Origin: Bacilli bacterium | GTDB lineage: Bacteria > Bacillota_I > Bacilli_A > ML615J-28 > CAG-698 | Direction of reading: 5' to 3' | NCBI GenBank assembly: GCA_028702495.1 | Contig: JAQVOS010000002.1 | Coordinates: forward strand, 39 to 64,038 | Length of the DNA stretch: 64,000 nt | Part shown: piece by piece, positions 1-64,000 of the stretch | Layout: each line of letters begins with the position of its first letter | How positions within the stretch are numbered: position 1 is the stretch's first letter | Notes under the pieces: generated by a model | What the model was told of the DNA's origin: nothing | The model's input: the letters and a program-made list of their open reading frames with translations, nothing else | Databases searched by the model: none | Made by a program: the position numbers and the translations under genes

Positions 1-111
1 GTAATTTTGCATATTCATACATATCCCGAGCATCTTCAGGAGTAATTTCGCGTAAAATTAATCGTTTCGTTTCAATAAATGGTAATTCGATTTGCATAAA
101 CATCAGCCTTC

Positions 112-888
112 CTATTCAATTGCTTGGATGCTTTTTATATGGATGGGGCAAAGTGTTTTATCATCTACCTCAACTAAAATCGCATTAAACCGACTTTTTC
201 CATCATTCTCGGGGGTAAAAACATCCTTTGTTTGATGTAAATAACGATTGATGATGATTTCTTTTTTCATGCCTATAATCCCATCAAGGGGACCTGTCAT
301 TCCAACATCGGTGATATAAGCGGAGCCTTTTGGAAGAAGTCGTGCATCTGCTGTTGGTACATGCGTATGTGTGCCAAAAATAATCTGAACACGGCCATCA
401 AAATAATGAGCATAAGCAACTTTTTCGCTAGTCGCTTCCGCATGAAAATCACAAATATAAAGATCACTCGGTACTTGTTTTAAGAGTTCTTCTGTTTTCT
501 CGAAAGGAGAAGCATTTCCTTCCCCCATAAATACCGTTCCAATCATTTGAAATACCGTGATTTTTAGTCCATTGTAATTAATAGTAGTATATCCTCTACC
601 TGGGGCTTTTTCAGGAAAATTATAAGGTCGTACTAAATTAGGGGTTGATTCAATAAATTCGAGAATGGCCTTATTATGGTATGAATGATTTCCTAACGTG
701 ACGACATGAACTCCGAGAGACAAAAACCACTTAAAATGCTTCTCATTGAGACCCCGCCCATGAGAAGTATTTTCACCATTTACGATGATAAAATTGACTT
801 TGTGTTGCTCACGAATTCTTTTTAAATTGCGCTCGAAACTTTCACGTCCTAATTTTGAAAAAACGTCACCCACAATGAGGATTACCAT
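112..888 (-). CDS. ymdB: YmdB-like metallophosphoesterase (2',3'-cyclic-nucleotide 2'-phosphodiesterase family, TIGR00282). The true start is the internal ATG at 886-888, not the ORF-track start at 990
   Basis: Characteristic N-terminus MVILIVGDVFSKLGR, then GNHSYH and GTHTHVPTAD metal-binding motifs. RBS AAGGTGA lies 6 nt upstream of the ATG at 888. The residues before it in the track ORF have no RBS. Confidence 0.8.
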   Translation of the reverse strand: MVILIVGDVFSKLGRESFERNLKRIREQHKVNFIIVNGENTSHGRGLNEKHFKWFLSLGVHVVTLGNHSYHNKAILEFIESTPNLVRPYNFPEKAPGRGYTTINYNGLKITVFQMIGTVFMGEGNASPFEKTEELLKQVPSDLYICDFHAEATSEKVAYAHYFDGRVQIIFGTHTHVPTADARLLPKGSAYITDVGMTGPLDGIIGMKKEIIINRYLHQTKDVFTPENDGKSRFNAILVEVDDKTLCPIHIKSIQAIE

Positions 889-1023
889 AAAATCACCTTG
901 GTTTATTATAACCAAAAATTGGGGAATTGTCAAACGAAAGGAAACAAAAAAAAGACTTTGAACCTTTAAATAAATATAAAAATGCCCCATACGTTTAGGT
1001 ATGGGACATGTGATTAATCATTA

Positions 1024-3354
1024 TTAGCTTCTTGGTTTAGCATCAAATTGTAAGAAAGTCAATTGAGTGCCAGCAACAGAGAAGATACTAGCAAGAGCAA
1101 TCTTGTCTTGGCTGGTCATTGGATCCCATGCAAACCCACCAGCAGGAATTACTAAATGATCTGGCAACGTATAGACGCCATCACCATCAGCATCATGAAT
1201 AGCAATAAGAGATGGTTCAATGTATGTTGGACCAAATCCAACAACTACTTTTGCTGTAGCATCAGCGACAAAGGCAAATCTCCAGGCACTAATCGCGAAT
1301 GCACATTCACGAATTAATGTCGTTCCATTGACGTCAACGGATCTAGTACTTCCCTTGTAGTTCAAGTATGTTAATGGCATCTTGATATCTTTACTAGTAT
1401 TATTAATAAATAATCCACCTTGATAGTTGGCATGAATGTTAACACCATTGACTGATCTTACTTTAACTGCAGAGTTGAATAGAGTCATTTCACCATTTTC
1501 ATCAACGGTAACACCACCATCAACACCTTCATTAATAACAAATGTGTAAGAAGCATTTCCAAAATATTGATAACGAGTGACTACACCAGTAACTGAATCA
1601 GTCACATCAACATAGTATGTATAACCAGACCATGTCATTGTAGTGCTGGCATCATTGGCAGGATCACCTGAAGCTAGATCGTCTTGTGAGAATTGATGTA
1701 ATTCATCATATGGTTGAGTAGGATTGGTGACACCACTACGCACGTTGAAACGTCCACCCACATAGAGAGTGTTTTGAAGTTCAGCGACACCGACATTGAC
1801 ACCAACTTCTGCTGTAGCTGTTTCAGCACCAATGGTCACTGCATAAGTCATTTGAACTTGGTGATAACGTAAATATTGTTTTAGAAGTGTCCATGATCCA
1901 TCAAATAATCCAACTTCTGGACAAGTCCACGTAATGGCAGTATCTTTATAAGTTCCATCTCCACCAATAGTGGCTGGAAGAGGAATCACGTTTCCGCCAT
2001 CACGATCTTTTAGACCATATGGGAAGTAACTTGGGAATGTTTCAGCTTCAAACTTATTGCTTAAGTCAAACATAACTCTTTGAAGATCGCTGGTTGCAGG
2101 ATTAACTGTAACTGTGATTTCATAAGTTTCAGTAAAGTTCTTATCTTCAGCATTTCCAACATAAGTAATCGTACCAGTTAATGTTACGACGGTTTGAGTT
2201 GCTAGATATGGATCCATTTTACCTCTTACGGATAATGCAGTTTCATTACTAGATGCCCAAGAAATGGTAGCACCAAACTTAGCACTAATAACAGGAAGTG
2301 TTACATTTTCACCGTTTAAGGTAATGGTTGCTGCTGGCAATTCATTAGCAATCATGTATTCCATTTTTTCTGCTTGTGTGTAACCTTTGGCTACCATGTT
2401 ATGTCTAGTAACACCAGTAACGCCACCGCAAACATAATAAGCTTCTAAGGTAACATCTGTATCATCAGATGGTCTCTTATATTCAACAGCGGTACGAACT
2501 ATTTCACCATCGACATAAGCATCATTCACTTTCATGACGGTTGTCATAGATGATGTCCAAGAAATGACAACATCTTTACCAAAAGTATCAGTAGAACCAT
2601 TGAGTGCATAAGCTTCAACCAAAGTGGTTGGAAGAATGATGTCATCAGTAACATCAGCTTCTGCTAGGTATTCTGCGAGTTCTGCTTTTGCAGCTTCAAT
2701 TGCTGTGAATTCGTTCACATCAACATCATCAACAATTTTAAGTGTTAGTTGAAACTCAATTGTTGTATCATCATCGTATGTTAAAACGCATTTGATTGTT
2801 TCAATTGAATCGGCAACATAATCATAATTATAACGATCCCACGCAAGGACATTATCGTCGACATCATAATAATCAGCATCGATTAATTCGTTTGGATATA
2901 CTGGGAAAGTGAAAGTCTCAGCAACATATGCAGGTGTATTTTGCTTAATATATTGCATTGCATTAAAAAGGACTTTTGCTTCATCAGTATCTTCATAAAC
3001 TTTTATTTCGATTTTGTTTTTAACTGCTGGGTTCATAGTCGAAGTTGCAGTAATGGTGGTTGTTCCACCTTTGTGACCAGTTACTTTACCATCTTGATCA
3101 ACAGTTGCAATCGATGTATCTTTTGAAGACCAAGTAACTGTTTTCACTGCATCTGCAGGGACTACTTCAACGCTTAATTCCATTGGATCGCCACCTAATA
3201 AGACTCCGTTTTCACCAATGAAAGTGTCTGCAAACACTTCGAGTGATGTTGGAGCGATAGGTTCTGGCTCTGGTTCTGGTTTACATGCAGCAAGGAAAAT
3301 TGCAGCAAATGCAAAAACCAAGACAATTAACCATTTTCTTGTTTTAGTTAACAT
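1024..3354 (-). CDS. Large surface lipoprotein (775 aa). Signal peptide with lipobox LAAC, an EPEPEP linker and one Big_2 (bacterial Ig-like) domain. The rest has no recognisable domain
   Basis: N-terminus MLTKTRKWLIVLVFAFAAIFLAAC and a Big_2-like stretch VKTVTWSSKDTSIATVDQDGKVTGHKGGTTTITATS. RBS GAGGAGG before the ATG. Confidence 0.7.
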   Translation of the reverse strand: MLTKTRKWLIVLVFAFAAIFLAACKPEPEPEPIAPTSLEVFADTFIGENGVLLGGDPMELSVEVVPADAVKTVTWSSKDTSIATVDQDGKVTGHKGGTTTITATSTMNPAVKNKIEIKVYEDTDEAKVLFNAMQYIKQNTPAYVAETFTFPVYPNELIDADYYDVDDNVLAWDRYNYDYVADSIETIKCVLTYDDDTTIEFQLTLKIVDDVDVNEFTAIEAAKAELAEYLAEADVTDDIILPTTLVEAYALNGSTDTFGKDVVISWTSSMTTVMKVNDAYVDGEIVRTAVEYKRPSDDTDVTLEAYYVCGGVTGVTRHNMVAKGYTQAEKMEYMIANELPAATITLNGENVTLPVISAKFGATISWASSNETALSVRGKMDPYLATQTVVTLTGTITYVGNAEDKNFTETYEITVTVNPATSDLQRVMFDLSNKFEAETFPSYFPYGLKDRDGGNVIPLPATIGGDGTYKDTAITWTCPEVGLFDGSWTLLKQYLRYHQVQMTYAVTIGAETATAEVGVNVGVAELQNTLYVGGRFNVRSGVTNPTQPYDELHQFSQDDLASGDPANDASTTMTWSGYTYYVDVTDSVTGVVTRYQYFGNASYTFVINEGVDGGVTVDENGEMTLFNSAVKVRSVNGVNIHANYQGGLFINNTSKDIKMPLTYLNYKGSTRSVDVNGTTLIRECAFAISAWRFAFVADATAKVVVGFGPTYIEPSLIAIHDADGDGVYTLPDHLVIPAGGFAWDPMTSQDKIALASIFSVAGTQLTFLQFDAKPRS

Positions 3355-3423
3355 TGAAACCTCCTCAATTCTTTCAATATTATTGTATTTTTTATGCAGA
3401 TTTAAATACTTAAATCCGAATAT

Positions 3424-3452
3424 ATTTTAAACCATTTGTTCAAAAAAGTCAA
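3424..3452 (-). promoter_or_regulatory. Sigma-A-type promoter for the 1024..3354 lipoprotein gene (-35 TTGACT, 17-nt spacer, -10 TAAAAT)
   Basis: Minus-strand reading TTGACTtttttgaacaaatggttTAAAAT, about 60 nt upstream of the GAGGAGG RBS and ATG. Confidence 0.55.
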
Positions 3453-3584
3453 TATTAATTAAAAACGTTTACAATTTTTTTGTGATACTCTTTAATAATA
3501 CAAACAAACTAACAAAAATTATTAAATGAACCAGACAAAAATCGTAATATTTTGACATTGACTTTTTTAAATGGCGGTTTAACC

Positions 3585-4979
3585 CTAAATCACTTTCCCG
3601 GGATTTAAAATCGCATTGGGATCGAATACTTTTTTAATACCTCGCATAATTTCGATTTGCGTATCTCCAAGAATGCGACGCATGTACTCTTTCTTGGCAT
3701 AACCAATGCCATGTTCTCCAGAAACGAGTCCACCCATTTCTTTGGCTTTGTCGTACATCTCATCGAACACACGAGTAAGTAAGCTTTTCCATTCCGTATC
3801 AGCAATGTTGTCTTTACAAATGTAAATATGAAGATTTCCATCACCCGCATGTCCAAAGGATGGAATGCGAACATTATACTTATGACTGCAATCATGAGTA
3901 AAGGCAATGTAATCCGCAATTTTATCACGAGGAACAACAACATCACATTCATCCATTAAAGTGGTTGAGGCTTTAATGGCTTCAAGGAAGGCTCCACGAG
4001 CTTTCCAAACATCGTCTTTTCGTTCTTGGGTATCAACAATTAAGACATCCAGTGCTCCAAGTTCATTTAACGCGAGCTCAGCCGCACGATGAGATTGCTT
4101 TTGAATATCCTCATCGCTTGATCCATCAAAGGTTAATAAGATATAAGCATCATATCGTCTTTCAGGAAATTTCTTCCCCAAAAAATCTTCGGCAAAGCCG
4201 ATGGTATTTCGATCAAAGAATTCAATCGCTGTTGGAGCAAGTGTTGATTGTAATATTTTAGGAACGCTAAAGATGGCATCTCTTGCTGTTTCAAAAGGAA
4301 CGAGTAAACTGATGGCTTTTTCTGGCAATGGAATCAGTTTAAGGAAGAGTTTTGTAATAATGGCTAAAGTTCCTTCAGAGCCAATCACAAGATCTTTCAA
4401 GGCATATCCGGTGGAATTTTTCGCAACAATCCGTCCAAATTGGGTGATTTCACCACTTGGAAGAACGACTTCCATGGCTTTTACCCAATCACGTGTTACA
4501 CCATATTTGACGGCTCGCATTCCTCCAGCATTGGTTGCAACATTTCCACCGATGGTAGCTGTTTTTTCACCTGGATCAGGAGCATAAAAATACCCCTTCT
4601 TTTCTACAAATTCATAGATATTCATGAGTAGGACACCTGGTTCTACTTCAAGAACAAGATTTTTCTCATCAATACCAATGATGCGATTCATCTTAGTCAT
4701 ATCGAGTAATATTCCATGTTCAATGGGAACACAAGCCCCCACAAGTCCCGTTCCACTTCCGCGAACGGTTACGGGGATTAAGTGTTGATTGGCGTATGCC
4801 ATAATTCGGGAAATTTCTATAGCTGATTCAACCTTGATGAGAACATCCGGAGTACTTCGGACGGTTCCTAGTTCATCTTTGGCGTAGTCCTCACTGATAA
4901 AATCGTGAGTAATAACATCCATTTCTCCAACAATGGATTGAAGATATCGAATATCTTCTGGTCCAATTTTATGATACAT
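3585..4979 (-). CDS. FAD-linked oxidase (GlcD / D-lactate dehydrogenase family), the LctD-like dehydrogenase subunit of an Etf-dependent lactate dehydrogenase. The true start is the ATG at 4977-4979
   Basis: FAD-binding domain GSGTGLVGACVP and FAD-oxidase C-terminal features. RBS GGGGGTGA lies upstream of the internal ATG (M29 of the track ORF). ATGA overlap with the etfA stop. Gene order etfB-etfA-glcD. Confidence 0.8.
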   Translation of the reverse strand: MYHKIGPEDIRYLQSIVGEMDVITHDFISEDYAKDELGTVRSTPDVLIKVESAIEISRIMAYANQHLIPVTVRGSGTGLVGACVPIEHGILLDMTKMNRIIGIDEKNLVLEVEPGVLLMNIYEFVEKKGYFYAPDPGEKTATIGGNVATNAGGMRAVKYGVTRDWVKAMEVVLPSGEITQFGRIVAKNSTGYALKDLVIGSEGTLAIITKLFLKLIPLPEKAISLLVPFETARDAIFSVPKILQSTLAPTAIEFFDRNTIGFAEDFLGKKFPERRYDAYILLTFDGSSDEDIQKQSHRAAELALNELGALDVLIVDTQERKDDVWKARGAFLEAIKASTTLMDECDVVVPRDKIADYIAFTHDCSHKYNVRIPSFGHAGDGNLHIYICKDNIADTEWKSLLTRVFDEMYDKAKEMGGLVSGEHGIGYAKKEYMRRILGDTQIEIMRGIKKVFDPNAILNPGKVI

Positions 4980-6169
4980 CAATTCACCCCCTTGATTTCT
5001 TTGATTTCTTTTATCAGTTGAGGGAGAATTTTGAAAGCATCCCCAACGAGTCCATAATGACAAATATCGAAAATCGATGCACTTTTATCTTGGTTAATCG
5101 AGAAGATGGTTTGAGCCCCTCTCATTCCTGCAGTGAATTGCACGGCTCCACTAATACCCAAAGTAATTAGTAATTTGGGAGCAACGGTTCTTCCACTGAG
5201 TCCAATCTGTTTTTTTGCATCCATGAGCCCACATTCAATTAGTGGTCGTGTACAAGCAAGTTGACCTCCTAAGAGGGTGGCTAATTCTTCGGCTAAGGCC
5301 AAATCTTCTTTGGTTTTAAAAGCTCTTCCAACCGCAACAAGAACTTCCGCCTCACTAATATCCACTACTTTTTCTTTTAGCTTTACTTCGAGTAAAGTAG
5401 CACTCGCTTTAAGTGAAAAGCCAATGGGCATACGAATGATTTTCCCAGTTGGATTTTGTTTTTGTGGCATTGGAAATATTTTATAACGAACGGTTGCCAT
5501 TTGCGGTCTCGTGTTGGGACATACAATGGAAGCCATGATATTGCCCCCAAAAGCAGGCCGATTTTGGATGAGATCAGTGTTTTCTTTCATTCCTAGAATG
5601 GTGCAGTCTGCTGTCAAGCCAGTATGAAAGCGAGCAGCGACTCTTGGCGCAAAACTTCTTCCAGTGGAAGTCCCTCCATATAGGACGACTGAGGGTTTAA
5701 TGCGCTTGATGAAATCTTCCATACAATTGGTATACTTTTCAACATTGAAATGATAGAGTTCTGAATGTTCATAAATATAGAGTTCATCAACGCCATAAGA
5801 TAAGATTTCTTGTTCAAAAGCACTTGCATCTTGACACATAAGGATTGCCATGACGGAGTGATGTGTCACTTTTGCGAGTTCTTTCGCTTTTCCAATCAGT
5901 TCGAAACTGACAGGATGGATTTCATGGCCATCATGTTCCATGAAAACAGCAATACCTCTCCAAACATTTTTATCAATACCAGGAACATTCTCTTCTTCAA
6001 AAGTGATAGCTCCTTGAGGTCCACGTTTCACGCATAATTTACACATCCGGCAAGCCGAATTGATGTATAAATCATCATTATATTCAATTGCTCCAAAAGG
6101 ACAGACTTTGAGTAGTTGTGCAATCACTTCTGGATTTAATTTTTCTTTATGAATCACTAGTTTTCCCAT
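4979..6169 (-). CDS. etfA: Electron transfer flavoprotein alpha subunit with an N-terminal ferredoxin-like [4Fe-4S] domain (LctC/FixB-like)
   Basis: Cys cluster CPFG...CRMCKLC in the first 50 aa, then an Etf alpha FAD-binding domain (SGAVQFTAGM...). Confidence 0.85.
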   Translation of the reverse strand: MGKLVIHKEKLNPEVIAQLLKVCPFGAIEYNDDLYINSACRMCKLCVKRGPQGAITFEEENVPGIDKNVWRGIAVFMEHDGHEIHPVSFELIGKAKELAKVTHHSVMAILMCQDASAFEQEILSYGVDELYIYEHSELYHFNVEKYTNCMEDFIKRIKPSVVLYGGTSTGRSFAPRVAARFHTGLTADCTILGMKENTDLIQNRPAFGGNIMASIVCPNTRPQMATVRYKIFPMPQKQNPTGKIIRMPIGFSLKASATLLEVKLKEKVVDISEAEVLVAVGRAFKTKEDLALAEELATLLGGQLACTRPLIECGLMDAKKQIGLSGRTVAPKLLITLGISGAVQFTAGMRGAQTIFSINQDKSASIFDICHYGLVGDAFKILPQLIKEIKEIKGVN

Positions 6170-6177
6170 GGTGCCAC

Positions 6178-6966
6178 CTATAACAACTTCAAGTCACGGA
6201 GTTTACTTGCCATGATTTGTGCCAAATCTTCTTGTTCCCACATCACTTTTTCAGTGTTTTTTGTTGGAGGAAACATCCGTTCAACTTGGGTTGGAGAACC
6301 CATTAATCCATAATGAGTTGCATCCGAATCAATCATATCTTGAATCGTGAGTTGGCGAATAGGTTGGTTTGCGAACTCAAGACTTCTCTTATATGAGGGA
6401 AGTCGTGGAGTGAAAATTCCTTTATCGACGGTAATGAGACAAGGAAATTGAATTTCCCAAATCTCAACGGTTTTATCCATACTGATGGATACGACCATGG
6501 ATTTTTCTTTGACTTCAATAATTTTATCGACATAAGCGATGTGGGGAATGCGTAAACATTCCGCAATTTCTGGCCCGACTTGAGCCGTATCTCCATCGGT
6601 GGTTTGTTTCCCACAAATGATTAGATCAAATTCTCCCATGGCTTTAATACCTTGTGAAAGGGTATAAGAGGTTGCAACAACATCTGCTCCTGCAAATTTA
6701 CGATCCGTTAATAATGCTGCTTCATCGCATCCCATCCAAATGGATTCCTTAAGGACGGTGGTAGCAGAAGGGGGGCCCATGGTAATCGTTGAGACCTTGG
6801 CTCCAGTTTGTTCTTTAATGCGAAGGGCTGTTTCAATGGCATAGAGATCGTAGGGGTTCATTTTTGTGTTGTTACCATCACGAATGAGAACCCCTGTGAT
6901 AGGATCGACCTTCACATCAGAACTTGCAGGGACTTGTTTTATGCAAGTTAGAATATTCATAGACAC
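6178..6966 (-). CDS. etfB: Electron transfer flavoprotein beta subunit (LctB/FixA-like)
   Basis: Typical EtfB N-terminus ILTCIKQVP...VKVDP and overall length. Immediately upstream of etfA. Confidence 0.85.
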
Positions 6967-7045
6967 ATAATCCTGAACTAATAAGATTTTCTTGTTAGCG
7001 TTTCCTTTCTTGTTTTCTTTCTTTTCGGTTCATCACACAATTATC

Positions 7046-7074
7046 ATTATATCACATTTTTTGCACTTTATCAA
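7046..7074 (-). promoter_or_regulatory. Sigma-A promoter for the etfB-etfA-glcD operon (-35 TTGATA, 17-nt spacer, extended -10 TGaTATAAT)
   Basis: Minus-strand reading TTGATAaagtgcaaaaaatgtgaTATAAT. A ~70-nt purine-rich leader follows before the etfB ATG. Confidence 0.6.
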
Positions 7075-7808
7075 AACAGTTGTTTTAAAAATGCCATTGA
7101 TTGTTCGAGCAATTGCGTTTTCGAAGGTTCTTCATCATATCCATGACCCGATTCATTTACGATATGAAGCCTGGAATTGGGGAATTTGACTGTATAGGTT
7201 ACCCCTGTCAAATAAGGGACAGCTTTATCTTGACGTCCATGAATCACTAAAACGGGTTTTTCGAATGATTCACATTCACGGAAGGGATCAATATCAGCCA
7301 TGGAATCGATTAATTCTCCTGATAACTCAAACCCTGCTGAATATACATGACCATTTTCCATTTTTGGAGCAGCATCAAAACGCTCTTTCATTTTTTGATA
7401 CATCGTTCCTGCTGGGGACCATAATAGAAGGCGATCAATCGCAATTTCGTTGCACACAAGAGCAGCGATGGCACCTCCCATTGAAAATCCCATCAGAGAG
7501 ATGGTTTCAATCCCAGGAAAGTTTTTAGCCGTTTGAAGCATGAGTTTTGCATCTTCGATGGCTTCAAGATATGAGAATTCATAGAATTCACCATCAGATT
7601 CTCCATTACAACTGTAATCCATCCGTAGCGAAGCAATGCCTTGCTCATTCAAAAGACGTGACATGGTACGAAAATAGCCATTGTGTTCGGTTTTATTACC
7701 GGTATAGCCATGTAACATCACCACACAACGATTTGCTCCTTCGGGATGATCTAGATAGCCTCGTAACACGCGATTTTGCTTGTTTATGATTTCGATGTGT
7801 TGAATCAT
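7071..7808 (-). CDS. Alpha/beta-hydrolase-fold esterase or peptidase (S9/BD-FAE-like)
   Basis: Nucleophile-elbow motif GFSMGG, HGYTGN and the catalytic His near the C-terminus (ESGHGY). Its start overlaps the murQ stop by 4 nt. Confidence 0.7.
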   Translation of the reverse strand: MIQHIEIINKQNRVLRGYLDHPEGANRCVVMLHGYTGNKTEHNGYFRTMSRLLNEQGIASLRMDYSCNGESDGEFYEFSYLEAIEDAKLMLQTAKNFPGIETISLMGFSMGGAIAALVCNEIAIDRLLLWSPAGTMYQKMKERFDAAPKMENGHVYSAGFELSGELIDSMADIDPFRECESFEKPVLVIHGRQDKAVPYLTGVTYTVKFPNSRLHIVNESGHGYDEEPSKTQLLEQSMAFLKQLF

Positions 7809-8713
7809 TTTCCTGCCTCCTTGAGCGCTTTATGAATATTTCCGCCTGCAGCATTCAGGAATTGATCAATGGTTATTTCATCTTGAATCCCACTAAGTTG
7901 ACTAAAAAGAGCTTTTTTAACGGTGTGATATTTTTGTAGCAAAAGCGTTGCTTCTTCATTAGATATTTGAAGGGCTTCTTCAAGGATGGATTGCGCTCTT
8001 TTTACGAGTTTCTCATTGGTTGCTTGAACATCAATCATGAGGTTTTCATAGACCTTTCCCATTTTAATCATGGAAGCCGTTGATAGCATATTACAAATCA
8101 TCTTTTGCGCTGTTCCTGATTTCATTCGCGTTGATCCAGTTAAAGGTTCAGCACCCGTAATGGCTTCAATCGGATAAGAAACGAGTGATGCGAGCTCACT
8201 GTTTACTGATGTAACAATACAAGAAGTTAAGCACCCTAGCTTTTTCGCATATTCAATGCCACCAATGACATAAGGTGTTCTTCCTGAGGCGGCAATCCCG
8301 ATGACGATGTCGAGATTGGATAAATTAATGGCCTTAAGATCTTCAACTGCCATTACTTTATTGTCTTCAGCCCCTTCAACCGCTTTGACCATGGCTTTCA
8401 TGCCACCAGCCATAATGCATTGTACCATATCGGGGGAAACGGAGAAGGTGGGTTGACATTCGACTGCATCAATGAGCCCAATACGACCACTGGTCCCGGC
8501 TCCGAGATAAATCATACGCCCACCTGCTTCAAATGTTTTTACAATCGCATCGACTGTTTTTGCGATTTGAGGTAAAACTGCTTCGACGGCATAAGCGACG
8601 ATTTTATCTTCTTCATTCATAGCACGAACCATTTCTTCTGTGGACATTTGGTCAATGTGAATGGTTCTTAAATTTCTTTTTTCAGTTCCTATTTTTTTTA
8701 AATCGATGTTCAT
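7805..8713 (-). CDS. murQ: N-acetylmuramic acid 6-phosphate etherase
   Basis: SIS-domain protein with a MurQ-type N-terminus (TEKRNLRTIHIDQMSTEEMV), GAGTSGR and the conserved C-terminal region. Sits next to anmK. Confidence 0.85.
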   Translation of the reverse strand: MNIDLKKIGTEKRNLRTIHIDQMSTEEMVRAMNEEDKIVAYAVEAVLPQIAKTVDAIVKTFEAGGRMIYLGAGTSGRIGLIDAVECQPTFSVSPDMVQCIMAGGMKAMVKAVEGAEDNKVMAVEDLKAINLSNLDIVIGIAASGRTPYVIGGIEYAKKLGCLTSCIVTSVNSELASLVSYPIEAITGAEPLTGSTRMKSGTAQKMICNMLSTASMIKMGKVYENLMIDVQATNEKLVKRAQSILEEALQISNEEATLLLQKYHTVKKALFSQLSGIQDEITIDQFLNAAGGNIHKALKEAGK

Positions 8714-9831
8714 TCTTTTTGCTTTGGACTCGGTGTAATTTGACCTAAGACCACGGGCATTTTTGCACCTGTGGCGGAAGGAACATTACTTGGTTTTCCA
8801 CTTAAGGTCATGTATCCAAGGATGGCGAAAGCAACGGCTTCCTTGGCATCACTATTGAGTCCAAACTCCTCTCCTGTTATGATAGTGAACTGTGTTATTT
8901 CTCGAAGACGTTTTAAAATATAGTGATTATGACTTCCACCCCCACAAATAACCGCACAATCAATCTGCTTGATAAAATGTAGGTATTGATAGGCAATCGA
9001 GTAAGCTGTTAATTCGGTGATGGTTGCAATAATATCTTGAGGACGGTAATTCGCGAATTGATAAGTTTCACTGAGTGTTTCCATAAATTCTTGACTATAT
9101 TGCTCGCGTCCCGTTGATTTGGGAGGTATCCGAGTAATAAAAGCATCTTGTTTTAAATGGTTAAAAATAGTCTCTATCACATGTCCTGACAGGGCAATTT
9201 TACCATCTTCATCATAGGGTTTATTATAATATTTGTGAGTGAAGTAATCAATCATGATGTTTCCAACGCCACAATCGAATGATTTAACTTCCTCCATCGT
9301 TGCTCCAACGGGAATATATGTCAAGTTACTGATTCCCCCAATGTTTTGTAAAACAAGGTTTATGGGGGTATTACGATATAAATAGTATTCAGAGAAAGGG
9401 ACCAAAGGTGCTCCTTCTCCGCCAGCGGCGATATCCATCACTCGAAAATTCGACACAACTTGAATGTTGGTATGATAAGCAATGATGCTCGCTTCGCCAA
9501 TTTGTAGTGTTGAAGGAATTTGTCCTTTTGGATCATGCCATATGGTTTGTCCATGAGATGCAACAAAGGCGATGTCTTGATAGGTATAGGGGGTTCCTTG
9601 AAGCAGGTTGTCAATGGCTTTTACAAACCAATGTCCTAATTCAAAATTAAGCGTTGAGATTTCTGAAAGTTTGGCCGTTTTCACATTTAAATTGCGAAAA
9701 AGACGATTTTTAAAATCTTGATCGTAGGGAAGTGTATGAAATTTGATTAATTTTACTTCCTCTTGAATATCGACCAGAGCTGCATCGACACCATCAAGAG
9801 AGGTTCCACTCATTAATCCGATGGCTAACAT
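8710..9831 (-). CDS. anmK: Anhydro-N-acetylmuramic acid kinase
   Basis: N-terminus MLAIGLMSGTSLDGVDAALVDI is diagnostic of AnmK. 4-nt overlap with murQ. Confidence 0.85.
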   Translation of the reverse strand: MLAIGLMSGTSLDGVDAALVDIQEEVKLIKFHTLPYDQDFKNRLFRNLNVKTAKLSEISTLNFELGHWFVKAIDNLLQGTPYTYQDIAFVASHGQTIWHDPKGQIPSTLQIGEASIIAYHTNIQVVSNFRVMDIAAGGEGAPLVPFSEYYLYRNTPINLVLQNIGGISNLTYIPVGATMEEVKSFDCGVGNIMIDYFTHKYYNKPYDEDGKIALSGHVIETIFNHLKQDAFITRIPPKSTGREQYSQEFMETLSETYQFANYRPQDIIATITELTAYSIAYQYLHFIKQIDCAVICGGGSHNHYILKRLREITQFTIITGEEFGLNSDAKEAVAFAILGYMTLSGKPSNVPSATGAKMPVVLGQITPSPKQKE

Positions 9832-10739
9832 AATAGATTCATCCTTTTCACTTTATAATAAGCACCAAATATGGGATCAAAATCCCCTTCTACAAATTTT
9901 AAACTGATATTGTCTTCTTTTAAGGTTAGAAGCAATTCTTCTTGAGTGATGCGTGAATTCATGATAAACCCACCTCTAAAACCAATGACGGCCTCTTCAT
10001 CAAGTTTTAGATTTTGAACTGCTTTTTTTACATCCACGGCCAAATCACGCCCTGCTTTTTTTAAAAGTTGAATGGCTTCTTGATTATTCTTTAATGCTGC
10101 TTTGCTAACAACATCTGCGAAGGCAGCAATTTCGCGTTTGGTTCGATGATAGACAAAGGAGCGAAGGTCATAAATGCTACTTGCTCCAATTACTTGAAAA
10201 AACTGTAGTGTTAAAGGGGATAATGTTTGATTGGTCTCATATTGATGAATGCTTTGGCACATAAGATCGCGTACGGTTGTAAAAGCAGATCCCACTTCCG
10301 TAAGCATATGGCCAAATCCACCAATGAGTTGCGTTTCATTGTTATGAAGCCCCAAAACGGCTGATCCAGTACCTGATAATACGAGGATGCCTTGATTATA
10401 TAAGTCAGTAACAATCGAGTATAATGCGATACTAGCATCATTATCGATGTAAGTAGGAATATGATAAGTTGCTTCGTAATCTAAGCGAATCTCTTCAAGA
10501 TTGGTGATAACCCCTAATCCAGATAGACCCATGGATATACAAACAATCTCGTATTGTAAATGGGCAAACTGATAAGCTTTATCAACACCCAATCGAATAT
10601 TTTCAAGGGCTTGATCGCCGACAACGGCAGGAGAACCTGAGCCTTCAATGGTTGTAAAAAGAATGTTTTTGAGTGCATCAATGATGCATACTTTGGTCTT
10701 GCTGCCACCCGCATCAACGGCAATGATTACTTTTTCCAT
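9825..10739 (-). CDS. BadF/BadG/BcrA/BcrD-type ATPase, a putative N-acetylmuramic acid / N-acetylglucosamine kinase (MurK-like)
   Basis: N-terminus IIAVDAGGSKTKVCIID is the ASKHA sugar-kinase phosphate-1 motif. 7-nt overlap with anmK. Confidence 0.7.
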   Translation of the reverse strand: MEKVIIAVDAGGSKTKVCIIDALKNILFTTIEGSGSPAVVGDQALENIRLGVDKAYQFAHLQYEIVCISMGLSGLGVITNLEEIRLDYEATYHIPTYIDNDASIALYSIVTDLYNQGILVLSGTGSAVLGLHNNETQLIGGFGHMLTEVGSAFTTVRDLMCQSIHQYETNQTLSPLTLQFFQVIGASSIYDLRSFVYHRTKREIAAFADVVSKAALKNNQEAIQLLKKAGRDLAVDVKKAVQNLKLDEEAVIGFRGGFIMNSRITQEELLLTLKEDNISLKFVEGDFDPIFGAYYKVKRMNLLC

Positions 10740-13345
10740 GGTACAACGCCTCGAATCTGAAAACGGAATTTTTGACCTGGACGAATTTCATTCAGTAAGT
10801 AGTCGCTGATATGAGCGATTCCCACCACATTGACACGTTCATCAAAGGGGAGCTCTTGACGCATAATGGTGAGTTCTCCTTGATAACGGAGGAATCCTTC
10901 ATTATCAATGGTCACCATCTTCTTCTTGCGGTCAAAGGTATTTCGCTTAGGAATGGTATTGAGTTCACGCATGGAAGAACGAACACCATAAGGGTTCTCA
11001 TCTGTTCTATTGGTGTGAACTTTATTCAGTATGGTTCGTCCAATGTCACTGATTCCTTCAAATACATCAATAGGAATGGTAATTAGATCGCGATTGTACG
11101 TTAAAGCTTCTTCGAGTTCTTCAGCACTACAATAGGCATCACCAAAGCATACTTCGTCTACTTCTAGCATAGCCAAATCAGCCAAGGAAGCAAGGAGGTC
11201 CATTTGACGATGTTCTTCAATTGTTGGAAGTCCTTCATAGATGGGAGGACGTTTTCCATGACTAGATGGAACATAAGCCATAATATGCAGACCTAATGAT
11301 TTATATAAGAGGTTTCGATTTAATACGTCTTCTTGACTAAGTCCCGTGTAGGGTTTAGGATAAAAATTATGGCTAATTCTTAACTTTGAAAAATCAATTC
11401 CTCGAGAAATCAAGAATTCAATTTCTTCACGATGAGCAATGGAGGCATTGATTTCAATAAAGAAATCATTTTTTGATAATTCAAGAATATCGTCACATGT
11501 AAAGCCCCAATCTAATCGTAGAGAATAAATTCCTTTAGGAATTCCAATTCGGTCTAAAACTTTCTTTGAAACATCTAAAATAACTTTTAACCCCAACTCG
11601 TTGGCGTAATTGATGGTTGCCACTAAGTCTTCTAAAAAATCGGGTAAAGCTTCAGGCATATGAGCTGAAATAAAGATGGTATCAACATTTTTCGACTTCA
11701 AGAAAACCATGTATTCAAAGTTTTTAGCTTGAGGATAGTCTTCTAATCCGACGTAAACAGATGCAAAAACATTGAAGGGACGAACAAGCGTGATGGGAAC
11801 TTTCCCCCGAGGGGTGATATTACCAGCTAAGTATTCCACAACCGCTTGAACAGAATTGGGAGTATATTCGTATAAAGCCAAATAGTTCTCTACATTGTCC
11901 AAAACAAGATAATCGTACGGATTTCTCATTGAAATAACGAAAGTCTTTTTCGCTTTATTGATGATGGTATTAATCATCTTCGTTTGGTTTTTATAATTGG
12001 CAGCATTGTAACTACAAATAATGACTGTGTCATAATTTGCTACTTCATTAATCAAACGAGCATCAAATTGATTGAGTTCCATTTTTAAGCATGTAATGTC
12101 AGGAATGCGTTTACGCACTGCTTCAATGACATTTCTAGTATCCATCTTATCTTCCGCAATTGTTGTTGCAAATGGGGCAGTGGCAATGAGAAGGGTTCGA
12201 TCTTTTAGAAAGAAACGTTCTCCCTTAATGCATGTAAGAGATGCAAGGGTGATTTCTTGAGCCTTCTTTTGATTTGATAAATTGGGGAAATACTTAGTAT
12301 TGGCAGGATTATGAAGAAAATTTATATTGATAAGATTCATGCTAGTTTCTTTTGCTTTTAGAATCCGCGCAACTTTTACATCAATTTCTGCTTCAGTAAT
12401 TTTTCCTTCATGAACTGCTTCTTCCATAAGCGTTAGGAAAGCAAGTTGCTTCTCAAGTGTGTGTGAAATACAAACCAAATCAAGACCAGAAATGATTCCT
12501 TGAACTGCTCCCTTTGCAGCACCATAGGTATCATCGATGGCTTTCATTTCCATGCAATCACTGATAATGAGACCATTGAAACCCAATTCTTCGCGAAGAA
12601 GCCCTGTTAGTATTCGTTTGGATAAGGTGGCAGGACGTCCTTCAGTTTCATAAGCCGTGAAATAGATGTGGGCACTCATGATGGCACCTACACCCTCAGC
12701 AATGGCTTTTTTAAAAGGAACAAGTTCCGTGCTATGAATGTCTTCAATACTTTTTGTAATAACAGGAAGTCCTAAATGACTATCGACAACGACATCGCCA
12801 TGACCGGGAAAATGTTTGGCAGTCGCAAGAAGTCCATCTTTTTGCATTCCTTTGATGAAAGCAGTTCCCATGGCTGCGACCATGTGGGGATTATCCCCAT
12901 AACTGCGAACACCAATAACGGGATTTTTTGGATTGTTGTTTACATCAAGAACAGGAGCCAAATTAAGATTGATTCCAAGATGTGACAATTCATCACTCAT
13001 GATGGAACCAATTACTTCCGCATTGCCTTTTTCTGTGGCGGAAAGCGTCATCGCTCCAGGGCAAAATGTAGCCCCATTCATAATGCGTGTCACAATTCCG
13101 CCCTCTTGATCGATGGAAATGAGCGGCATTATTCCCGTGTGTTCCATCACTTTTTGATGAATTGTACGATTAAGGGTTGATAGTTGGTCAATAGAATGAA
13201 TATTACGAGCAAATAAAATCACATTCCCTACTTGATGCTCTTCAATTAAGGAGCGCATGTGTTGATTGTATTCATATCCATCAAAACCTGCGACGAGCAA
13301 TTGTCCGATTTTTTCTGTGAGCGTCATATCATTTATTTTTTTCAT
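10727..13345 (-). CDS. Two-domain fusion (872 aa). An N-terminal GH3 beta-N-acetylglucosaminidase (NagZ-like, ~520 aa) is joined to a C-terminal ~350-aa TIM-barrel-like domain that resembles the DUF871/MupG 6-phospho-N-acetylmuramidase family
   Basis: GH3 motifs ISIDQEGG, KHFPGHGD..VDSH and LIISDCMEMKA. The C-terminal half (ILDVS..LRLDWGF..ISHNFYPKPYTGLS..HIMAYVPS) lacks any GH3 C-terminal domain signature. Its DUF871 assignment is from memory and is tentative. Confidence 0.65.
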   Translation of the reverse strand: MKKINDMTLTEKIGQLLVAGFDGYEYNQHMRSLIEEHQVGNVILFARNIHSIDQLSTLNRTIHQKVMEHTGIMPLISIDQEGGIVTRIMNGATFCPGAMTLSATEKGNAEVIGSIMSDELSHLGINLNLAPVLDVNNNPKNPVIGVRSYGDNPHMVAAMGTAFIKGMQKDGLLATAKHFPGHGDVVVDSHLGLPVITKSIEDIHSTELVPFKKAIAEGVGAIMSAHIYFTAYETEGRPATLSKRILTGLLREELGFNGLIISDCMEMKAIDDTYGAAKGAVQGIISGLDLVCISHTLEKQLAFLTLMEEAVHEGKITEAEIDVKVARILKAKETSMNLININFLHNPANTKYFPNLSNQKKAQEITLASLTCIKGERFFLKDRTLLIATAPFATTIAEDKMDTRNVIEAVRKRIPDITCLKMELNQFDARLINEVANYDTVIICSYNAANYKNQTKMINTIINKAKKTFVISMRNPYDYLVLDNVENYLALYEYTPNSVQAVVEYLAGNITPRGKVPITLVRPFNVFASVYVGLEDYPQAKNFEYMVFLKSKNVDTIFISAHMPEALPDFLEDLVATINYANELGLKVILDVSKKVLDRIGIPKGIYSLRLDWGFTCDDILELSKNDFFIEINASIAHREEIEFLISRGIDFSKLRISHNFYPKPYTGLSQEDVLNRNLLYKSLGLHIMAYVPSSHGKRPPIYEGLPTIEEHRQMDLLASLADLAMLEVDEVCFGDAYCSAEELEEALTYNRDLITIPIDVFEGISDIGRTILNKVHTNRTDENPYGVRSSMRELNTIPKRNTFDRKKKMVTIDNEGFLRYQGELTIMRQELPFDERVNVVGIAHISDYLLNEIRPGQKFRFQIRGVVPWKK

Positions 13346-13354
13346 TCCAAACTC

Positions 13355-14491
13355 CTAATATAATAAATATTGTTTTCGTTCTTCTGCAAACTTCTTTGAA
13401 TCACGGGCGATGATATTCCATTGTTCTTCTAAGGAATAGGTTTCTTTCAAAATATAATCACACCCAGTGTTGAGTTCAAGCATTCGATTTCCACCTGCTT
13501 TATAGGGAGGTAAAACCTCAAAAGCATTAGGGTATAGTCGACGAATGATAGCAAGCATGGACCATCCCGTTTTCACCGCTTCAAATGTGTTTTTATCGGT
13601 AATGTGAACATGAACCCCTTTGCATAAGAATCCATTATGCTTCGAAAAAGTAGGGGTAAATGTGATGGGCGTAAAAAGCACTCCAGGAAGATGTAGTTCA
13701 TTCAATGCGGTTGTGAGTTCTCTTGGATTCATATAAGGTGCTCCGATGTATTCAAAAGGTTTTGTGGTTCCTCTTCCTTCAGAAACATTAGTCCCTTCAA
13801 AAATACAGGTGCCATTATATAAATAACAAGTTTCAAGCGTAGGAACATTGGGAGATGGACACAGCCATGGTAAACGAGTATCATGGAAGTCCATTGAGCG
13901 TTTCCAACCTTCCATAGGGATGATGGTCAAATGACAGCCAATCCCAAAATGCTCATTAAACATTTTTGCCAACTCACCAATGGTCATCCCATGACGTTGA
14001 ACAATTGGATAATATCCGATAAATGACCGGTATTCTAGATCAAGGATGTTCCCTTCACAAACTTCTCCGCCAACGGGATTAGGACGATCAAAAACAACAA
14101 ACTCTTTCTTTGCCTCACTACAAGCCATCATCGAATATGCCATGGTATAAATGAAGGTGTAAAAACGAGAACCGACATCTTGAATATCAATGCAAATTAT
14201 GTCAATCGTATCAAGCATTTCCTTGGTGGGACGTTTATCTTTGGTGTATAAACTATGAGCAATGATACCAGAATCTTGATCGATATAGGAATCAAAATGG
14301 ATTCCAGCTTGAAATTCACCGCGAACACCATGTTCTGGCGAAAATAAGCACACTAAGTTTACTTTTTCCTTCAATACATCAATGGTTGTCGTCATCTGGC
14401 TATTGGTTCCTGTTGGGTTGGTGATGAGTCCAACTCGCTTGTTGGCAAAGAGCGTAAGATAGCGATCAATATTGTCAATTCCGAGTTTCAT
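13355..14491 (-). CDS. namZ: DUF1343 family protein (YbbC/NamZ-like exo-beta-N-acetylmuramidase, GH171-like). The start is at the ATG at 14489-14491
   Basis: DUF1343-type sequence with its N-terminal VGLITNPTG..VLK...V...LF.PEHG signature region. AAAGGA RBS lies 8 nt before the second ATG. Sits next to the NagZ fusion and murQ. Confidence 0.7.
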   Translation of the reverse strand: MKLGIDNIDRYLTLFANKRVGLITNPTGTNSQMTTTIDVLKEKVNLVCLFSPEHGVRGEFQAGIHFDSYIDQDSGIIAHSLYTKDKRPTKEMLDTIDIICIDIQDVGSRFYTFIYTMAYSMMACSEAKKEFVVFDRPNPVGGEVCEGNILDLEYRSFIGYYPIVQRHGMTIGELAKMFNEHFGIGCHLTIIPMEGWKRSMDFHDTRLPWLCPSPNVPTLETCYLYNGTCIFEGTNVSEGRGTTKPFEYIGAPYMNPRELTTALNELHLPGVLFTPITFTPTFSKHNGFLCKGVHVHITDKNTFEAVKTGWSMLAIIRRLYPNAFEVLPPYKAGGNRMLELNTGCDYILKETYSLEEQWNIIARDSKKFAEERKQYLLY

Positions 14492-15158
14492 TTGAACCAT
14501 CCTTTCTTTCCATAAGATCTTGATTTTCTTGATGGATTAACATCCAATATGTTTTTTTAAATAGGAGATGTCCTGCTAAAATGGGGATGCTAAGACAAGT
14601 GACGGCCCACAAGGGAACAAAGACGATATACAATAATACTTCAAGAGCGATGATGAGTACACACCCTAAACTTGAGGCGATATGTTTAGTGGCAACATAA
14701 AAAGCAAAACGGAAATTATCAAAATAGCGAAAATTGAAATGAGTATAGATCATCGGCAATTGAATCGTAATGAGCAGGAGCAATACCATCGCAAAAGCCA
14801 CAAAATAAAAGCCGATAACCGATATTGTTGTTAGTATTCCTACACCTTCTGAAGTTTCAGAATAAAAAATAAGAGCAACGACAAATACGATTGCGGCACC
14901 AATGATAAAGATGTTCCCTTCTAATGGACGAATAAAGTTATTTTTTAGGTTTCTAAAATAAGCGGAAAAAACATTTTTTTCTTCTCCGGCAGTATAATCA
15001 TAGATTGTTTTATAACACGCTGTAATACTAGGAAGGAAAGTGATAATCCCTAATGAAGTGATGAGTGTTAAAATATTGAGTACTGTAATTCGCCATACCC
15101 AATCGAAGAAACGATATATTTTACTGTTTACAAACTTTTCAATGTTCATATCCAACAT
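14475..15158 (-). CDS. DUF624 (YesL-like) integral membrane protein
   Basis: Multi-pass hydrophobic protein with the conserved N-terminal region RFFDWVWRITVLNILTLITSLGIITFLP that is typical of DUF624. Confidence 0.65.
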   Translation of the reverse strand: MLDMNIEKFVNSKIYRFFDWVWRITVLNILTLITSLGIITFLPSITACYKTIYDYTAGEEKNVFSAYFRNLKNNFIRPLEGNIFIIGAAIVFVVALIFYSETSEGVGILTTISVIGFYFVAFAMVLLLLITIQLPMIYTHFNFRYFDNFRFAFYVATKHIASSLGCVLIIALEVLLYIVFVPLWAVTCLSIPILAGHLLFKKTYWMLIHQENQDLMERKDGSNETRN

Positions 15159-15220
15159 TCCCCTGTTATATGTTAATTATAGCATATTTCTAGTTAAATA
15201 ACAAGGTAAAATCATCCTGA

Positions 15221-15250
15221 GCACCTATGAAAAAAGACCAACTTTTCAGT
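15221..15250 (-). terminator. Rho-independent terminator after the Big_2-SBP lipoprotein gene
   Basis: Minus-strand RNA GGCCAACU-GAAA-AGUUGGUC followed by UUUUUU. Confidence 0.6.
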
Positions 15251-15270
15251 TGGCCTTTTAGATTCAATTA

Positions 15271-16966
15271 TTATGAGAATGCTTTTGTTAAAGATTCTTG
15301 TAGTTGGTCAATTAATGGACCAACTGCTTCAGCAAATGTAGCAGCACCTGTTGCATTTACATATTTTTGGATGGCTGTTGAAAAATCAGAGTAGCCAGTA
15401 TTCACAATCGCATTTCCTGGTTCAGCTAATGGTTCATAGAAACCAATCGTTTTTGCGTTTCCAGCGATGTATTTGAATGCAGCGACACTTGGTTCATCTT
15501 CAGTATATTTACGTGCATAGTCATCAAGCGCTTGAGCAGCATCATAAGTTGGAGAATTCAAGCGATATTCAGTTGTTAATTGGAATGTTTTAACCAAAGC
15601 ACGATAAATATTTTCAGCTGTACATTGAGTTCCAAATCCAGTATAGTCTCTACCAATTGGCATAACCCATGTAGCAGTTCCTGTTAATCCAAGTTTTTGT
15701 TGATCTTTAGTAGTCCCATCAGGTCTTGGGAATGGTACATATCCAAACTTAGTATCATCAGCATTTCCAGGGCTCCATAAGTCTTCTTTCCAACGGTTAG
15801 AAGTATTAACGAACCATAAGTCACCTGAAGCGATAAGTGAACGAGCTTCATTCCATGTAGTATCTCCACCATCAAGGGCACGAGTGCCAAACATAGCTCC
15901 TGCATCAAAAATTTGTCTTAAAGTATCAGCAGCAGCAATAGCAGTGTCAGTTAATGGTTGGAAAGTCATTGTTGAAAGGTCAGCAATTTTTACACCACCG
16001 GCATTGGTCATACCTACCCAATAGTAAGCAGCACAACCAGAAAGGGCATAGAAATCTTTATCAACGGCTTCTGGAAGTCCATCAAGGGCAGCTTGTGCAG
16101 CGATACAGAAGTTTTTAAACTCTGTATAAGTCCAGTTGCCTTCATTGAATATTTGGGCAGGAGACTTTGGTAATCCTAATTTTTCAAATAAAGCGATATT
16201 ATAATAGATAACATTATAAATCCCAGATTCTCCATTTGTAATAGAGTATAAGTTTCCTTTATAAGATCCAGATTGCGCATAGACTTCGTCCATGTATCCT
16301 TGTCCATATAAAGCATACCAATCGCTGACATCAATAATAGCGTTACCTTCAACGAATTTTCCGATTTGAGCATCAGGAACAGTATAGAAGTCATAATCAG
16401 CTGTATTACTTGCAGCTTGATTTAGGATATAATTCCATCTAGGAGTTCCCCATTCAGCATCATCTGGATAAGCAACAACTTCGATTTGACAATTGTAATT
16501 GTCTTCAACCCAAGTCCATGCTTGTTGTTTTGCTTGGCGATCTGCTCCAGCATATAAATCATTGAAAGGGTCTGTTTCATTCAATGCATGGCCTGCTTGA
16601 GCAATTTTAATGGTATATCCACCAAGGTCGATATTGTCTTCATCACTAGCAGTAACAGATATACGAATTTGACCAACTATTGCTGTATTAACAGTTGAAG
16701 TTGCACGAATAACTGTATTTCCAGCAGAAACACCAGTAACGTTTCCCTCTTGATCTACGGCAGCAATATTGTCTTTTGCAGAAGTCCAAGTTACTGTCTG
16801 TGGAGCATTTTGGGGCACAACGCTAGCTGTTAATTTAATGGTTCCTTCAACTGCAACTGTTTGTAATCCTGTAATATTAACAGATGTTGGAGCGATTTCT
16901 TTGGTTCCGCAACCAACTAAAACAATTGCGAAAGTCAACATTAGCATAAATGCTAACAATTTTTTC
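15271..16966 (-). CDS. Lipoprotein with an N-terminal Big_2 domain fused to a family-1 extracellular solute-binding-protein-like domain. There is no adjacent permease gene
   Basis: Lipobox LVGC, Big_2 stretch (TVTWTSAKDNIAAVDQEGNVTGVSAGNTVIRATS), then SBP-like features (YKGNLYSITNGESGIYNVIYYNIALFEKLGLPKSP...WTYTEFKNF). RBS AGGAGG before the ATG at 16964-16966. Confidence 0.6.
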
Positions 16967-17061
16967 ATTTTTTCTTTCCTCCTCGATAATTTTTTGTTAG
17001 TTTGTTTATATACTTTAGGACTTTCTCCTAATAGCCAAATAAAAAATATAACTGAAAATGT

Positions 17062-17090
17062 TTACACAATAATTATACACTATTCGGATT
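17062..17090 (-). promoter_or_regulatory. Sigma-A promoter for the Big_2-SBP lipoprotein gene (-35 TTGCTA, 17-nt spacer, -10 TATAAT) with a ~90-nt leader
   Basis: Minus-strand reading TTGCTAaaaaaatccgaatagtgTATAAT. Confidence 0.55.
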
Positions 17091-17108
17091 TTTTTAGCAA
17101 GCCTTTTT

Positions 17109-18026
17109 CTATGCTTTTTTTGACATATATTTATAGGTCTTCCAAACTTCAAAACCAAATTGTTGATAAAATGTGACGAGTCCAGTCCAATCAATCATTA
17201 CCTCTATCATGCCACGCTTTTTCATTTCACGAAGGGCATATATGACAATATCACTGCCTAAACCTCGTCCTTGATAAGATTTGTGAACCCCTAATGGGCC
17301 AATTCCCCCCAGATTTATGAAGCGAGCATGCCAAGTAATATTGTATCCACCATAAGGAAAACTACGATCATTAGTGCGTGCAAAAGCAATCACTTTTCCT
17401 TCATGTTTTGCAATCACATACTCGTGTCCAGTTCCACCCGCTTCGAAATAACGAATGCCTTCATGGGCCCAACGATCACTAAAGGTTTTAAGTAGTTCAA
17501 TGATTCCCTTTTCGTCCTCTTTTGTTGCAACCGAAAATGACATATTCATATTCTTGATGGGATATTCCATGATATTTGCACAAAACATATCATGAGTGGA
17601 TCTTGAGCCAAAATAGCCTCGCTTTGTGAGCCATACATCGGTTAAATTATCAAAATCAGTAGGGACTCCTGGGAAGAAGTTAAATAAATCTGAGCCGATC
17701 AATATTTCATTTTTTCCTTCCAATGATGCTTCCCCGCCACTTAGAAGCGTTGAGCCAATCCCTTGATGTCGATATTTTTTTGCTACATAAAAGAGAGAAA
17801 TCCATCCTCGATCTAGATAGGCGGGAAGAAGGGAATCGTTCGATGTTTTTGTAATGATGAATCCAACGAGGGTATCATCATCATAAGCGCCTAATACCCA
17901 TTTGTTGGGATAGCTAGTAACATTTCTTAAAAATACATCGTCTGCAATCGGATAAATAAATCCGACTTCACGATTCCACAATGTTTGAATGGCTTGAAGA
18001 TCTAGGATATCGTGATATTGAATCAT
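17109..18026 (-). CDS. Tandem-GNAT N-acetyltransferase (two acetyltransferase domains, 305 aa)
   Basis: GNAT motif A (RHQGIGSTLL in domain 1, QGRGLGSDIV in domain 2). Paralogous to the 37971..38942 gene. Confidence 0.65.
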   Translation of the reverse strand: MIQYHDILDLQAIQTLWNREVGFIYPIADDVFLRNVTSYPNKWVLGAYDDDTLVGFIITKTSNDSLLPAYLDRGWISLFYVAKKYRHQGIGSTLLSGGEASLEGKNEILIGSDLFNFFPGVPTDFDNLTDVWLTKRGYFGSRSTHDMFCANIMEYPIKNMNMSFSVATKEDEKGIIELLKTFSDRWAHEGIRYFEAGGTGHEYVIAKHEGKVIAFARTNDRSFPYGGYNITWHARFINLGGIGPLGVHKSYQGRGLGSDIVIYALREMKKRGMIEVMIDWTGLVTFYQQFGFEVWKTYKYMSKKA

Positions 18027-18745
18027 AAAAGAGCAGCTGCCTCTTCATCGACAACCACAGTAACATGAGAATGTTGTTGAAGAATAGACGCTGGGAAGGT
18101 CTCAGTCACAGGACCGTGTACTAATTCATATACTGCTTGTTGTTTTCCTTTTCCACTTGCAATCAGAAGAATTTCTTTTGCTTGCATAATATTATGAATC
18201 CCCATAGTGATGGCATGGGTTGGCACTTCATCAAGTGAATTGAAGAAACGTTTGTTATCCTCCCGTGTTTTATCCGTCAGTCTTACGACAAAAGTTTCTG
18301 TTTTAAATGAGGTACCCGGTTCATTAAACCCAATATGCCCGTTACCACCGATTCCAAGTAATTGTAAATCAATGGTCGCTTGATGTAATAATTCATTATA
18401 AGCATCGCATTGTGCTTGAAGATTATTTCCTTCTGCAGAAGGAACATGAACGTTTTCTTCCTTGATATCCACGTGATGGAATAAATGACGATGCATGAAA
18501 TTGTGATAACTTTCTGGATGTGACCGAGGAAGTCCACAATATTCATCGAGATTATATGTTTTTACTTCCGCAAACGATATTTCTTGTCTTTGATAGCTCT
18601 GAATTAAATTTTGGTAGAGTCCAATTGGGCTACTGCCAGTCGCCAACCCCAATGTGGCATTGGGTTTTTTTTGTAATAAGTCAATCATTAGTTGACTTGC
18701 AACACGACTAAGTTCTTGATAATCTTTTACGCGAATAATTTTCAT
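18023..18745 (-). CDS. nagB: Glucosamine-6-phosphate deaminase
   Basis: Conserved LGLATGSSP, YNLDEY and GIGGNGHIGFNEPG motifs. Confidence 0.9.
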   Translation of the reverse strand: MKIIRVKDYQELSRVASQLMIDLLQKKPNATLGLATGSSPIGLYQNLIQSYQRQEISFAEVKTYNLDEYCGLPRSHPESYHNFMHRHLFHHVDIKEENVHVPSAEGNNLQAQCDAYNELLHQATIDLQLLGIGGNGHIGFNEPGTSFKTETFVVRLTDKTREDNKRFFNSLDEVPTHAITMGIHNIMQAKEILLIASGKGKQQAVYELVHGPVTETFPASILQQHSHVTVVVDEEAAALL

Positions 18746-18748
18746 TTC

Positions 18749-20260
18749 TTACACCTCTAATCGTACCGGTAAACTTCCAGTAAATGTATTATCTTTACAT
18801 TTTTGACAAACAGCTCCTATGCTTTCTTTGGTACAGTCATACGTACATATTAAAGCGCCACTTTTCTTTAAAATCACTCCATCATAAGGCGAGCGCAAAC
18901 ATACAAGAATGACTTTGCTTTTGTCGAGTTGTTCATATAGTTTTGTAAAATAATCTCCTGTTTTGACCTGGTAAGTTGCCAATAGTATTTTATCATATTT
19001 TGTGCACATTTGCACGATGTTTTCTAAATTACCCATTTCCTCATCGATGATCGTTTCAGGATAAGGCAAATGCTTTTTGAATGTTTCATACCCTTCTTCT
19101 TCATTATCTACCAAACTAGCTAAATGAATTTTAGGAAAGAGCATGAGGACAGAATCGTTTTTTTGTAAAGGAAGTAAGCCACAATCATATACCTTTGTGA
19201 TGCTTTTCTCGATAAGTTCATCCGTGTATGGTGCTAAACGATTCAAGGCAAGTTTTCGTGGAACTTTTGTATATTTTTGTTTCAAAGCAATAATCTTTTC
19301 AACTGATTCGTCAAGACGTGATAAAGGAATTTCACCCCTCATTACCAATTGACGAAATGTTTTTATGATGGTTATTTGCTCTTCTAAATCAGCCTTTCCA
19401 CAAAAAACTAAAATATCATTTCCTGCCATAATGCCGTTTTTTACAATCTCTTCAATGGAATAACGTCCCCAAATGGCTGCCATGGTTAGGGAATCCGTGG
19501 TAATGAGGCCTCTAAAACCTAGTTCTTGTTTTAGAAGCTCAGTAATCATCGGATAAGATAAAGAACTGGGGAAAGCAGGATCAATGGCATCATACAAGAT
19601 GTGAGAAATCATGACGCCTTCACACCCCTCGCGGATGGCTTCAATATACGGAACAAGTTCTTCTTGGAAGAGAGTAGCTTTGTCCTTTTTTACAATCGGT
19701 AATCCCAAATGACTATCGACATTGGTATCCCCATGCCCAGGAAAATGTTTAACCATCGGTAAGATCATTGCATCTTGAAAGGCTTTGCTTGCTCTTACCA
19801 CTTGTTCTGCTACTTTTTGGGGATTATCCCCATAACTACGAGAATTAATGACTGGATTTAAAGGATTGGAATTGATGTCAGCTACAGGTGCATAATTAAT
19901 GTGAAATCCTAGTTGCTTTAAATCTTCACCACAAGCTCTCGTAACTGGATAAATATCCTCTCCGGTTGCAGATAAACTCATTGCTCCTGGTAAATAGGTT
20001 ACATCCTCCATCAAACGACGAACCATCCCTCCCTCTTGATCTAAGCTAATAAAGATCGGGTGTTTCGCATGTAGTTGAATATCATCATTTAATTGCTTTA
20101 CTTGTTCATAAGATGTTATGTTATGAGCAAACTCCACCACATTCCCAACGTGATAGTTTTCTATCAGTGTTTTTAATTGATGATTATAGGTCGTTCCACG
20201 AAAAGCAAAACATAACATTTGGCCAATTTTTTCTTCGATGGATAATTGATTTATATTCAT
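18749..20260 (-). CDS. GH3 beta-N-acetylglucosaminidase (second NagZ-like paralog, 503 aa)
   Basis: SLDQEGGMV and KHFPGHGDTNVDSH motifs. No signal peptide. Confidence 0.8.
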   Translation of the reverse strand: MNINQLSIEEKIGQMLCFAFRGTTYNHQLKTLIENYHVGNVVEFAHNITSYEQVKQLNDDIQLHAKHPIFISLDQEGGMVRRLMEDVTYLPGAMSLSATGEDIYPVTRACGEDLKQLGFHINYAPVADINSNPLNPVINSRSYGDNPQKVAEQVVRASKAFQDAMILPMVKHFPGHGDTNVDSHLGLPIVKKDKATLFQEELVPYIEAIREGCEGVMISHILYDAIDPAFPSSLSYPMITELLKQELGFRGLITTDSLTMAAIWGRYSIEEIVKNGIMAGNDILVFCGKADLEEQITIIKTFRQLVMRGEIPLSRLDESVEKIIALKQKYTKVPRKLALNRLAPYTDELIEKSITKVYDCGLLPLQKNDSVLMLFPKIHLASLVDNEEEGYETFKKHLPYPETIIDEEMGNLENIVQMCTKYDKILLATYQVKTGDYFTKLYEQLDKSKVILVCLRSPYDGVILKKSGALICTYDCTKESIGAVCQKCKDNTFTGSLPVRLEV

Positions 20261-20261
20261 A

Positions 20262-20296
20262 TTTCACCTCATAAAAGAAAGATGCCACAGAATTTG
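20262..20296 (-). terminator. Rho-independent terminator after the permease pair
   Basis: Perfect hairpin aagatgccaca-gaattt-tgtggcatctt, followed on the minus strand by UCUUUUAU. Confidence 0.7.
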
Positions 20297-20311
20297 TGGC
20301 ATCTTTGCTCA

Positions 20312-21346
20312 TTACATACCAGTGATGCCTGTTCTTCCTATGCTTTCAACAAATAATTTTTGGATAAAGAAATAAGCAATTAAAAGTGGAAGCATCATTA
20401 ATAAGGCCGCTGTGTTGGTGACTAAACCAAAGAAGAGTGGGTCATCCTTAATTTCGTCACCTAAATTACGAAGTAATTCTCCAAATGATGTGACCATAGT
20501 TGCAGATAGGGATCCTGATCCGGCTGCAAGTTTTGTGGTTAACACAGGGAAAACTCGTTCAAATCGGTAAAGATGGGCATAGTAGTAATCATTGTATTGC
20601 CATACAAAGGCAAAGAGTCCGACGGTGACGGTGGCTCCACCCGCATTTGGAAGCATGACACTCCAAAACGTTCTAATGACACCAGCTCCATCGATTTCTG
20701 CTGATTCTTCGAGTTCAATCGGTAAGTTACGGAAGAACTGAACAAATAAATAGATAAAGATAGCACTACGAAGCCCCATTCCGAAAGCTGACATAATATA
20801 AATTGAGAAGACATTAAAGATAAGGTCGATTCCAAAGAAATTAGTACTCTGGAAGAATAACCATCTTGACAAGTCGAGGGTCTCATTGGGAACCACTAAC
20901 GTAAACAACACTAAGTAGAAGAATATTTTACTACCAGGAAATTTTAATCGAGCAAAAGCATATCCTGCAGTGGCGGTTGCGATGATTTGAATACACATGG
21001 AGAAGAACGATAACACGATTGAGTTTATAAATGTAATATTATAGCTCAAATAGTGATACGCAATTCTAATGTTTTCAAAACTAAAGGTTCCAGGAATCCA
21101 AATGACTTGTGGATCTGTAATATCGGTTGGATAACGAAGAGCAAATGAAAACTTTTGTAACAGTGGTAACAAGATAATGAATGACAAGCCAATTAAGATA
21201 AAGGCACGGATGATGTTACCTCCGACTTCCATTGCTTTCTTTGAACGAACACGTTTTTTGATTGGATTATCCCAATCTTTACGGAATTCTTGATAACGAG
21301 TCCGAAGCTGATCTTTGAATCTAATTTTTGTTGGATTATTCGTCAT
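20312..21346 (-). CDS. Carbohydrate ABC transporter permease (LplC/YtcP-like)
   Basis: Multi-pass membrane protein with an EAA-like loop (ESAEIDGAGVIRTFWSVMLP). Confidence 0.75.
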   Translation of the reverse strand: MTNNPTKIRFKDQLRTRYQEFRKDWDNPIKKRVRSKKAMEVGGNIIRAFILIGLSFIILLPLLQKFSFALRYPTDITDPQVIWIPGTFSFENIRIAYHYLSYNITFINSIVLSFFSMCIQIIATATAGYAFARLKFPGSKIFFYLVLFTLVVPNETLDLSRWLFFQSTNFFGIDLIFNVFSIYIMSAFGMGLRSAIFIYLFVQFFRNLPIELEESAEIDGAGVIRTFWSVMLPNAGGATVTVGLFAFVWQYNDYYYAHLYRFERVFPVLTTKLAAGSGSLSATMVTSFGELLRNLGDEIKDDPLFFGLVTNTAALLMMLPLLIAYFFIQKLFVESIGRTGITGM

Positions 21347-22409
21347 AATAGAACACCGCCTTTGAGAGTAGCCATAATACTAAGGCGACAATGACCATAC
21401 TGACTATACAGAACACCCACGACATCGCAGCATTCACCCCGAAATCAGTGAGTGGGCCCAACGTTGCAGATGCAATTTTATCGGTTGTATTATAAGCTGC
21501 AATAAAAGTAACCAATGGTGAGGTTAAGAATGAATCGACCACGGTATAAACAGCTGCTGTTAGCATCATAGGTGATACCATTGGGAAAGTGATTTTCCAG
21601 AACATTTCATATTGAGTAGCACCTTCAATTTTTGCAGCTTCATATAAGTGTTTGGGAACAGATTGAATTGCTGACAAGAAAATTAGGATTTGAACCCCTG
21701 AATAAGAAATGATGTCATAAATTTTAGCAGATGCGTTACCTAAGAAAGTCACTCCGCCAACAGGAATGTTCGCATTGAGTAAGAAATCTTCAAAGCTAAA
21801 CATTTGGGCAAATAGATCATTCGTCGTCGATTGAATGGTTTGTTGAAGAGCAGTTGCAGAAGTCATGGCGAGATCAATTGCCTGGGAGTTAAATATAACA
21901 GGCATGAAGAAAATAGCACGAACAAAAGCTCTTCCTTTGAATTTTGAATTTAATACAACAGCAATTAATAAACTGAAAATCAAGATAACAGGAATATCGG
22001 AAACGATATCAATAATCGCCTGAACGAGGATTTCTGAGAATGATCCAGAAGAAGTTGCTGCTTCGGTGAATGCATAAATATAGTTTTTAAATCCTACAAA
22101 TTCAAGTTTAATCCCTTGATCAATGACAACGTTATTAAAACTATAATTAACGGAAACAATAAGAGGAATTATAAAGAAGTAAATCAACCCCACGAGGAGA
22201 GGAAGAACGAATACAACACCCCATATTTTCTTTCGTTGACGATAAGGAATGACTCTTGCAAGATAATTGGGAATATATCCCAAAACTCGGGAAATCGCTT
22301 GAACAAATTTTGTTTCACCTAATTTACTAAAGAATTGGCGAAGGATGGTCATGATTTTAGTGAAAAAATGTGAAATGCTTGAAGCAATATTCTGAAAGAA
22401 TTTTTTCAT
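21336..22409 (-). CDS. Carbohydrate ABC transporter permease (LplB/MalF-like)
   Basis: Multi-pass membrane protein with an EAA loop (YEAAKIEGATQYEMFWKITFP). Confidence 0.75.
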   Translation of the reverse strand: MKKFFQNIASSISHFFTKIMTILRQFFSKLGETKFVQAISRVLGYIPNYLARVIPYRQRKKIWGVVFVLPLLVGLIYFFIIPLIVSVNYSFNNVVIDQGIKLEFVGFKNYIYAFTEAATSSGSFSEILVQAIIDIVSDIPVILIFSLLIAVVLNSKFKGRAFVRAIFFMPVIFNSQAIDLAMTSATALQQTIQSTTNDLFAQMFSFEDFLLNANIPVGGVTFLGNASAKIYDIISYSGVQILIFLSAIQSVPKHLYEAAKIEGATQYEMFWKITFPMVSPMMLTAAVYTVVDSFLTSPLVTFIAAYNTTDKIASATLGPLTDFGVNAAMSWVFCIVSMVIVALVLWLLSKAVFYYDE

Positions 22410-22413
22410 ATCA

Positions 22414-25400
22414 TTAACCTCCTATCTTAATGTAATTATATGGATTGATGGTGGTTAGACCATATGTGTAAGCACGATTGCTACCATTAATCACAAGAAC
22501 AACGCCATTGGAATAAGTAACTTTTGAGATATCTTTCGCAATACGCTCATGATTAACTAACTGTCCTCCATGGATGTTAGTTTCATTGATGCGAGTGTTA
22601 AAACTAACGATGGTATCTCTCCAGTTTTCATAATATGTCTTGAAATATTGTGTGTAATCAGTTTCTAACAAGACGTTAGGATTTTCATATGATAATTGGA
22701 AATTTACGTTTGCTCCTGTTTCTAATGCTTTCACAAAATAGTAGTTGGTGCTACGATCGCTCGTTCCATTGACAAGTTCAGTAGTATAATCGAACAATCC
22801 ACTCACAACCAATTGATAGAAAGGAATGGTTTGATCGAAAATCCCATAAGTACTTGAAGTAACAGGAACATCGATGGCAATATCAACATATGGGAATGCA
22901 AAATCGTAAGGAGCGGATAGTTGAACAGATTCAAGCTGCGATTGCAAATATTCAAGAGTTGCTATTTGATAACGGACGCTATCATGATTAAATATCTCAG
23001 ATTTTTTCTTATAATCACCAATTCTCATATTACCTAAATCAGATAAATAAGCACCTGTAATTCCGAAATCATCAAAAGAAGCATAGAGTCTTTCAGCAAG
23101 AGATTGATAATACTTAGGACTAGTATAGTAAGTTGGAGTTAATTTTTTATCGATATACAATGTTGCTAAATTGAATGGATACTGCATCGCATCATTGTTA
23201 CCAACGCTCCTGCTTGTATATTTAATCGTTCCAAAGGGGTATTCATATCCCTTAGAGGAAGTAACATACAATTCAGGATAAAAAGCAATGCTATTATCAT
23301 CGAGATATTGGGCAAGATTTATGAGTCCTTTTTTTCTCCCCAATGCTTCTGAGGCTCTTAGGTAAGCAGTAGTTTCATATTCAAATTCATCATCAGTCCA
23401 AGATGAATAACTTACTGTAAGATTAGCAACACCTAAGTCGAGTAACTCGGATATGATGGTTTTAGCTTGACTAAAGGTTGTTAGGTTGTCTGGTTTCATG
23501 TATTTGATTCCTAGTAACATTTGATAACGTTCAAATGCTCCTAAGAAATTAAGATTTGTTACATTAGTTGTCGTGTTATCTTTGAGTGTTAAATCATATT
23601 TATCAATCAGATATTCACGATATTTTTGAGCGACTCCCGTATAGCCTAGTTCTGTATTTTCTAAGAAAATGAAACGATAAGTGATATCATTGGGAGCTAA
23701 TACTTTTGTCCATTTAGGGAATTCAACAGCATTCCACCCTGTTCCAGCAGTCACATATTCGTTTTCACGAACATTGGTAGTGTAGAAAATGGTGTTAACT
23801 CTATTACTTCCTCTAGGAACATCAGCGACCAATTTAGATTGGGATGCGCCTTGTTCAACAACGGTCATAATTCCTTTTTGGTCAGTCGTGTCGATAAAAC
23901 CATACATGCCAAGCATCAAGTTTTCAACATCTTCAACAGCACGATTGAGCATGAATGCTTTATCTAGCCCATAAACCGATTTACTATAACCAGCATAGTT
24001 TAATTCTGCTTTTCCATTACTGAAGTTGATGATTGCTCCAGATCCATCGGGAATAATCATCATTCCTTCGCGGAAGGGATCATCTTCTTCTGGTCCTATA
24101 CGTTCACTAGCTGTGGTCATTTCCTTTAAAAATTGCACAGAAGTCATGATATAGTCATGGTCATAAATGGGATTTAAAGCTTTGTGATCAGAATCGCGAA
24201 GGGACTCTGATAATACCGTTGCTTCTAAGCCATTATCTGTTAGTATTAATTGCAAGCAAACTTGGAAACGCTCTAAGGATGTTGCTGTCTCAACATTAAA
24301 AAGGGCATTATCCTCTGCTACTTGTTCGAGAGAATACAATTGCTGTACTGGTTTTCCTTCATTATCATATAAGAAGTTTCCTTCGGCATCGCGTTTATGG
24401 TAACCTCCACGAATAATTGGTTCTCCTGATTCCCAAACAATGGGAATCTTATCTTCAGAGTAGTCGGTTTGTTCGAAAGAGGTATACAAGAAACTGTAAC
24501 AAGCTTGCTTTTCCATCGAGGATTTCATGTTGGTATCAAAATAAGAAAGAGAAGGGTCTTCTTTTGAATGAATGACCTTATAATATGACTGACTTAATGA
24601 GTTAAACATTTGACTCGAGAAGAAAGGATTACTAGTACATGGCGAAGTGGGACTATTGAGATGCGTTCCATAACTATTATAAAATGATGGATCAATATCA
24701 CTAATTCTCCAATAACCAAGACTAAGTCCTTCATCAAAACCAGTATCGACAGTAGCAAGATAGTTTTCTTCAATATATTTAACTGCGTCATATGAATACA
24801 CATACCCCATGCCATTAAATTGTAACACTTGGGGGTTGGCTGATAAATTCTGAATTTTCGTTCCGAAGAGGACATTTCCACGGAATCTTTCCTCTAAAGT
24901 GCTTCGATTATATAATTCGATTACTTCGAGTTCGGCTTCTGAAAGTTCAGTCTCTGAAGTATATTTTGCATTATAATTTGCAATGTTGAACTTCACAGGG
25001 AAATAATCATCATTGGCACTAAAACGTCCAATATCGTAAAGGATTTGAACACCACCATCGATATACTTTAGTTTGTAATGACTTTCAGATTCACCGGTTA
25101 AGGTATTCTTAAATTTTACACTACTAAGCATGGTATCATAGGGCGTGGTTTGAGCAGCTCCGTTGGATCTTGCAGCATAATATAACAACAAATTAGCTCC
25201 TGCAGCCGATGTGGTATCATCTTTTGCAGTTTGATATGTAACAGTTGCAGTACTATAATCCCCTGGAGTCGTGCATGATCGCTTATCAACAATGGTTGCA
25301 ATGGTTGTTTCTTCATCAAAGAACATCGCATGTGTTGCTGTTTCACCAATCAATTTATTATGATCATATGTTAAGGTGATGAGAGTCCCATCATCTTCCT

Positions 25401-25563
25401 TTTGACCAGTACTAAAATTGATAAATCCAGTTTCATCAAAAGCAAGGGAATCTTTTTCAAGAGCCGTTATTTTCAAACCTCCAACGAAATAGAGAAGGGT
25501 TAAAACAACAACAACGACAATAATGATATAAGAGACAATATATTTTAGTTTTAAAAATCTCAT
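22414..25563 (-). CDS. Very large (1049 aa) protein with one N-terminal transmembrane anchor and an extracytoplasmic body with no recognisable domain
   Basis: N-terminal TM IVSYIIIVVVVVLTLLYFVGG. The rest is hydrophilic and Thr/Tyr/Asn-rich. It sits immediately upstream of the permease pair, where an SBP gene would be expected. Confidence 0.6.
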   Translation of the reverse strand: MRFLKLKYIVSYIIIVVVVVLTLLYFVGGLKITALEKDSLAFDETGFINFSTGQKEDDGTLITLTYDHNKLIGETATHAMFFDEETTIATIVDKRSCTTPGDYSTATVTYQTAKDDTTSAAGANLLLYYAARSNGAAQTTPYDTMLSSVKFKNTLTGESESHYKLKYIDGGVQILYDIGRFSANDDYFPVKFNIANYNAKYTSETELSEAELEVIELYNRSTLEERFRGNVLFGTKIQNLSANPQVLQFNGMGYVYSYDAVKYIEENYLATVDTGFDEGLSLGYWRISDIDPSFYNSYGTHLNSPTSPCTSNPFFSSQMFNSLSQSYYKVIHSKEDPSLSYFDTNMKSSMEKQACYSFLYTSFEQTDYSEDKIPIVWESGEPIIRGGYHKRDAEGNFLYDNEGKPVQQLYSLEQVAEDNALFNVETATSLERFQVCLQLILTDNGLEATVLSESLRDSDHKALNPIYDHDYIMTSVQFLKEMTTASERIGPEEDDPFREGMMIIPDGSGAIINFSNGKAELNYAGYSKSVYGLDKAFMLNRAVEDVENLMLGMYGFIDTTDQKGIMTVVEQGASQSKLVADVPRGSNRVNTIFYTTNVRENEYVTAGTGWNAVEFPKWTKVLAPNDITYRFIFLENTELGYTGVAQKYREYLIDKYDLTLKDNTTTNVTNLNFLGAFERYQMLLGIKYMKPDNLTTFSQAKTIISELLDLGVANLTVSYSSWTDDEFEYETTAYLRASEALGRKKGLINLAQYLDDNSIAFYPELYVTSSKGYEYPFGTIKYTSRSVGNNDAMQYPFNLATLYIDKKLTPTYYTSPKYYQSLAERLYASFDDFGITGAYLSDLGNMRIGDYKKKSEIFNHDSVRYQIATLEYLQSQLESVQLSAPYDFAFPYVDIAIDVPVTSSTYGIFDQTIPFYQLVVSGLFDYTTELVNGTSDRSTNYYFVKALETGANVNFQLSYENPNVLLETDYTQYFKTYYENWRDTIVSFNTRINETNIHGGQLVNHERIAKDISKVTYSNGVVLVINGSNRAYTYGLTTINPYNYIKIGG

Positions 25564-25573
25564 ATGTTGCCTC

Positions 25574-26251
25574 CTATATTAAATCCCGTAAGGTTATTTC
25601 ACGATATAAGGTATACAAGAATCCGTACATCCGTTGAAATAAGTCATAACTTAGGAGTAATACGAATACAATAATGGATGCTGCAAGTAAGGTTCCTAAA
25701 ATGGTAATAATGCATTTAAAGAGGCCATATTCATGAATGGAAATCATTCCAAAAAAGACCATATAGCCCATTAAAAAGGAACCAATAGAAAGAGTTAAAC
25801 CATAGAATGCAATTTCATCACCTGTTAGAAAATTACTTAAAATAAGTGCAAACCCTGTTGCCCAAATCATGGGGAAAAGAGAATAAGAAATCATCATAAA
25901 GATATCTTTCATTTTTCCTTTTCCATCAGCGAGGGTTGTGACAGACCAGTTTGAAATGGTGATGAGGATGATGGGAGCAATGATGTAAATTATTTCAGCA
26001 ATACTATTCAAATCGCGAATATCATTGTTATTGAGTTCGAATCCTGTGTATTGGAATGATAAGATATTAAGAAGAACCAATACAATAATAAACACGATAC
26101 TAACTTTCATGCTACCGCGTTTCCCACGTTTGAATTCCTCAAATCCTTTGAGTGGATGAAGCATGATATAAACAGGGAATTTGATGTATTCAGAAACGAA
26201 TACTCCCCATCCTTTTTTTAGATTTTCCATAAATTTAGTCATAGGATTCAT
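25574..26251 (-). CDS. Yip1-domain multi-pass membrane protein. The start is probably the ATG at 26249-26251 or 26240-26242
   Basis: Five hydrophobic helices and a Yip1-like topology. RBS AGGAGG immediately upstream of the internal ATGs. Overlaps the stop of the upstream gene. Confidence 0.5.
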   Translation of the reverse strand: MNPMTKFMENLKKGWGVFVSEYIKFPVYIMLHPLKGFEEFKRGKRGSMKVSIVFIIVLVLLNILSFQYTGFELNNNDIRDLNSIAEIIYIIAPIILITISNWSVTTLADGKGKMKDIFMMISYSLFPMIWATGFALILSNFLTGDEIAFYGLTLSIGSFLMGYMVFFGMISIHEYGLFKCIITILGTLLAASIIVFVLLLSYDLFQRMYGFLYTLYREITLRDLI

Positions 26252-28187
26252 CAGCCTCCTGCCGTATATTTCCGATACGTTTCTTTTTGTAGATCCCGTA
26301 GGCAATCATACCAGCGACGATGGCAAGAAGTCCTGCTGTAATATAAGGGAATGATTTACGAATTCTTGCATCACGATATAATTTGAAAGCACGAGAATAC
26401 GCATCACGGTCAGCACCAATTTTAAAATACTCCATGGCTTTTTCGTAATCTTTTTGTTTATTATACATTTTACCAATGCCAATATATGCATATTCATAAT
26501 TTGAATTTTGTTTAACAACTTCCATCCATTTCAATGCTGCTTGATCATTATCACCAACGTATTCAAATTGAACAGCTTCATTGATGAGAGCACCAATATC
26601 GGTATTTTCATATACGAGGATGGCTTTGCTATTCTTGTCAAGCACTAAGATATCATCCCCGTGATAAGTAATGGCAACGGGGTTGCTTAAAGTATCGATT
26701 TGTGCTCCACGTTCAGCAGCAAGGTATAGAGGTTCACCAGAAATATATAAGAGGTTCCCTTCATAATCGTAGGTAAAAAGTTTCCCCATTTTTGAGTCAA
26801 CAACAGTATAAACACCATAGTCATTTACGGTAATACCTGTGAGTTTTGAAGGACCACGAACGGCAGCAGCCGTACTCGAACGAATATAAATGACATCACC
26901 TTTAGGAGCTTGATATCCATTACGACGAATGACATCTTTTCCAGAAGTATTAATCAATTTAATCATGCTATTATCATTGGTGACAATGCCATCCTCATTG
27001 GTGATGGCAAAAGATGTTGAATAGATGAAGCCACTACTATTTGTACACATACTCGTAAAGGAGGTATTGATAATTGAGCTTTGTTTTGATAATTGGGATT
27101 CTGTTGAAATATTTCTCCAGAATATTTCCCATGCACTTAAAGTAACATAGTTCACACCTGTAAAACGATTGAATATACCATCCACACTGAATTGAATGAT
27201 ACCTTCAAAAATATTGTCGGCAATGACATACATTCTCCCTGTGACATCAGTAATAATGTCTTTGGGAGCAAATGTTACACCTTGGAATGAAATATCATCG
27301 GGAACTGTTACAAATTTGACCACTTCATAAGTAAGAGCATCAACGACAACGATTTGGTTGTTGCCTTTGTCACATAAGTAGATGTAATCTTCTCCTGTTT
27401 TTTCAACCACAGAACGATAGACTCCCACCACTCCAGAGAGTTTCAATTGAAAAGAAGTCATATTATCGAGTTCTTCTTGTGAAAATGCGCTGTTCTTATT
27501 GGGGTCAATAACGCTTCCAGGAACTTCAGTTGTCACGACAACTTGAAATTTTTGGGAAATAGAAGGAGTAGGAGTCATTTTTTCCAAGTCAGTTACAGTA
27601 TAAAATTCAGCAGTGACGCTGGTTTTACCAATGCCTTTAGCAACGACATAATCGACTCCGTCAATATTTTCTACTTTTGCGATTTGATCATTGGCGCTTT
27701 TCCATCTCATTTCAACATATTCTGTTGTTACCTCATAGGGAGTAATCACAGCTTTGCCTAGATTAGGATCACCATTTTGAAGGAAAAAGGTATCACGAGC
27801 AACGACCCAATCTTTATTGCTCTTAATCTTTGATAGAACACTCGGTGAGAAATTATCAATGGTTAATTTAAAATCACTGACGGTTTCTTGTAAAACAAAG
27901 TTTTCATCAAAAACAAAGAGTTTATTAGAAATGGAATCAACCACATAAATGGTTTCATTTCCTAAATTATCTTTATAAATGAATAAATCTTCAGGAGATG
28001 TAAAATCTGTGGGTTCAATTCCAAGAGTATCAGCAATATAAGGATCTTGGTTCACAGTTAACCCAATGGTAGAATAGATGGCTTCGCCTTTGTGGTTGTA
28101 GGTATAACCGGTAGCCGCTTTGGCATTGATGGTCGTGAATAGGACGATTGCCGTCAATAGAAAAATGAGAATTTTTGTTTTTCGCAT
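26235..28187 (-). CDS. Secreted, membrane-tethered protein (650 aa): signal peptide, a beta-propeller-like repeat region, C-terminal TPR repeats, then a C-terminal TM anchor with a basic tail
   Basis: Signal peptide MRKTKILIFLLTAIVLFTTINAKA. Repeated short hydrophobic beta-strand-like segments (e.g. YVVDS, YLCDKGNNQIVVVD, ILVLDKNSKAILVYE). TPR-like segment (YEYAYIGIGKMYNKQKDYEKAMEYFKIG). TM ITAGLLAIVAGMIAYGIY followed by KKKR. Confidence 0.55.
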   Translation of the reverse strand: MRKTKILIFLLTAIVLFTTINAKAATGYTYNHKGEAIYSTIGLTVNQDPYIADTLGIEPTDFTSPEDLFIYKDNLGNETIYVVDSISNKLFVFDENFVLQETVSDFKLTIDNFSPSVLSKIKSNKDWVVARDTFFLQNGDPNLGKAVITPYEVTTEYVEMRWKSANDQIAKVENIDGVDYVVAKGIGKTSVTAEFYTVTDLEKMTPTPSISQKFQVVVTTEVPGSVIDPNKNSAFSQEELDNMTSFQLKLSGVVGVYRSVVEKTGEDYIYLCDKGNNQIVVVDALTYEVVKFVTVPDDISFQGVTFAPKDIITDVTGRMYVIADNIFEGIIQFSVDGIFNRFTGVNYVTLSAWEIFWRNISTESQLSKQSSIINTSFTSMCTNSSGFIYSTSFAITNEDGIVTNDNSMIKLINTSGKDVIRRNGYQAPKGDVIYIRSSTAAAVRGPSKLTGITVNDYGVYTVVDSKMGKLFTYDYEGNLLYISGEPLYLAAERGAQIDTLSNPVAITYHGDDILVLDKNSKAILVYENTDIGALINEAVQFEYVGDNDQAALKWMEVVKQNSNYEYAYIGIGKMYNKQKDYEKAMEYFKIGADRDAYSRAFKLYRDARIRKSFPYITAGLLAIVAGMIAYGIYKKKRIGNIRQEADESYD

Positions 28188-28197
28188 GATGACCTCC

Positions 28198-29142
28198 TTA
28201 TTTCATACCTGAATGAGCCATTGTTTCCATAACTTGAGATTGAGTAATCACAAAGACGGAAATAGGAACTAAAATCATTATTAAACTAACCGCAGCTAAG
28301 GTTCCTTGACGAGCAGGACCAGCTGTTGCAATTTGGGTAATGGCATAACTGACCATTTTTAAATCTTCACGATAAATATATTGTGCCCCTGAAGCAGCCC
28401 ATAAGCTTTGGAATAATAAGATTAAGAGTGTTAACCAAGCGGGTTTAACGATTGGCATAACAATTTTCCACAAAATCTTCATATCGCCTGCTCCATCAAG
28501 TTTCGCTGATTCAATATAATCGGTTGGAACTTGAGTCATGAATTGTCTCATAAGGAAGAGACCAAGGGATGAAGCAATGGAAGGAAGGATGAGGGACCAT
28601 TGAGTATCAATCATTCCCAATACATTAAAGATAAGGTAATGAGGAATCGCAGTAACGCTTCCTGGGAACATTAGGGAATACACAATGATGCCCATGATGA
28701 GGCTTCCACCAGGAATTTTGTATTTTGCTAGGGGGTAAGCACACATGGAGGCAATGATGATATGCCCAAGAGTACCAGCGAAAGTGACAAGAATGGTATT
28801 AAAGAAATAGCGTGAGAAGGGAACTAAAGAATTTCCTAAGGCATTGGCTAAGTCAATAAAGTTCACAAGCGTTGGATTTGCCACCCATAGTCTTGGGGGA
28901 TATAGGAACAATTCATTAAGCGGTTTAAAGGCATTAAAGAATGTTAACAACAAAGGTAGCATACTAAATGAGCCAGCAATCGCTAGGAAGACAAAGAGAG
29001 TAATATCGCCCGCTTTGGAACGGTTCACTCTTTTCTTCTTCTTTGAACGAAGAAGAACGGTATAAGCACCGATTTCCGAGAATGGACGAGAATCAATGCG
29101 ACGAGCTTTAATGGCGTTGTAATCTTTTTCTTTTTTAGCCAT
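28198..29142 (-). CDS. Carbohydrate ABC transporter permease (LplC/YtcP-like)
   Basis: EAA loop ESAKLDGAGDMKILWKIVMP and 6 TM segments. Confidence 0.8.
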   Translation of the reverse strand: MAKKEKDYNAIKARRIDSRPFSEIGAYTVLLRSKKKKRVNRSKAGDITLFVFLAIAGSFSMLPLLLTFFNAFKPLNELFLYPPRLWVANPTLVNFIDLANALGNSLVPFSRYFFNTILVTFAGTLGHIIIASMCAYPLAKYKIPGGSLIMGIIVYSLMFPGSVTAIPHYLIFNVLGMIDTQWSLILPSIASSLGLFLMRQFMTQVPTDYIESAKLDGAGDMKILWKIVMPIVKPAWLTLLILLFQSLWAASGAQYIYREDLKMVSYAITQIATAGPARQGTLAAVSLIMILVPISVFVITQSQVMETMAHSGMK

Positions 29143-29144
29143 TA

Positions 29145-30131
29145 TTAGTTACCTACCCTTCTAATCATACGACGAATCAGTTTATTGAGTCCTATGGATG
29201 CTAGGAAGAGGAGCGTTGCAATTGCCGATGCATAACCCATTTCATATCGAATTCCCCCGTAGTCAGATAAGTGGTTCACGATGGTGTGAGCCGCATAGGA
29301 TACAGAGGGGAACCCAGCAAGGGCAGTGGTGATTCCACCAATCCCAAGCGTTCCAGAAATTTGCATAACGGCACTGAATATCAATTGTGGTTTCATTGAT
29401 GGAAGAGTTATATACCATAATTCTTGCCAACGATTACGAATGCCATCAAGAGCTCCAGCTTCATATAATTCTTTATTCACTGATTTTAAACCAGCAACGA
29501 GGGATAAGAACCCTACGCCCAAACTCATCCACAATTGAACGACGATGACAATGGGGAGAATATAGGTCGTGTTGGTTAACCATGTTTGTGGTTCAGTGAT
29601 AAAGCCCCATTCCAAGAGAAAGGCATTGGCATACCCATAAATATCACTTGAAAAAATGAGGGTCCAAATGACAAGAGCATTGGCAGATAATGAAGGGGCA
29701 TAGAAAGCAAGTGTAACAATGGAACGAAGTTTTCCAGGGAGTTCATTAATCAACCAAGCAATCACGAAAGCAGCAACATACCCAATCGGGCCAGTGATGA
29801 CTGCTAATATCAATGTGTTTTTAATTGCAATGATGAAAATTTCATCATCAAGGAATAAGGTAAGATAATTGGTCCATCCAATGAATTTAGGGGCTTCTAA
29901 AATATTATAGGATGTGAAACTCAATGCTAAACTCATGAGGACAGGGATTACTGTGAATGTTACGAAGAGGATTAAATAGGGAAGCATCATGAGGTAAAGT
30001 GTACGGTTTAAGTACATTTTACGACGAACAGGTCCACCTTTTTTACTCCATGCTTCAGCTTTTTCACCCATACGACGCCACCATTGACGAAAAGAGGTCA
30101 AGGCATTTTTCTTTTCAATTGATTGTTGCAT
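29145..30131 (-). CDS. Carbohydrate ABC transporter permease (LplB-like)
   Basis: EAA loop YEAGALDGIRNRWQELWYITLP. Confidence 0.8.
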   Translation of the reverse strand: MQQSIEKKNALTSFRQWWRRMGEKAEAWSKKGGPVRRKMYLNRTLYLMMLPYLILFVTFTVIPVLMSLALSFTSYNILEAPKFIGWTNYLTLFLDDEIFIIAIKNTLILAVITGPIGYVAAFVIAWLINELPGKLRSIVTLAFYAPSLSANALVIWTLIFSSDIYGYANAFLLEWGFITEPQTWLTNTTYILPIVIVVQLWMSLGVGFLSLVAGLKSVNKELYEAGALDGIRNRWQELWYITLPSMKPQLIFSAVMQISGTLGIGGITTALAGFPSVSYAAHTIVNHLSDYGGIRYEMGYASAIATLLFLASIGLNKLIRRMIRRVGN

Positions 30132-30142
30132 CTTAATCCTCC

Positions 30143-33118
30143 TTATTCATCCGATCCAACAGGTAGACCGAATTCTTCACGTTTACGGGTAATTTCATTA
30201 TTGATGGTTTGAATGTATTGTTCAAAGGTGTTACGTGGATTGTAATTGTTATTCACAACTTCACGGAAGGCATTTTCAAGATTTCTTCCTGTATAGTATC
30301 CACCAGCAATTTCAGGAACACCAACGGTTACTTCCCATTGCGAAAGCAAGATTTGTTGTTCTTCAATTGTCCATGCAAGCCGTGTGAATGCTTCCACATT
30401 CGCGGTTGGATGACGAGCTGCTGATCCTAAAATTGCTTCTACTTCACGAGCATAACTGGTTTGTGTATCGGTAGATATCCACCATTTCATAAACTTCCAA
30501 GCCGCTTCTGGATTGTCGGTGTCATTCATCATGACTACGGATGTCCCGCTAGCAGCACCTGAATGGTCAATGGTGTTATCATCTTGACGAGTTCCAGGTA
30601 ATAGTGCAAAAGCCCAACGTCCTTTAATTTCAGGAGCAGATACGGCAAGCGTGTTATATAAGTCGTAGTTGGCAATACCAATTGGCATTTCACCACTTCG
30701 AAAGCGGTTAATGAAGGTTGCTCCAGTAATGGTCAGTGAGAAGCTATGATTTGTATAGAAGTCACACCACCACTCAAAGGCAGACATGGCTTCTTCACTA
30801 TCAAAATTCGATTCGATGTATTCTTCGCCTTGATTGTTTAAGGCATTTCGATAGAAGGACCCGCCTGTTTGATAGAGACGAGAAGCAAATACTTGGTTCA
30901 CGACACTACTTGCTCCCACAGTATTAAGGGGTAGATAGAATTTTAAGTTTTGAATTTGCAATTCAGAAATAAGATTGATCACATCGACCCAAGTTTCTGG
31001 AACATCCCAGTTTTGAGCTTCAAAAATGTCCGTGCGATAGAAAAGCATCAAGAAACTTTGCGTATTGGGAAGACCATAATAACCACCTTGGAATTCATAA
31101 GGGGTCATTGAACTTGGTGCAAACTGTGCGACAACCTCTTCAAAATCTTCAAATGTAGATAGATCATAGGTTGCACCTCGGAGCGCATAATTGACAGGGA
31201 GTCCATTGGCTGCATTGATGGCAATGTCTGGACCTTTCCCGGCAAGGGTTGCTGTCAAGAGAACATCCGGAGATACAATTTTTAAGGTAATGTTTAAATC
31301 TTCTCCAAAATCAGAATCGATGAGGGTACGAATCGCGTTGGCTTGTTCACGACCAGCCATTTCAGAAGTCAATAACCACACTTCGATATTCTCTGCATTT
31401 TCTTTAGCAACGGTGGTTCCGATAGACTCGTAATCAAAGGTAAAGGATTGAATAAATGCTTTTATATTAAACCAAGATCCAATAAAGAAATTGGGGTTGG
31501 CACGTGGTAAATCATAATCATCGCTATGAACAATTAGGTAATCAACCACTAAAGATTGACGTGATACGGTTAAAATCCAAGTACCTAGGGATGAAATATT
31601 GGTACTGAATGTTCCGAGATTTTGTTGAATCAAACGTGGTTTTTTAATGAATTTTCCAAGTTGCAACATAATGGTTTGAAGGGAAGCGGTTTCACTACTC
31701 TTTTCACCACTAATGGAGTTGATGGTATCAGCGACATCGGAAAGTTCTTCAAGAGCATTTTGAAAAGTAGTAATTAGATTTGGAATTTTTGTCGTTAATT
31801 GATAATCCTGATATTTATCTGGATTAATACCTGTTTTTGCGATAATCCTACGATACATATCATTCAAATTGTCAATGACATTTTGTACACGAGCGATTTG
31901 TGCTCCGTAATCTCCTAAAGTGGCTTCCAAAGTAATTTGATGAGTACCTTCGGTTAAATAGAAATAGAAAGGTTTATCTTCAGTTCCTAAAGTCACCATG
32001 CTGAAATCAGAAGTATAAATGAATTTCGCATTTTGAGCTTCAGCGAAAGGAACTTCACCATCAACATATACCGCCCGGGTTGAGAACAATCCACGAGAAG
32101 TGCTTTGTTTTGCCCGAAGAGTGATGTTGTATAATCCACTTTGAGGGACAGTAAATTCCCAAGTAATCCAATCTCCAGGAGTGATCCATTTTGAACCACC
32201 AATGGAGTTAAGAATAATCTTAACGGGATCCGCCGGAGAGTTATAAGCGCTGGAACGATCGGAAGTGGCATAAATGGTGGGTGAAGAACGATAAATGGCA
32301 TTCTCACCTTCGATGAAATCTGTTCCGCTATCACTTGAAGCAGCGATTTCACCAGTCACTTTGTCGTATCCTTTGGTTTCATATTCAGCTTCTACTTCAG
32401 CATAAGTCTTAAAGACTTGTTTGCTGATGATGTGAACAGCAAAAATGCTCATTGCTTCACGAAGTGATTTAAATGTGAGGGTATTAATACCACTGCTAAA
32501 ATAAACTAGATAAGGCTCACTCACATAACCTACTTCATCTTTTACATAACTTGAACGTTTCACTGGTATTTCAATTTGACGAGGACGAATTTGATTTCCT
32601 GTGATATCAGTAATGATTTCACCACCATCGCCCCATACACGTTTAAAAGCTACGTTTTCTAAATCTTGGTAAGGAATCGAACCATTCACATAAATGGTGC
32701 GTTCAATATTTGCTCCACCATCAATTTCAGGAATGTAGTCCACTTTAATGTTATAGAAGCCAGCTGTTGGTACATTAAAACTCCAAGTAGCTGATCCTGA
32801 AGAGGTGGTTTCAAGAGCAAGAGGGGTAGCAGGATAGCTCGCGCTATAATCCTTCACATTAAAATCACCTGTTGCATCTCCTGGCTGTAAAACAATGTCC
32901 ACATTGTTTGGAGTTAGGGCATCGGGATGTTCTTCTATGTAGTTGTTATAAGGTCCGCTAACAATAACGGGTTCAGAAATGGTCGAACGAGAATAGGCAT
33001 GGTCATATCCATAACTATCAACGATAATGAAAAGTAAGAGTGAGACCAACCCGACGAGTAATAACCAAAGGACAACTTTTTTAACTAGTTTCCCTGTAAT
33101 CATGAATTGCTTATTCAT
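30143..33118 (-). CDS. Membrane-anchored extracytoplasmic protein (991 aa). Two tandem ~170-aa carbohydrate-binding-module-like repeats are fused to a C-terminal ~480-aa family-1 sugar-binding protein domain (LplA/YtcQ-like)
   Basis: N-terminal TM VVLWLLLVGLVSLLLFIIV. Internal repeat (YNIKVDYIPEIDGGANIERTIYVNGSIPYQDLENVAFKRVW and YNITLRAKQSTSRGLFSTRAVYVDGEVPFAEAQNAKF). SBP hallmarks in the C-terminal half (ITLKIVSPD...GKGPDI...YYGLPNTQSFLMLFYRTDIFEAQNWDVPETW). Confidence 0.65.
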   Translation of the reverse strand: MNKQFMITGKLVKKVVLWLLLVGLVSLLLFIIVDSYGYDHAYSRSTISEPVIVSGPYNNYIEEHPDALTPNNVDIVLQPGDATGDFNVKDYSASYPATPLALETTSSGSATWSFNVPTAGFYNIKVDYIPEIDGGANIERTIYVNGSIPYQDLENVAFKRVWGDGGEIITDITGNQIRPRQIEIPVKRSSYVKDEVGYVSEPYLVYFSSGINTLTFKSLREAMSIFAVHIISKQVFKTYAEVEAEYETKGYDKVTGEIAASSDSGTDFIEGENAIYRSSPTIYATSDRSSAYNSPADPVKIILNSIGGSKWITPGDWITWEFTVPQSGLYNITLRAKQSTSRGLFSTRAVYVDGEVPFAEAQNAKFIYTSDFSMVTLGTEDKPFYFYLTEGTHQITLEATLGDYGAQIARVQNVIDNLNDMYRRIIAKTGINPDKYQDYQLTTKIPNLITTFQNALEELSDVADTINSISGEKSSETASLQTIMLQLGKFIKKPRLIQQNLGTFSTNISSLGTWILTVSRQSLVVDYLIVHSDDYDLPRANPNFFIGSWFNIKAFIQSFTFDYESIGTTVAKENAENIEVWLLTSEMAGREQANAIRTLIDSDFGEDLNITLKIVSPDVLLTATLAGKGPDIAINAANGLPVNYALRGATYDLSTFEDFEEVVAQFAPSSMTPYEFQGGYYGLPNTQSFLMLFYRTDIFEAQNWDVPETWVDVINLISELQIQNLKFYLPLNTVGASSVVNQVFASRLYQTGGSFYRNALNNQGEEYIESNFDSEEAMSAFEWWCDFYTNHSFSLTITGATFINRFRSGEMPIGIANYDLYNTLAVSAPEIKGRWAFALLPGTRQDDNTIDHSGAASGTSVVMMNDTDNPEAAWKFMKWWISTDTQTSYAREVEAILGSAARHPTANVEAFTRLAWTIEEQQILLSQWEVTVGVPEIAGGYYTGRNLENAFREVVNNNYNPRNTFEQYIQTINNEITRKREEFGLPVGSDE

Positions 33119-34943
33119 AGATTCCTCCTTGCAATATGGTTGTAAATTGGATAAGTGTTTTAATATACTGGATGCTCTTATTTAAGCCGCTTCTTTTATT
33201 GCGAGCCATCCAAAGAGTTTTGAGTCCTTCAATCAATGGTTGTTCCATGGCAATCACGTCCCCAAGCAGTGCTTTACGAGCGGCGAGCGTCAATTCTTGA
33301 TTCATTGATTGATTGATTTTTAGTAATGTTTCTACAAACGAAATTGAGTGTTTAATTTCTTCTTTCACAAGAGGTTCAACTGCAGCAAGTTCTAATTCTT
33401 TGCGTTTTTGTTGGAAGAACCCAGTTAGTATTGTATATTTTTTTGTTGATAAGATTTTATCTTGGGTCTTTAATTTAAAATAAGCAATAGGATCTTTTTC
33501 TTTCATAGCATAGGTTGCCCATAATAAAATATGGAAGGCGTGAGTACCGTTATCAACAAAATTGTTTTCTAGTTGATGATAAGTTCCTAAATTGAGCAAG
33601 CAGTCAGCAATGATATTTTCTTTGTCATGGAAAACATAACGATTGACAAAGTGCTTCAAATCACGATAGACACCAGGGGTGACGCGATAGCTCATGAGGC
33701 CTGCATATGCAAGGGGAACTAGACTAATTGGCAAGAATTGAAGATGTCCAAAGTCTCCCCAATCAGTGAGTAACAGTCCTTTTCCATGATAAGCTTTTAC
33801 ATAGATACAAGCATTGGAAATGGTTTCAAGAGCATCCCAAGTCCGTCCTAAGAAACTACACCAGCTGGCTGTTCCAGGAGCGGCCATGAAAGGAATGTTG
33901 GCATCACTTAAGACTTTCAGATGGCGATCGTAAGGATAAGTCGCATCATATCCCCAATCGACAAATATCATATCTTTGGGAAGTCGAGAGAGAGCATCAT
34001 CATGACGAATGAGAACATCCCCCCAAATAAGGGGTGTTTTTCCATATTTCTTGATTTCATCATAAGCTTTTAAAGTGTAATCAATGTATACATTGGCAAG
34101 ACCTTTGGTCTCAACTTCTGCTTTACTACGTCCACGACCCAATTCAAAGGGTTCATCAAAATTCATATTAAAATAGGGGGATTTTGAATAGGGCAACATG
34201 TCCTGATACATTTTTTGGATGAGTTCAAATGAACGTGGATCCAAAGGATTCAAGGTAGAAGGAGCACGATGTGTTCCCCACAAGAAAATTCCTTCAGGAG
34301 CTTCCGCTAAATCTTTTAACTCATCATGACTTAACCAGTCAGCCATGTGCCCAAATCCATTCTGATTCGGTACTAAATCAATAAAGCGATCCATGGCATA
34401 GGTTTCTAGTTCTTGATATTCTAAAACGCTAATGAATGATTCAGCTTCAAGATATTGAGGAAACGATTTGTACTCAAATGAAAAGCCTTCAACATATAGT
34501 TCAAAGTGATTCATTTTAAGAAGACTCATTAGATCTAATACTTGTTTAATAGTCGAAACTGTTGGAACTTTATTCCGACTAATATCCATCATATAACCAC
34601 GAATGGGAAGATCGGGTTCATCAAAAATGCTGACACACTCCATTAATGGCGATAACATTTGTTTTAGAGTTATAACGGCATAGAAAAAACCAACTGTTTT
34701 ACTTGCATAAACCAGAATGGCATTTTCTTGTACCTCGATCTCATAGGATTCGGGTCTTAAATCTAATTTGTTATAAAAGCGAAGGGAACTATCTTCTTCA
34801 CACCCTAAAGAAAAAGGGGCATCAGTGTTTAGTTCGCGAAAAACACGTTCATCGAATGATTCGAAATAAGCGATTTGCTTTTCCAACCGGAATTGACCAG
34901 CATGGGCAATGTTCTTTTTAGGGCGTGGAAAAATTTTATACAT
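33111..34943 (-). CDS. Cytoplasmic GH20-family beta-N-acetylhexosaminidase. The start is at the ATG at 34941-34943
   Basis: GH20 catalytic-domain features (IRGYMMDISRNKVP, HFELYVEGFSFEY, and the D-E pair in FDEPFE). No signal peptide. GGGAG RBS. 8-nt overlap with the downstream SBP-fusion gene. Confidence 0.65.
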   Translation of the reverse strand: MYKIFPRPKKNIAHAGQFRLEKQIAYFESFDERVFRELNTDAPFSLGCEEDSSLRFYNKLDLRPESYEIEVQENAILVYASKTVGFFYAVITLKQMLSPLMECVSIFDEPDLPIRGYMMDISRNKVPTVSTIKQVLDLMSLLKMNHFELYVEGFSFEYKSFPQYLEAESFISVLEYQELETYAMDRFIDLVPNQNGFGHMADWLSHDELKDLAEAPEGIFLWGTHRAPSTLNPLDPRSFELIQKMYQDMLPYSKSPYFNMNFDEPFELGRGRSKAEVETKGLANVYIDYTLKAYDEIKKYGKTPLIWGDVLIRHDDALSRLPKDMIFVDWGYDATYPYDRHLKVLSDANIPFMAAPGTASWCSFLGRTWDALETISNACIYVKAYHGKGLLLTDWGDFGHLQFLPISLVPLAYAGLMSYRVTPGVYRDLKHFVNRYVFHDKENIIADCLLNLGTYHQLENNFVDNGTHAFHILLWATYAMKEKDPIAYFKLKTQDKILSTKKYTILTGFFQQKRKELELAAVEPLVKEEIKHSISFVETLLKINQSMNQELTLAARKALLGDVIAMEQPLIEGLKTLWMARNKRSGLNKSIQYIKTLIQFTTILQGGIYE

Positions 34944-34980
34944 AGGAACTCCCATCAATAAATGAAATTCAGTATAGACA

Positions 34981-35009
34981 TACCTAATTAATTATACTCT
35001 AAAAATGCT
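34981..35009 (-). promoter_or_regulatory. Sigma-A promoter for the GH20 / SBP-fusion / permease operon (-35 TTGAAA, 17-nt spacer, -10 TATAAT)
   Basis: Minus-strand reading TTGAAAataaagcatttttagagTATAAT, about 35 nt upstream of the GH20 start. Confidence 0.6.
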
Positions 35010-35070
35010 TTATTTTCAAGGACATATTTTAGTAATTCCACGAAAGTTGCCCTCAAAATGTGAGTATTTT

Positions 35071-35111
35071 GGTAAAAAAAGACATGAACTGATATATTAT
35101 CAGTTCATGTC
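35071..35111 (-). terminator. Rho-independent terminator after queH
   Basis: Perfect 14-bp stem gacatgaactgata / tatcagttcatgtc, followed on the minus strand by a U7 run. Confidence 0.7.
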
Positions 35112-35704
35112 ACTCTTCGTTTCATATCTTCATAGGAAAAAACACATCCACAGTAGTGTTGACGATAGATTCCCATTTCACGGCACAACGCGATGGATTT
35201 CTTATAACCATCATTCTTTTTGAAATTAGAATATACAAAAGGAACCCCATATTCTTTTGCGAGTTCTTGCCCAATTTCATTCAGTTTGTCACTGTTTTTA
35301 TACGGGCTAATGGAAAGAGTAGTCGTAAAGTAATCAAATCCGCCTTGAATGGCAACCTTGGCTGTTTCTTCGAGTCGAATGCGATAGCAAGTAAAACAGC
35401 GATGGCTACCTTCCGGAAGTTCTTCCATTCCTAGAATATCTTCGTAAAATGAATCGGGTGTATATGGCCCTTCTATCAAAGGATATTTTCCTAGTTTAGC
35501 AAACTCTTCTTTACGTTTTAAATATTCTTCTTCGGGATAAATATTAGGATTATAATAAAAAATCGTTATGTCAAAAGCGTCGCATAAATACTCAAGGACA
35601 TACGTACTACACGGTGCACAACAAGCATGTAACAGAAGCCTTGGTTTTATCTCGTGAGGTTCATCAAGATATTCCGACAGGGCCTCAAATGAATCTAAAT
35701 CCAT
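35105..35704 (-). CDS. queH: Epoxyqueuosine reductase QueH (DUF208)
   Basis: Diagnostic LLLHACCAPCS motif and conserved Cys residues (CFTCY, HYCGC). Confidence 0.85.
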   Translation of the reverse strand: MDLDSFEALSEYLDEPHEIKPRLLLHACCAPCSTYVLEYLCDAFDITIFYYNPNIYPEEEYLKRKEEFAKLGKYPLIEGPYTPDSFYEDILGMEELPEGSHRCFTCYRIRLEETAKVAIQGGFDYFTTTLSISPYKNSDKLNEIGQELAKEYGVPFVYSNFKKNDGYKKSIALCREMGIYRQHYCGCVFSYEDMKRRVT

Positions 35705-35728
35705 ATTTTTCTCCTAAGCAGACACACA

Positions 35729-37033
35729 CTATTTGGGTGAAACATCGTGCGTCCACATCGTTTTTAATATTTTTCTTGCTTCCACTTGAGCAGGAATCGT
35801 CATTTTTACGAAGTCTCGATATGTGAAAAAGATGGTTCCAGAAATATGTGGGAATTTTGAATTATATTTCAATTGATTAGGAACTTCTTCAGGATTGCTC
35901 CAATTTCCTTGATCGCTATAGCGATAAAAACCTTGACCAATATAAAGTTTGGTATTGGTTTTTTCACACATATCGGTCCACCAGTCAACCAAATCAGCAT
36001 ATTTAACACGTTCGACTTCACTACCATCTTCTTTGGAAACGACATAGTTATCAAAGTTGAAGTAAACTTGAGGAACCACATAATCGCACCAACCATTCTT
36101 CATCCATAAAACGACATCAGCAAATAAGCCTTCATATCCTTGATAGCATGAATAATGATTATTTGATCCTCCAACCCATCCCCCTTGTTTTCCATTCTTT
36201 TCGAATTGTGTGGTATTGGTACGATAGATTCCAAAAGGACTAATACCAAATTCAACATGTTTTGGAAGGGCTTTTAATTGTTTGGCAATACGTTCCATGA
36301 GGTCAGTCACATTTTGACGTCTAAAATCAGCAAGCGATAATTCAGGGTAACGAGCTTGATGTTTTTCCTCTTCATGAGGGTCAATGATGGCTTCATAAGG
36401 ATAGAAGTAATCATCGATGTGAACCGCTTTAACATCATAATTGGCAGCAATTTCAGTGGCGGTATTGGCAACAAACTCTTGAACAAGGAGACTAGCAGGA
36501 TCTAAAATCAACATAGATTCAGCTGTTTCAATCACACATTCCGGATGACGACGAGCCCAATTTTTTGGACTCAAACTAGCAAGCATGGTTGCTTTATCTT
36601 TACCAAGATCACTCATTTTCGCTTTCGTCACACGATATGGATTAATCCAAGCATGAACCTCAATGGATTCCTTTTTGGCTTCTTCGATGAACCATCCTAA
36701 GACATCAAAACCAGGATAACGATCTTCTTCCCCTGTAATAAAGCGACTCCATGGATTTTCTTGTGATTGATAGAAAGCATCATTGGTGGGGCGAACTTGG
36801 AAAACAATGGTATTCATGTGATACTCTTTCACAGTTTGAATGACAGATCTTAAATAAGTTTGGAAGCTTTCAACATCCTTCATGACTTCAAAATCAATGT
36901 TCGCAACCGTTGAAAACCACACTCCACGTGTTTCTTCTTTTTTCTCAACAAATTCTTCTGGAATTTCAACGAGGACATCACTATCAAAATAGTTGACATA
37001 TCCTCCACGAATGAAACGATTAATCTTCTTCAT
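35729..37033 (-). CDS. DUF187 / glycoside-hydrolase-like family 10 (YngK-like) protein, cytoplasmic. The start is at the ATG at 37031-37033
   Basis: N-terminal RGVWFSTVANIDF motif typical of DUF187/GHL10. GGAGG RBS before the internal ATG. No signal peptide. Confidence 0.6.
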   Translation of the reverse strand: MKKINRFIRGGYVNYFDSDVLVEIPEEFVEKKEETRGVWFSTVANIDFEVMKDVESFQTYLRSVIQTVKEYHMNTIVFQVRPTNDAFYQSQENPWSRFITGEEDRYPGFDVLGWFIEEAKKESIEVHAWINPYRVTKAKMSDLGKDKATMLASLSPKNWARRHPECVIETAESMLILDPASLLVQEFVANTATEIAANYDVKAVHIDDYFYPYEAIIDPHEEEKHQARYPELSLADFRRQNVTDLMERIAKQLKALPKHVEFGISPFGIYRTNTTQFEKNGKQGGWVGGSNNHYSCYQGYEGLFADVVLWMKNGWCDYVVPQVYFNFDNYVVSKEDGSEVERVKYADLVDWWTDMCEKTNTKLYIGQGFYRYSDQGNWSNPEEVPNQLKYNSKFPHISGTIFFTYRDFVKMTIPAQVEARKILKTMWTHDVSPK

Positions 37034-37967
37034 ATAATTCCTCCAATACGGTAATGGTTTGGTTGTTAGCATCTAGAGACACTTCTAAACCAATCGGAAG
37101 ATTGATAAAGGGAAATTCGTGTCCTGAGGCAAAGTGGGATAAAACTGGTTTCCCTAACGGGGCTAAAAATTCGTAAAAGAGCAGATCGAGCGTCTTATTG
37201 CTCGCGGCATCGCTAGTACAATCTGTCATATGGCCAATGATGAATCCTTTGGCTTCTTGGAGGCGACCTGATAGTCTGAGTTGGGTGAGCATCCGATCAA
37301 TCCGATAAGGAGCTTCATTCACTTCTTCAATAAAGACGATGTGATTACGAAAAGGAATTTCATAAGGTGTTCCGACTAAATGAGCAATTAAACTCAAATT
37401 ACCTCCAACAAGGATACCTTTTGCTACCCCTTCTACCATGGTAGTGACCATTGTTGTGATCGTTGTGGTTGCTGGGGAAGAAAGAATGCGTCCCTTCATC
37501 GGCTGCGTTAGTGCGGTATGAAAATCTTGTAAAGAAAATTGATCTTGAAAGGGAGATCCTACAAAGATTCCAACTTGACCATGTAAGGTAGGAAGTGCGG
37601 CTTTGGTATAAAAATTATTGAGTAAGACTGTAATATCGCTGAATCCTAAAAATAACTTAGGATGATTTTTAATGATGGAATAATCTATTCGGTCGACAAA
37701 GCGGCTGGTTCCATATCCACCCTTTAAACATAGGATGGCATCAATGGAAGGATCTAAAAACATCGCTTCAAGATCGTGTCGCCTTTCATCATCGGTTCCT
37801 GCAAGATACCCATCTTCTTGATAACAAGAAGCGCCATATCGGAAATGAAATCCCCAAGAGGTTAGGATTTCCTCCATTTTAGGAAGACGAGTACTCTTCA
37901 TATCTGCTTTAGAAGCAGGACAGATGATACCGATGGTCGATCCTGGTTTTAATGATTTGACTTTCAT
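37020..37967 (-). CDS. ldcA: LD-carboxypeptidase (muramoyltetrapeptide carboxypeptidase, peptidase S66)
   Basis: S66 features: nucleophile-Ser motif LFLGFSDITVL, and the catalytic-triad His (GFIIGHMT) and Glu (IVFIEEVNE) regions. Confidence 0.8.
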   Translation of the reverse strand: MKVKSLKPGSTIGIICPASKADMKSTRLPKMEEILTSWGFHFRYGASCYQEDGYLAGTDDERRHDLEAMFLDPSIDAILCLKGGYGTSRFVDRIDYSIIKNHPKLFLGFSDITVLLNNFYTKAALPTLHGQVGIFVGSPFQDQFSLQDFHTALTQPMKGRILSSPATTTITTMVTTMVEGVAKGILVGGNLSLIAHLVGTPYEIPFRNHIVFIEEVNEAPYRIDRMLTQLRLSGRLQEAKGFIIGHMTDCTSDAASNKTLDLLFYEFLAPLGKPVLSHFASGHEFPFINLPIGLEVSLDANNQTITVLEELYEED

Positions 37968-37970
37968 AGA

Positions 37971-38942
37971 TTATGCCAATTCTTTACGCATAATGGCAAA
38001 AGATTGACGAACTTTAAATCCAGCATATAAATAGATGTTACGAGCAGGATTGTCTGAACCTGTGAAAAGACTCATAAAAGATGCTCCATTTTTTCGTGAT
38101 TCGTAACATAAGTGGCAGAACAATGACTTTCCAAGTCCCAATCCTTGCGTTTCGGGATGTACCCCAATGCCGGCAAAATACCCTCGACCACTATCTTGAG
38201 TAAACATTGGGCCAGTCCAACCGAGAATGGTTCCATCTTTCTCAGCAATCAACATCGGAGCTGGATTTTCTTTTGCAAGGTTACTCTTAACGGCATCATG
38301 CCATCCTGGATTTTTCAAAGCTTCAAATAATTCAGGGAAGCCATGATGCTTTGCTTCATTATAAATGGTAATGTAATAATTATTCTTTTCGTTTTCAATT
38401 TCCTTCGCAATGACTTTTGCTGGAATTTCATATTGACGAATATCAAGATAATAGCCATCAAGTTGACCATTGGTATTATAGCCATTGGCTAATAGGAGAA
38501 AGTAATATGGTGTGTTGTAAGCAACTGCAGGAGCACCTGGATGATCTGCTTTGTTTGTATCAGGAATATACCATTCAAGATTAATCGGAGAACCAAAATA
38601 CAACCGAACAAGGGTCTTTTTCTTGCTCTTCAGATAAGCTTCGAGCAGAGCAAGAATTTTCGTTCCATATCCTTGGCGTTGATAGGAGCGCTCAATGGCA
38701 ATACAGGTAATGAAGCCTGGAGCGGCTTCATTTTGATTAACAATGGCATGTCCAAAACCAATGAGTTCTTCGCCTTCATAGGCTAACATGAAGCCTTCGG
38801 GATCAAAGCAAGGATTGGTTACAAATTTACTATGAAATGATTCGCAAGTAAACGGTTTATAAATCGAGTAGGGAACGACCGATGTGTTCCACAGTTCAAC
38901 AATGGCAGGAATATTGTTTTCTTCGAATTTTTCTATAATCAT
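37971..38942 (-). CDS. Tandem-GNAT N-acetyltransferase (323 aa), paralog of the 17109..18026 gene
   Basis: GNAT motif A (RQGYGTKILALLE in domain 1, QGLGLGKSLF in domain 2). N-terminal region similar to the other tandem-GNAT. Confidence 0.65.
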   Translation of the reverse strand: MIIEKFEENNIPAIVELWNTSVVPYSIYKPFTCESFHSKFVTNPCFDPEGFMLAYEGEELIGFGHAIVNQNEAAPGFITCIAIERSYQRQGYGTKILALLEAYLKSKKKTLVRLYFGSPINLEWYIPDTNKADHPGAPAVAYNTPYYFLLLANGYNTNGQLDGYYLDIRQYEIPAKVIAKEIENEKNNYYITIYNEAKHHGFPELFEALKNPGWHDAVKSNLAKENPAPMLIAEKDGTILGWTGPMFTQDSGRGYFAGIGVHPETQGLGLGKSLFCHLCYESRKNGASFMSLFTGSDNPARNIYLYAGFKVRQSFAIMRKELA

Positions 38943-38952
38943 AAAGTTCCTC

Positions 38953-39990
38953 CTAAATGTGACTCATGATATAATTGCCTAAGCGACCGCGAAAGGCAAT
39001 GATTTTAATGTTTTCGCGTGTGGGGTGTACCCGGTTTGTAAGCATGCAAAAAGCAACCTGGTTGGTGCGATCGATGAAAATATGAGTTCCTGTAAACCCA
39101 GTATGCATGATGGTTTCAGGACTAACCAAATCACCAGAACAAGGATAATCTCCTTTGATGAGCCAACCCAATCCACGACGATTGAGAGCTTTTGCGATTC
39201 CATTGGGTTCTTCTACTTGAACGGTATACAGTAAATTAATGGTTTGAGGACTGAAAATTCGTTTTCCACGATAAAGTCCTTGATTTAATATCATCTCCAT
39301 AAAATGAGAAATATCTTCAACTGTTGAGAATAATCCCGCATGACCCGCAACTCCTCCTAATGTATGAGCTGCTTCATCGTGAACATAACCTCGGTCAATT
39401 TTATCACCACGATCCTCTGTCGGTGCGCAACGAGCAACATCCGTCGGATTATAAGTGGTATCCTTCATCTCAAGGGGATCAAATATTTGTTCTTTGGCAA
39501 ATTGAGCGAGTGACTTACCACTAATCGCTTCAACAATCCATCCCAAAAGAATAAATCCTAAATCAGAATACACAATTTTAGTGTTCTTTTCGTATTTCAT
39601 ATCCACTTTTTGAATCAAAGTGATGAGTTCTTCCTTGGTTTTATACAAAGAACGAGAGATGAGGGGGGGGAGTCCAGACGTATGCGTCATGAGATCCCAA
39701 ATGGTGACGTTGGTTTTTTCAAAAAATGGTAAATAGGTAGAAACACTATCAAAGAGGCGCAGACGTCCTGCTTCCAAGAGTTTCATAATACAAGAGGTGG
39801 TTGAGACAACTTTAGAGCAAGAAGCCATGTCATATAAAGTTGAAAGATCATTGGCTTCATAAGCGGGATACAAAGCTTTGGCCCCAAAAGATCCAAAGGT
39901 TGTTTTTCCTTTAATGATAAGAGCGAAGTTTGCTCCTGGAAAGACACCCTCCGCTATGGCCTGTTCAATCAGGCGATTCATTCCATCCAT
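38953..39990 (-). CDS. Serine hydrolase of the beta-lactamase / PBP-like family (candidate AmiE-like N-acetylmuramyl-L-alanine amidase or D-aminopeptidase), cytoplasmic
   Basis: SxxK active-site motif (MASCSKVVS), YSD-like region and the KTG-like box HTGFTGT. No signal peptide. Confidence 0.65.
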   Translation of the reverse strand: MDGMNRLIEQAIAEGVFPGANFALIIKGKTTFGSFGAKALYPAYEANDLSTLYDMASCSKVVSTTSCIMKLLEAGRLRLFDSVSTYLPFFEKTNVTIWDLMTHTSGLPPLISRSLYKTKEELITLIQKVDMKYEKNTKIVYSDLGFILLGWIVEAISGKSLAQFAKEQIFDPLEMKDTTYNPTDVARCAPTEDRGDKIDRGYVHDEAAHTLGGVAGHAGLFSTVEDISHFMEMILNQGLYRGKRIFSPQTINLLYTVQVEEPNGIAKALNRRGLGWLIKGDYPCSGDLVSPETIMHTGFTGTHIFIDRTNQVAFCMLTNRVHPTRENIKIIAFRGRLGNYIMSHI

Positions 39991-39991
39991 A

Positions 39992-42184
39992 TTAAGAACT
40001 CCTTAAGGTAATTTTTTGGTGAAAACGACAATAAAAATTGAGATAACACAATTTATCAATCTCGATTTCTGTATAACCACGTTGTTTTAACCCTTCTGCG
40101 ATTTTATAAACTTTGGTGGTATTATCAACATCGATGAGATTGCTATTCGGGAATTCCGATAAATAATCCATAAAGTCAAACCCGAAGCATACATGGTCAA
40201 CATCCATAATCGAAACGGCATAATCAACATGATTGAGGAAATGCTCCAAATCTTGCTCTTCCTTATTGGAAGAAACAAAATTATTCGCAAGAGTAAGGCC
40301 CATTAGCCCATCCGCTCTACGAAGAGCTCGCATTTGATCATCGGTGAGATTACGAACATGGTTACACAAAGACTTAACATTCCCATGGGAATTGATGATG
40401 TTTTTCTGAGTCATCGCTAAAACATCATAGAAACTCTTTTCGTTTAAATGAGCCAAATCGATGATCATATCGAGTGCTTCCATGCGACGAATGAGTTGTT
40501 TTCCTTCTTCATGAAGTCCATGAGATGGATTTGCTTTTGCCCCAGTGGCATATTTGTTTTCTTCATTCCAGGTTAACATCGCATGGCGAAAACCCATTTT
40601 GTATAGAACGTCGATGTCTTCTACTTTTTTAAGATTACGAAGACCTTCTAATCCTAAAATCACTTCAAATTCAGGAAGAAGTTTTAGATTGATTTCTTTC
40701 ATGGCTCGCTCACATGCTTCGATTAAATCAAAGTCATCTGGGGAATACATCGTCCAAATGGAAGCTTTGACGTTAGATGATACGAGTTGAGGAACATGGA
40801 ATGAAGCAAAATGATTGTGATTGTTTGCGAGTGCTTTTTGATTCAAATCATAGAGCATATCACTGTGAATATCAAAAAAGCGTTGATTGGTAAAGACATA
40901 GTTTTTCACAAGATCCTCCATACTTTCACGATGAACGGCGACATGAATGGTGCTATCGCGAACAAAAATGACTTCACTCTTTGTGGCTCCATTATAATTG
41001 GAAGCCATCGAATGACCATAAGCACCTGTGGAATATACAACCAATGTGTCATTAGTTTCTGGTAGTCCCAAGAGGGTATTAGTAACGACAATATCGCCCG
41101 ATTCGCAACATTTACCAACCACATCTACGGTTTCAGTTTTGTCTAGATACGGACGATTGGCAATATCCACGGTATATTTGGCTTTATAGAGGGCGGGTCG
41201 AATGTTATCAGTCATTCCACCATCGACAAATACATATGTTTTCCCATTAAAAATCTTTTTAACCGAGCCAACTGTGTATAAAGTAAGTCCCGCATCCCCC
41301 ACAATGCTTCGTCCTGGTTCAAGCATCACTGTTTCAAGTGTTAGCCCACGGGCAACAACTTCTTCTTGAAGCTTTGTAATCATTGCTTGTAAAAGGGAAG
41401 GAAGATCAATTTCATGATCTGAATCAAGATATTGAATCCCGAACCCACCCCCAAGATTGAGGGTTGTTGCATGAAAACCCGTTAAGCCCCTCACGTGAGC
41501 GATAAACTCTAACAAAGTTTCAATTTCCTTGAGGAAAGCTTCTTCGGTATGAATGTTCGACCCGATGTGAGCGTGGAATCCTTCAAATTTTAAGTAGGGA
41601 GAGATTTCACAAATTTTTACAACCTTCATCATAGTTTCATCATCAAAGATGGATTCTCCAAATTTCGAATACATTTTTGAGGTTTGAATGTATTCGTGAG
41701 TATGCGCTTCAATTCCTGGATTGACACGCAGCAAAATTCGTTGCTCTATTTTCATTTCTTCGGTAAGATTCTTTAAGAGGAGCAACTCTTGAACATGATC
41801 AACCACAATCAAACCAACTCGATTTTCAAGAGCAAACACCAGTTCATCACGCGATTTATTGTTTCCATGAAGAACAACTTGCTCCATGGGGAACCCTGCA
41901 CGCTTCATAAGATACATGTCTCCCAAACTAACAGAATCGAGGTAACACCCTAATTCATGCATCAATGTACAAATATAGGGGGCTATAAAGGCTTTTGATG
42001 CATATACAATATGGGTTTTAAATTGATTGCTTTGGAAATGGGTTTTAAAGGTTGTAACTTTATCGCGAATTTGATTTTCATCATAAACATATAGAGGAGT
42101 CTTATAGACTTTTGCAAGACTTGATAGGAAAAATTTTCCGATGATAAGTTCATTATTTTGAATGGTCATTGATGTTGTCTTCAT
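39992..42184 (-). CDS. Fusion protein (730 aa). An N-terminal diaminopimelate decarboxylase (LysA, PLP fold-III) is joined to a C-terminal M19 (renal/membrane-dipeptidase family) zinc dipeptidase
   Basis: LysA motifs: PLP-Lys VYASKAF, GGGFGI, EPGRSIVGDAG and CESGD. M19 motifs in the last ~300 aa: DIHSD, LTWNEEN, IIDLAHL, NSHGN and CFGFDFMD. Confidence 0.75.
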   Translation of the reverse strand: MKTTSMTIQNNELIIGKFFLSSLAKVYKTPLYVYDENQIRDKVTTFKTHFQSNQFKTHIVYASKAFIAPYICTLMHELGCYLDSVSLGDMYLMKRAGFPMEQVVLHGNNKSRDELVFALENRVGLIVVDHVQELLLLKNLTEEMKIEQRILLRVNPGIEAHTHEYIQTSKMYSKFGESIFDDETMMKVVKICEISPYLKFEGFHAHIGSNIHTEEAFLKEIETLLEFIAHVRGLTGFHATTLNLGGGFGIQYLDSDHEIDLPSLLQAMITKLQEEVVARGLTLETVMLEPGRSIVGDAGLTLYTVGSVKKIFNGKTYVFVDGGMTDNIRPALYKAKYTVDIANRPYLDKTETVDVVGKCCESGDIVVTNTLLGLPETNDTLVVYSTGAYGHSMASNYNGATKSEVIFVRDSTIHVAVHRESMEDLVKNYVFTNQRFFDIHSDMLYDLNQKALANNHNHFASFHVPQLVSSNVKASIWTMYSPDDFDLIEACERAMKEINLKLLPEFEVILGLEGLRNLKKVEDIDVLYKMGFRHAMLTWNEENKYATGAKANPSHGLHEEGKQLIRRMEALDMIIDLAHLNEKSFYDVLAMTQKNIINSHGNVKSLCNHVRNLTDDQMRALRRADGLMGLTLANNFVSSNKEEQDLEHFLNHVDYAVSIMDVDHVCFGFDFMDYLSEFPNSNLIDVDNTTKVYKIAEGLKQRGYTEIEIDKLCYLNFYCRFHQKITLRSS

Positions 42185-42220
42185 ATTTTGCTCCGTTCAT
42201 GTCAGTTTATTATAACATAG

Positions 42221-43198
42221 TTACAAAAGATTGTTAATGTCTTGATACAAATTACCTTCAACTATTTTTAAGAAGGCATCAAGTGTGGTCACGGTTGTTA
42301 AAGCATTTTTAAACGCTTTGGCATGAGGAAATCCTTTGACGTACCATCCAGCTAAGGAACGCATCTCTAGAATGGCAATTTTTTCATTTTTTAAATGAAT
42401 GAGTTGATATAGATGATAAAGCATCATATCAAGGCGTTCGGAAAGGGTAGGAGGAGTGTAGGGAAGTTCGCGAAGAGCATGATCCACTTCAGCGATCACC
42501 CAAGGATTTCCTAAAGTAGCACGACCAATCATGATGGCATCGGCTTGTGTATATTGCAACATCCTAAGGGCATCATTCGCATTTTTGATATCGCCATTCG
42601 CAATGACAGGGATGGAAACGACTTCTTTGACGCGTTTGATGTAATCCAAATTAACGCTTCCTTTATAGAGGTCACTTTTTGTACGACCATGGATGGTAAT
42701 GGCAGATGCTCCCGCTTTCTCGATGGCTTTCGCAATGACATCACAATTAATCTCATCATGGGTCCAGCCAGCGCGAATCTTGACGGTGACAGGAAGATTT
42801 GTATGACTCACCACGGCACGTGTGATGTCATAAACAGCACCTGGATCTTTTAGTAGAAACGAACCGCTGTTCTGTTTCATGACTTTTCGCACCGGACATC
42901 CCATATTAATGTCAATGAGATCAGCATGAGTGCGACGCGTCACCTCTTCCGCTGCTTTTGCCATTTCTTCAGGATCACTTCCAAATAATTGTAATCCAAT
43001 AGGATGCTCAAGAGGATCAACATCAGTCATCTCCCACGTTTTATCATTTTCGTAAAGTAGGCCTTTGGCACTAATCATCTCACTATATACCAAAGAAGCT
43101 CCCATCTTTTTCGCAATCAAGCGATAGACTTGGTTGGTGTAGCCAGCGAGGGGAGCGAGAATAACTTGACCTTGTAAGGTAATGGATCCAATTTTCAT
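42221..43198 (-). CDS. dusB: tRNA-dihydrouridine synthase (DusB-like). Start at the ATG at 43196-43198 (the track ORF starts at an upstream GTG)
   Basis: Dus family motifs LAPLAGYTN, DINMGCP, VTVKIRAGW and IHGRT. Confidence 0.8.
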   Translation of the reverse strand: MKIGSITLQGQVILAPLAGYTNQVYRLIAKKMGASLVYSEMISAKGLLYENDKTWEMTDVDPLEHPIGLQLFGSDPEEMAKAAEEVTRRTHADLIDINMGCPVRKVMKQNSGSFLLKDPGAVYDITRAVVSHTNLPVTVKIRAGWTHDEINCDVIAKAIEKAGASAITIHGRTKSDLYKGSVNLDYIKRVKEVVSIPVIANGDIKNANDALRMLQYTQADAIMIGRATLGNPWVIAEVDHALRELPYTPPTLSERLDMMLYHLYQLIHLKNEKIAILEMRSLAGWYVKGFPHAKAFKNALTTVTTLDAFLKIVEGNLYQDINNLL

Positions 43199-43253
43199 TT
43201 TGTTTACCACATTTTCTATGCATTATTTTATCATATTTTACGTCTTTATTCAA

Positions 43254-43311
43254 GTAAAAAGTAGATAACAAATCCCCCATCCTAGGATGGGGAACGGATG
43301 TTATCTACTAA
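43254..43311 (-). terminator. Rho-independent terminator after the GH18 gene, with a nested (bipartite) hairpin
   Basis: Outer 11-bp stem agtagataaca / tgttatctact enclosing an inner palindrome ccccatcc-tagg-atgggg, followed on the minus strand by a U-run. Confidence 0.65.
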
Positions 43312-43322
43312 CTTGATTATTT

Positions 43323-44945
43323 CTATCGATCTTTTACTAAGTAGTCATAGACTGCTTCTAGTAGTTCACCAGTGGGATCTTCATGATATTCCCAGAACAT
43401 CGCTCCACCCAATTCATTATCAATGATGTATTGAGCTTTATACATGATGCTTTCGCGGTCCTCATAGGATATTGCCACTTTCTGAACGGTATCAAACAAG
43501 TAAGCTGCTTTGGCAATGGAATCAAAATAACGAATGACCTCTCCTGTTCCAAGTCGACTCAAATAATCTTCAACAATGTCATCATGATAAATGGTTTCTC
43601 GTGAACTTGCTGATTGTTTCATGGGTTGAGTCGCAGAGGGTGATAAGTAAAAGCGACGTCCATAAAAAGCAATTCCAACAATCAACTTATTTTTCGGAAC
43701 ACCATAGGCGGCATAGTAATTGACGGTATCGTGAACACTACATCCAGATACTCCATTACTAGAATAGTACAAAGGATTCAAATGAGTTGACGTTGTTTCG
43801 CTGTCCATATCATAGGTCATCAAATGGAAAAAGTCTAAAACAGGTGCTAAATTACTAATTTCAAAGCGAGTAGGTGCCCAAGGTCCTCCTGGGACAGCGG
43901 CACTAAGAATATAATCGGCATTTGCTCGTTTGAGTTGAGTCCGAAGTTCGACCATTAAAGCAGTATAATTCGCTGAGTCTTTGACGACGTTGGTTTCTCC
44001 CCCTTGTGTTCCGCTATAGAAACCGGGATACTCCCAGTCGATGTCAACCCCATCGTAATGGTATTGTTCAATGGCAGCGACAATTGAGCGGGCAAGTGTA
44101 GCCCGTCCTTCTGCTGTTCTTGAAGCTTCACTGAAGGGAACGGCCCCATCGGCATATCCTCCAAGACATAAAACAACCCGAACACCTCGTTTACGAAGGG
44201 CAAGGACATCCTGATAATCCCCGAGTGACGTCACTGAAGCTTCGCCATTGAATACACGACCGAATGCATAATTCACAACATCAAGGGCTGCATACTCATT
44301 TTCTCTTAATCCTGAAAAAGAGGCGTGATCATACAAATATCCAAATGACCGACGACTGGTTGGAAGTGGATCAAAGTTAATTTTTTCGACCAATACTTTT
44401 TGGGTGAAGCTATAAGTTGTGTTTTGCCATCGTAGGGTCGTCGTCATGGTCACGATGATGTCTCTTCTTCCGGGATTGGTAATCCCCGTATTGGATAAAG
44501 TGAAGCGATCAGAGGAAGACCATAAGACGGCCAACTCTCCAAGAGGGGTATTGATGGAAGAAGGAAGCGTGATATTTTCATTGAGTGTTGCCGGTAAATA
44601 GTCCATTAATTCAGCTTGTGCGGCTTCAAAGGATGCTTGTATTAAGGCTTCTGCTTCAGCTTGAGCAGTTTTAAGGGCAAGAATTGTTGCTTCAGCATCG
44701 AGGAGCGTGGAATAGGTGGTAATGAGAACTTTTTCATCCGCAGTTAATTCATCATATTGAACTCGAGCGGCTATGACATCTTCTTCATCATCTAGATTGA
44801 CCTCATCAGGCAATAATAAGATAAGATCTAATACATTATTAATTTTTTGATAATCTAACTCAACAGGAGGATTTCCTTGATTTTTACAACCACCGAGAAT
44901 TCCAATGATTGCGAAAAGCAGGATCAATATAAGGGTTTTTTTCAT
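43323..44945 (-). CDS. Surface lipoprotein with a GH18 domain (chitinase / endo-beta-N-acetylglucosaminidase-like)
   Basis: Lipobox LGGC. GH18 catalytic motif DGVDIDWEYP. ~180-aa N-terminal linker region. Confidence 0.75.
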   Translation of the reverse strand: MKKTLILILLFAIIGILGGCKNQGNPPVELDYQKINNVLDLILLLPDEVNLDDEEDVIAARVQYDELTADEKVLITTYSTLLDAEATILALKTAQAEAEALIQASFEAAQAELMDYLPATLNENITLPSSINTPLGELAVLWSSSDRFTLSNTGITNPGRRDIIVTMTTTLRWQNTTYSFTQKVLVEKINFDPLPTSRRSFGYLYDHASFSGLRENEYAALDVVNYAFGRVFNGEASVTSLGDYQDVLALRKRGVRVVLCLGGYADGAVPFSEASRTAEGRATLARSIVAAIEQYHYDGVDIDWEYPGFYSGTQGGETNVVKDSANYTALMVELRTQLKRANADYILSAAVPGGPWAPTRFEISNLAPVLDFFHLMTYDMDSETTSTHLNPLYYSSNGVSGCSVHDTVNYYAAYGVPKNKLIVGIAFYGRRFYLSPSATQPMKQSASSRETIYHDDIVEDYLSRLGTGEVIRYFDSIAKAAYLFDTVQKVAISYEDRESIMYKAQYIIDNELGGAMFWEYHEDPTGELLEAVYDYLVKDR

Positions 44946-44957
44946 CGTTTGTCCTTT

Positions 44958-46754
44958 CTAATTCACTCGAACAAGGGTATGGTCAACATGATCTTGATAT
45001 TGTAATTGATATAACTTGTAATAATGACCTTTTTGTTTGAGTAATTCTTGATGGGTTCCCTGTTCAATGATGACGCCTTTTTGTAAAACAATAATGTTGT
45101 TGGCATGTTGAATCGTGGATAAGCGGTGAGCAACCACAATCATCGTTCCAATATTCATCATTTTTTCTAGAGAATCTTGTATCAGTAGTTCGGTTTCAGC
45201 ATCGATATTCGCTGTTGCTTCATCGAGAATCATAACAGCTGGACGATGAATGATGGTCCGTGCAAAACTTAAGAGCTGTCTTTGACCAGAAGAAAAGTTA
45301 TTGCCTCGTTCACGAACTTCTTCATCATACTGTTTAGGTAATTGCTCAATAAAGTGATTGGCGTTCACATAATGACATGCTTCTCTCACTTCTTCATCCG
45401 TAAAGTCTTCGCGCATTTTTATATTTGATGCCACAGTTCCACTGAATAAGAACACATCTTGTAACATTTGGCCTACATGACGCCTAAGCGATGCAATTTT
45501 AATCTTTTTGATATCAATCCCATCAATGAGTATTTGTCCTTTTTGAATGTCATAATTTCGAACAATGAGACCCAAGATGGTAGTTTTCCCACTTCCGGTT
45601 GCTCCAACGAAAGCAACCGTATCACCAGCAGAAATTTTAAAAGAAACATCTTTTAAAATCCATTCGTCTTTTTTGTAGTAGAACGACACACTCTTGAATT
45701 CAATATCCCCTTTAACATGTTCTAGCTCAATGGCATCAAGAGCATCCACAATTTCAGGTTCTGTATCGAGGGTTTCGAAGATTCGCTCGCTTGAAGCAAA
45801 GGCTGATTGCATGATGTTAAAATCTTCGGCGATGCGCTGAATCGGACCAAACAATCTTTCTACTAATTGATAGAATACCAGTAAGATGCTATAAGTAATA
45901 ATACCACCTGCAATGTGGTCTTGAGTGCCAATCCAAAGCACAACCATCATGGTTACCATATATAACACATAGATAAAAGGACGAAAGATGGCAAAGACGA
46001 AAATTTCTTTCAAAGAGCTTTTGCGAAGAGCGAGATTTCGCTCTCTAAATTCACTCAGTTTCTTGTCTTCTTGATTACATACTTGAGTGATTTTCATACC
46101 CGAGAGGTTTTCTGATAAAAAGGCATTGATATTCGACACATTATGACGAACTTCGCGATAAGCAGCTCGTGAAAATTTTCGAAAAATAAAGGCCGCAACG
46201 CCCACAATGGGACAAATGACAATGACATATAAAGATAACTTAGGGCTTAAGACGGCCATTGTAATTAAAATGGCAACAATCATGAGAATACTTCGAACAA
46301 GACTAATGATGATTTGAGTAAACATTTGATTCAAAGCATTGGTATCGTTGGTGATGCGTGTTACCATTTTCCCAATAGGGACACTGTTTAGTTGTGCTTG
46401 CGAGAAAGATTCAATCTTCGTAAAGACCTCTTCACGAACACTATAAATAATGGTTTGTCCGGCTTTTTGCAACATCATGGTCTGTCCATATTGAACAAAA
46501 CTAGATATAATTAATGAAACAAAACTAATAATGACTATTACAAAAATTTTATCGTAAGTGGCATCAGGTTCTCCGAGGATTTTTGAAGCTTCACCGAATA
46601 AAATAGGGAGGAGAAGTTCAAATCCAACGGCTACTATCATTAAAATTGTGGAAATGATAAAGGATTTTTTTTGTGTTTTGGCATATCCCCACAAACGTTG
46701 CATAATTCCACGATCACTCATCGTTGAAGGATTGACAAGAGATGTCTTTCTCAT
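44958..46754 (-). CDS. ABC exporter, fused permease/ATPase half-transporter (heterodimer partner 1)
   Basis: Six N-terminal TM helices, Walker A GATGSGKTT, signature FSSGQRQ and Walker B ILDEAT. Confidence 0.85.
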   Translation of the reverse strand: MRKTSLVNPSTMSDRGIMQRLWGYAKTQKKSFIISTILMIVAVGFELLLPILFGEASKILGEPDATYDKIFVIVIISFVSLIISSFVQYGQTMMLQKAGQTIIYSVREEVFTKIESFSQAQLNSVPIGKMVTRITNDTNALNQMFTQIIISLVRSILMIVAILITMAVLSPKLSLYVIVICPIVGVAAFIFRKFSRAAYREVRHNVSNINAFLSENLSGMKITQVCNQEDKKLSEFRERNLALRKSSLKEIFVFAIFRPFIYVLYMVTMMVVLWIGTQDHIAGGIITYSILLVFYQLVERLFGPIQRIAEDFNIMQSAFASSERIFETLDTEPEIVDALDAIELEHVKGDIEFKSVSFYYKKDEWILKDVSFKISAGDTVAFVGATGSGKTTILGLIVRNYDIQKGQILIDGIDIKKIKIASLRRHVGQMLQDVFLFSGTVASNIKMREDFTDEEVREACHYVNANHFIEQLPKQYDEEVRERGNNFSSGQRQLLSFARTIIHRPAVMILDEATANIDAETELLIQDSLEKMMNIGTMIVVAHRLSTIQHANNIIVLQKGVIIEQGTHQELLKQKGHYYKLYQLQYQDHVDHTLVRVN

Positions 46755-48493
46755 GCTGTCACCTCATCTTCTAGTGTTTGTAAGCGAACCATATTGGCAT
46801 AAAGAGGACTACTCTTCAATAGTTCTTGGTGGGTTCCAAAAGCTTCTACTCGTCCTTCATCCAACACTAAGATTTTGTCCATGGATTGAACCGTCGTAAT
46901 TCGATGGGCAATGAGGATGGTGGTCTTATTCTTCCGAACTTTTCGTAAATTAAGTAAGATTTGTTCTTCTGTTTTGGTATCTACCGCCGAAACAGAATCA
47001 TCCATAATGAGGATTTTAGCATCCTTTAAGAGGGCTCGAGCAATCGAGACTCTTTGCTTTTGACCACCAGAAATAGTCACACCTCGTTCACCTAAGATGG
47101 TATCATATCCTTGGGAAAATTCTTGTATGTTTTTATCCACATCAGCAAGAACAGCTGCTTCTGTGATTTTTGATAAGTCTTGTGTGTTCGCTGCAAAATC
47201 AATGTTGTTGCGTATGGAATCGCTATAAAGAAAATTATCTTGAGGAACATAGGCAATCTGATCACGAACCAAGCGAAGGGGTAATCTCATAATGTCAATA
47301 TCGTCAATCAGAATGGTGTTTTCAGGAACATTATAGATTCTAAGCAATAAATCAACCAAGGTGGTTTTTCCACTTCCGGTGCGCCCGATAATGCCAAGAC
47401 TTTCTCCAGCTTTTAAGGTAAAACTAATGTTCTCTAAAACTGGCTTTTCGCTTTTAGGATAAGAAAATGTTAAATTGTTGAATTGTATTTGACCCCTAAA
47501 ATCATGATGCGAAAGAATGTCTTTCCCATCTTGAATTTCAATCGGATGGTTTAGATGGGCATCTATCCGCTTAAGCGATGCTTTTGCTTGACTTTGCATA
47601 TTGATCAGTTGAGCAATCGCCATCATCGGCCAAGTAAGTGTTCCAAAATATGCAATATACTCTGTGAGTTTTCCAATGGATAAGGTACCATCAAATACGA
47701 GGTATCCTCCATAACCAATAATCACAATAATTACAAGGGAGATTAACCCACCAATGAGCACTTCTAAGAGGATGGCGGCCTTGACAAAAGAAATATTTTT
47801 ATCCAGGTAGTCGCGATTGATTTTAGAGAAAGCAATGAGTTCTTTTCCTTCCTTCACGAATGCTTTAATAACACTCATTCCTGAAAAGTTTTCTTGTGTA
47901 AAATCGGATAAATCTGCATAGGATTTTTGACGATCTTCAAATTTCTTACGCATGAATTTCCCGATAATTCCCCCACATAAGGCAAGAATCAAAAGGGGAA
48001 TACTTGCAAAAATAGATAACCATTTGTCAATGGACCACATTTTATAGAATGATAAGAAACCGAGTAAGGCGGCATCAATAAACATGATTGTTCCTGAAGC
48101 AATTGATTGCCGAATGGTTTGTAAATCATTCGTATAGAGCGCCATGAGCGCGCCTGTTTTGTTTTCTTGATAGTAAGACTGAGATAATTTTTCTGAATGA
48201 GCAAACATTTTTTCACGCAAATCAGCTTCAATCCGAATTCCATTTCCAAATATACAAACACGCCATAAAAAACGACCGACAAACATAATTCCAACAATCA
48301 CAAGTAATTGTTTCATATATTGCATGAGCAATCCCTCGGTTATGGTTTTTTCTTTGATGCCATCAATCAACTGACCGATGATTTCAGGGATATCTAACTG
48401 ATAAATATCGACAAAAATGAGGGCGATGATTCCAAGAATAAAGAAATGAGCATATTTGAAGTAGTATCGATTGACATTTTTTCCAAAAATCAT
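46751..48493 (-). CDS. ABC exporter, fused permease/ATPase half-transporter (heterodimer partner 2)
   Basis: Walker A GRTGSGKTT, signature ISGGQKQR and Walker B IMDDSVSAVD. 4-nt overlap with its partner. No C39 peptidase domain. Confidence 0.85.
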   Translation of the reverse strand: MIFGKNVNRYYFKYAHFFILGIIALIFVDIYQLDIPEIIGQLIDGIKEKTITEGLLMQYMKQLLVIVGIMFVGRFLWRVCIFGNGIRIEADLREKMFAHSEKLSQSYYQENKTGALMALYTNDLQTIRQSIASGTIMFIDAALLGFLSFYKMWSIDKWLSIFASIPLLILALCGGIIGKFMRKKFEDRQKSYADLSDFTQENFSGMSVIKAFVKEGKELIAFSKINRDYLDKNISFVKAAILLEVLIGGLISLVIIVIIGYGGYLVFDGTLSIGKLTEYIAYFGTLTWPMMAIAQLINMQSQAKASLKRIDAHLNHPIEIQDGKDILSHHDFRGQIQFNNLTFSYPKSEKPVLENISFTLKAGESLGIIGRTGSGKTTLVDLLLRIYNVPENTILIDDIDIMRLPLRLVRDQIAYVPQDNFLYSDSIRNNIDFAANTQDLSKITEAAVLADVDKNIQEFSQGYDTILGERGVTISGGQKQRVSIARALLKDAKILIMDDSVSAVDTKTEEQILLNLRKVRKNKTTILIAHRITTVQSMDKILVLDEGRVEAFGTHQELLKSSPLYANMVRLQTLEDEVTA

Positions 48494-48565
48494 AGAACCC
48501 TCCTATTAATATACAATGAAAATTATACCATATAACCACTATCTTCGCAATCATTCATTTTGATT

Positions 48566-48619
48566 CCTAAAAAAATAATCGCTCATGGATATGAGTAAGA
48601 TCTCATATCGTCGAGCGAT
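48566..48619 (-). terminator. Rho-independent terminator after the DUF1295 gene
   Basis: Stem atcgctc...gagcgat enclosing an inner hairpin gatatgag-taagat-ctcatatc. Minus-strand U-run UAUUUUUUU. Confidence 0.55.
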
Positions 48620-48625
48620 CATGAA

Positions 48626-49507
48626 TTATCGATGGCGTTTTATAGGAAGTAACATTCTTGTTGAGGCTTGATAAATGGCATAGTCAGACTTTGACTGCAG
48701 CAGTTTCACTTCTGCCATGGGAATACTGATGAAGATAAACATAAGGGTATTAAACAATGGACCTAAAAGGGTAATCCAAAGTGAAGGAAGAGAAGCAAGC
48801 ATCATTAAGTATACGCCCCACCACATTAGGATTTCCCCTAAGTAATTGGGGTGACGCGAATACTTCCAAAGTCCAATATCGATGGTTTTTCCACGAATGC
48901 GATTGTGTTTACGGAAATAATGCATTTGAATATCCGATATCATCTGTAAGGTTGTTGCACCTACGGATACCAGAAAACCAATGAACATCAACGGTTCAAA
49001 ACTCCCTTTTTCAATGAATAGAATCGCAGGAACCATCGCTCCATAAACAATGAGCGTAGGGAATAAATGAATTCCAAAAAAATTCACCAAGGGATACCAT
49101 TGCTTCGACTTTTCCTTTAACATCACATAGCGCCAGTCCTGATAGTTGAAATCGGTAAAGGTACCCATCCAGTTAAGAGTGAGACGAATGCCCCAATAAA
49201 ACACGGCAGCTAGTAAAATGAACACTCCCAAATGGAACCCTTGGTAATAAAAAGCACTGAGTGGCAGCACGACCAAAGGAGCTACACTCCAGTAAGGATC
49301 ATAAACTGAAGCATTACGAAAAAGAAGACTCATGAGATAGACAAAGATGGTCGAAGCAATATCGCTCCATAGAAGGCGAATGAGGAAAGATGAATGGGAT
49401 AGATGGCAAAAAGTCATAACCCCAACCATGATGGCACCAATATAAATTAGAAAGATGAGTAAAAAGCAGAATTTTCGATTGTTTTTCATAAAAATATCAC
49501 CACTCAT
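48626..49507 (-). CDS. DUF1295 family integral membrane protein (steroid 5-alpha-reductase / ICMT-like fold)
   Basis: Multi-pass protein with the C-terminal WKYSRHPNYLGEILMWWG motif. The start may be M1 or M7. Confidence 0.6.
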   Translation of the reverse strand: MSGDIFMKNNRKFCFLLIFLIYIGAIMVGVMTFCHLSHSSFLIRLLWSDIASTIFVYLMSLLFRNASVYDPYWSVAPLVVLPLSAFYYQGFHLGVFILLAAVFYWGIRLTLNWMGTFTDFNYQDWRYVMLKEKSKQWYPLVNFFGIHLFPTLIVYGAMVPAILFIEKGSFEPLMFIGFLVSVGATTLQMISDIQMHYFRKHNRIRGKTIDIGLWKYSRHPNYLGEILMWWGVYLMMLASLPSLWITLLGPLFNTLMFIFISIPMAEVKLLQSKSDYAIYQASTRMLLPIKRHR

Positions 49508-49561
49508 ATTATATATGAATGGTGATGCTTAATCAACAGTTTTTAGAAATTTGTTCATAAA

Positions 49562-50515
49562 TTAGGAGCTTTGAAACCAACGAATGCGATCAAGATAATC
49601 AAGAAGAGTGAGAGTATCCTCTTTTTTCATTCGTGAAGAGGTCTTTCTTCCGGCAAGGATATCTTCTTTAGCAGCCATAAATTCTTCTAGATAGCCACTT
49701 CCTACTCTTAAATTTGCGATTCGTTTTTCCACTTCGTGCTTGTTGTTTCTAATTTCAATCCACTCTGGACGAGCAATGTTTTCAATGTAGATGGAGCCAT
49801 TGTTTCCAAAAATTTCACCATACATCCCGAGATTTTCAACCGTGGAAGCGGTAATGGTTGCTTTCAATCGATTTGGATAACGAAGAATGATGGTTTCTGA
49901 TTGATCCACATTATTCACTTCTTGAAGGTATACTTGCTCAATGCGAGGATCGTCTCCGAAATGAGAAAGAGCGAAATAGAGGGGGTATAACCCAATATCA
50001 AGGAGGGCTCCTCCTCCTAGTGCTTTTTCATGAACACGAGGAACATGCCATATTGAAGCACCAAATACACCATGATAGGAAATTAGATCACCAATGGGCT
50101 CTTCTTTTAATAAATCATCAATGATGGTTCTTGAAGACTGGTATGCTGGTACCATTGCTTCAGCAACAAATACTCCTGCCTGTTCTGCTGCTGCAAAAAC
50201 TTGAGTGGCTTCCCTATGATTTAAGCAAAAAGCTTTTTCACATAAAACATTTTTATGATGAGCAATGGCAGCCATCATTTGTTCATAATGGAAAGAATGA
50301 GGCGTTGCGATGTAAATGAGATCAACCAAAGGGTCAGAATATAGTTCTTCATAAGACCCATATGCAACTTGAAATCCATAATTCTCACAAAATTCTTTTG
50401 CTTTTTCAATGTCGCGCGAAGCAACCGCATAGAGGGTGAGATTGGGGTCATCTTTTAGTGAGTTCACCACGACATGAGCAATATTTCCCGGACCTAAAAA
50501 TCCAATCCGAAACAT
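49562..50515 (-). CDS. Gfo/Idh/MocA-family NAD(P)-dependent oxidoreductase. The start is at the ATG at 50513-50515
   Basis: Rossmann N-terminus FRIGFLGPGNIAH and the EKAF motif. RBS GGAGTG lies 6 nt upstream. Confidence 0.75.
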   Translation of the reverse strand: MFRIGFLGPGNIAHVVVNSLKDDPNLTLYAVASRDIEKAKEFCENYGFQVAYGSYEELYSDPLVDLIYIATPHSFHYEQMMAAIAHHKNVLCEKAFCLNHREATQVFAAAEQAGVFVAEAMVPAYQSSRTIIDDLLKEEPIGDLISYHGVFGASIWHVPRVHEKALGGGALLDIGLYPLYFALSHFGDDPRIEQVYLQEVNNVDQSETIILRYPNRLKATITASTVENLGMYGEIFGNNGSIYIENIARPEWIEIRNNKHEVEKRIANLRVGSGYLEEFMAAKEDILAGRKTSSRMKKEDTLTLLDYLDRIRWFQSS

Positions 50516-50516
50516 C

Positions 50517-51836
50517 TTAATCACTCCATCCTTGCCATAAGGCTCGATAAAAGACATCTCCTATTTGTAAATACCCAGCTGTTGAAGGATGCATTCCCAT
50601 GGAAGTCCCGACAAGCTCGGTTGTACTTGATTCGGTATTGACTGGTTTTGTGATGGTTGGCATATTGTATTCAGAATCAAATTGGCTGGCAACATCGATA
50701 TAACGAACGAAATCTTTATAATCATCCATTTGTGAAAAAGTTAATAGCATCGCATTATAACGAAGAGCTGTCACAAATTGACCATAGTTATCTCCATAAT
50801 TGACATCAATTTCAAAGTAAGCTCCGAGTCCACTCGCAACCGAAGGCTGCGGGATTCCAAGAAGAGTGATCTTACCATTGGGATAATCCGCATGAAATTG
50901 ATCAATTATTTTTTTAGCACTCACAAAGGGTTCACTGAGCATGGAGAATGTTCTAAAACGTCCACCAATACCATTCCATGTCATCAAAACATAGAGTTCA
51001 TCAATACCAGTATATCCATTTCGACTACAGTATTCCGAGAAACTAATACCTGAGGGCGTGGATGCTTTGAATGGTGAATCAGTATCTCCAAAACCGCCCA
51101 CAAAACTTGACCATTGCCATCCACCTCTTCCTTCATAGTGAAGGGTAGTAGATTGATAACCGCCCGTTATCGTTCCAAGGAAGGTATGAGTAGTTCCCCC
51201 ACTAGCAAGATATTGGCTATACCCATGTGCTACCCAATATCCATTTGCAGTTAAACTATCACCAATACATAAAATGCGCTTGGAGGTCGAAGTTGATTTG
51301 CGAACCTTTAAGAGGGTGGTTGCAGTCGCAAGAATGTCACCTTGATCGGTGCATATATCCACTTTTAAAGAGTAATCACTATTGAGATTGTCATTGTCTG
51401 GAGTCCATTCGTAATATCGATTATAGCCATGTCCTACAGTGCCTGTTAGACGAATGTAATATCGGTAAGGATCGACAGCTTGAATAAAACTACGATAGAA
51501 CAATTGAAAAGTTTCGCCAGGAACTAGATAATATTCAGGTGCTAAAAAGAGAGTGACGGTTGAATTTGTAATATCTTCTAAGGCTGTCACTTTGGTTTCG
51601 AGCTGGGTAATTTTAGTTCTTGTATTCACACGCTGCTCTTCTAACACTGCGATACGATCTTCATATTCAGCCAAATGAATCTCACTGGTGCTGATTTCAG
51701 TTTCCAATTCCATGATTTGATTTTCAAGATTCTGAATGCGACGCTCTAAAGCACTAAGCTGATCATTTGAACTGCATCCCGATAAAAACATTCCAACTAA
51801 AACTAAACCCATTAATAATCCAATCATTTTCTTCAT
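50517..51836 (-). CDS. Lipoprotein with an N-terminal coiled coil and a C-terminal SGNH/GDSL hydrolase domain (candidate carbohydrate or peptidoglycan O-acetylesterase)
   Basis: Lipobox LSGC. Heptad-rich segment (ALERRIQNLENQIMELETEIS...). GDSL block ILCIGDSLTANG. Confidence 0.65.
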   Translation of the reverse strand: MKKMIGLLMGLVLVGMFLSGCSSNDQLSALERRIQNLENQIMELETEISTSEIHLAEYEDRIAVLEEQRVNTRTKITQLETKVTALEDITNSTVTLFLAPEYYLVPGETFQLFYRSFIQAVDPYRYYIRLTGTVGHGYNRYYEWTPDNDNLNSDYSLKVDICTDQGDILATATTLLKVRKSTSTSKRILCIGDSLTANGYWVAHGYSQYLASGGTTHTFLGTITGGYQSTTLHYEGRGGWQWSSFVGGFGDTDSPFKASTPSGISFSEYCSRNGYTGIDELYVLMTWNGIGGRFRTFSMLSEPFVSAKKIIDQFHADYPNGKITLLGIPQPSVASGLGAYFEIDVNYGDNYGQFVTALRYNAMLLTFSQMDDYKDFVRYIDVASQFDSEYNMPTITKPVNTESSTTELVGTSMGMHPSTAGYLQIGDVFYRALWQGWSD

Positions 51837-52723
51837 TTGTCCTCCTCCAGTACTTTGATGATTTGTGGATGAGTTGCTTTGAGGGATAATAGCGTCATTG
51901 ACGCCATTTTTTTTCCTAAAGCAATCATCGCTTGATGATTGTTATGACCTTTTAATAATTCATAAGTAACTCCCGATAAAAATGCGTCTCCTGCACCCGT
52001 TGCATTCACTATATCCTGTCTTATTGGGACCTCAATTGAATAGACTTCACCATGATAACAATATATAATTGGCTTTGATCCTTGAGTGATAATCATAAAA
52101 GGAATTTGACGCTTCACAGCTTCCTTAATTAACATCTCTGCACTAGCAACTTGCCCAAATATCGCTTGAGCCTCATAAATATTGGCTTTAAAACAAGTGA
52201 TTTTATCTAAATAAGGAAGGAATTTTAAAGCTTTTGCTGTGGATATTGCGTCCACAATGATTTTATGATGTGGATAGTGGGTAAAGAAATAGTCGATGGT
52301 TTCTTTGGATAAATTGCCATCAATCACTACCCACGTAAACTTACGAATCAAGGCATCATAGTTTGCTAAGTATTCCGCAGTAATAACATCGGTTGCCCTA
52401 CTATCACATAAAGCAACTTCCATGTCATGATCAGGACCAATCATGGCGATGTAATAAGAAGAAGATTGATTCTCTGGAGTATAAAGATGAACTCCTAAGG
52501 ATAATAATTCTTCTTCCATGGACTTAGAATAGGCATCTTGACCAATGGATGTTAAAAAAGTAACGTCGGTTTTAAGTCGAGCAAGGTTCTCGACGATGTT
52601 TCGCCCTACTCCACCATAGCTCATAGCGACCTCACCAACATTCGAATCTTTATTAATCATCGGTGCTTTTAAATACCCGATGATGTCAATATTCGCTCCA
52701 CCAATGACTAAAATTTTTCCCAT
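51833..52723 (-). CDS. PfkB-family carbohydrate or nucleoside kinase (ribokinase fold)
   Basis: N-terminal GGANIDI/GG dinucleotide fold and C-terminal GAGDAF motif. 4-nt overlap with the SGNH gene. Confidence 0.75.
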   Translation of the reverse strand: MGKILVIGGANIDIIGYLKAPMINKDSNVGEVAMSYGGVGRNIVENLARLKTDVTFLTSIGQDAYSKSMEEELLSLGVHLYTPENQSSSYYIAMIGPDHDMEVALCDSRATDVITAEYLANYDALIRKFTWVVIDGNLSKETIDYFFTHYPHHKIIVDAISTAKALKFLPYLDKITCFKANIYEAQAIFGQVASAEMLIKEAVKRQIPFMIITQGSKPIIYCYHGEVYSIEVPIRQDIVNATGAGDAFLSGVTYELLKGHNNHQAMIALGKKMASMTLLSLKATHPQIIKVLEEDK

Positions 52724-52771
52724 GTTTTTTATCTCCTCTCCTTATTGTATCATACTCTTATTGAGAATGAT

Positions 52772-52799
52772 AGCAAAAAGGGTCATGTTTTCATGACCC
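52772..52799 (-). terminator. Rho-independent (bidirectional-type) terminator overlapping the stop of the CAT-like gene
   Basis: Stem gggtcatg-tttt-catgaccc flanked by an A-run and a T-run. Confidence 0.65.
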
Positions 52800-53447
52800 A
52801 AAAAGGATGTGAGATCCTGGTGAAGATAGGTATTCTTGAATCTTTATAAAAGCAAGTGCTAGCGGATATCCATCAATGAGTCCGTGATGAACACACATAT
52901 TGAGATGAATTTTGGTTGCATTTCCCTCTTGGTAGTATTTTCCCCAAACGATGCGAGGAACTGAGATGGTCATGTCTTTGGGAATGGGATGAGTCACTCC
53001 AACAAAGTCAATCCAAGGAAGTGAAGAAAAGTAAAATTGATCAAGGGTTGAAAAATCATTATAGGGTCGATTTGTTTTTACTCCGACCTTAGCTTGATCT
53101 ATTGCTCGTTTTGTTTCTTGATAAAATACATTAAAATCAGAATAATATTGATTTTCGCAATTATCAAAGACACCCTCGTGAGTCATTACGGTATAAGCAG
53201 GGTGAATCACCTCATATTCGATGACATCATTATTCATCATTCTAAGGCGGAATTCTGGAATTTCATTTAAAGCTTTGGTAATAAGGTAAAGAAAAGGAAT
53301 AAAAAAGGAAAGATTTTGTTTTTTAATGAAAGCAATGAATTCAGTGATATCAAGGGTGGATGTAAGCGTATAGGTAGGACTATCGTAAGTTTTGAACCAC
53401 TCGTAATGCTTTCTTCCTTTCCATTCGTTAAGATTTAATTTCTTCAT
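52791..53447 (-). CDS. Chloramphenicol-acetyltransferase (CAT) family O-acetyltransferase
   Basis: CAT-fold length (218 aa), N-terminal W..R..H(Y/F)..F and catalytic-region motif HHGLIDGYP (compare CAT HHAVCDGFH). Confidence 0.6.
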   Translation of the reverse strand: MKKLNLNEWKGRKHYEWFKTYDSPTYTLTSTLDITEFIAFIKKQNLSFFIPFLYLITKALNEIPEFRLRMMNNDVIEYEVIHPAYTVMTHEGVFDNCENQYYSDFNVFYQETKRAIDQAKVGVKTNRPYNDFSTLDQFYFSSLPWIDFVGVTHPIPKDMTISVPRIVWGKYYQEGNATKIHLNMCVHHGLIDGYPLALAFIKIQEYLSSPGSHILFGS

Positions 53448-53537
53448 AAAATACCTCTTTTATACATTGAATATCATATCAGTTTTTATTTTATTTTTCA
53501 AGTGTTGTTTTTATTGATTCATGAGAAGTGGAGATAA

Positions 53538-53566
53538 GTTTACAATTAGGTAATATTGTGGTAAAA
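53538..53566 (+). promoter_or_regulatory. Sigma-A promoter for the Amidase_2 surface lipoprotein gene (-35 TTTACA, 17-nt spacer, extended -10 TGgTAAAAT)
   Basis: TTTACAattaggtaatattgtggTAAAAT, followed by GGAGG RBS and the ATG at 53590. Confidence 0.6.
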
Positions 53567-53589
53567 TATTAACATTGGAGGAATTATAT

Positions 53590-56500
53590 ATGAAGAAAAT
53601 TATCGTCTTTTTATTGGTTGTTGGTTTGTTTTTCTTTAGTGCCTGCACCAAAGAAGTTACTTACGAACTAACACTCAATGAAGATAACGTCACACTGTAT
53701 GTGGGAGATGTCTATGAAGTGGATTATACAGCAACTGCCAATGGAAAAGAAGCCGATCTGGACGTCACACTCATTACAAGCTCAACAAAAGTCACAATAG
53801 AAGGAAGTAGTATTACTCCTCTTAGTGTTGGGACTGCTAACATCACCGTCGTCTTAGATGAAGATCAAACACTCTTAAAAGCCCTAACCGTGACCATTGT
53901 GAACCCACTTGTCATAACAGAATCCCTAGATGAAATATTTGTGGGGGAAAATATAACCCTATCTGTCGATGATCTTCGCTCTGCTGATCGTTTAGGAACT
54001 CTGACTTGGTCAACCGATGCTCCCGGAGTTGCTACCGTCGAAAACGGGATTGTCACTGGGGTTGGTTCTGGAACAGCCACCATCACCGTAGAAAGTGAAG
54101 AAGGCCTCACTGCAAGAAAGGATATCACCGTTATGTATCGCACGATAACAGGTATCAGTATCAATCCCCTCGAAGAAACATTATACATCTTTGGTTCTAC
54201 TACTTTAGAAGCAACTGTTACTCCTAGCAATGCTGATGGACGCATCACTTGGTCTTCATCCGATACAGACATTGCTTCCATTGATGAAAATGGTAACATC
54301 ACTGCTCATTCAGTTGGAACTGTTACCATCACAGCCACTTCTGTTGCGAACTCGACAATTCAAGCTACTTATGAATTCGATATAGAAATTGATCCCATTG
54401 CCATCATGGCTTCGCTTAACAATCCAAATCCAATCAATCAATTGGTTACTACCTATGGAAATACTGAACTTCAACAAACCGTTTATGGAAGTGTCTCAGA
54501 CTATTTCTTTAGCACCCTTAATCTCATCGATCAAACTGCTAACACTCCCATTACCTTATTGGGGGGAACTGGGCTTACCAATACTTATGCGGGTCTAACA
54601 GCGACCCCTGCGATGCTTCTTGAGGCAGAACCTAAAAAGTTTACTCGTTCTGGCATTTTACATCCAGAAACAACCTATATTACCTACCATGATACAGGGA
54701 ATAATTCTGCAGGAGCCAACGCGATGATGCACCAAAACTATTTGGTGGGTTCATACAATCTGAGTGATCGTGCTCGTTCATGGCATTATACGGTTGATGA
54801 TGATTCCGTGGTTCATCACATTCCCGATAATGAAGTGACATGGCAAGGTGATAGCTACACCAGCTATGCTTACTCCATCGGTATTGAAACCGCCGTTGAC
54901 TTTGGGTCTGATCTCTATGCCACTTGGCATCGAACTGCAAAACTCATGGCTCAACTCATGATTACCTATGATATACCTTTCGAAAACATTGTTCAACACT
55001 ATGACTGGAATGGTAAAAATTGCCCTCAAACCTTACGTCGTAACAACTTATATCCTAAAGCTATGGAAATGGTTCAAGCAGAATTCATGGTAGCCACTTA
55101 TTTATCAGAATATACCATGACCATGACCTCACTCAATCCTGAGTATGTGGATAATCGCGGTCGCGTGGTTGCCCTCCCAGAAACAGCAACTCGCATTGGC
55201 TATCTCGTTCGTATTCAAAAAGGTGAATATGATGAAAGCATCATTTTATATAGCAATCTTCCCGGTCAAGATTCAACCACCACTCCTGTCCTTCCTGGAA
55301 CTGGTACTGATTTAGAAGCAGCAGAAATTTTTGATCAGGGTGTTGCCAATCTTCCTTATACCGTAACAGCTACCGATGATGGTGATATCAAAGCCATGAG
55401 AATTGCTTATAACTGCTTATCCGAAGTGCAACGAAGCTTGGTAACAACTCTTGACTACTTAGAAGCCAAAGAACTAGCCCTTCATGGACTCGATGCTGTA
55501 GCAACACCGCTTGTCATCCATGAAATTTATTCAAGTGATAATGATACCCTATCCCATGGGTTTGTTGAAATATACAATACAACGAATCAAGATATTTCCT
55601 TAAATGGTTATGCTCTCCAAATCAATAATGGTGCTTCTACATCCGTCTTTACCTTTGCAGCCACAGCATCCATTGGTCCAAAGAAAACTTACTTGGTTCA
55701 ATTTGAAGCAACTGCCAATTCGAATGGAACATATTTACCGCTCCCAGATGATGTATCTACGATTCATTTATCGAAGAATGGCTTTGTTGCCCTCACCAAT
55801 TCACTAGAACCATTGGCATCTGCAACGGGTGCCAACGTCATCGACTTTGTTGGGATGGGAACAGGTGCCCTCTTTGAAGGTGTTGCGACCTCAAGTGCTA
55901 ATCAAGACAATCGTTCAATCACTCGCTGGGGTTCCATCGACACCAATCAAAATGCAACTGATTTCAAATCAACTCTACCAACTCCACAAAACTCAAATGG
56001 TCATCTAATTGATACCGATATGAGTGATAATGAAAAGGCAGCAAGAAGTGTTGATTTACTAATTCTTGCTCTTCCTCATGAACTCACAACCGATGATCAA
56101 TCAAAAGTTGCAACCACTCGTACTTCTTACAATGATCTATCCAGTGAAGTAAAAGGTCTTGTCACACTTCTACCATTGCTTGAAGCAAAAGAAACCGAAA
56201 TTGAAGGCTTACTTGATCCAAATCTACAAGTCATCAATCAAGCCATCGCAACCATGAGTCGTCATATTACCGATGATTATGTTTTACCAACCGCTGGTGG
56301 TATTGTATGGTCTTATAAAGCAGGACAAGATACCTCATATTTTGATATTGCAACGGGAACTTATTTGAGATTATCTTATGGATACAAACCAATCACCCTA
56401 GTTGCAACCGTCAATACAACCTCAAAAGAAATTCTCATTAATTTTGGAGTTCTTGAAGCAGGACAAAAGAGCATCTTCTACACAGGAGCTTCTCTACCTG

Positions 56501-57111
56501 CAGCGGGCCAAAATACTGGTGATGGCAAGGGAACTGCTGCTGAACAAGCTGCAAAAGTAGGCTTTGCTGGAATCGCTTTAGTAGTGGATGGAAAAGTATA
56601 TTATGTAGCCGAAAAGAGTTATATTCCGCTTTCTGACGCCCTATCAGGCAGCACCCTCATGATGGAAGATCTACGTCCTTATGGATCCTCTTCGGATTCT
56701 AGCGCTGCTTATAATCAATCTCTTGTTCGTGGCGTGCCAACAGGTTACGCCGGAGCTGGAACACTCTATGAAAACACCTCAAATGTTGACTTATCCTTTG
56801 ACCCAAGCTTCACTTACGGACGTAATAATAGTGGTGCTTATGGCTATGCAAAAGTCGTGTTCAGCCCCAATGGAGATGGAACCTATACGATTAAAACGGC
56901 ATGGGAAAATAGCGGAACCAACACTAGTACCAGTGGTCTTACTAAAACACTGAAACCAGGAGAACTCTTGTGGTGTCCACATACCTATGATACAAATGCA
57001 ACCATGGGTACATGGTGTACACAACCTGGTACTTCAACTTTAGGTACTCCAGCATTAATCGTTGACCATCAAATCACACTCGTATTCTTTAAAACATCGT
57101 TTACAAACTAA
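53590..57111 (+). CDS. Giant surface lipoprotein (1173 aa): three Big_2 domains, an Amidase_2 / PGRP-type N-acetylmuramoyl-L-alanine amidase domain, a lamin-tail (LTD) domain, and a long C-terminal region of unknown fold
   Basis: Lipobox FSAC. Big_2-like repeats. Amidase_2 motifs (ITYHDTGN, SWHYTVDDDSVVHHIPDNEV, SIGIE, HYDWNGKNCPQ). LTD-like segment (LVIHEIYSSDNDTLSHGFVEIYNTTNQDISLNGYALQINNG). This is the only confident plus-strand gene. Confidence 0.75.
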   Translation: MKKIIVFLLVVGLFFFSACTKEVTYELTLNEDNVTLYVGDVYEVDYTATANGKEADLDVTLITSSTKVTIEGSSITPLSVGTANITVVLDEDQTLLKALTVTIVNPLVITESLDEIFVGENITLSVDDLRSADRLGTLTWSTDAPGVATVENGIVTGVGSGTATITVESEEGLTARKDITVMYRTITGISINPLEETLYIFGSTTLEATVTPSNADGRITWSSSDTDIASIDENGNITAHSVGTVTITATSVANSTIQATYEFDIEIDPIAIMASLNNPNPINQLVTTYGNTELQQTVYGSVSDYFFSTLNLIDQTANTPITLLGGTGLTNTYAGLTATPAMLLEAEPKKFTRSGILHPETTYITYHDTGNNSAGANAMMHQNYLVGSYNLSDRARSWHYTVDDDSVVHHIPDNEVTWQGDSYTSYAYSIGIETAVDFGSDLYATWHRTAKLMAQLMITYDIPFENIVQHYDWNGKNCPQTLRRNNLYPKAMEMVQAEFMVATYLSEYTMTMTSLNPEYVDNRGRVVALPETATRIGYLVRIQKGEYDESIILYSNLPGQDSTTTPVLPGTGTDLEAAEIFDQGVANLPYTVTATDDGDIKAMRIAYNCLSEVQRSLVTTLDYLEAKELALHGLDAVATPLVIHEIYSSDNDTLSHGFVEIYNTTNQDISLNGYALQINNGASTSVFTFAATASIGPKKTYLVQFEATANSNGTYLPLPDDVSTIHLSKNGFVALTNSLEPLASATGANVIDFVGMGTGALFEGVATSSANQDNRSITRWGSIDTNQNATDFKSTLPTPQNSNGHLIDTDMSDNEKAARSVDLLILALPHELTTDDQSKVATTRTSYNDLSSEVKGLVTLLPLLEAKETEIEGLLDPNLQVINQAIATMSRHITDDYVLPTAGGIVWSYKAGQDTSYFDIATGTYLRLSYGYKPITLVATVNTTSKEILINFGVLEAGQKSIFYTGASLPAAGQNTGDGKGTAAEQAAKVGFAGIALVVDGKVYYVAEKSYIPLSDALSGSTLMMEDLRPYGSSSDSSAAYNQSLVRGVPTGYAGAGTLYENTSNVDLSFDPSFTYGRNNSGAYGYAKVVFSPNGDGTYTIKTAWENSGTNTSTSGLTKTLKPGELLWCPHTYDTNATMGTWCTQPGTSTLGTPALIVDHQITLVFFKTSFTN

Positions 57112-57113
57112 AC

Positions 57114-57155
57114 AAAAAAAGCCATGGATATCAATATTTTCCATGGCTTTTTTTA
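57114..57155. terminator. Bidirectional rho-independent terminator shared by the two convergent surface-hydrolase genes
   Basis: aaaaaaagccatgga-tatcaatattt-tccatggcttttttt: a perfect stem with an A-run and a T-run. Confidence 0.8.
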
Positions 57156-59792
57156 TTATCTAGTGGAGTGGCCTTCGCCATCTGTTGCCCCACTAATATC
57201 AAAGGTAAAGGATTCACCTTCATAACTAGGGTATTCAGGCAATCCATATCCTGTAATTTTACTATACAATAACGTATAACTGCGTTTAGCAACCATATCA
57301 CTCGTATTCCCTTCGATGGTATAAACGGTCGTACCATCACACGAAATGACAATACCTGTATGAGAGGCTCCATCGCTCTTAAAGAAGATGAGATCTCCTG
57401 CTTTAGGAACATAATTTTCTTTGTATTGAAACAATCCTCTCGTCTTAAACCAATCCATGCCAATACTGACTGATGCATACTTAGGAATAATATCGGTCGA
57501 TATTCCTACTTGATTGCTACACCAAGAGACAAACATTGCACACCACGCTTGATTAGGCAGTCCATACCATGTCCCAAACTTGGTATCATTGTTCGTTCCT
57601 TCTCTATATCCTTCTTCACTTAATGCTTTTTGTAAGAGTAAATGGATGTAATCAATATTAATAGACTTGCCTACGATAATCGGGAATGTGGTGGTGTAAG
57701 TTCCTTTTGATATGGTTAAGATCGCTGTCCCTTCTTTCAGGGGAGTAATAATGCCTTCTTGATTGACCGTAAAGATGGATTGATTACTCGATGAAAATAT
57801 TGCATTCTCATCACTTAGCATCTTGGGATTTGAATCCAAATGAACGAGATTACTTCCATATACTTTAGGACTCGCAAGTAGTGCATCGTAACTAGATAGG
57901 GGTTCATTGCTAGAAGCTCCCATAAACTTAGAACTATGAGAAGCAAGTGCAATTGGATGAGTGGTATCCGTTCCATAAAAATTATGATTCATGTTGATAT
58001 TAGATGGATTGGAGGCTTCTGTATCAGTACTATTCTTATTCTTTAAATAATAAGTACTAGGCAAGCCAATAAAAGTATTATAATTGATGAAGGCTTTGAA
58101 ACGAACTTGATTGGCTACAGCTGCATTATTACGAAGTAAAATGTAGTTTGCACAATCTTCAAAATGGTTATAACTCATGTTGATGGTTGTTAATCCTTCT
58201 TGATAATTTCTAAAGGATACAGCTCCCGAAAATTGAACTGTTTTTTTGCCAACTTCAATAAATGTATTATCAAAAATTGAAATAATGTTTTCAATATTGG
58301 GGGATTTTGATCCATATGTTCTAAAAAAGATGCCATTATATTCGCCATTTTTAAAAGTATTACCCATGATGACCCACTGACAACTTTTATTCACGATACC
58401 ATTTGACATTCTGATGGCATCCTTTGAAAACCCATCAAACGTATTATTGATGATTTTAAAGGAATCCATATTTGATAAAAGAATGCCCATATCCCCAAGG
58501 TTCGAAAAGTGATTGTTTTCAATAATCACATTATTAGAATATTTTGTACCTCCTACAAATAGGAGGAATCCTGTTCCATAAGTAGCTCCATCTGCCCAGC
58601 TTGTCGCAACCACACTTGTATCTTTCACCACATTGTTGATAAAAGTAAAAGTGTTTGCTTGTCCTTCAGCAGTCACGGTTCCACCTTTAGTAAAACATAA
58701 CCCATTCAATGTAAGTTCTTTTACTTGATCTTGGATTCTAATTTTGCCTTCAAGGATGGCTTCTTCGTCTCGTTCTTGGGTTATAGGATTCTTGTCTTTG
58801 TTAGGGCCAACAATTTTAATTGAACTTTTTGCAATCGTAATGTCCTCATTATACGTTCCACCGAGAAGAACAATCTCTGTATGAAGGATGGCTTCCTCGA
58901 TGGCTTGGGCGATGGTAGGAAAAATGTTCACATTTCGATGATAATCGACTCCACCAATATAAAATATGCTTTGCTCAGGATGTTGATCTATCGATGGATC
59001 AACAATGATTTTTAGTAGACTTGTATTAATGATATCACTAACTTCAATCGTTTGTTCAACAAATTGCATAGGATAGGCTGTTGAAGTAGCTCTAATGGTC
59101 ACTGCACCAACCCCAACAAAATGAATTTCACCACTATTGTTGATGGTAGCCACCGATGTATTACTACTATCCCATGTGACAGGTTCGTGATTTTCGATGG
59201 ATAAAACTCTTGTTTCACACACTAAAGCAGTGGTGTTTGTTTGAAATTCAAACGCGGGAAGGATAATGGGAAGAATGGTAACTGTCGTGGATGCAACGAT
59301 ATCGCTATCCATCATCGCTTCAATTTCAACTTTTCCTGCCGCTAGTGCAATGAGTAAGCCATCACTAGTGATGGTTGCAAGTGTATCATCACTTACTTGC
59401 CAAATCACTTCAAGGGCGAGCTCATCATCAATTAAAAGTTGATAAGGACTTTGTTCACCAACATCTATGGTTTGTTCTCCTGTAATGACATAGATTGGGA
59501 GCGGATGAACGGTGATATCAATCGCAAAGGTTTCGCTTATTCCTTCTAATCCAACAATTAGTATAGCATCTCCTTCTGCTATGGCATTCACTGAAAGCCC
59601 TTCAATGGTGACAATTTCAGGATTTTCATTCATTATGGTTAATGGGGCATTACCAATCACAAATATATCAAGATTAAAACTATCTCCAATCGTTACTTCA
59701 TAAGAGGGAGTATTGACTACAAATGTATCGTTTTGAATGGTACACCCTCCCAAGAAAATCATTAATAGAATCATTAATACAATTTTTTTCAT
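57156..59792 (-). CDS. Surface lipoprotein (878 aa): three Big_2 domains, a right-handed parallel beta-helix (pectate-lyase or tailspike-like) region, another Big_2 domain, and a C-terminal CHAP (cysteine, histidine-dependent amidohydrolase/peptidase) domain. The start is at the ATG at 59790-59792
   Basis: Lipobox LGGC. Beta-helix repeats (IIENNHFSNLGDMGILLSNMDSFKIINNTFDGFSKDAIRMSNG...). CHAP catalytic Cys (NQAWCAMFVSW) and His (GASHTGIVIS). GGAG RBS. Confidence 0.75.
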   Translation of the reverse strand: MKKIVLMILLMIFLGGCTIQNDTFVVNTPSYEVTIGDSFNLDIFVIGNAPLTIMNENPEIVTIEGLSVNAIAEGDAILIVGLEGISETFAIDITVHPLPIYVITGEQTIDVGEQSPYQLLIDDELALEVIWQVSDDTLATITSDGLLIALAAGKVEIEAMMDSDIVASTTVTILPIILPAFEFQTNTTALVCETRVLSIENHEPVTWDSSNTSVATINNSGEIHFVGVGAVTIRATSTAYPMQFVEQTIEVSDIINTSLLKIIVDPSIDQHPEQSIFYIGGVDYHRNVNIFPTIAQAIEEAILHTEIVLLGGTYNEDITIAKSSIKIVGPNKDKNPITQERDEEAILEGKIRIQDQVKELTLNGLCFTKGGTVTAEGQANTFTFINNVVKDTSVVATSWADGATYGTGFLLFVGGTKYSNNVIIENNHFSNLGDMGILLSNMDSFKIINNTFDGFSKDAIRMSNGIVNKSCQWVIMGNTFKNGEYNGIFFRTYGSKSPNIENIISIFDNTFIEVGKKTVQFSGAVSFRNYQEGLTTINMSYNHFEDCANYILLRNNAAVANQVRFKAFINYNTFIGLPSTYYLKNKNSTDTEASNPSNINMNHNFYGTDTTHPIALASHSSKFMGASSNEPLSSYDALLASPKVYGSNLVHLDSNPKMLSDENAIFSSSNQSIFTVNQEGIITPLKEGTAILTISKGTYTTTFPIIVGKSINIDYIHLLLQKALSEEGYREGTNNDTKFGTWYGLPNQAWCAMFVSWCSNQVGISTDIIPKYASVSIGMDWFKTRGLFQYKENYVPKAGDLIFFKSDGASHTGIVISCDGTTVYTIEGNTSDMVAKRSYTLLYSKITGYGLPEYPSYEGESFTFDISGATDGEGHSTR

Positions 59793-59811
59793 ATTTTTCT
59801 CCAATATGACT

Positions 59812-59840
59812 ATTATACTGAATATAAAGGGGGATGTCAA
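59812..59840 (-). promoter_or_regulatory. Consensus sigma-A promoter for the CHAP lipoprotein gene (-35 TTGACA, 17-nt spacer, -10 TATAAT)
   Basis: Minus-strand reading TTGACAtccccctttatattcagTATAAT, ~15 nt before the RBS. Confidence 0.75.
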
Positions 59841-59871
59841 TTTCAATTATTTATTCATATTTTGACTACTT

Positions 59872-59916
59872 AAAAAAGCATTGTCACTATTAGGGCAATG
59901 CTTTGATGTTTTTTAT
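59872..59916. terminator. Hairpin with A/T flanks (bidirectional-type terminator) upstream of the CHAP gene promoter
   Basis: aaaaaagcattg-tcactattaggg-caatgcttttgatgtttttt. Confidence 0.5.
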
Positions 59917-60067
59917 CATCTTGTGTAGTAAATCCATATATGGATTATCTTCCTGAATTTATAAAAATTTGTGAGCTTTAAAGAAATGATTGATAAAAAA
60001 AATATAAAAATGACAATGAGTTCATTGTTATAAATTAAGTAAAAGCAATACTCTTGATTTTTATTGA

Positions 60068-60277
60068 TTATTTACAAAATTTACTCATTGTAATGAGGCT
60101 CAGCAGCATAACAACGATTGTGGGAGTCATCAGTGGCCAAACCAAATTAAAATAGGCAACGAAAGCCATGAAAATATTGTCTGATTCGAAAATATTCAAG
60201 ATCGCTCTAAACACTTCAATATGTGTCATCACAATTGTTATTAGAGCAATAAGACTAATAACAAAAAATAAAACCAA
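60068..60277 (-). CDS. Possible small (69 aa) two-TM membrane protein in an AT-rich intergenic island
   Basis: Two hydrophobic helices. No clear RBS seen. Low coding confidence. Confidence 0.25.
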   Translation of the reverse strand: MVLFFVISLIALITIVMTHIEVFRAILNIFESDNIFMAFVAYFNLVWPLMTPTIVVMLLSLITMSKFCK

Positions 60278-60370
60278 TAAGTCTTCTCATACTATACTCC
60301 TTTAAATATTATTATGTAATGATTATATAGCATAAAAGTATTTTTATACAAGACACTTTTTTATTCATAT

Positions 60371-60400
60371 AAAAAGAGCGATTATCCAATCGCTCTTTAT
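60371..60400 (-). terminator. Rho-independent terminator after the peroxiredoxin gene
   Basis: agagcgatt-atcc-aatcgctct stem with a minus-strand U-run. Confidence 0.7.
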
Positions 60401-60404
60401 TACT

Positions 60405-61082
60405 CTAGTTTGTCTTCTTTTCTTTCTTAAAGCATAGAAACCAATCAAGACATACTTTGTCCTCTGACTTCGTTTCCATTCTTTCTTTTGCGACACCACA
60501 AGAACCTGGAGTTGGAATGATGGTATCATCACCAGGACGCCAGTTAGCTGGAGTTGCAACTCCATCTTTGTCTGCTTTTTGAAGAGCAAGAAGGGCTCGT
60601 TTGATTTCATCAAAATTACGACCAACAGCTGCAGGATAGTACAAAATCAATCGAATAACAGCTTTAGGATCAATAATAAAGACAGCACGAACTGCTTGGG
60701 TACTAGATTGTGATTGAATCATCCCAAACTTATTAGCTACATCCATTTTGATGTCCTCAATCAATGGAAACTTCACTTCCACATTCTTCATGCCCTTCCA
60801 TTTTAACTCTTGAATTTTTCGTAACCATGCAATATGGGCATACAATGAATCGACGGATAGTCCAATGAGTTCTGTGTTGAGCGCTGCAAATTCATCTGCC
60901 ATGGTCGCAAAAGTCATGAATTCAGTAGTACAAACGGGAGTAAAATCCGCAGGGTGGGAGAATAAGATAACCCATTTCCCTTGGTAATCTTCGGGAAATT
61001 TAATCTTTCCTTGCGTTGTAACTGCTTCAAAAGCAGGGGCCGGATCGCCAATTAATGGCATTTTGTAGATTTTTTCTTCCAT
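60405..61082 (-). CDS. 1-Cys peroxiredoxin (Prx6-like, AhpC/TSA family). The start is at the ATG at 61080-61082
   Basis: Peroxidatic-Cys motif DFTPVCTTE and WVILFSHPADF. RBS AAGGAG 8 nt upstream. Confidence 0.8.
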   Translation of the reverse strand: MEEKIYKMPLIGDPAPAFEAVTTQGKIKFPEDYQGKWVILFSHPADFTPVCTTEFMTFATMADEFAALNTELIGLSVDSLYAHIAWLRKIQELKWKGMKNVEVKFPLIEDIKMDVANKFGMIQSQSSTQAVRAVFIIDPKAVIRLILYYPAAVGRNFDEIKRALLALQKADKDGVATPANWRPGDDTIIPTPGSCGVAKERMETKSEDKVCLDWFLCFKKEKKTN

Positions 61083-61149
61083 AATATCACTCCTTTTCAA
61101 TTATATCTCCATTATACCATAATGAAAATATCATGGGTGATATTTGCTT

Positions 61150-61662
61150 TTATATTAGTTTTTCATAAGCCAATCGCCAGTAATCCTTTTGGTTATGATC
61201 AAATAATTCAATTTCGCCACAATGCTGATAGCCAAGTTTTTGGACGAGACGATTCATTGGGATGTTGAGCCGATGGGTATCAATGCGAATACTATGTAAG
61301 TCATTTTTTCTCGCAATGGTTTCTGCTTCGAGTAAGAGATGTTGAGCAATCCCATGACCTAATGCTTCTTTTTTCACGGCAATCCGATGAACAACCGCAT
61401 AATCCCCTTGTGTTAGCCATTTTCCATGATAGATTCTGTCATATTGAGGGTCGCGTTCACAAGCAATATTTGCCATAGCAACAATTTTCTGCTTTAGAAT
61501 AAACACATACAGTGTTTGTTTCTCAATATCACGGAGTAACAAAGTTTCATTTGGATAATTGTTTTGCCATTGAGGAATATTGTTGTCCCTTAAGAATAGA
61601 ACTGCATCATGCACAACATCCATGATGGCGGGTAAATCCGCTTTTTGTGCTAAACGTATCAT
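61150..61662 (-). CDS. GNAT-family N-acetyltransferase (170 aa)
   Basis: Motif A region RIAVKKEALGHGIAQHLL. ATGA overlap with the upstream gene. Confidence 0.7.
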   Translation of the reverse strand: MIRLAQKADLPAIMDVVHDAVLFLRDNNIPQWQNNYPNETLLLRDIEKQTLYVFILKQKIVAMANIACERDPQYDRIYHGKWLTQGDYAVVHRIAVKKEALGHGIAQHLLLEAETIARKNDLHSIRIDTHRLNIPMNRLVQKLGYQHCGEIELFDHNQKDYWRLAYEKLI

Positions 61663-63533
61663 TCTTCACCTCGTAAATACTCAATGAGACTTTCAAATTG
61701 ATTAATGGTTGAAGTTGTCATAAAATCCCAAATATTTGTTGCTTCAAGTGTAATTTTCACGATGTATAACTCATGATTCGAATCATCATAGACACAGAAA
61801 TATATCTCATAATTCTGATTGAGACATAATAATTCTAATTGATACTGCTCAAGAGATACATCTGTAATGGTCGTAGCTAATTCATCATCAACATATATTT
61901 CATAACGTTTGACGACATTATTTTCAAGACGACTGTCCCAAAAAAGAGTCGAAGTTCCTCGGTTCACTCCCACATTGACAATGGACCCATAATTATAGCG
62001 AAGATTGTCAAAAATGAAACTAGAAGATCCCATAGACTGATTATGGTAGTATAATTCAACCGATACATGATATTCTAGATCCTTCAAATTCAACTCTAAA
62101 ACGTTATAACTTGTCATTGTAGGATAGGGGATTTCCAATAAAATCTGATCAGATTCATCTCGTACCACCACTTTTTCCACAGCTCCAATAGTTTGGGGAG
62201 CAATCGTAAGAACACCAACGTCAGGAGATGTTTTAGAACGTATTAATTGGATTCCTTGAATAAGACTTTCCTGATTGATATAGTCATCTTTGTCATAAAT
62301 TTGAAAACGATCTAGTTCTTCACCCGCTGTATTAAAAAAAGTAATATCCATATAATCTTCATAGACTTTGATTAAATTTCCACCATCAATTTTTCCGCCA
62401 ATGGCTGTTTCAACGGCACTCATCGGTGTTCCATTATTGACAACGTAGCGATCACCTAATTGAATACCGGTGATATAGGTGGTCCCCAAGCGAGTGTTTG
62501 TTGCATCAAACGCATGATGAGTTCGTTTGGTGCGAGCATATACATGATTATGACCCGTTAAAACAAGATCGACCCCACAGGTATCAAATATTTTTTGCCA
62601 AGCATTCCTCATCGTTTCTGCTTGTGATGCATTTAATCCATCACCCGTGTAGAAAGGTCGATGTGTATAAACAACAATAAACGTTTTACGATTTTCTTCG
62701 ACAACTTCTCTAAACCATTGTTGTTGATTGGCTAAACTTTCATTTGATTGGTCCTGCATTTCTGAATCAATGGATATCAATAACGTATTCCCATAAGTGA
62801 AGAAATAAGTCGAATTCATGGCCGTTTGGGCTCCATTTTGAGGATTGTATGTGACCTTGTTGAAAAAGGTGTTATCAGCCGTTGCTACACCCGAAGTTGG
62901 ATAATAGTAATAATCATGATTCCCGGGAGTGGCTGCAAAGGCCATCTCTTTCATCATCGATAAATCAAACAAATTGACCCATTGTTGATAATATGAGCCA
63001 TAAGCGGTCACATCCCCACTTGCAACTGTAAATGCTAGATTAGGGTCGAGTTGTTTGGCTTTTGCCATGACATTATTGGCCGCTGTAATACGACCTGGAA
63101 TACTCTCATAAGAATGAATATCCGTCACGTGTAAAAAACTAAAGGAGCTTCCTCCTGCTGTTTGAAAATGATAGGAATCGGTTTTTACTGTTTTCCCAAC
63201 GCGATAAATATAACGTGTGTTCGGAGTTAAGCCGCTTAGTTCAGCTTCGCATCGATTATATGAGCGAACATTTCCAGTAAGATTATCGAATTGATCGGCT
63301 TTGCATGTGGGAGTTATCACGATTTTTTGACTATAAGTTGGATCACTCTCCAATGTGTACTCAATCATTGTTCCGGTGGTGTTGGTGTGATAAGAAATAT
63401 GAATCGAAGTACTCATATCTTCAGCTGGACTTGTTAAAACCATGGTAACTTCGCTAGTTGTTGCATCCACTGTTTTGGGAATCAAAAAGATACTGAATAA
63501 TAGAATCAATAATATTATGACTGCTTTTTTCAT
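61659..63533 (-). CDS. Secreted calcineurin-like metallophosphoesterase (purple-acid-phosphatase-like) with an N-terminal FN3/PAP beta-domain and a ~200-aa C-terminal beta-rich extension. The start is at the ATG at 63531-63533
   Basis: Signal peptide MKKAVIILLILLFSIFLIPKTVDA. PAP metal-ligand motifs (GDVT..Y, GNHDY, TGHNHVYAR). AGGTGA RBS. Confidence 0.7.
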   Translation of the reverse strand: MKKAVIILLILLFSIFLIPKTVDATTSEVTMVLTSPAEDMSTSIHISYHTNTTGTMIEYTLESDPTYSQKIVITPTCKADQFDNLTGNVRSYNRCEAELSGLTPNTRYIYRVGKTVKTDSYHFQTAGGSSFSFLHVTDIHSYESIPGRITAANNVMAKAKQLDPNLAFTVASGDVTAYGSYYQQWVNLFDLSMMKEMAFAATPGNHDYYYYPTSGVATADNTFFNKVTYNPQNGAQTAMNSTYFFTYGNTLLISIDSEMQDQSNESLANQQQWFREVVEENRKTFIVVYTHRPFYTGDGLNASQAETMRNAWQKIFDTCGVDLVLTGHNHVYARTKRTHHAFDATNTRLGTTYITGIQLGDRYVVNNGTPMSAVETAIGGKIDGGNLIKVYEDYMDITFFNTAGEELDRFQIYDKDDYINQESLIQGIQLIRSKTSPDVGVLTIAPQTIGAVEKVVVRDESDQILLEIPYPTMTSYNVLELNLKDLEYHVSVELYYHNQSMGSSSFIFDNLRYNYGSIVNVGVNRGTSTLFWDSRLENNVVKRYEIYVDDELATTITDVSLEQYQLELLCLNQNYEIYFCVYDDSNHELYIVKITLEATNIWDFMTTSTINQFESLIEYLRGEE

Positions 63534-63578
63534 ATGGGTCACCTCGATTAGTATTATAACAAAAATTGATGGAAAATA

Positions 63579-63830
63579 CTATAAAAAGCCAACAACTCCT
63601 AAAATGTAAAAAGCATCTTGTTTAAACAAGATGCTCTCTACAGGGATGTTGAATACTTTTGCAATTAAATTCACCACTTCTATATTCATGGTTCCTTCTT
63701 TTTCAAGTCGTCTGATTTGGCGGTCGCTATAACCGAGCAAATCTCCCATATCAAATTGAGTCATATTTCTACTCAGCCGCAAATTCTTAATGTTTAAAGC
63801 AATGGTGCGGATTTCAACGATTTGATTCAT
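63579..63830 (-). CDS. XRE-family (Cro/CI-type) helix-turn-helix transcriptional regulator with a short hydrophobic C-terminus
   Basis: HTH_XRE pattern LRLSRNMTQFDMGDLLGYSDRQIRRLE. Confidence 0.6.
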   Translation of the reverse strand: MNQIVEIRTIALNIKNLRLSRNMTQFDMGDLLGYSDRQIRRLEKEGTMNIEVVNLIAKVFNIPVESILFKQDAFYILGVVGFL

Positions 63831-63960
63831 GATTCTTCCTCCTCTTATGATTACCTAACGACACATACTAATCGTACATGTTGATCTATCATATTTTATA
63901 TAAGAGGACAAGGATCTTTCACCCTATTTATTATACCTAATAAATCAAAAAATGCAAAGT

Positions 63961-63990
63961 AAAAATCGGACAGGATATGTCCGATTTTAA
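63961..63990. terminator. Hairpin with A/T flanks (bidirectional-type terminator) at the window edge
   Basis: aaaaatcggac-aggatat-gtccgattttaa. Confidence 0.5.
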
Positions 63991-64000
63991 CTGTTTTATA

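Follow-up and report, generated by a model that had tools for sequence, protein, structure and literature searches.

A conserved gene block of an uncultured Bacilli bacterium with predicted capacity for peptidoglycan scavenging and catabolism

Does a strand-biased stretch of DNA from an uncultured, mycoplasma-related Bacilli bacterium encode a route from intact murein to central metabolism, as a preliminary description had proposed? The window, i.e., the whole 64,000-nucleotide stretch analysed here, contains 45 ORFs of 100 aa or more, 44 of them on one strand, and each was scanned against Pfam and NCBIfam.

Between positions 7805 and 59840, 28 of the 36 genes were assigned to peptidoglycan or amino-sugar families (Table 1), in agreement with the families that had been claimed there (including MurQ, AnmK, LdcA, Amidase_2 and CHAP), and the other eight are unrelated (QueH, Dus, two ABC exporter halves, DUF1295, GFO/IDH/MocA, PfkB and CAT). 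MurQ, AnmK, NagB, LysA and NagZ scored above the curated NCBIfam equivalog cutoffs, and the left boundary of the block moves out beyond 7805 to approximately 3585. Genes for MurQ, AnmK, NamZ, MupG and LdcA, each usually present in one copy per genome at most, lie within 30 kb; because of this proximity and because their order is kept in other genomes, the clustering is far beyond chance. Together, some 30 neighbouring genes seem equipped to strip bacterial cell walls and to import and fully digest the material (sugars, lactate and peptide stems). The proposal that 52 kb form a single unit was not borne out, as about seven transcription units are predicted, with housekeeping and unrelated genes in between. 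The underlying promoter and terminator scans report consensus matches at a density no higher than background, among them terminator-like hairpins 3' of perm1 (directly adjacent, 20306-20278), QueH and the GH18 gene, a promoter-like site at 35019-34991 for the predicted importer operon led by the GH20 gene, and a 12/12 promoter match at 59840-59812 for the CHAP gene.

Table 1. Genes of the block, their window coordinates and the basis of each assignment
Feature	Coordinates	Strand	Basis
Lipoprotein, 776 aa, Big_2/aBig_2 domains	1024..3354	-	Pfam; lipobox LAAC
FAD-linked oxidase, GlcD-like	3585..4979	-	FAD_binding_4 + FAD-oxidase_C; GlcD-like NCBIfam match below cutoff
EtfA, LctC-like, N-terminal ferredoxin-like Cys motif	4979..6169	-	ETF + ETF_alpha (Pfam)
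EtfB, LctB-like	6178..6966	-	ETF domain (Pfam); NCBIfam EtfB-like match
Alpha/beta-hydrolase	7071..7808	-	Hydrolase_4/Abhydrolase matches; 4-bp overlap with MurQ
MurQ, MurNAc-6-phosphate etherase	7805..8713	-	TIGR00274, 358 bits, cutoff 302
AnmK, anhydro-MurNAc kinase	8710..9831	-	PF03702 E 9e-104; NF007148, 435 bits, cutoff 387
BadF/BcrAD-type sugar kinase	9825..10739	-	PF01869
GH3 NagZ + MupG (6-phospho-N-acetylmuramidase, GH170) fusion	10727..13345	-	Pfam GH3 + MupG_N + MupG_C
NamZ exo-beta-N-acetylmuramidase (GH171)	13355..14500	-	NamZ_N + NamZ_C
DUF624 membrane protein	14475..15158	-	PF04854
Lipoprotein, Big_2 + ABC solute-binding domain	15271..16968	-	Lipobox; PDB profile search
Tandem GNAT, GlmA homologue	17109..18026	-	Full-length match to 5KF1, E 1.6e-46
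NagB, glucosamine-6-phosphate deaminase	18023..18745	-	TIGR00502, 297 bits, cutoff 237
Second GH3 beta-N-acetylhexosaminidase, cytoplasmic	18749..20260	-	PF00933
ABC permease pair 2 (perm1, perm2)	20312..22409	-	BPD_transp_1
DUF5696, 1049 aa, N-terminal membrane anchor, extracellular	22414..25563	-	Family + predicted structure
Yip1-family polytopic membrane protein	25574..26305	-	PF04893
Type-I membrane protein, NHL-type beta-propeller	26235..28187	-	Signal peptide, TPR region, C-terminal TM helix
ABC permease pair 1 (perm3, perm4)	28198..30131	-	BPD_transp_1
Membrane-anchored solute-binding protein, 991 aa	30143..33118	-	SBP_bac_8/SBP_bac_1 at residues 595-891
GH20 beta-hexosaminidase, cytoplasmic	33111..34958	-	Glyco_hydro_20 + 20b
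GHL10 (formerly DUF187), no signal peptide	35729..37072	-	PF02638; 5OQ2 Cwp19 E 3.5e-61
LdcA-type LD-carboxypeptidase (S66)	37020..37967	-	Peptidase_S66 + S66C; NCBIfam LdcA 141 bits, below cutoff
Second tandem GNAT	37971..38942	-	Pfam
Beta-lactamase/PBP-fold hydrolase, cytoplasmic	38953..39990	-	PF00144; best NCBIfam PBP4B 173 bits, below cutoff
LysA (diaminopimelate decarboxylase)::M19 dipeptidase fusion	39992..42184	-	Pfam; TIGR01048, 413 bits, cutoff 298
GH18 chitinase-like lipoprotein	43323..44945	-	PF00704; lipobox
Coiled-coil + SGNH-like lipoprotein	50517..51836	-	Lipobox; GDSL motif 'ILCIGDSLT'; Lipase_GDSL_2 E 0.023, sub-threshold
Lipoprotein, 1178 aa: 2x Big_2, Amidase_2 (MurNAc-L-Ala amidase), LTD	53575..57111	+	Pfam; lipobox
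Lipoprotein: Big_2, right-handed beta-helix, CHAP peptidase/amidase	57156..59846	-	Pfam; lipobox at residue 32 (long ORF)

Regarding the sugar moiety, the BadF/BcrAD-type kinase may be a MurK-like MurNAc/GlcNAc 6-kinase, its specificity being putative; its family includes both MurK enzymes characterised so far (PMC5790795). The GH3::MupG fusion scored above cutoff with the NagZ model NF003740 (225 bits) and recurs in 21 related loci, with both parts adjacent and unfused in DUOT01, the CAG:698 group and Halanaerobium; the second GH3 enzyme, which shares 33% identity with the GH3 portion of the fusion, fell below the NagZ cutoff (176 bits, cutoff 207). Inspection of N-termini revealed no signal peptide in NamZ, either here or in 12 relatives. 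Based on its match to 5KF1, which is GlmA (PMC10936415), the tandem GNAT preceding NagB in Table 1 is a homologue of this glucosamine/glucosaminide N-acetyltransferase. The second tandem GNAT is its distant paralogue (22% identity, E 5e-10), and its gene also accompanies that of the beta-lactamase-fold protein in loci of Clostridium.

MurQ yields GlcNAc-6-P and D-lactate, and the MurQ gene is followed by the EtfB/EtfA/FAD-linked oxidase triad, in which the oxidase is a candidate LctD-like, NAD-independent D-lactate dehydrogenase; its start is likely the ATG at 4979, with a one-base overlap with the EtfA stop, and the Cys motif of EtfA reads C23P + C40xxC43xxC46. The lctB-lctC-lctD gene type has been defined as a D-lactate-specific lct cluster (PMC8914356), and no lactate permease or racemase was found with the triad at the locus. 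The oxidase and MurQ are direct neighbours in over 12 loci, one of them L038 of the Haloplasmataceae, and MurQ neighbours the alpha/beta-hydrolase, possibly an esterase (e.g., a de-O-acetylase) or a peptidase, in approximately 25 related loci. The 776-aa Big_2 lipoprotein, for which PDB profile searches gave Ig-like matches only, is the syntenic end of the block, with homologues of 737-2193 aa at the same place in about 18 related loci.

The GHL10 protein is, on profile evidence, a homologue of the peptidoglycan lytic transglycosylase Cwp19, whose product is 1,6-anhydroMurNAc (PMC6016235), and this would explain the presence of AnmK. Neither this identity, nor that of GlmA, nor the D-lactate dehydrogenase/Etf genes had been included in the earlier inventory. 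Regarding stem peptides, the beta-lactamase-fold hydrolase, which has leaderless homologues in clusters of clostridia and Paenibacillus, may act as a muropeptide amidase or DD-peptidase, and the LysA::M19 architecture, with M19 metal motifs (DIHSD, LEG, DLAH, SHG and GFDF) read by eye, is common to more than 110 clusters.

Import appears to involve two paralogous permease pairs, accounting for all four BPD_transp_1 permeases. The 991-aa solute-binding protein (SBP) has an N-terminal TM anchor and an N-terminal extension of ~590 aa, and the Big_2-SBP lipoprotein, whose C-terminal 460 aa had no PDB profile matches other than ABC solute-binding proteins (4g68 E 1e-6, GacH, MBPs), is the probable binding protein of the second pair; it had been listed earlier as an orphan. 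Two importers with giant binding proteins had been proposed; the permease pairs and the 991-aa protein bear this out, whereas DUF5696 was rejected as a second giant binding protein on account of its family and model fold. Its model (pLDDT 90) resembles GH129, GH101, GH36 and GH13 glycosidases, which makes it, as far as a predicted structure can tell, a membrane-anchored extracellular glycoside-hydrolase-like protein of GH129-like fold. GH129 and GH101 relatives cleave alpha-linked sugars, whereas murein has beta-1,4 bonds, which counts against a murein-directed role. The Yip1-family gene is kept between DUF5696 and the propeller protein as far as Izemoplasma; the latter (AF2 pLDDT 83.5, Foldseek matches to NHL propellers) has over 300 homologues, all of which lack a Pfam family. 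DUF624 proteins are accessory proteins often encoded beside sugar ABC importers, and divergent copies hold this position in relatives.

Lipoboxes were detected in six proteins (GH18, a 439-aa protein, Amidase_2, CHAP and both Big_2 proteins), and membrane-tethered lytic enzymes do adjoin the catabolic genes, as had been suggested. Relatives were covered as well and support this topology of lipoboxes, anchors and proteins lacking a leader. The SGNH-like lipoprotein is a candidate O-acetyl esterase, for which the lipobox and GDSL motif stand and the SGNH call itself is weak. Its gene adjoins that of Amidase_2 in L005, L006 and L090, the Amidase_2 gene is kept beside the locus in relatives, and the SGNH-Amidase_2-CHAP trio is likewise kept, the CHAP gene, probably starting at the M19 codon near 59792, being convergent to that of Amidase_2 here and in L091. 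At the position of GH18, relatives carry one to three paralogues.

Taken together, it is probable that about seven adjacent, lineage-conserved operons serve the capture, import and complete catabolism of peptidoglycan fragments and probably of other GlcNAc-containing glycans. The predicted outside set comprises the Amidase_2, CHAP/beta-helix, GH18 and SGNH-like lipoproteins, DUF5696, two solute-binding proteins and two permease pairs; the inside set, without signal peptides, comprises two NagZ-type GH3 enzymes, GH20, NamZ, MupG, the Cwp19-like and GlmA-type proteins, AnmK, the BadF kinase, MurQ and NagB, and LdcA, the beta-lactamase-fold hydrolase, M19 dipeptidase and LysA would process stem peptides. 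Surface enzymes would loosen murein of foreign or shed origin and trim it, and the ABC systems would take up oligomeric muropeptides rather than monosaccharides. The GlmA homologue would re-acetylate GlcN ends, after which NagZ and NamZ would remove GlcNAc and MurNAc stepwise, or the lytic transglycosylase would cut chains to anhMurNAc. MurNAc-6-P, formed via AnmK or the BadF kinase, would be converted by MurQ to GlcNAc-6-P and D-lactate, the latter being oxidised to pyruvate by LDH/Etf, while NagB would convert GlcN-6-P to Fru-6-P, with NagA necessarily encoded elsewhere. Trimming of stem peptides would release meso-DAP for decarboxylation to lysine by the fused LysA. If so, the host would feed on necromass or neighbouring cells, with recycling of its own wall as an additional role should it be walled.

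The near-complete route to Fru-6-P, pyruvate and lysine claimed earlier is coherent and is not complete within the window: no NagA, ABC ATPase, regulator or gamma-D-Glu-DAP peptidase was found there or in ~35 related loci. The reported absence of a MurP-type PTS, NagA and RpiR/MurR holds, none of the 45 ORFs matching the PTS, NagA or RpiR families, and the gene content agrees with ABC import and kinases in place of a PTS. MupG would need a supply of MurNAc-6P-GlcNAc without a PTS, which counts against the proposed route.

Comparison with other genomes, by which gene-set conservation was to be checked, revealed the whole order over ~50 kb in two of them at ~50-65% identity (DUOT01000015.1, L003+L088+L026; ERZ27247376 k141_1788399, L005+L089) and parts of it in approximately 25 more, the left half being kept in about 20 MAGs. 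Submitters have labelled these relatives Acholeplasmataceae, Tenericutes or Mollicutes. Izemoplasma and Haloplasmataceae have reduced versions, in which a permease-propeller-Yip1-DUF5696-permease module is directly contiguous with NamZ-GH3-kinase-MurQ-NagB; the Haloplasmataceae cluster also holds a MurR-type regulator, the Etf/LDH triad, an Amidase_2 lipoprotein and a secreted GHL10. Since Izemoplasma lacks a wall by TEM (PMC8397711), the shared core cannot serve own-wall recycling there. Dus and QueH are kept inside the block, so that conservation is in part mere synteny, and PfkB, CAT, GFO and DUF1295 are scattered among its genes.

This synteny bears on whether the block is a functional super-locus at all: independent operons might be neighbours through frozen gene order in a slowly rearranging, strand-biased lineage, as the shared strand, the retention of Dus, QueH and the ABC exporter pair, the terminator-like hairpins and the window-specific insertions PfkB and CAT would suggest. 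We regard this as quite improbable, given the single metabolic theme of most genes and the re-association of modules in varied arrangements in Haloplasmataceae, Izemoplasma, Clostridium and Paenibacillus; recurrence in such distant orders argues for functional, not purely historical, linkage. A somewhat stronger, still tentative case can be made for a locus directed mainly at chitin or other amino-sugar glycans beside a small MurNAc operon, in which GH18-GH20-SBP-permease-DUF5696 feeds on such polymers (chitin, glycoprotein glycans, teichoic-acid sugars or exopolysaccharide). GH18 is best matched by ChiD in NCBIfam, weak best matches of the SBP include the chitobiose binder NgcE, GH20 is first in the importer operon, and the DUF5696 fold is closest to alpha-GalNAc-ases and alpha-glycosidases. 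Nothing in GH18, GH20, the 991-aa SBP or DUF5696 is specific to murein, which also weakens the scavenging reading for this operon and GH18; their substrates could be chitin or different glycans with amino sugars. However, the permease-DUF5696 module adjoins NamZ-GH3-kinase-MurQ in Izemoplasma and Haloplasmataceae without GH18 or GH20, the window has at least 12 murein-specific functions (including NamZ, MupG, MurQ, AnmK, Cwp19-like, LdcA, GlmA, LysA::M19, Amidase_2 and CHAP), and this reading may hold for one operon with the rest unaffected.

It is also unlikely that the block serves own-wall recycling only, as an enlarged Firmicute turnover pathway for a thin peptidoglycan wall with the amidase and CHAP lipoproteins as autolysins. 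LdcA, AnmK, NagZ and MurQ are enzymes known classically from recycling (PMC5061867), walled Firmicutes share the core set, 'Coprobacillus sp. CAG:698' is among the relatives, most of family CAG-698 (order ML615J-28) is predicted to have a wall (PMC10868615), and mraY and murG occur in 75% of bioreactor 'Tenericutes' (ML615) (bioRxiv 2020.01.21.914887). Against this, the products are routed into catabolism (NagB, D-lactate oxidation and DAP decarboxylation), with no AmgK/MurU or Mpl-type salvage genes at the locus; more than 50 kb is a heavy outlay for housekeeping turnover in a small-genome lineage; the six tethered surface proteins have Ig-like spacers, and Pfam revealed none of the modules that bind walls (LysM, SH3b, CWB, SLH or LPXTG); and wall-less Izemoplasma has a reduced version. 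Scavenging and own-wall recycling are not mutually exclusive.

A locus of this kind had been said to be undescribed, and a limited open-access literature yielded no paper on such a locus in this lineage; the core itself is known, not new. Walled Clostridium, Paenibacillus, Halanaerobium and Brevibacillus also cluster MurQ, BadF kinase, GlmA-type GNAT, GH3, NamZ, beta-lactamase fold, AnmK and ABC permeases, a set agreeing with the known Firmicute recycling pathway. In contrast, NamZ of B. subtilis and Cwp19 are secreted, whereas NamZ and GHL10 of this locus lack signal peptides, and we know of no precedent for a cytoplasmic NamZ or a cytoplasmic lytic transglycosylase, a point against the proposed route. 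Judged from gene content, the enzyme families are mostly known, and it is their wiring that departs from textbook recycling pathways.

Pfam and NCBIfam scans of the 45 open reading frames (ORFs) of at least 100 aa in the window, with curated NCBIfam cutoffs defining equivalogs, bore out nearly all the gene assignments that the preliminary description had made by eye, and MurQ, AnmK, NagB, LysA and the GH3 domain of the GH3::MupG fusion score above their equivalog cutoffs. All but one of these ORFs lie on the minus strand and the GC content is even (35-42%); neither tRNAs nor, in an Rfam scan, riboswitches or other Rfam RNAs were detected in the 64 kb, and no RNA-based regulation was found. The absence of a PTS, NagA and an RpiR-type regulator, also stated earlier, was upheld in that none has a family match among the 45 ORFs, and NagA, a PTS or a regulator were likewise not found among the unmatched ORFs of about 35 related loci.

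Order and coordinates of features of the peptidoglycan and amino-sugar block and its surroundings. Scores are in bits, with the cutoff in brackets.
Feature	Coordinates (nt)	Size, score or remark
Flanks (YmdB, peroxiredoxin, small GNAT, secreted purple-acid-phosphatase-like metallophosphoesterase)	112-990; 60405-63542	No evident tie to the locus
Big_2 lipoprotein (Big2_776)	1024-3354	776 aa
MurQ		TIGR00274 357.8 (302), residues 10-297
AnmK		NF007148 435.3 (387); PF03702 E 9e-104
BadF-type kinase		PF01869 75.4 (31.5)
GH3::MupG fusion	10727-13345	GH3 (NagZ) NF003740 225.1 (207); MupG_N 180.4 and MupG_C 83, above gathering cutoff, residues 529-863
NamZ (GH171)		NamZ_N 281.8, NamZ_C 163.3, each full length
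DUF624 membrane protein		
Big_2 lipoprotein (Big_2-SBP)	15271-16968	
First tandem GNAT	17109-18026	5KF1 E 1.6e-46, residues 6-303 against 5-313
NagB		
Second GH3	18749-20260	NF003740 176.1 (207)
Hairpin after first permease	20306-20278	Intergenic
Two permeases		
DUF5696 protein	22414-25563	1049 aa
Yip1 protein		
Orphan protein	26235-28187	650 aa
Two permeases		
Binding protein (SBP)	30143-33118	991 aa
GH20		
Hairpin after QueH	35111-35081	Intergenic; palindrome with 14-bp stem, terminator-like on both strands
QueH	35105-35704	Unrelated
GHL10 (DUF187)	35729-37072	5OQ2 E 3.5e-61, residues 43-426; PF02638 171
LdcA		Both S66 Pfam domains above cutoff; NCBIfam muramoyltetrapeptide carboxypeptidase 141 (378)
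Second tandem GNAT	37971-38942	
Beta-lactamase-fold protein	38953-39990	
LysA::M19 fusion		LysA TIGR01048 412.7 (297.9), residues 9-428; M19 204.3 (26), profile positions 104-314
Dus	42221-43210	Unrelated
Hairpin after GH18	43295-43272	Intergenic
GH18 lipoprotein	43323-44945	
Two ABC exporter halves	44958-48493	Unrelated; heterodimeric pair, MsbA-like, under cutoffs
DUF1295; GFO/IDH/MocA oxidoreductase		Unrelated
SGNH-like lipoprotein	50517-51836	439 aa; Lipase_GDSL 15.6 (32.9), E 0.023
PfkB; CAT-family acetyltransferase	51833-53447	Unrelated; PfkB best match pseudouridine kinase, under cutoff
Big_2/Amidase_2 lipoprotein	53575-57111	Plus strand
Big_2/beta-helix/CHAP lipoprotein		
Sigma-70 consensus	59812-59840	TTGACA-17-TATAAT, 12/12

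Regarding topology, lipoboxes are present on the GH18, SGNH-like, Amidase_2, CHAP and both Big_2 proteins, and the 991-aa SBP and the DUF5696 protein are membrane-anchored. NamZ, both GH3 enzymes, GH20, GHL10, LdcA, the beta-lactamase-fold protein, the GNATs and LysA::M19 are leaderless here and in every relative checked, which for the signal peptide of NamZ included 12 relatives. The sigma-70 consensus lies inside the annotated long CHAP ORF, just upstream of an internal Met that opens the lipoprotein signal peptide, so that the true start is probably near 59792. The Amidase_2 (residues 818-874) and GH18 (residues 31-87) lipoproteins have in common a module of about 57 residues, 36% identical and outside any Pfam domain, which may bind substrate or surface. 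The preliminary description had named the 439-aa lipoprotein an SGNH esterase; a GDSL block I motif is indeed present and the protein may work like such an esterase, while its Pfam match falls below the cutoff and leaves family membership unproven.

Importer parts of the CUT1/LplABC type comprise four BPD_transp_1 permeases, the 991-aa SBP and the Big_2-SBP, and the only ABC_tran domains in the window are those of the two exporter-type half-transporters, leaving no importer ATPase. For importers of this type the ATPase is usually shared and encoded elsewhere. Two giant binding proteins had been proposed, of which the 991-aa SBP stands; the DUF5696 protein is glycosidase-like by fold, resembling GH129 with an N-terminal beta-sandwich and a (beta/alpha)8 barrel, and on this fold evidence a role as binding protein was rejected. 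Its identity to GH129 is 12-14%, conserved acidic residues lie in its barrel, and it has no sequence match in the PDB and no Pfam family other than DUF5696. The Big_2-SBP, previously called an orphan, is a binding protein, the profile of its C-terminal 460 residues matching only ABC binding proteins in the PDB, and is likely to pair with the second permease pair. Residues 1-590 of the 991-aa SBP form an N-terminal extension with only faint Golvesin_C, CBM_35 and PKD matches, which may act as an arm that captures glycans. The 650-aa protein, of type-I membrane topology, contains an NHL-type propeller and TPR repeats; a function call from the propeller was dropped, the fold being too generic. 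PDB sequence searches gave nothing useful for this protein, the 439-aa lipoprotein or the Big2_776 family.

Regarding amino-sugar enzymes, NamZ and MupG (GH170), which are reported to be mutually exclusive across genomes, occur together in the window (PMC8054146). No PTS family match that could represent a MurP-type partner of MupG was obtained in the 45 ORFs or in related loci. A GH3::MupG fusion occurs in 21 loci, and the two are side by side but separate in contig DUOT01, the CAG:698 group and Halanaerobium. GlmA is a glucosamine/glucosaminide N-acetyltransferase tied to recycling of de-N-acetylated murein. The first tandem GNAT matches the GlmA structure 5KF1 (PMC10936415) over its full length, and the second, only a 22%-identical paralogue of the first, has no match to it. 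The kinase, a candidate MurNAc/GlcNAc kinase of the MurK kind, belongs to the BcrAD/BadFG ATPase family, with NagK_SO3507 as its best NCBIfam match, far under the cutoff, and 23-28% identity to kinases of clostridial clusters. GHL10 matches the catalytic domain (5OQ2) of Cwp19, a lytic transglycosylase making 1,6-anhydroMurNAc (PMC6016235); neither a leader nor CWB2 repeats were found in it, it is predicted to be cytoplasmic, and by this homology it would be a source of substrate for AnmK within the locus.

Among the enzymes acting on stem peptides, the beta-lactamase fold of the protein next to the second GNAT is assigned by Pfam, its best NCBIfam match, PBP4B, lying under the cutoff; its gene neighbourhood points to an AmiE-like role in peptide removal, a comparison that concerns role and not the fold of AmiE itself. 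The binuclear-zinc motifs of the M19 domain (HxD, E, H, H, D), at what we take to be their positions, look intact when read by eye in the translation. The LysA::M19 architecture was seen in over 110 protein clusters, which all come from this group of organisms and have no functional name other than 'diaminopimelate decarboxylase'.

To the left of MurQ, an alpha/beta-hydrolase gene follows directly with overlapping stop and start codons, and beyond a 105-bp gap lie EtfB, EtfA with a ferredoxin-like Cys motif and a GlcD-like FAD oxidase. The hydrolase was considered as a stand-in for the missing NagA, for which no support was obtained, and it is left as an esterase or peptidase. MurQ releases D-lactate. 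The EtfB, EtfA and FAD_binding_4/FAD-oxidase_C genes form one cluster of the LctBCD type, the gene set of the D-lactate-specific LDH/Etf (lct) (PMC8914356; PMC12630350). More than 12 related loci also have the triad after MurQ, and in Haloplasmataceae it is flanked by the genes of a MurR-type regulator and of an Amidase_2 lipoprotein. Neither lactate permease nor racemase accompanies it, and its position beside MurQ and the hydrolase, with no permease, racemase or LutR, suggests an internal source of D-lactate; from this gene arrangement we infer that the triad oxidises the lactyl moiety of MurNAc.

Regarding operon structure, promoter-like sites of good quality lie upstream of GH20, LysA::M19, Big_2-SBP, DUF624, the exporter pair and CHAP, and terminator-like hairpins follow the first permease, QueH and GH18. 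Counts of promoter and terminator sites equal the shuffle background and only a few intergenic hairpins are usable, so the operon prediction is weakly supported; it suggests about seven transcription units, namely CHAP, Amidase_2, exporters-GH18, LysA::M19-bla-GNAT-LdcA-GHL10-QueH (bla being the beta-lactamase-fold gene), GH20-SBP-perm-perm-propeller-Yip1-DUF5696-perm-perm, GH3-NagB-GlmA, and a last group of Big_2-SBP and then DUF624-NamZ-GH3::MupG-kinase-AnmK-MurQ-hydrolase, with Etf/LDH after. The exporter pair lies directly upstream of GH18 in all three full-length relatives, with a hairpin only after GH18. The tRNA-modification genes queH and dus occupy the same positions inside the block in relatives, QueH being apparently the last gene of its unit.

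Homologues come from metagenome-assembled genomes (MAGs) named Bacilli, Acholeplasmataceae, Acholeplasma, Tenericutes, Mollicutes and 'Coprobacillus CAG:698'. The full order, from the amidase to the Big_2 lipoprotein past the Etf genes, is identical in two other genomes at about 50-65% protein identity (DUOT01000015.1, homologous loci L003, L088 and L026; ERZ27247376 k141_1788399, loci L005 and L089), and the left half is kept in about 20 MAGs. A metagenome scan with the amidase lipoprotein gave two informative contigs, both short; contigs about 70% identical have the SGNH-Amidase_2-CHAP trio and lack PfkB and CAT, and as these two are missing at that position in the homologous loci L090, L005 and L006, the window seems to have gained them by an insertion of its own. 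Relatives (L005 908-1882; L006 18183-19662) have an rve-family transposase separating the amidase and SGNH-like genes, and in one of them QueH and GH20 are also parted by an inserted HipA/HipB-type toxin-antitoxin pair; insertions are tolerated in the block at the borders of operons. Domain accretion varies widely between relatives: the second GH3 is 759 aa, 250 residues longer, in L023 and L024; Big2_776 homologues reach 1500-2200 aa in L012, L014, L031 and L032, with syntenic Big_2 lipoproteins of up to 2193 aa; and two copies of the Big_2-SBP are present in L017, L032, L033 and L040. In locus L087 (8106-11239; GCA_964590685.1, CAZPXW010000006.1), 92-97% identical to the window, GH3, NagB and the GlmA-like gene are each split into two ORFs with intact neighbours, reflecting either assembly frameshift errors or recent pseudogenisation of this operon.

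Further afield, Izemoplasma and Haloplasmataceae have permease-propeller-Yip1-DUF5696-permease directly upstream of NamZ-GH3-kinase-(AnmK)-MurQ-NagB, and the walled Clostridium, Paenibacillus, Halanaerobium and Brevibacillus have smaller clusters of MurQ, BadF kinase, ABC permeases, NamZ, GH3, AnmK, the beta-lactamase-fold protein and GlmA-like GNATs.

The gene families are established by the scans, and the order of events proposed here is deduced from them. The tethered amidase, CHAP, SGNH-like, GH18 and DUF5696 proteins would loosen wall material at the cell surface, and the two binding proteins would hand oligomeric fragments to the two ABC permease pairs, driven by an ATPase encoded elsewhere. 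Inside the cell, the GlmA homologue would put N-acetyl groups back, after which GH3, GH20 and NamZ would peel off sugars or GHL10 would cut to anhydro ends. AnmK and the BadF kinase would yield MurNAc-6-P and GlcNAc-6-P, MupG taking any phosphorylated disaccharide, and MurQ, an NagA encoded elsewhere and NagB would lead to Fru-6-P, with D-lactate going to pyruvate. The beta-lactamase-fold protein and LdcA would trim the stems, the M19 domain would cleave a dipeptide containing a D-residue, and the LysA domain would convert DAP to lysine.

Such a system could serve recycling of the cell's own wall or scavenging of foreign murein. In our judgement its main role is nutritional, as indicated by the catabolic outputs, the lack of wall-binding modules in the surface enzymes and the size of the locus, and it may double as a recycling system if a wall exists. 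Izemoplasma is wall-less by TEM (PMC8397711) and yet has a reduced cluster, which must therefore act on foreign murein. A wall-less host was not adopted as the main explanation, since related orders are mixed: Acholeplasmatales, RFN20 and ML615J-28 are predicted to comprise thin-walled and wall-less species (PMC10868615), and ML615 clusters with 'Tenericutes' from bioreactors, of which 75% have retained mraY and murG (bioRxiv 2020.01.21.914887). A more far-reaching interpretation, which we regard as rather unlikely taken as a whole, would place the lineage on the path of reduction from Bacilli to Mollicutes, possibly wall-less like Izemoplasma and living partly on the murein of other bacteria. 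Foreign walls would then be dismantled at the surface by the tethered amidase, CHAP, GH18 and SGNH proteins and by DUF5696 as a new glycosidase family, working with the propeller/TPR and Yip1 proteins between the two permease pairs; oligomeric muropeptides would be imported whole and taken apart by the cytoplasmic lytic transglycosylase, NamZ and NagZ::MupG, the lactyl group would be burnt via the Etf-coupled D-lactate dehydrogenase, and the cell would draw its lysine from stem-peptide DAP by way of LysA::M19.

In sediments, digesters and guts, peptidoglycan makes up a large reserve of organic carbon and nitrogen, and to our knowledge dedicated 'murein utilisation loci' have hardly been described outside recycling model organisms. 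The preliminary description had held that this locus was not previously described as a unit, and no account of such a locus was found in the searchable literature. The neighbourhood provides a concrete, conserved and testable gene set for a route that relies on ABC import and kinases and keeps every exo-enzyme in the cytoplasm, and bears on the livelihood of wall-reduced Bacilli and Mollicutes relatives. Its NamZ and MupG pair runs against the reported mutual exclusion of these families, a predicted cytoplasmic Cwp19-type lytic transglycosylase would feed AnmK, MurQ is directly linked in the genome to putative D-lactate oxidation, the LysA::M19 fusion is widespread and uncharacterised, and the fold match offers a first structural hypothesis for DUF5696 as a putative glycosidase.

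Regarding known systems, MurK/GlmA recycling genes were reportedly described in C. acetobutylicum by Reith and Mayer in 2011, and homologues of both MurK, a BadF/BcrAD-type MurNAc/GlcNAc kinase, and GlmA, which re-acetylates GlcN ends, are present in the window; related clostridial loci share its core and have ABC permeases. Beyond the C. acetobutylicum set, the window has surface lytic lipoproteins, two importers with large binding proteins, DUF5696/propeller/Yip1, the LysA::M19 peptide module and the Etf/LDH triad. The murQ-murR-murP-amiE-nagZ-namZ(ybbC) operon of B. subtilis likewise clusters MurQ, GH3 NagZ and NamZ, and both systems would digest sequentially from the non-reducing end, terminating in GlcNAc-6-P; however, B. 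subtilis secretes NagZ, AmiE and NamZ and takes up the monosaccharide MurNAc by the MurP PTS under MurR control, whereas in the window NagZ, NamZ and the beta-lactamase-fold protein are leaderless, PTS and MurR are absent, and uptake by ABC importers and phosphorylation by kinases are predicted (PMC8054146). In S. aureus (MurP-MupG-MurQ), as cited in the same source, the two-domain 6-phospho-muramidase MupG (GH170) adjoins MurQ as in the window, which has no MurP PTS making MurNAc-6P-GlcNAc and has MupG fused to GH3 NagZ, beside NamZ (PMC8054146).

The closest analogue in topology is E. coli (AmpG, NagZ, AmpD, LdcA, AnmK, MurQ), where muropeptides are imported intact and broken down by cytoplasmic enzymes (PMC5061867). 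By comparison, the window has ABC import instead of AmpG and, in place of a cytoplasmic AmpD-type Amidase_2, the beta-lactamase-fold candidate; the tripeptide would be degraded, with DAP going to lysine, whereas E. coli re-ligates it by Mpl, and anhydro ends would come from cytoplasmic GHL10 rather than from periplasmic lytic transglycosylases. Tannerella forsythia (MurT-MurK-MurQ, NamZ1/2, AmpG), which uses foreign peptidoglycan and has a defective wall pathway, shares a BadF-type MurK, MurQ and NamZ with the window (PMC5790795, PMC7670621), but scavenges for its own wall by an anabolic AmgK/MurU route within a Gram-negative envelope, while the predicted output of the window is catabolic and the locus has no anabolic salvage genes. 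C. difficile Cwp19 is an autolysin with a signal peptide and CWB2 wall-binding repeats, both lacking in the GHL10 of the window (PMC6016235), and the GHL10 homologue of Haloplasmataceae, unlike that of the window, is secreted; Haloplasmataceae also keep the MurR regulator that the window lacks. The lct (LctBCD) clusters of anaerobes have the same gene types in the order EtfB-EtfA-FAD D-iLDH (PMC8914356, PMC12630350), whereas in the window lactate permease, racemase and LutR are absent and the triad comes after MurQ and the alpha/beta-hydrolase. Each enzymatic step belongs to a known family, and at its core this is the MurQ route already known from Firmicutes; it is the wiring that differs, with an uncharacterised extracellular module (propeller/TPR, Yip1 and GH129-like DUF5696) set between two permease pairs and, as predicted from the genes, ABC import with kinases, cytoplasmic exo-enzymes, NamZ together with MupG, a Cwp19-type enzyme without a leader, added branches for D-lactate and from DAP to lysine, and the apparent loss of MurR.

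Follow-up and report, generated by a model that had tools for sequence, protein, structure and literature searches.

The GH170 family, to which MupG belongs, counts a single biochemically characterized member so far, with neither catalytic nor phosphate-binding residues defined; Kluj et al. (2018; PMC6262408) gave the catalytic residues as unknown. In Staphylococcus aureus, MupG is a standalone protein of ~350 aa that receives its substrate through the MurP PTS and is under the control of MurR (PMC6262408). All GH170 members that have been characterized or studied genetically act on 6-phospho-disaccharides (PMC6262408; PMC12791066), while other specificities were expected by Kluj et al. for distant DUF871 members (PMC6262408). 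Models for the recycling of peptidoglycan sugars present NamZ and the PTS-dependent MupG as alternatives, and the two were reported to be mutually exclusive in genomes by Mueller et al. (2021; PMC8054146). In the murQ-murR-murP-amiE-nagZ-namZ operon of Bacillus subtilis, the glycosidases are extracellular and monosaccharides enter by PTS (PMC8054146). Here we describe a locus, within a 64-kb window (the whole stretch of 64,000 nucleotides that was analyzed), in which a MupG-type module is fused to NagZ and stands next to NamZ.

The fusion gene (10727..13345, minus strand) is one unbroken ORF that starts with ATG and encodes 872 aa, as established from the ORF list and translation and supported by Pfam and AF2. 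The translation has no signal peptide, and the protein is therefore expected to be cytoplasmic. The AF2 model of the full protein (pLDDT 88.8, pTM 0.84) is confident across the junction between the two halves. Taken together, these features and the domain matches described below predict a cytoplasmic bifunctional exo-glycosidase that combines a complete two-domain GH3 NagZ with a complete GH170 MupG-type muramidase.

The GH3 N-terminal (beta/alpha)8 catalytic domain spans residues 8-330 (12356..13324, minus strand) and matches PF00933 at 7e-91 (305 bits against a threshold of 27), and the protein also exceeds the cutoff of the NCBIfam beta-N-acetylhexosaminidase equivalog NF003740 (225 bits against 207). 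As the first-pass annotation had proposed, the KHFPGHG...DSH motif is present, in the form KHFPGHGDVVVDSH at residues 177-190 (12776..12817, minus strand), where it aligns from K177 to H190 with KHFPGHGDTDVDSH of B. subtilis NagZ (3bmx) and contains the predicted Asp188/His190 catalytic dyad. The predicted catalytic nucleophile, Asp263 (12557..12559, minus strand; IISDCMEM), falls at the position of D318 (IVTDALNM) in B. subtilis NagZ, and both the D188/H190 dyad and D263 are invariant among the 30 fusion homologs that we compared. The same annotation had stated that the usual GH3 C-terminal domain is missing, which our analysis does not bear out. Residues 4-520 align end to end by BLASTP with a standalone 503-aa NagZ paralog encoded in the window (18749..20260), and phmmer matches residues 7-520 to the two-domain Paenibacillus GH3 enzyme 6k5j (535 aa; 4.6e-106), with a Foldseek TM of 0.89 between that structure and the NagZ module. 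PF01915 (GH3_C) matches residues 405-523 below its threshold (25 bits against 31), and the AF2 strand and helix pattern of residues ~345-523 (11777..12313, minus strand) agrees with a GH3 C-terminal alpha/beta domain. These alignments indicate that this domain is divergent, yet complete.

The C-terminal ~350 aa had been likened to MupG and DUF871 proteins, and this assignment holds. The MupG_N TIM-barrel domain of GH170 occupies residues 529-746 (11108..11761, minus strand; PF19200, 5.6e-53, 180 bits against a threshold of 24) and the MupG_C beta domain residues 755-863 (10757..11083, minus strand; PF05913, 2.3e-23, 83 bits against 24.4), both far above the gathering scores, and the module shares the fold of the solved DUF871 proteins 1x7f and 2p0o. 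Conservation analysis places H777, R780, D782, R789, N815, R820, Y821, and G823 as invariant positions in the MupG_C domain. Across 179 GH170 domains, 32 columns reach a conservation of at least 90% in both clade B and clade A and of at least 85% among the remaining GH170 domains, and the module keeps the family residue in all 32 of them (S529, F558, S560, E565, D591, R610, D612, G614, N633, S635, N660, Y662, P663, T667, G668, R699, P701, G705, L706, P707, E710, R713, G735, D736, R780, D782, R789, N815, R820, Y821, G823, and N839), with six family-invariant arginines (R610, R699, R713, R780, R789, and R820). The module belongs to a GH170 clade (clade B) apart from the PTS-linked MupGs, with a mean identity of 36% to them against 44% within the clade. 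Clade B carries a signature of E631, R656, S658, and K664, located in barrel strands 5 and 6, together with a shifted R793; the RSxxxR motif that is near-universal outside the clade (116 of 125 sequences) is shortened to RSSxR within it. These residue changes could mean an altered specificity.

The same in-frame fusion is found in the best 120 database clusters, at 46-81% identity and 865-885 aa, as well as in about 30 GTDB species-representative MAGs labeled as Bacilli, Acholeplasmataceae, Tenericutes, or Izemoplasmatales. The double fusion is contained in 26 complete GTDB loci, plus three that end at a contig edge. The fusion is thus real and recurrent among uncultured Acholeplasma-like Bacilli, although its parts are already known. 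In the databases it carries a generic annotation. A joining of two genes by assembly or sequencing error, or an undetected frameshift, can be ruled out because the identical full-length architecture recurs in these clusters and independent species genomes, and the confident AF2 model across the junction also speaks against it, even though a few relatives do have two separate genes. In these (L036, L039, and L040), NagZ and MupG are separate but adjacent, with a 4-nt overlap in L036, which indicates that the fusion arose when the stop codon separating two translationally coupled neighbors was lost. In two further cases (P0017 and L037) the kinase described below is also fused, without a linker, giving NagZ-MupG-kinase proteins of 1177 aa.

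All of the genes around the fusion discussed here lie on the minus strand. [quoted passage not shown] Together the genes form one closely spaced operon, and the reported overlaps of 4, 7, and 13 nt were confirmed; the 17-nt overlap ascribed to the fusion gene and namZ instead belongs to namZ and the DUF624 gene (26 nt with the longest ORF), while between the fusion gene and namZ there is no overlap but a 9-nt spacer carrying an AGGAG Shine-Dalgarno sequence. After murQ, always in this operon type, comes an alpha/beta hydrolase identified by Pfam and synteny (7071..7808), and beyond it ETF beta, ETF alpha, and a GlcD-like FAD oxidase (3585..6966; ORFs, a TIGR00387-like match, and synteny). The latter genes are conserved by synteny in more than 20 loci, where they match PF01012, PF00766, PF01565, and PF02913, and they probably form a D-lactate-oxidizing module for the by-product of MurQ. 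Upstream of namZ are a DUF624 membrane protein and a Big_2-domain lipoprotein (14475..16968; Pfam, lipobox LVGC, synteny), the latter (15271..16968) a putative solute-binding protein, followed by a double-GNAT protein, NagB, the second, standalone NagZ (503 aa), two ABC permeases, and DUF5696 (17109..25563; Pfam, synteny). Other genes of the window specify wall-lytic enzymes that are exported (Amidase_2, CHAP, GH18, GH20) and enzymes for the catabolism of peptide stems.

Synteny of the operon is conserved across about 40 loci, and the order around the fused gene is constant: DUF624, NamZ, NagZ-MupG, the MurK-like kinase where present, AnmK, MurQ, alpha/beta hydrolase, ETF, and FAD oxidase. NamZ adjoins the fusion gene in all 35 evaluable fused loci, and all 10 loci in which a clade-B MupG stands alone have likewise retained it. 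This suggests that the module is not redundant with NamZ, and, together with the arrangement here, it contradicts the mutual exclusion of NamZ and MupG reported previously (PMC8054146). Seven distinct fused loci (L004/L005, L018, L024, L026, L027, and L035) lack the BadF-type kinase in their operon, as do the unfused L039 and L040, and the kinase is present in related operons without any MupG (L051, L057, L064, and others); its coupling to MupG is thus not a strict one.

The earlier description of the locus as PTS-free also stands: Pfam detected no PTS domain in any large ORF of the window, and tblastn found no EIIBC or EIIA homologs in the window or in the related loci L001-L045. The MurP-type coupling of the S. 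aureus paradigm, with delivery of MurNAc-6P-GlcNAc, is not seen at this locus. The nearest MupGs outside the clade sit beside EIIBC, MurQ, and MurR, with EIIBC adjoining all six of them (L046, L050, L052, L054, L055, and L060).

With its enzyme set of NamZ, NagZ-MupG, MurK-like kinase, AnmK, MurQ, NagB, and ETF/FAD oxidase, this conserved, PTS-free operon is predicted from gene content to be fed by an ABC transporter and to convert glycan fragments of peptidoglycan to GlcNAc-6P and D-lactate. The first-pass annotation had suggested that the fusion protein would attack the disaccharide from both ends, but both modules are exo-enzymes of the non-reducing end and would therefore alternate along the glycan. 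Imported oligosaccharides would be shortened from this end, with the NagZ half taking off a terminal GlcNAc and the GH170 half a terminal MurNAc bearing a 6-phosphate. The MurK-like ATP kinase, which is encoded next to the fusion and is part of it in some relatives, could supply this phosphate, and it would be the most likely source in place of a MurP PTS. NamZ may handle unphosphorylated MurNAc ends or release disaccharides, while MurNAc-6P would pass to MurQ, anhMurNAc to AnmK, and GlcNAc to the kinase. By analogy, a precedent for kinase-fed phosphoglycosidase routes would be BglK, an ATP-dependent beta-glucoside kinase that adds phosphate at O6 of beta-glycosides, MU-GlcNAc among them (PMC10570127). 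However, known MurK enzymes have been shown to act only on free MurNAc and GlcNAc (PMC10465942), and the kinase here may likewise act on monosaccharides only. We have high confidence in the protein architecture and pathway taken together, while the kinase-fed 6-phospho step is put forward tentatively, at somewhat under even odds. For the whole explanation, a bifunctional NagZ/GH170 exo-glycosidase in a PTS-free operon with a kinase-supplied 6-phosphate, we estimate a probability of about 0.45.

The lack of a PTS, the distinct clade with its signature changes and shifted arginine, and the several fused operons without the kinase would also suit a clade-B GH170 that needs no phosphate at all, a possibility raised in the first-pass annotation, and that acts as a plain cytoplasmic exo-muramidase on MurNAc-beta-1,4-GlcNAc or on ends that NamZ refuses, such as 6-O-acetylated or otherwise modified MurNAc. 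NamZ would then do another job, such as the release of GlcNAc-MurNAc, and the kinase would phosphorylate only the released monosaccharides. GH171 modes of action do vary, with TfNamZ1 being an exo-disaccharidase (bioRxiv 10.1101/2021.12.02.470905), the conserved alpha/beta hydrolase by murQ could be a de-O-acetylase, and the expectation of Kluj et al. for distant DUF871 members (PMC6262408) points the same way. However, the module has lost no family-conserved basic residue, its clade even gains R656, PTS coupling is seen in the nearest relatives beyond the clade, and a 6-phospho-disaccharide is the substrate of every GH170 member characterized or studied genetically (PMC6262408; PMC12791066). 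We consider a phosphate-free enzyme a real but rather doubtful possibility.

The GH170 half might also be a true 6-phospho-muramidase whose substrate arrives already phosphorylated. Wall teichoic acid is joined via a phosphodiester to O6 of MurNAc, and fragments of Gram-positive walls could keep a MurNAc 6-phosphate at the former sites of teichoic acid or secondary polymers, enter by ABC import, and present phosphate-bearing ends that NamZ refuses and the GH170 half removes. This would explain why a scavenger without a PTS keeps NamZ and MupG side by side and why MupG is independent of the operon kinase, and the exported wall-lytic enzymes (Amidase_2, CHAP, GH18, GH20) and peptide-stem enzymes fit feeding on foreign walls. 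Yet the case is purely inferential, the operon yielded no phosphodiesterase by which MurNAc-6P would be exposed, and we regard a pre-phosphorylated substrate as improbable. Still further from our expectation, and very improbable, is a non-muramyl 6-phospho-amino-disaccharide as the substrate, such as the 6-phospho-N,N'-diacetylchitobiose proposed for ChbE of L. paracasei; ChbE is a GH170 member genetically tied to chitobiose use (PMC12791066), and GH18 and GH20 genes are present in the window, but ChbE works with a PTS, of which there is none here, and in every locus the clade keeps its place between namZ and anmK/murQ.

In clade B, the MupG modules occur with NamZ in all evaluable loci, no PTS was found, and they are fused to NagZ and sometimes to the MurK-like kinase. 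It is possible, though on balance unlikely, that clade-B GH170 proteins, either as NagZ fusions or as single proteins encoded after NamZ, represent a functionally new PTS-independent muramidase, which would either "phosphorylate-then-cleave" with an ATP kinase or act on O6-modified MurNAc ends (phosphate remnants or O-acetyl). If so, some lineages would have merged NagZ, MupG, and kinase activities in one polypeptide of 1177 aa, and Acholeplasma-like, possibly wall-less Bacilli could live off the cell walls of other bacteria. The locus points to rich peptidoglycan scavenging in uncultured Acholeplasmatales-like Bacilli, and it is a concrete, easily expressed test case for whether GH170 specificity truly requires a 6-phosphate and whether soluble kinases can stand in for a PTS in a phospho-glycosidase pathway. 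Its practical impact is modest, as the parts are known and the fusion is already generically annotated.

Compared with known systems, the module shares with S. aureus MupG (GH170; 6-phospho-N-acetylmuramidase; PMC6262408) the MupG_N and MupG_C domains, the fold of 1x7f and 2p0o, the family-invariant residues, and a murQ in the operon, but it lies behind NagZ, near NamZ and AnmK, with no PTS or MurR nearby, and in a clade that is distinct from the PTS-linked MupGs and has signature residues of its own. The NagZ half has the same two-domain fold, KHFPGHG...DSH dyad, and Asp nucleophile as B. subtilis NagZ/YbbD (3bmx, 4gyj) and the GH3 beta-N-acetylglucosaminidase of Paenibacillus sp. FPU-7 (6k5j); B. 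subtilis NagZ, however, is a secreted lipoprotein, whereas the fusion protein has no signal peptide and a 350-aa GH170 extension. The B. subtilis operon (PMC8054146) has NagZ, NamZ, MurQ, and the stepwise exo-degradation of glycans in common with this one, in which the glycosidases would instead be cytoplasmic, uptake by ABC transporter, phosphorylation by ATP kinase, and MupG present alongside NamZ. As here, the MurK routes known from Clostridium acetobutylicum and from Tannerella forsythia (PMC10465942; PDB 8zo3) replace the PTS for MurNAc-6P with a BadF/BadG-type ATP kinase encoded next to murQ, but those systems have no GH170 glycosidase and no kinase-glycosidase fusion has been described for them. 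A two-domain GH3 enzyme with a second enzyme module is also known from a fungal NagZ with a C-terminal GNAT region (4zm6, a Foldseek match), where the appended module is an acetyltransferase rather than a second glycosidase. In the system of BglK and 6-phospho-beta-glucosidase, as Thompson et al. (2002) are cited in PMC10570127, an intracellular beta-glycoside first receives a phosphate at O6 of its non-reducing sugar from a soluble kinase and is then cut by a phospho-glycosidase; although its enzymes belong to other families (a ROK kinase and GH1/GH4 glycosidases), this pairing is a possible functional analog of the locus described here.

The gene at 10727..13345 (-) is an uninterrupted single ORF of 872 codons with an ATG start; residues are numbered here on the 872-aa fusion protein, with Met1 at 13343-13345. 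Pfam placed Glyco_hydro_3 at residues 8-330 (7e-91), MupG_N (PF19200) at 529-746 (5.6e-53), and MupG_C (PF05913) at 755-863 (2.3e-23), together with a Glyco_hydro_3_C match at 405-523 that fell below threshold (25 bits; cutoff 31). As the domains of both enzymes lie in one ORF, the fusion of NagZ to a MupG/DUF871 module proposed in the first-pass annotation is real, and we consider this observation solid. The GH3 C-terminal domain had been thought missing, but the NagZ half is complete: residues 4-520 align, from one end to the other, with a separately encoded 503-aa NagZ paralogue (18749..20260; 33% identity). Residues 7-520 match the Paenibacillus two-domain GH3 N-acetylglucosaminidase 6k5j (phmmer 4.6e-106), to which the NagZ half has a target-normalised Foldseek TM-score of 0.89, and AlphaFold2 gave a confident model of the whole fusion protein (pLDDT 88.8, pTM 0.84). 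The N-terminal module also clears the NCBIfam beta-N-acetylhexosaminidase equivalog (225 bits vs 207). Within it, KHFPGHGDVVVDSH (residues 177-190) aligns to the Asp-His dyad motif of B. subtilis NagZ, and IISDCMEM aligns with the position of the Asp318 nucleophile of the same enzyme. A frameshift or assembly artefact joining two genes is ruled out with near certainty, since the same fusion recurs across relatives.

The other half belongs to GH170, a small family for which an exhaustive HMMER search at E<=1e-3 returned 865 representatives (50% identity). We aligned 179 GH170 domains, comprising 30 fused modules, 10 NamZ-linked standalone modules, 6 PTS-linked modules, and 133 representatives. 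The window protein retains 32 of the 32 family-conserved columns (S529, F558, S560, E565, D591, R610, D612, G614, N633, S635, N660, Y662, P663, T667, G668, R699, P701, G705, L706, P707, E710, R713, G735, D736, R780, D782, R789, N815, R820, Y821, G823, and N839), and because all are kept, the module is, on this alignment, very probably catalytically competent. Most conserved residues lie at or just past the C-terminal ends of the barrel strands in the model; the catalytic residues of GH170 were termed “enigmatic” by Kluj et al. (PMC6262408). Average-linkage clustering put every fused or NamZ-linked module in one cluster (clade B), together with 14 of the representatives; mean identity was 44% among its members, against 36% with the PTS-linked clade and 31% with all other domains. 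The signature of clade B consists of E631 (strand 5), R656 and S658 (strand 6), K664 (elsewhere mostly Arg), and Y537; at the first four of these positions the PTS-linked clade has Q/E, E, C, and R, respectively. An apparent loss of a near-universal arginine in this clade (alignment column “E793”, a label one below the protein numbering) proved to be a one-residue register shift rather than a clean loss, from RSxxxR, present in 116 of the 125 sequences outside clade B, to RSSxR, present in most of its members and ending at R793 in the window protein; no conserved basic residue was lost in clade B across the 179-domain alignment.

The fusion gene is surrounded by a long same-strand (-) peptidoglycan-sugar locus, which begins with DUF5696, two ABC permeases, a second NagZ, NagB, and a double-GNAT protein, continues with a Big_2 lipoprotein (a putative binding protein), DUF624, NamZ, and NagZ-MupG, and ends with a BadF/BadG-type kinase, AnmK, MurQ, an alpha/beta hydrolase, ETF beta, ETF alpha, and a GlcD-like FAD oxidase. 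The first-pass annotation had listed overlaps of 4, 7, 13, and 17 nt among five of these genes. The first three stand (murQ/anmK, anmK/kinase, and kinase/fusion, respectively), but between namZ and the fusion gene there is a 9-nt spacer instead of an overlap, and the AGGAG Shine-Dalgarno sequence in it shares nucleotides with the namZ stop codon. The 17-nt overlap is that of namZ with the upstream DUF624 gene. One clear terminator was found in a terminator scan (20306-20278), candidates from a promoter scan were not above chance, and Rfam and tRNA scans across the window returned nothing. Neither the fusion protein nor the adjacent NamZ has a signal peptide, and both are therefore taken to be cytoplasmic, in contrast to B. 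subtilis, which secretes its NagZ and NamZ (PMC8054146).

Further downstream, the alpha/beta hydrolase (7071..7808, -) overlaps murQ by 4 nt, and a hydrolase of this type follows murQ in all MupG-containing operons and is missing from MupG-less ones; our guess is that it might be a de-O-acetylase for 6-O-acetyl-MurNAc. Directly beyond murQ and the hydrolase, at 3585..6966 (-), lie the GlcD-like FAD oxidase, an ETF alpha extended at its N-terminus by a Cys-rich stretch, and ETF beta. This set also occurs downstream of murQ and the hydrolase in L004, L006, L009, and over 20 of the other compared loci, and it is plausibly an ETF-coupled dehydrogenase for the D-lactate freed by MurQ.

The reported absence of a PTS was borne out, as a Pfam scan covering every ORF of 170 aa or longer in the 64-kb window gave no PTS gene, and tblastn with EIIBC and EIIA queries from two PTS-linked loci (L050 and L046) found neither component there. 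No EIIBC homologue was detected by tblastn in the fused or NamZ-linked loci. The closest MupGs outside this operon type come from six loci (L046, L050, L052, L054, L055, and L060) in Clostridia such as Brassicibacter and Anaerovirgula, and in all six a PTS EIIBC gene immediately precedes MupG; the order in L050 (MurQ, EIIBC, MupG, MurR, EIIA) is the S. aureus arrangement (PMC6262408). NamZ and MupG have been reported not to co-occur in genomes (PMC8054146), and the fused and NamZ-linked MupG clade is a clear exception to this mutual exclusion. NamZ is directly upstream in 35/35 evaluable fused loci; one extra contig (L086) has no NamZ upstream. Because NamZ is so strictly kept beside MupG, its gene position argues that the two muramidases would not be redundant.

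In a search of 5.8 billion proteins, all 120 best clusters combined GH3, MupG_N, and MupG_C in 865-885 aa at 46-81% identity, and 18 further clusters of ~1177 aa (P0017 and similar) had the kinase fused on as a third module, without a linker. These 1177-aa triple fusions of NagZ, MupG, and the BadF/BadG kinase (P0017, L001, L002, L003, and L037) pass directly from ...KFKLVIDQV to IAEEAIIGIDAGGTKTK at the junction, and one source gives their MAGs a name beginning “Acholeplas”. We also scanned GTDB species-representative genomes with a junction-spanning alignment and then read the ORFs, which yielded 26 complete double fusions, three fused genes cut off at contig ends, one triple fusion, and three genomes with separate but adjacent NagZ and MupG genes (L036, with an overlap of 4 nt, L039, and L040). 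All carriers are MAGs, and their labels read Bacilli, Bacillota, Acholeplasmataceae, Tenericutes, Mollicutes, Izemoplasmatales, or “Coprobacillus”, apart from a few bins with a Bacteroidales label. As the genes are fused in many genomes and separate neighbours in three, the fusion is a recurrent merger, of the “Rosetta-stone” kind, between translationally coupled neighbours in the operon.

A synteny table of 85 loci, compiled with tblastn, revealed three layouts: (i) NamZ, [NagZ-MupG], (kinase), AnmK, MurQ, hydrolase, ETF, and oxidase; (ii) an otherwise identical order in which an unfused MupG comes right after NamZ (~10 loci); and (iii) a reduced operon of NamZ, NagZ, kinase, and MurQ, without MupG, AnmK, hydrolase, or ETF, as in Haploplasma modicum. 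Together with DUF5696, two permeases, and NagB, the simpler MupG-less operon is present in L051, L057 (Haploplasma modicum ATCC 29102), L061, L064-L069, and others, from cultured and uncultured Acholeplasma/Izemoplasma-type genomes. Because such genomes carry it, peptidoglycan-sugar catabolism seems to be widespread in lineages that are commonly held to lack a wall; we found no literature description of this type of catabolism in Acholeplasma-like bacteria. The apparent correlation of MupG with AnmK led us to consider AnmK as the supplier of the MupG substrate, and we rejected this because the AnmK target is a reducing-end anhydro sugar, which offers MupG no glycosidic bond. The correlation probably reflects lineage, since it covers the hydrolase, ETF, and oxidase too.

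The fusion thus unites a NagZ and a GH170 muramidase, both complete, in one cytoplasmic polypeptide, encoded in a PTS-free, ABC-fed operon for MurNAc/GlcNAc catabolism. Because both modules are presumably exo-enzymes acting at the non-reducing end, they would cut imported glycan in alternation, with NagZ removing GlcNAc and the muramidase removing MurNAc. In our preferred reading, to which we assign a probability of about 0.35-0.4, the GH170 half takes MurNAc-6P ends, the phosphate coming not from MurP but from the MurK-like ATP kinase that is adjacent and, in some relatives, fused. Such a route would be analogous to that of BglK and a phospho-beta-glucosidase, as BglK phosphorylates O6 of beta-glycosides, MU-GlcNAc among them (PMC10570127). 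NamZ would take unphosphorylated ends or liberate disaccharides, and GH171 enzymes vary in what they release (bioRxiv 10.1101/2021.12.02.470905). AnmK, MurQ, NagB, and the ETF/oxidase module would complete the pathway.

Strict coupling of kinase and MupG is disfavoured, because the operon kinase is absent from 7 distinct fused loci and present in MupG-less operons. The GH170 module might instead be phosphate-independent, an idea already raised in the first-pass annotation, or serve otherwise O6-modified MurNAc; we regard this reading as possible if doubtful. Fragments might also enter already 6-phosphorylated, as teichoic-acid linkage remnants, which we think improbable, and activity on something other than a muramyl sugar, for example 6P-chitobiose (PMC12791066), is more improbable still. 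The kinase-fed reading remains the one we favour.

Other genes in the window may bear on wall material. The 730-aa protein at 39992..42184 (-) joins a full diaminopimelate decarboxylase LysA (residues 9-428, TIGR01048, 413 bits) to a Peptidase_M19 dipeptidase (residues 505-718). Beside it lie genes for a beta-lactamase-fold protein (38953..39990), a double-GNAT protein (37971..38942), and an LD-carboxypeptidase (37020..37967), and the genes of 37020..42184 look like a catabolic module for peptidoglycan stem peptides. Two large Big_2 proteins carry Amidase_2 (1178 aa, 53575..57111, +) and CHAP (896 aa, 57156..59846, -), and GH18 (43323..44945, -), GHL10 (35729..37072, -), GH20 (33111..34958, -), and a 1049-aa DUF5696 protein (22414..25563, -) are also encoded; this set fits an arsenal for attacking and eating the walls of other bacteria. 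GH20 is immediately downstream of a second ABC sugar system (28198..33118, -), whose 991-aa solute-binding protein has SBP_bac_8 confined to residues ~600-890 after a long N-terminal extension. No significant Pfam family was found in the 650-aa protein between DUF5696 and this system (26235..28187, -) or in the 439-aa protein at 50517..51836 (-).

The fusion locus sets one published generalisation right and makes a good experimental entry point to GH170 specificity; it introduces no new principle. We found no prior description of a NagZ-MupG fusion in the literature. The parts are already known, namely GH3 NagZ, GH170 MupG, GH171 NamZ, a MurK-like kinase, AnmK, and MurQ. The locus differs from every described system in its complete lack of a PTS, the cytoplasmic location of all glycosidases, the constant presence of MupG alongside NamZ, and the physical joining of MupG with NagZ, to which certain relatives add the kinase as well.

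What the first reader, a model, noticed from the sequence alone, without database searches (positions are those of the whole stretch)
20312..33118. Two LplABC-type importers without ATPase genes, and a 991-aa TM-anchored CBM-CBM-SBP fusion
Both permease pairs have LplB/LplC-like EAA loops and neither is followed by an ATPase gene, which implies a shared MsmX/MsmK-type ATPase encoded elsewhere. The binding component of the second system is unusual. It has an N-terminal transmembrane anchor instead of a lipobox. It then has two tandem ~170-aa repeats that look like carbohydrate-binding modules, followed by a family-1 SBP domain (…YYGLPNTQSF…PETW…). This is a tethered, multivalent glycan-capture protein. 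Its gene overlaps the upstream GH20 gene by 8 nt and is driven by a consensus promoter at 34981-35009.
Basis: partly seen in the sequence, partly recalled or inferred. Interest (0 to 1): 0.65.

Follow-up and report, generated by a model that had tools for sequence, protein, structure and literature searches.

The report
Conserved double-transporter glycan uptake operon
The region is a single nine-gene operon for a widespread but unstudied sugar-uptake module of Firmicutes-type bacteria, with two import channels, a giant membrane-anchored binding protein and three accessory surface proteins, and here it probably scavenges bacterial cell-wall sugars.

Summary
The sequence observations hold. There are two pairs of ABC importer permeases with EAA loops and no importer ATPase in the window. 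The 991-aa protein has an N-terminal TM anchor and no lipobox. It carries two homologous beta-sandwich domains, an unreported four-helix bundle and a family-1 SBP domain. Its gene overlaps GH20 by 8 nt. The promoter lies about 10 nt from the stated position.

The interpretation needs revising. The two permease pairs are not independent importers. In all 78 related loci long enough to judge, the order big SBP, perm, perm, NHL/TPR protein, Yip1, DUF5696, perm, perm is kept. These loci span Acholeplasma-like Bacilli, Paenibacillus and Lachnospiraceae. A second, conventional SBP normally flanks the module; here it sits at 15271-16968.

DUF5696 models confidently as a GH129-like fold. The repeats have a CBM35/CBM6 fold but pass no CBM sequence model. 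The fusion architecture is common, with at least 878 clusters at 50% identity. I found no paper mentioning DUF5696 or PF18952.

Neighbouring glycanases differ by lineage (xylan, mannan, N-glycan, GH20), so the module looks like a generic platform. In this window it lies in a peptidoglycan-salvage island. The likely cargo is GlcNAc/MurNAc oligosaccharides, which is an inference.

The parts
34991..35019 (-). Sigma-70-type promoter-like site, TTGAAA-17-TATAAT (11/12). It lies just downstream of the queH terminator hairpin at 35081-35111.
33111..34958 (-). GH20 beta-N-acetylhexosaminidase, first gene of the operon. It has no signal peptide. The likely true start is the ATG at 34943, after a GGGAG site.
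   Evidence: Pfam Glyco_hydro_20 E 1.8e-16 and Glyco_hydro_20b; sequence
30143..33118 (-). Big SBP, 991 aa. Domains: type-II TM anchor (aa 15-33), CBM35/CBM6-fold domain 1 (aa ~60-240), domain 2 (aa ~255-405), four-helix bundle (aa ~402-520), family-1 SBP domain (aa ~576-991).
29145..30131 (-). Permease A (328 aa), MalF/UgpA-like, with an EAA loop at aa 224.
28198..29142 (-). Permease B (314 aa), MalG/UgpE-like, with an EAA loop at aa 211.
26235..28187 (-). p650: signal peptide, six NHL-like beta-propeller blades (with a lineage-specific insert at aa ~130-230), a TPR pair (aa ~541-599) and a C-terminal TM (aa 615-633).
25574..26305 (-). Yip1-family membrane protein with five TM segments. The likely start is the ATG at 26242 or 26230. 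It is fused to the p650 homologue in L063, L069 and L084.
   Evidence: Pfam Yip1 E 4.8e-11
22414..25563 (-). DUF5696 ectoprotein (1049 aa): N-terminal TM (aa 9-27), an unassigned ~400-aa region, and a GH129-like N-sandwich/(beta/alpha)8 barrel/C-sandwich.
   Evidence: Pfam DUF5696 E 3e-131; AF2 pLDDT 89.8; Foldseek 8rzk E 3.8e-26 and 5wzn E 2.5e-22
21336..22409 (-). Permease C (357 aa), with an EAA loop at aa 257. It is longer than permease A (357 vs 328 aa).
20312..21346 (-). Permease D (344 aa), with an EAA loop at aa 214. It overlaps permease C by 11 nt.
20278..20306 (-). Terminator-like hairpin (12-bp stem) directly after permease D. It is the probable end of the operon.
15271..16968 (-). 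Displaced small SBP (565 aa): lipoprotein (lipobox LVGC) with a Big_2 domain and an SBP body. It is homologous to the conventional SBP that flanks the module in 65 of 84 related loci.

Best explanation
Window 20278-35019 is one operon: promoter, nine tightly packed genes, then a terminator-like hairpin. It encodes a conserved Bacillota glycan-uptake module plus a cytoplasmic GH20.

The core has eight genes.
- A TM-anchored big SBP (two CBM35-fold domains, a four-helix bundle and a family-1 SBP domain).
- CUT1-type permease pair A/B.
- A membrane-anchored NHL-propeller/TPR ectoprotein.
- A Yip1 membrane protein.
- A TM-anchored GH129-fold ectoprotein (DUF5696).
- CUT1-type permease pair C/D.

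A second, conventional lipoprotein SBP belongs to the set. In this genome it has moved 3.3 kb downstream.

Shown: gene content, order, folds, anchoring signals and strict synteny across orders.

Inferred: the ectoproteins sit together at the membrane. Oligosaccharides released outside the cell are held there and handed to the two SBPs. They cross through the two translocons, powered by a shared MsmX-type ATPase encoded elsewhere. Cytoplasmic enzymes then cleave them.

The module itself looks substrate-generic. In this genome the operon-linked GH20 and the surrounding peptidoglycan-salvage genes point to GlcNAc/MurNAc-containing fragments, meaning muropeptides or chito-oligosaccharides.
For: Operon structure.
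- A strong terminator and then an 11/12 promoter lie upstream of GH20. A hairpin follows permease D.
- Intergenic gaps are no more than 11 nt, or the genes overlap.

Synteny.
- 78 of 84 related loci keep all eight core genes in the same order and strand. The other six end at a contig edge.
- The loci include Bacilli MAGs, Acholeplasmataceae, Izemoplasmatales, Paenibacillus, Cohnella, Lederbergia, Gracilibacillus, Lachnospiraceae, Butyrivibrio and Ruminococcaceae.
- One locus is a cyclic permutation of the same set (L085).
- p650 and Yip1 are fused in three loci.
- DUF5696 relatives at only 20-24% identity are still followed directly by a permease pair.

Second SBP. A conventional SBP is adjacent to the module in 65 of 84 loci. 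Its homologue in the window is at 15271-16968.

Importer character. SBP domains and EAA-loop permeases are present. Adjacent genes are LacI, AraC and HisK regulators and catabolic glycanases.

Folds. DUF5696 matches GH129. The SBP repeats match CBM35/CBM6.

Substrate in this window. The operon is flanked by GH3 NagZ, NagB, NamZ, a GH3-MupG fusion, AnmK, MurQ, LdcA, a LysA-M19 fusion, GH18 and GHL10. GH20 is translationally coupled to the big SBP.

ATPase in trans. This is established for Bacillota CUT1 systems (PMC5730181, PMC7658222).
Against: - There is no direct evidence that the proteins form a complex, or for any ligand.
- The big SBP domain is unexpectedly conserved across lineages with different linked glycanases: 41-58% identity, with 79 positions at least 95% invariant. 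This fits poorly with its being the receptor for lineage-specific cargo.
- DUF5696 lacks a universally conserved canonical catalytic pair, so its role as enzyme or binder is open.
- No Pfam CBM model is passed.
- The ATPase could not be found because the contig ends.
- The hairpin at 20278-20306 has a weak T-tract. Read-through into GH3/NagB is possible.
Confidence: 0.7

Rival explanations
1. Two independent LplABC-type importers happen to lie side by side, each using a shared ATPase. The genes between them are unrelated passengers.
For: Each permease pair is a complete MalF/MalG-type heterodimer with EAA loops. Two SBPs exist in most loci.
Against: Order and strand are identical in 78 of 78 informative loci across several orders. 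A cyclic permutation keeps the same set. The DUF5696-perm-perm triad persists at 20-24% identity. p650-Yip1 fusions exist. All nine genes are packed between one promoter and one hairpin.
Confidence: 0.08
2. DUF5696 is not an accessory enzyme. It is the dedicated extracytoplasmic partner of permease pair C/D, acting as receptor or gate. A glycosidase fold has been recruited to deliver cargo directly to an ABC translocon. The small SBP and big SBP then both serve pair A/B, or the small SBP is only auxiliary.
For: The DUF5696 gene always immediately precedes a permease pair, even in distant relatives with N-glycan or other contexts. It is TM-anchored. It has no fully conserved canonical catalytic pair but does have a conserved polar cluster: D/E506, D534, D910, N932, E948. 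Pair C/D proteins are longer than pair A/B (357/344 vs 328/314 aa).
Against: No type I ABC importer is known to use a non-SBP-fold receptor (my own knowledge). A small SBP directly follows pair C/D in 22 loci, which is the classical arrangement for a cognate SBP.
Confidence: 0.2
3. The two CBM-fold domains and the helical bundle of the big SBP do not bind glycan. They are spacers or docking modules that position the SBP domain or contact DUF5696 or p650.
For: No Pfam CBM family threshold is passed; CBM_6 scores 16.8 bits against a cut-off of 28.9. There are 19 and 22 positions at least 95% invariant in domains 1 and 2, including the D171-x3-N175-x3-P179-x-Q181-x-E183 motif. They are kept across lineages with different linked glycanases.
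Against: The closest folds are bona fide CBM35 and CBM6 modules, with TM 0.65-0.75 and up to 21% identity to CsxA CBM35. Some homologues do hit Pfam CBM_35, PF16990.
Confidence: 0.4
4. In this genome the cargo is not peptidoglycan fragments. It is chitin oligosaccharides or N-glycan cores, and the muropeptide genes nearby use other transporters.
For: GH20, GH3 and GH18 act on any beta-GlcNAc glycan. There are weak NCBIfam similarities to the chitobiose SBP NgcE, E 9e-5. A distant DUF5696 locus is N-glycan-linked.
Against: No other importer is encoded in the 64-kb island. The island is dominated by MurNAc-specific and stem-peptide-specific genes: NamZ, MupG, AnmK, MurQ, LdcA and LysA-M19. Acholeplasma/Izemoplasma relatives link the module to a giant Amidase_2 protein.
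Confidence: 0.25
5. The module exports or assembles a surface glycan rather than importing nutrients.
For: There are several large membrane-anchored ectoproteins, and no ATPase gene is present to classify.
Against: BPD_transp_1 permeases with EAA loops together with SBPs define type I importers. The neighbours are catabolic glycanases and sugar-catabolism regulators. Cytoplasmic catabolic enzymes lie in the same operon or island.
Confidence: 0.03

Closest known systems
CUT1-family type I ABC sugar importers of Bacillota energised in trans by MsmX/MsmK (for example B. subtilis AraNPQ and the MsmX-dependent pectin-oligosaccharide importers; PMC5730181, PMC7658222)
   Same: A family-1 SBP, a MalF/MalG-type permease heterodimer with EAA loops, and no ATPase gene in the operon.
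   Different: Here two translocons are locked in one module with three extra conserved membrane or surface proteins. One SBP is a 991-aa TM-anchored multidomain protein rather than a lipoprotein of about 430-550 aa.
B. subtilis LplABC
   Same: An oligosaccharide-type ABC system without its own ATPase.
   Different: LplA is a lipoprotein, whereas the big SBP has a TM anchor and no lipobox. LplB/LplC-specific signatures were not tested. The best model matches are generic UgpA/UgpE and GlcT/GlcU.
Paenibacillus sp. FPU-7 chito-oligosaccharide SBPs NagB1/NagB2 (PDB 7ehp; PMC13311272)
   Same: A cell-surface family-1 SBP for GlcNAc oligomers in a Bacillota member. There is a weak sequence match, E 0.037.
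   Different: These are single-domain SBPs with no CBM-fold repeats, helical bundle or accessory module.
GH129 glycoside hydrolases (NagBb alpha-N-acetylgalactosaminidase 5wzn; ZgGH129 3,6-anhydro-D-galactosidase 8rzk/5opq)
   Same: The overall three-domain fold of the C-terminal ~640 aa of DUF5696 (Foldseek E 1e-22 to 4e-26, TM about 0.6 on the target).
   Different: Sequence identity is only 12-14%, and the sequence-profile match is only E 0.055. DUF5696 has an N-terminal TM plus a ~400-aa extra region. No canonical catalytic pair was identified. It is always encoded next to ABC permeases.
CBM35 / CBM6 carbohydrate-binding modules (2w1w, 2vzp, 2w47, 8j3x)
   Same: The beta-jelly-roll fold of both repeats.
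   Different: Both repeats fall below every Pfam CBM threshold. They are fused to an SBP rather than an enzyme. Ligand-site residues were not assessed.
Bacteroidota Sus-like polysaccharide utilisation systems (analogy only; my own knowledge)
   Same: Surface glycan-binding proteins, a surface glycosidase-fold protein and a dedicated transporter are co-encoded next to lineage-specific glycanases and a regulator.
   Different: The proteins are entirely different (a TonB-dependent SusC/D pair versus ABC translocons), and there is no outer membrane.
B. subtilis YknWXYZ (PMC4887032)
   Same: A Yip1-family membrane protein is an obligatory extra subunit of an ABC transporter.
   Different: YknYZ is a MacB-type exporter for a peptide toxin, not a type I sugar importer.

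Membership tests
Type I ABC importer, CUT1 (carbohydrate uptake transporter 1) | Cluster-B/family-1 extracellular solute-binding protein | tested here: met
   SBP_bac_8 E 1.6e-22 and SBP_bac_1 E 3.7e-18 over aa 595-891. PDB sugar SBPs 5ysb E 1.6e-12 and 5ci5 E 4.9e-10.
Type I ABC importer, CUT1 (carbohydrate uptake transporter 1) | Two MalF/MalG-type permeases with a cytoplasmic EAA loop | tested here: met
   All four permeases hit BPD_transp_1 above the cut-off. EAA-x-DG motifs are at aa 224, 211, 257 and 214. The best NCBIfam matches are UgpA/UgpE, GlcT/GlcU and MalF/MalG.
Type I ABC importer, CUT1 (carbohydrate uptake transporter 1) | MalK/MsmX-type ATPase | tested here: inconclusive
   None is in the 64-kb window; the only two ABC_tran domains are fused to exporter ABC_membrane domains. 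The contig is only 64,140 bp, so the rest of the genome is unseen. ATPase-motif ORFs turn up in 15 of 84 related loci; those annotated or positioned are about 300-aa ATPases upstream of the module, often beside FtsX-type permeases.
LplABC-type system (B. subtilis) | LplA-like lipoprotein SBP (lipobox Cys) | tested here: not met
   The big SBP has no Cys in its first 70 residues and has a type-II TM anchor. The small SBP at 15271-16968 does have a lipobox, LVGC.
LplABC-type system (B. subtilis) | LplB/LplC-specific permease signatures | not tested
   No LplB/LplC reference sequence or model was available in the tools used.
CBM35 / CBM6 | Beta-jelly-roll fold of the family | tested here: met
   AF2 model pLDDT 90.5. 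Foldseek: 2w1w E 7.7e-7 with TM 0.69-0.71; 2vzp TM 0.75 with 21% identity; 8j3x CBM6.
CBM35 / CBM6 | Sequence membership (Pfam CBM_35 or CBM_6 above the gathering score) | tested here: not met
   Domain 2: CBM_6 16.8 bits against a 28.9 cut-off. Domain 1: only sub-threshold Golvesin_C. A few homologues carry PF16990.
CBM35 / CBM6 | Carbohydrate binding | not testable with these tools
   Needs ITC, DSF or a glycan array.
GH129 (for DUF5696) | N-sandwich, (beta/alpha)8 barrel and C-sandwich fold | tested here: met
   Model pLDDT 89.8, pTM 0.82. Foldseek 8rzk E 3.8e-26, 5wzn E 2.5e-22, TM on target 0.58-0.62.
GH129 (for DUF5696) | Conserved catalytic nucleophile and acid/base in the barrel | tested here: inconclusive
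GH129 (for DUF5696) | Significant sequence similarity to family members | tested here: not met
   The profile of 26 homologues against PDB sequences gives 5wzn E 0.055 over 69 residues only. Pfam treats it as a separate family, PF18952.
Yip1 family (PF04893) | Pfam model above threshold and a five-TM topology | tested here: met
   E 4.8e-11, 43.3 bits against a 28.6 cut-off. Five hydrophobic segments.
NHL-repeat six-bladed beta-propeller (for p650) | Six NHL-type blades | tested here: inconclusive
   Pfam gives only faint hits: DUF5128 in the window protein and a weak NHL hit in the L085 homologue. Six DSGNNRI/ADTGN.R-type repeats are visible in the family alignment. No structure was predicted.

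The most novel reading that the evidence does not exclude
The eight-gene set is a previously undescribed, widely distributed multiprotein glycan-import machine of Bacillota. Its parts are the big CBM-fold SBP, permeases A/B, an NHL/TPR ectoprotein, Yip1, the GH129-fold DUF5696 and permeases C/D. In this reading, two ABC translocons are physically coupled through a Yip1/NHL scaffold to a glycosidase-fold ectoprotein that feeds one translocon directly. That would make it a Gram-positive functional counterpart of Sus-like systems. In wall-less or Acholeplasma-like lineages it would have been re-tooled to feed on other bacteria's peptidoglycan.
Probability: 0.3. Interest if true: 0.8.

Novelty: new variant of a known kind. 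Interest (0 to 1): 0.6.

Why it matters
How Gram-positive bacteria take up oligosaccharides is usually described as one SBP, two permeases and a shared ATPase. Here a fixed eight-gene arrangement recurs in relatives from at least 585 species genomes, judged from the 78 informative loci inspected. These range from soil Paenibacillus to gut and rumen Lachnospiraceae and Acholeplasma-like lineages. The arrangement has two translocons, a giant multidomain SBP and three accessory membrane proteins.

The module sits next to xylanases, mannanases, N-glycan enzymes or peptidoglycan-salvage genes, depending on lineage. I found no paper on it. Working out its function would assign a role to DUF5696 and to a bacterial Yip1/NHL pair. 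It could explain how these fibre degraders capture large oligosaccharides.

In the present genome it would also identify a candidate importer for muropeptides in a Bacilli lineage.

Tried and rejected
- Independent importers: rejected on synteny.
- ATPase in the window: a motif scan and Pfam found only exporter half-transporters. Across related loci, ATPase-motif ORFs occur in 15 of 84. The roughly 300-aa ATPase cluster (14 loci) lies almost entirely upstream of the module, often beside FtsX-type (MacB-like) permeases, so I did not treat it as part of the module.
- CBM family assignment by sequence: failed at Pfam thresholds even at E up to 1.
- Literature, no hits: 'DUF5696' and 'PF18952' gave 0 papers. 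'Yip1 + solute-binding protein + permease + polysaccharide' gave 0. The CBM35 + SBP search returned nothing relevant.
- Literature, unlinked lead: the Paenibacillus O199 proteome paper reports 'GH129' and 'CBM35' proteins only on cellulose (PMC4867992). I could not link these to this module. The JDR-2 transcriptome paper had no matching terms.
- Rfam: no riboswitch or leader anywhere in the window.
- Pfam on the DUF5696 N-terminal 388 aa and on the p650 insert: no hits.

Full report
**Observation.** Every gene between 17 kb and 53 kb is on the minus strand.

Pfam places BPD_transp_1 above threshold on four proteins: 29145-30131, 28198-29142, 21336-22409 and 20312-21346. Each carries an EAA-x-DG loop. 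NCBIfam's best matches are UgpA/UgpE, GlcT/GlcU and MalF/MalG, which is generic CUT1. The narrower 'LplB/LplC' label was not testable.

A Walker-A/LSGGQ scan of all six frames, plus Pfam on every ORF of at least 150 aa from 112 to 53447, found only two ABC_tran domains. Both are fused to exporter ABC_membrane domains at 44958-48493. The window is almost the whole 64,140-bp contig of a 'Bacilli bacterium' MAG, so an ATPase in trans cannot be looked for.

**The 991-aa protein.** It starts MNKQFMITGKLVKK followed by a 19-residue hydrophobic stretch. It has no cysteine in the first 70 residues. That makes it a type-II signal anchor, not a lipoprotein. The organism does use lipoboxes: the SBP at 15271-16968 has LVGC.

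- Residues 86-158 align with 283-366 at 30% identity, E 1e-9.
- An AF2 model of residues 36-590, built on 51 homologues, has pLDDT 90.5 and pTM 0.88.
- Foldseek against the PDB returns isolated CBM35 and CBM6 modules. Examples are 2w1w (E 7.7e-7, TM 0.69-0.71), 2vzp (TM 0.75, 21% identity), 2w47 and 8j3x.
- By sequence neither domain reaches any Pfam CBM threshold. CBM_6 scores 16.8 bits against a cut-off of 28.9.
- The C-terminal part is a family-1 SBP.
- The ATG at 33118 follows AAGGAGG and overlaps the GH20 stop by 8 nt.
- The best promoter match is at 35019..34991, directly after a 14-bp terminator hairpin that ends queH.

**What the region is.** Between the two permease pairs lie three genes that belong to the same unit.

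- A 650-aa protein with a signal peptide, six NHL-like repeats, a TPR pair and a C-terminal TM.
- A five-TM Yip1 protein.
- A 1049-aa TM-anchored DUF5696 protein.

Gaps between the nine genes from GH20 to the last permease are at most 11 nt, or the genes overlap. A terminator-like hairpin follows at 20306..20278.

Homologues of the big SBP at 41-53% identity sit in the same nine-gene order. I ran tblastn with the window's proteins on the 84 loci held. All 78 loci whose contig reaches far enough have big SBP, perm, perm, p650, Yip1, DUF5696, perm, perm on one strand.

The taxa include Bacilli MAGs, Acholeplasmataceae, Izemoplasmatales, Paenibacillus, Cohnella, Lederbergia, Gracilibacillus, Lachnospiraceae, Butyrivibrio, Acetatifactor and Ruminococcaceae. 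One Clostridia locus is a cyclic permutation of the same set. In three loci p650 and Yip1 are a single ORF. DUF5696 relatives at only 20-24% identity are still followed immediately by a permease pair. The two 'importers' are therefore two halves of one conserved module.

**A second SBP.** I clustered the flanking ORFs. A conventional SBP_bac_1 protein of about 470 aa lies in 65 of 84 loci, directly upstream of the big SBP (mostly Paenibacillaceae) or directly downstream of the second permease pair (mostly Clostridia). The window's clade lacks it at that position. The 565-aa Big_2-SBP lipoprotein at 15271-16968 is its homologue: 30% identity to the Izemoplasmatales copy, E 9e-38. The canonical set thus has two SBPs and two translocons.

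**Accessory proteins.** The DUF5696 model, built on 26 sequences, has pLDDT 89.8 and pTM 0.82. Foldseek's best hits are the GH129 enzymes ZgGH129 (E 3.8e-26) and NagBb (E 2.5e-22, TM on target about 0.6). GH36, GH101, GH13 and GH31 follow. A sequence profile only reaches 5wzn at E 0.055.

Across 79 module copies the conserved polar residues are D/E506, D534 (100%), D850 (92%), D910 (96%), N932 (100%) and E948 (96%). I could not superpose these on the GH129 catalytic residues, so whether DUF5696 is an enzyme or a binder stays open.

**Substrate.** The glycanase next to the module changes with lineage.

- GH10 and GH43 in Paenibacillus and Butyrivibrio. The two GH10 proteins inspected (L022, L066) have lipoprotein signals.
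- GH5, with a signal peptide in the one copy inspected (L029).
- GH26.
- An N-glycan set next to a distant DUF5696.
- A giant Big_2/Amidase_2 protein in Acholeplasmataceae and Izemoplasmatales.
- GH20 with GHL10 in the window's clade.

LacI, AraC or HisK/AraC regulators are adjacent. This is the pattern of a generic uptake platform placed next to lineage-specific enzymes.

In the window the module is embedded in a peptidoglycan-salvage island. The island holds GH3 NagZ, NagB, NamZ, a GH3-MupG fusion, AnmK, MurQ, a BadF-type kinase, LdcA, a LysA-M19 fusion, a beta-lactamase-fold protein, GH18 and GHL10. No other importer is present. GlcNAc/MurNAc oligosaccharides are therefore the most likely cargo. 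This is inference from context.

**An unexplained point.** The big SBP is more conserved than a specificity determinant should be. Its SBP domain is 41-58% identical across all groups, with 79 positions at least 95% invariant, many of them aromatic. Permeases A/B are 50-67% identical. The small SBP is only 23-30% identical. Either the big SBP binds something common to all contexts, or its surfaces are constrained by protein contacts.

**Novelty.** The fusion architecture is not rare. phmmer with the N-terminal 555 residues against 1.84 billion representatives gives 878 hits at E up to 1e-30. Nearly all are 930-1000 aa long with the match at the same position.

I found no paper mentioning DUF5696 or PF18952, and none combining Yip1 with SBP/permease/polysaccharide terms. 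A Paenibacillus proteome paper notes 'GH129' and 'CBM35' proteins appearing only on cellulose (PMC4867992). This may be the same module but I could not link it.

The parts are known kinds: a CUT1 importer, a CBM fold, a GH129 fold, Yip1 and NHL. The fixed assembly has not been described. I rate it a new variant of a known kind.

**Verdict.** The best explanation, at confidence 0.7, is one operon encoding a conserved two-translocon glycan-uptake module that is energised in trans. Here it is probably dedicated to amino-sugar or peptidoglycan fragments.

Noticed in passing
window 7805-20260 and 35729-44945 (minus strand): The contig is a dense peptidoglycan-salvage island. It holds MurQ, AnmK, a BadF-type sugar kinase, a GH3-MupG fusion (872 aa), NamZ, DUF624, tandem-GNAT proteins, NagB, GH3 NagZ, GHL10, LdcA, a beta-lactamase-fold protein and GH18. 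The closest relatives of the module are Acholeplasmataceae and Izemoplasmatales MAGs. This raises the possibility of a wall-less or wall-poor lineage feeding on other cells' murein.
   Followed up: partly
window 39992-42184 (minus): A 730-aa fusion of a diaminopimelate/ornithine-type PLP decarboxylase with an M19 membrane-dipeptidase domain. It is conserved next to LdcA and the beta-lactamase-fold gene in L001/L002. It looks like a dedicated stem-peptide (mDAP) catabolic enzyme.
   Followed up: no
window 3585-6966 (minus): An FAD-linked oxidase (D-lactate dehydrogenase-like) and EtfA/EtfB genes lie immediately downstream of the MurQ block. They could oxidise the D-lactate released from MurNAc-6P by MurQ.
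   Followed up: no
window 53575-57111 (plus): A 1178-aa protein homologous (35% identity) to the Big_2 + Amidase_2 + beta-helix giant protein that sits just upstream of the module in Acholeplasmataceae L011. It is a probable secreted murein amidase that supplies the importer.
   Followed up: partly
L063 14712-16790, L069 14826-16928, L084 14780-16822: The NHL/TPR protein and Yip1 are fused into one ORF of 681-701 aa. This is Rosetta-stone evidence that the two proteins work together.
   Followed up: partly
L086 176-4585 and L087 1511-7274: Very distant DUF5696 proteins (20-24% identity) are still followed directly by two BPD_transp_1 permeases. In L086 the neighbours are N-glycan enzymes (GH130, GH35, GH29, GH125, GH18).
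   Followed up: partly
window 14475-15158 (minus); L011 21548-22195: A DUF624 (YesL-like) membrane protein recurs next to the module or the small SBP in the window and in Acholeplasma/Izemoplasma loci. Its function is unknown.
   Followed up: no
window 44958-48493 (minus): Two ABC exporter half-transporters (ABC_membrane + ABC_tran) lie directly downstream of GH18. They are the only ATPase domains in the window and are not of importer type.
   Followed up: no
window 26235-28187, aa ~130-230 of the product: The window's NHL/TPR protein carries an insert of about 100 aa between blades that is absent from most homologues. It has no Pfam hit.
   Followed up: partly
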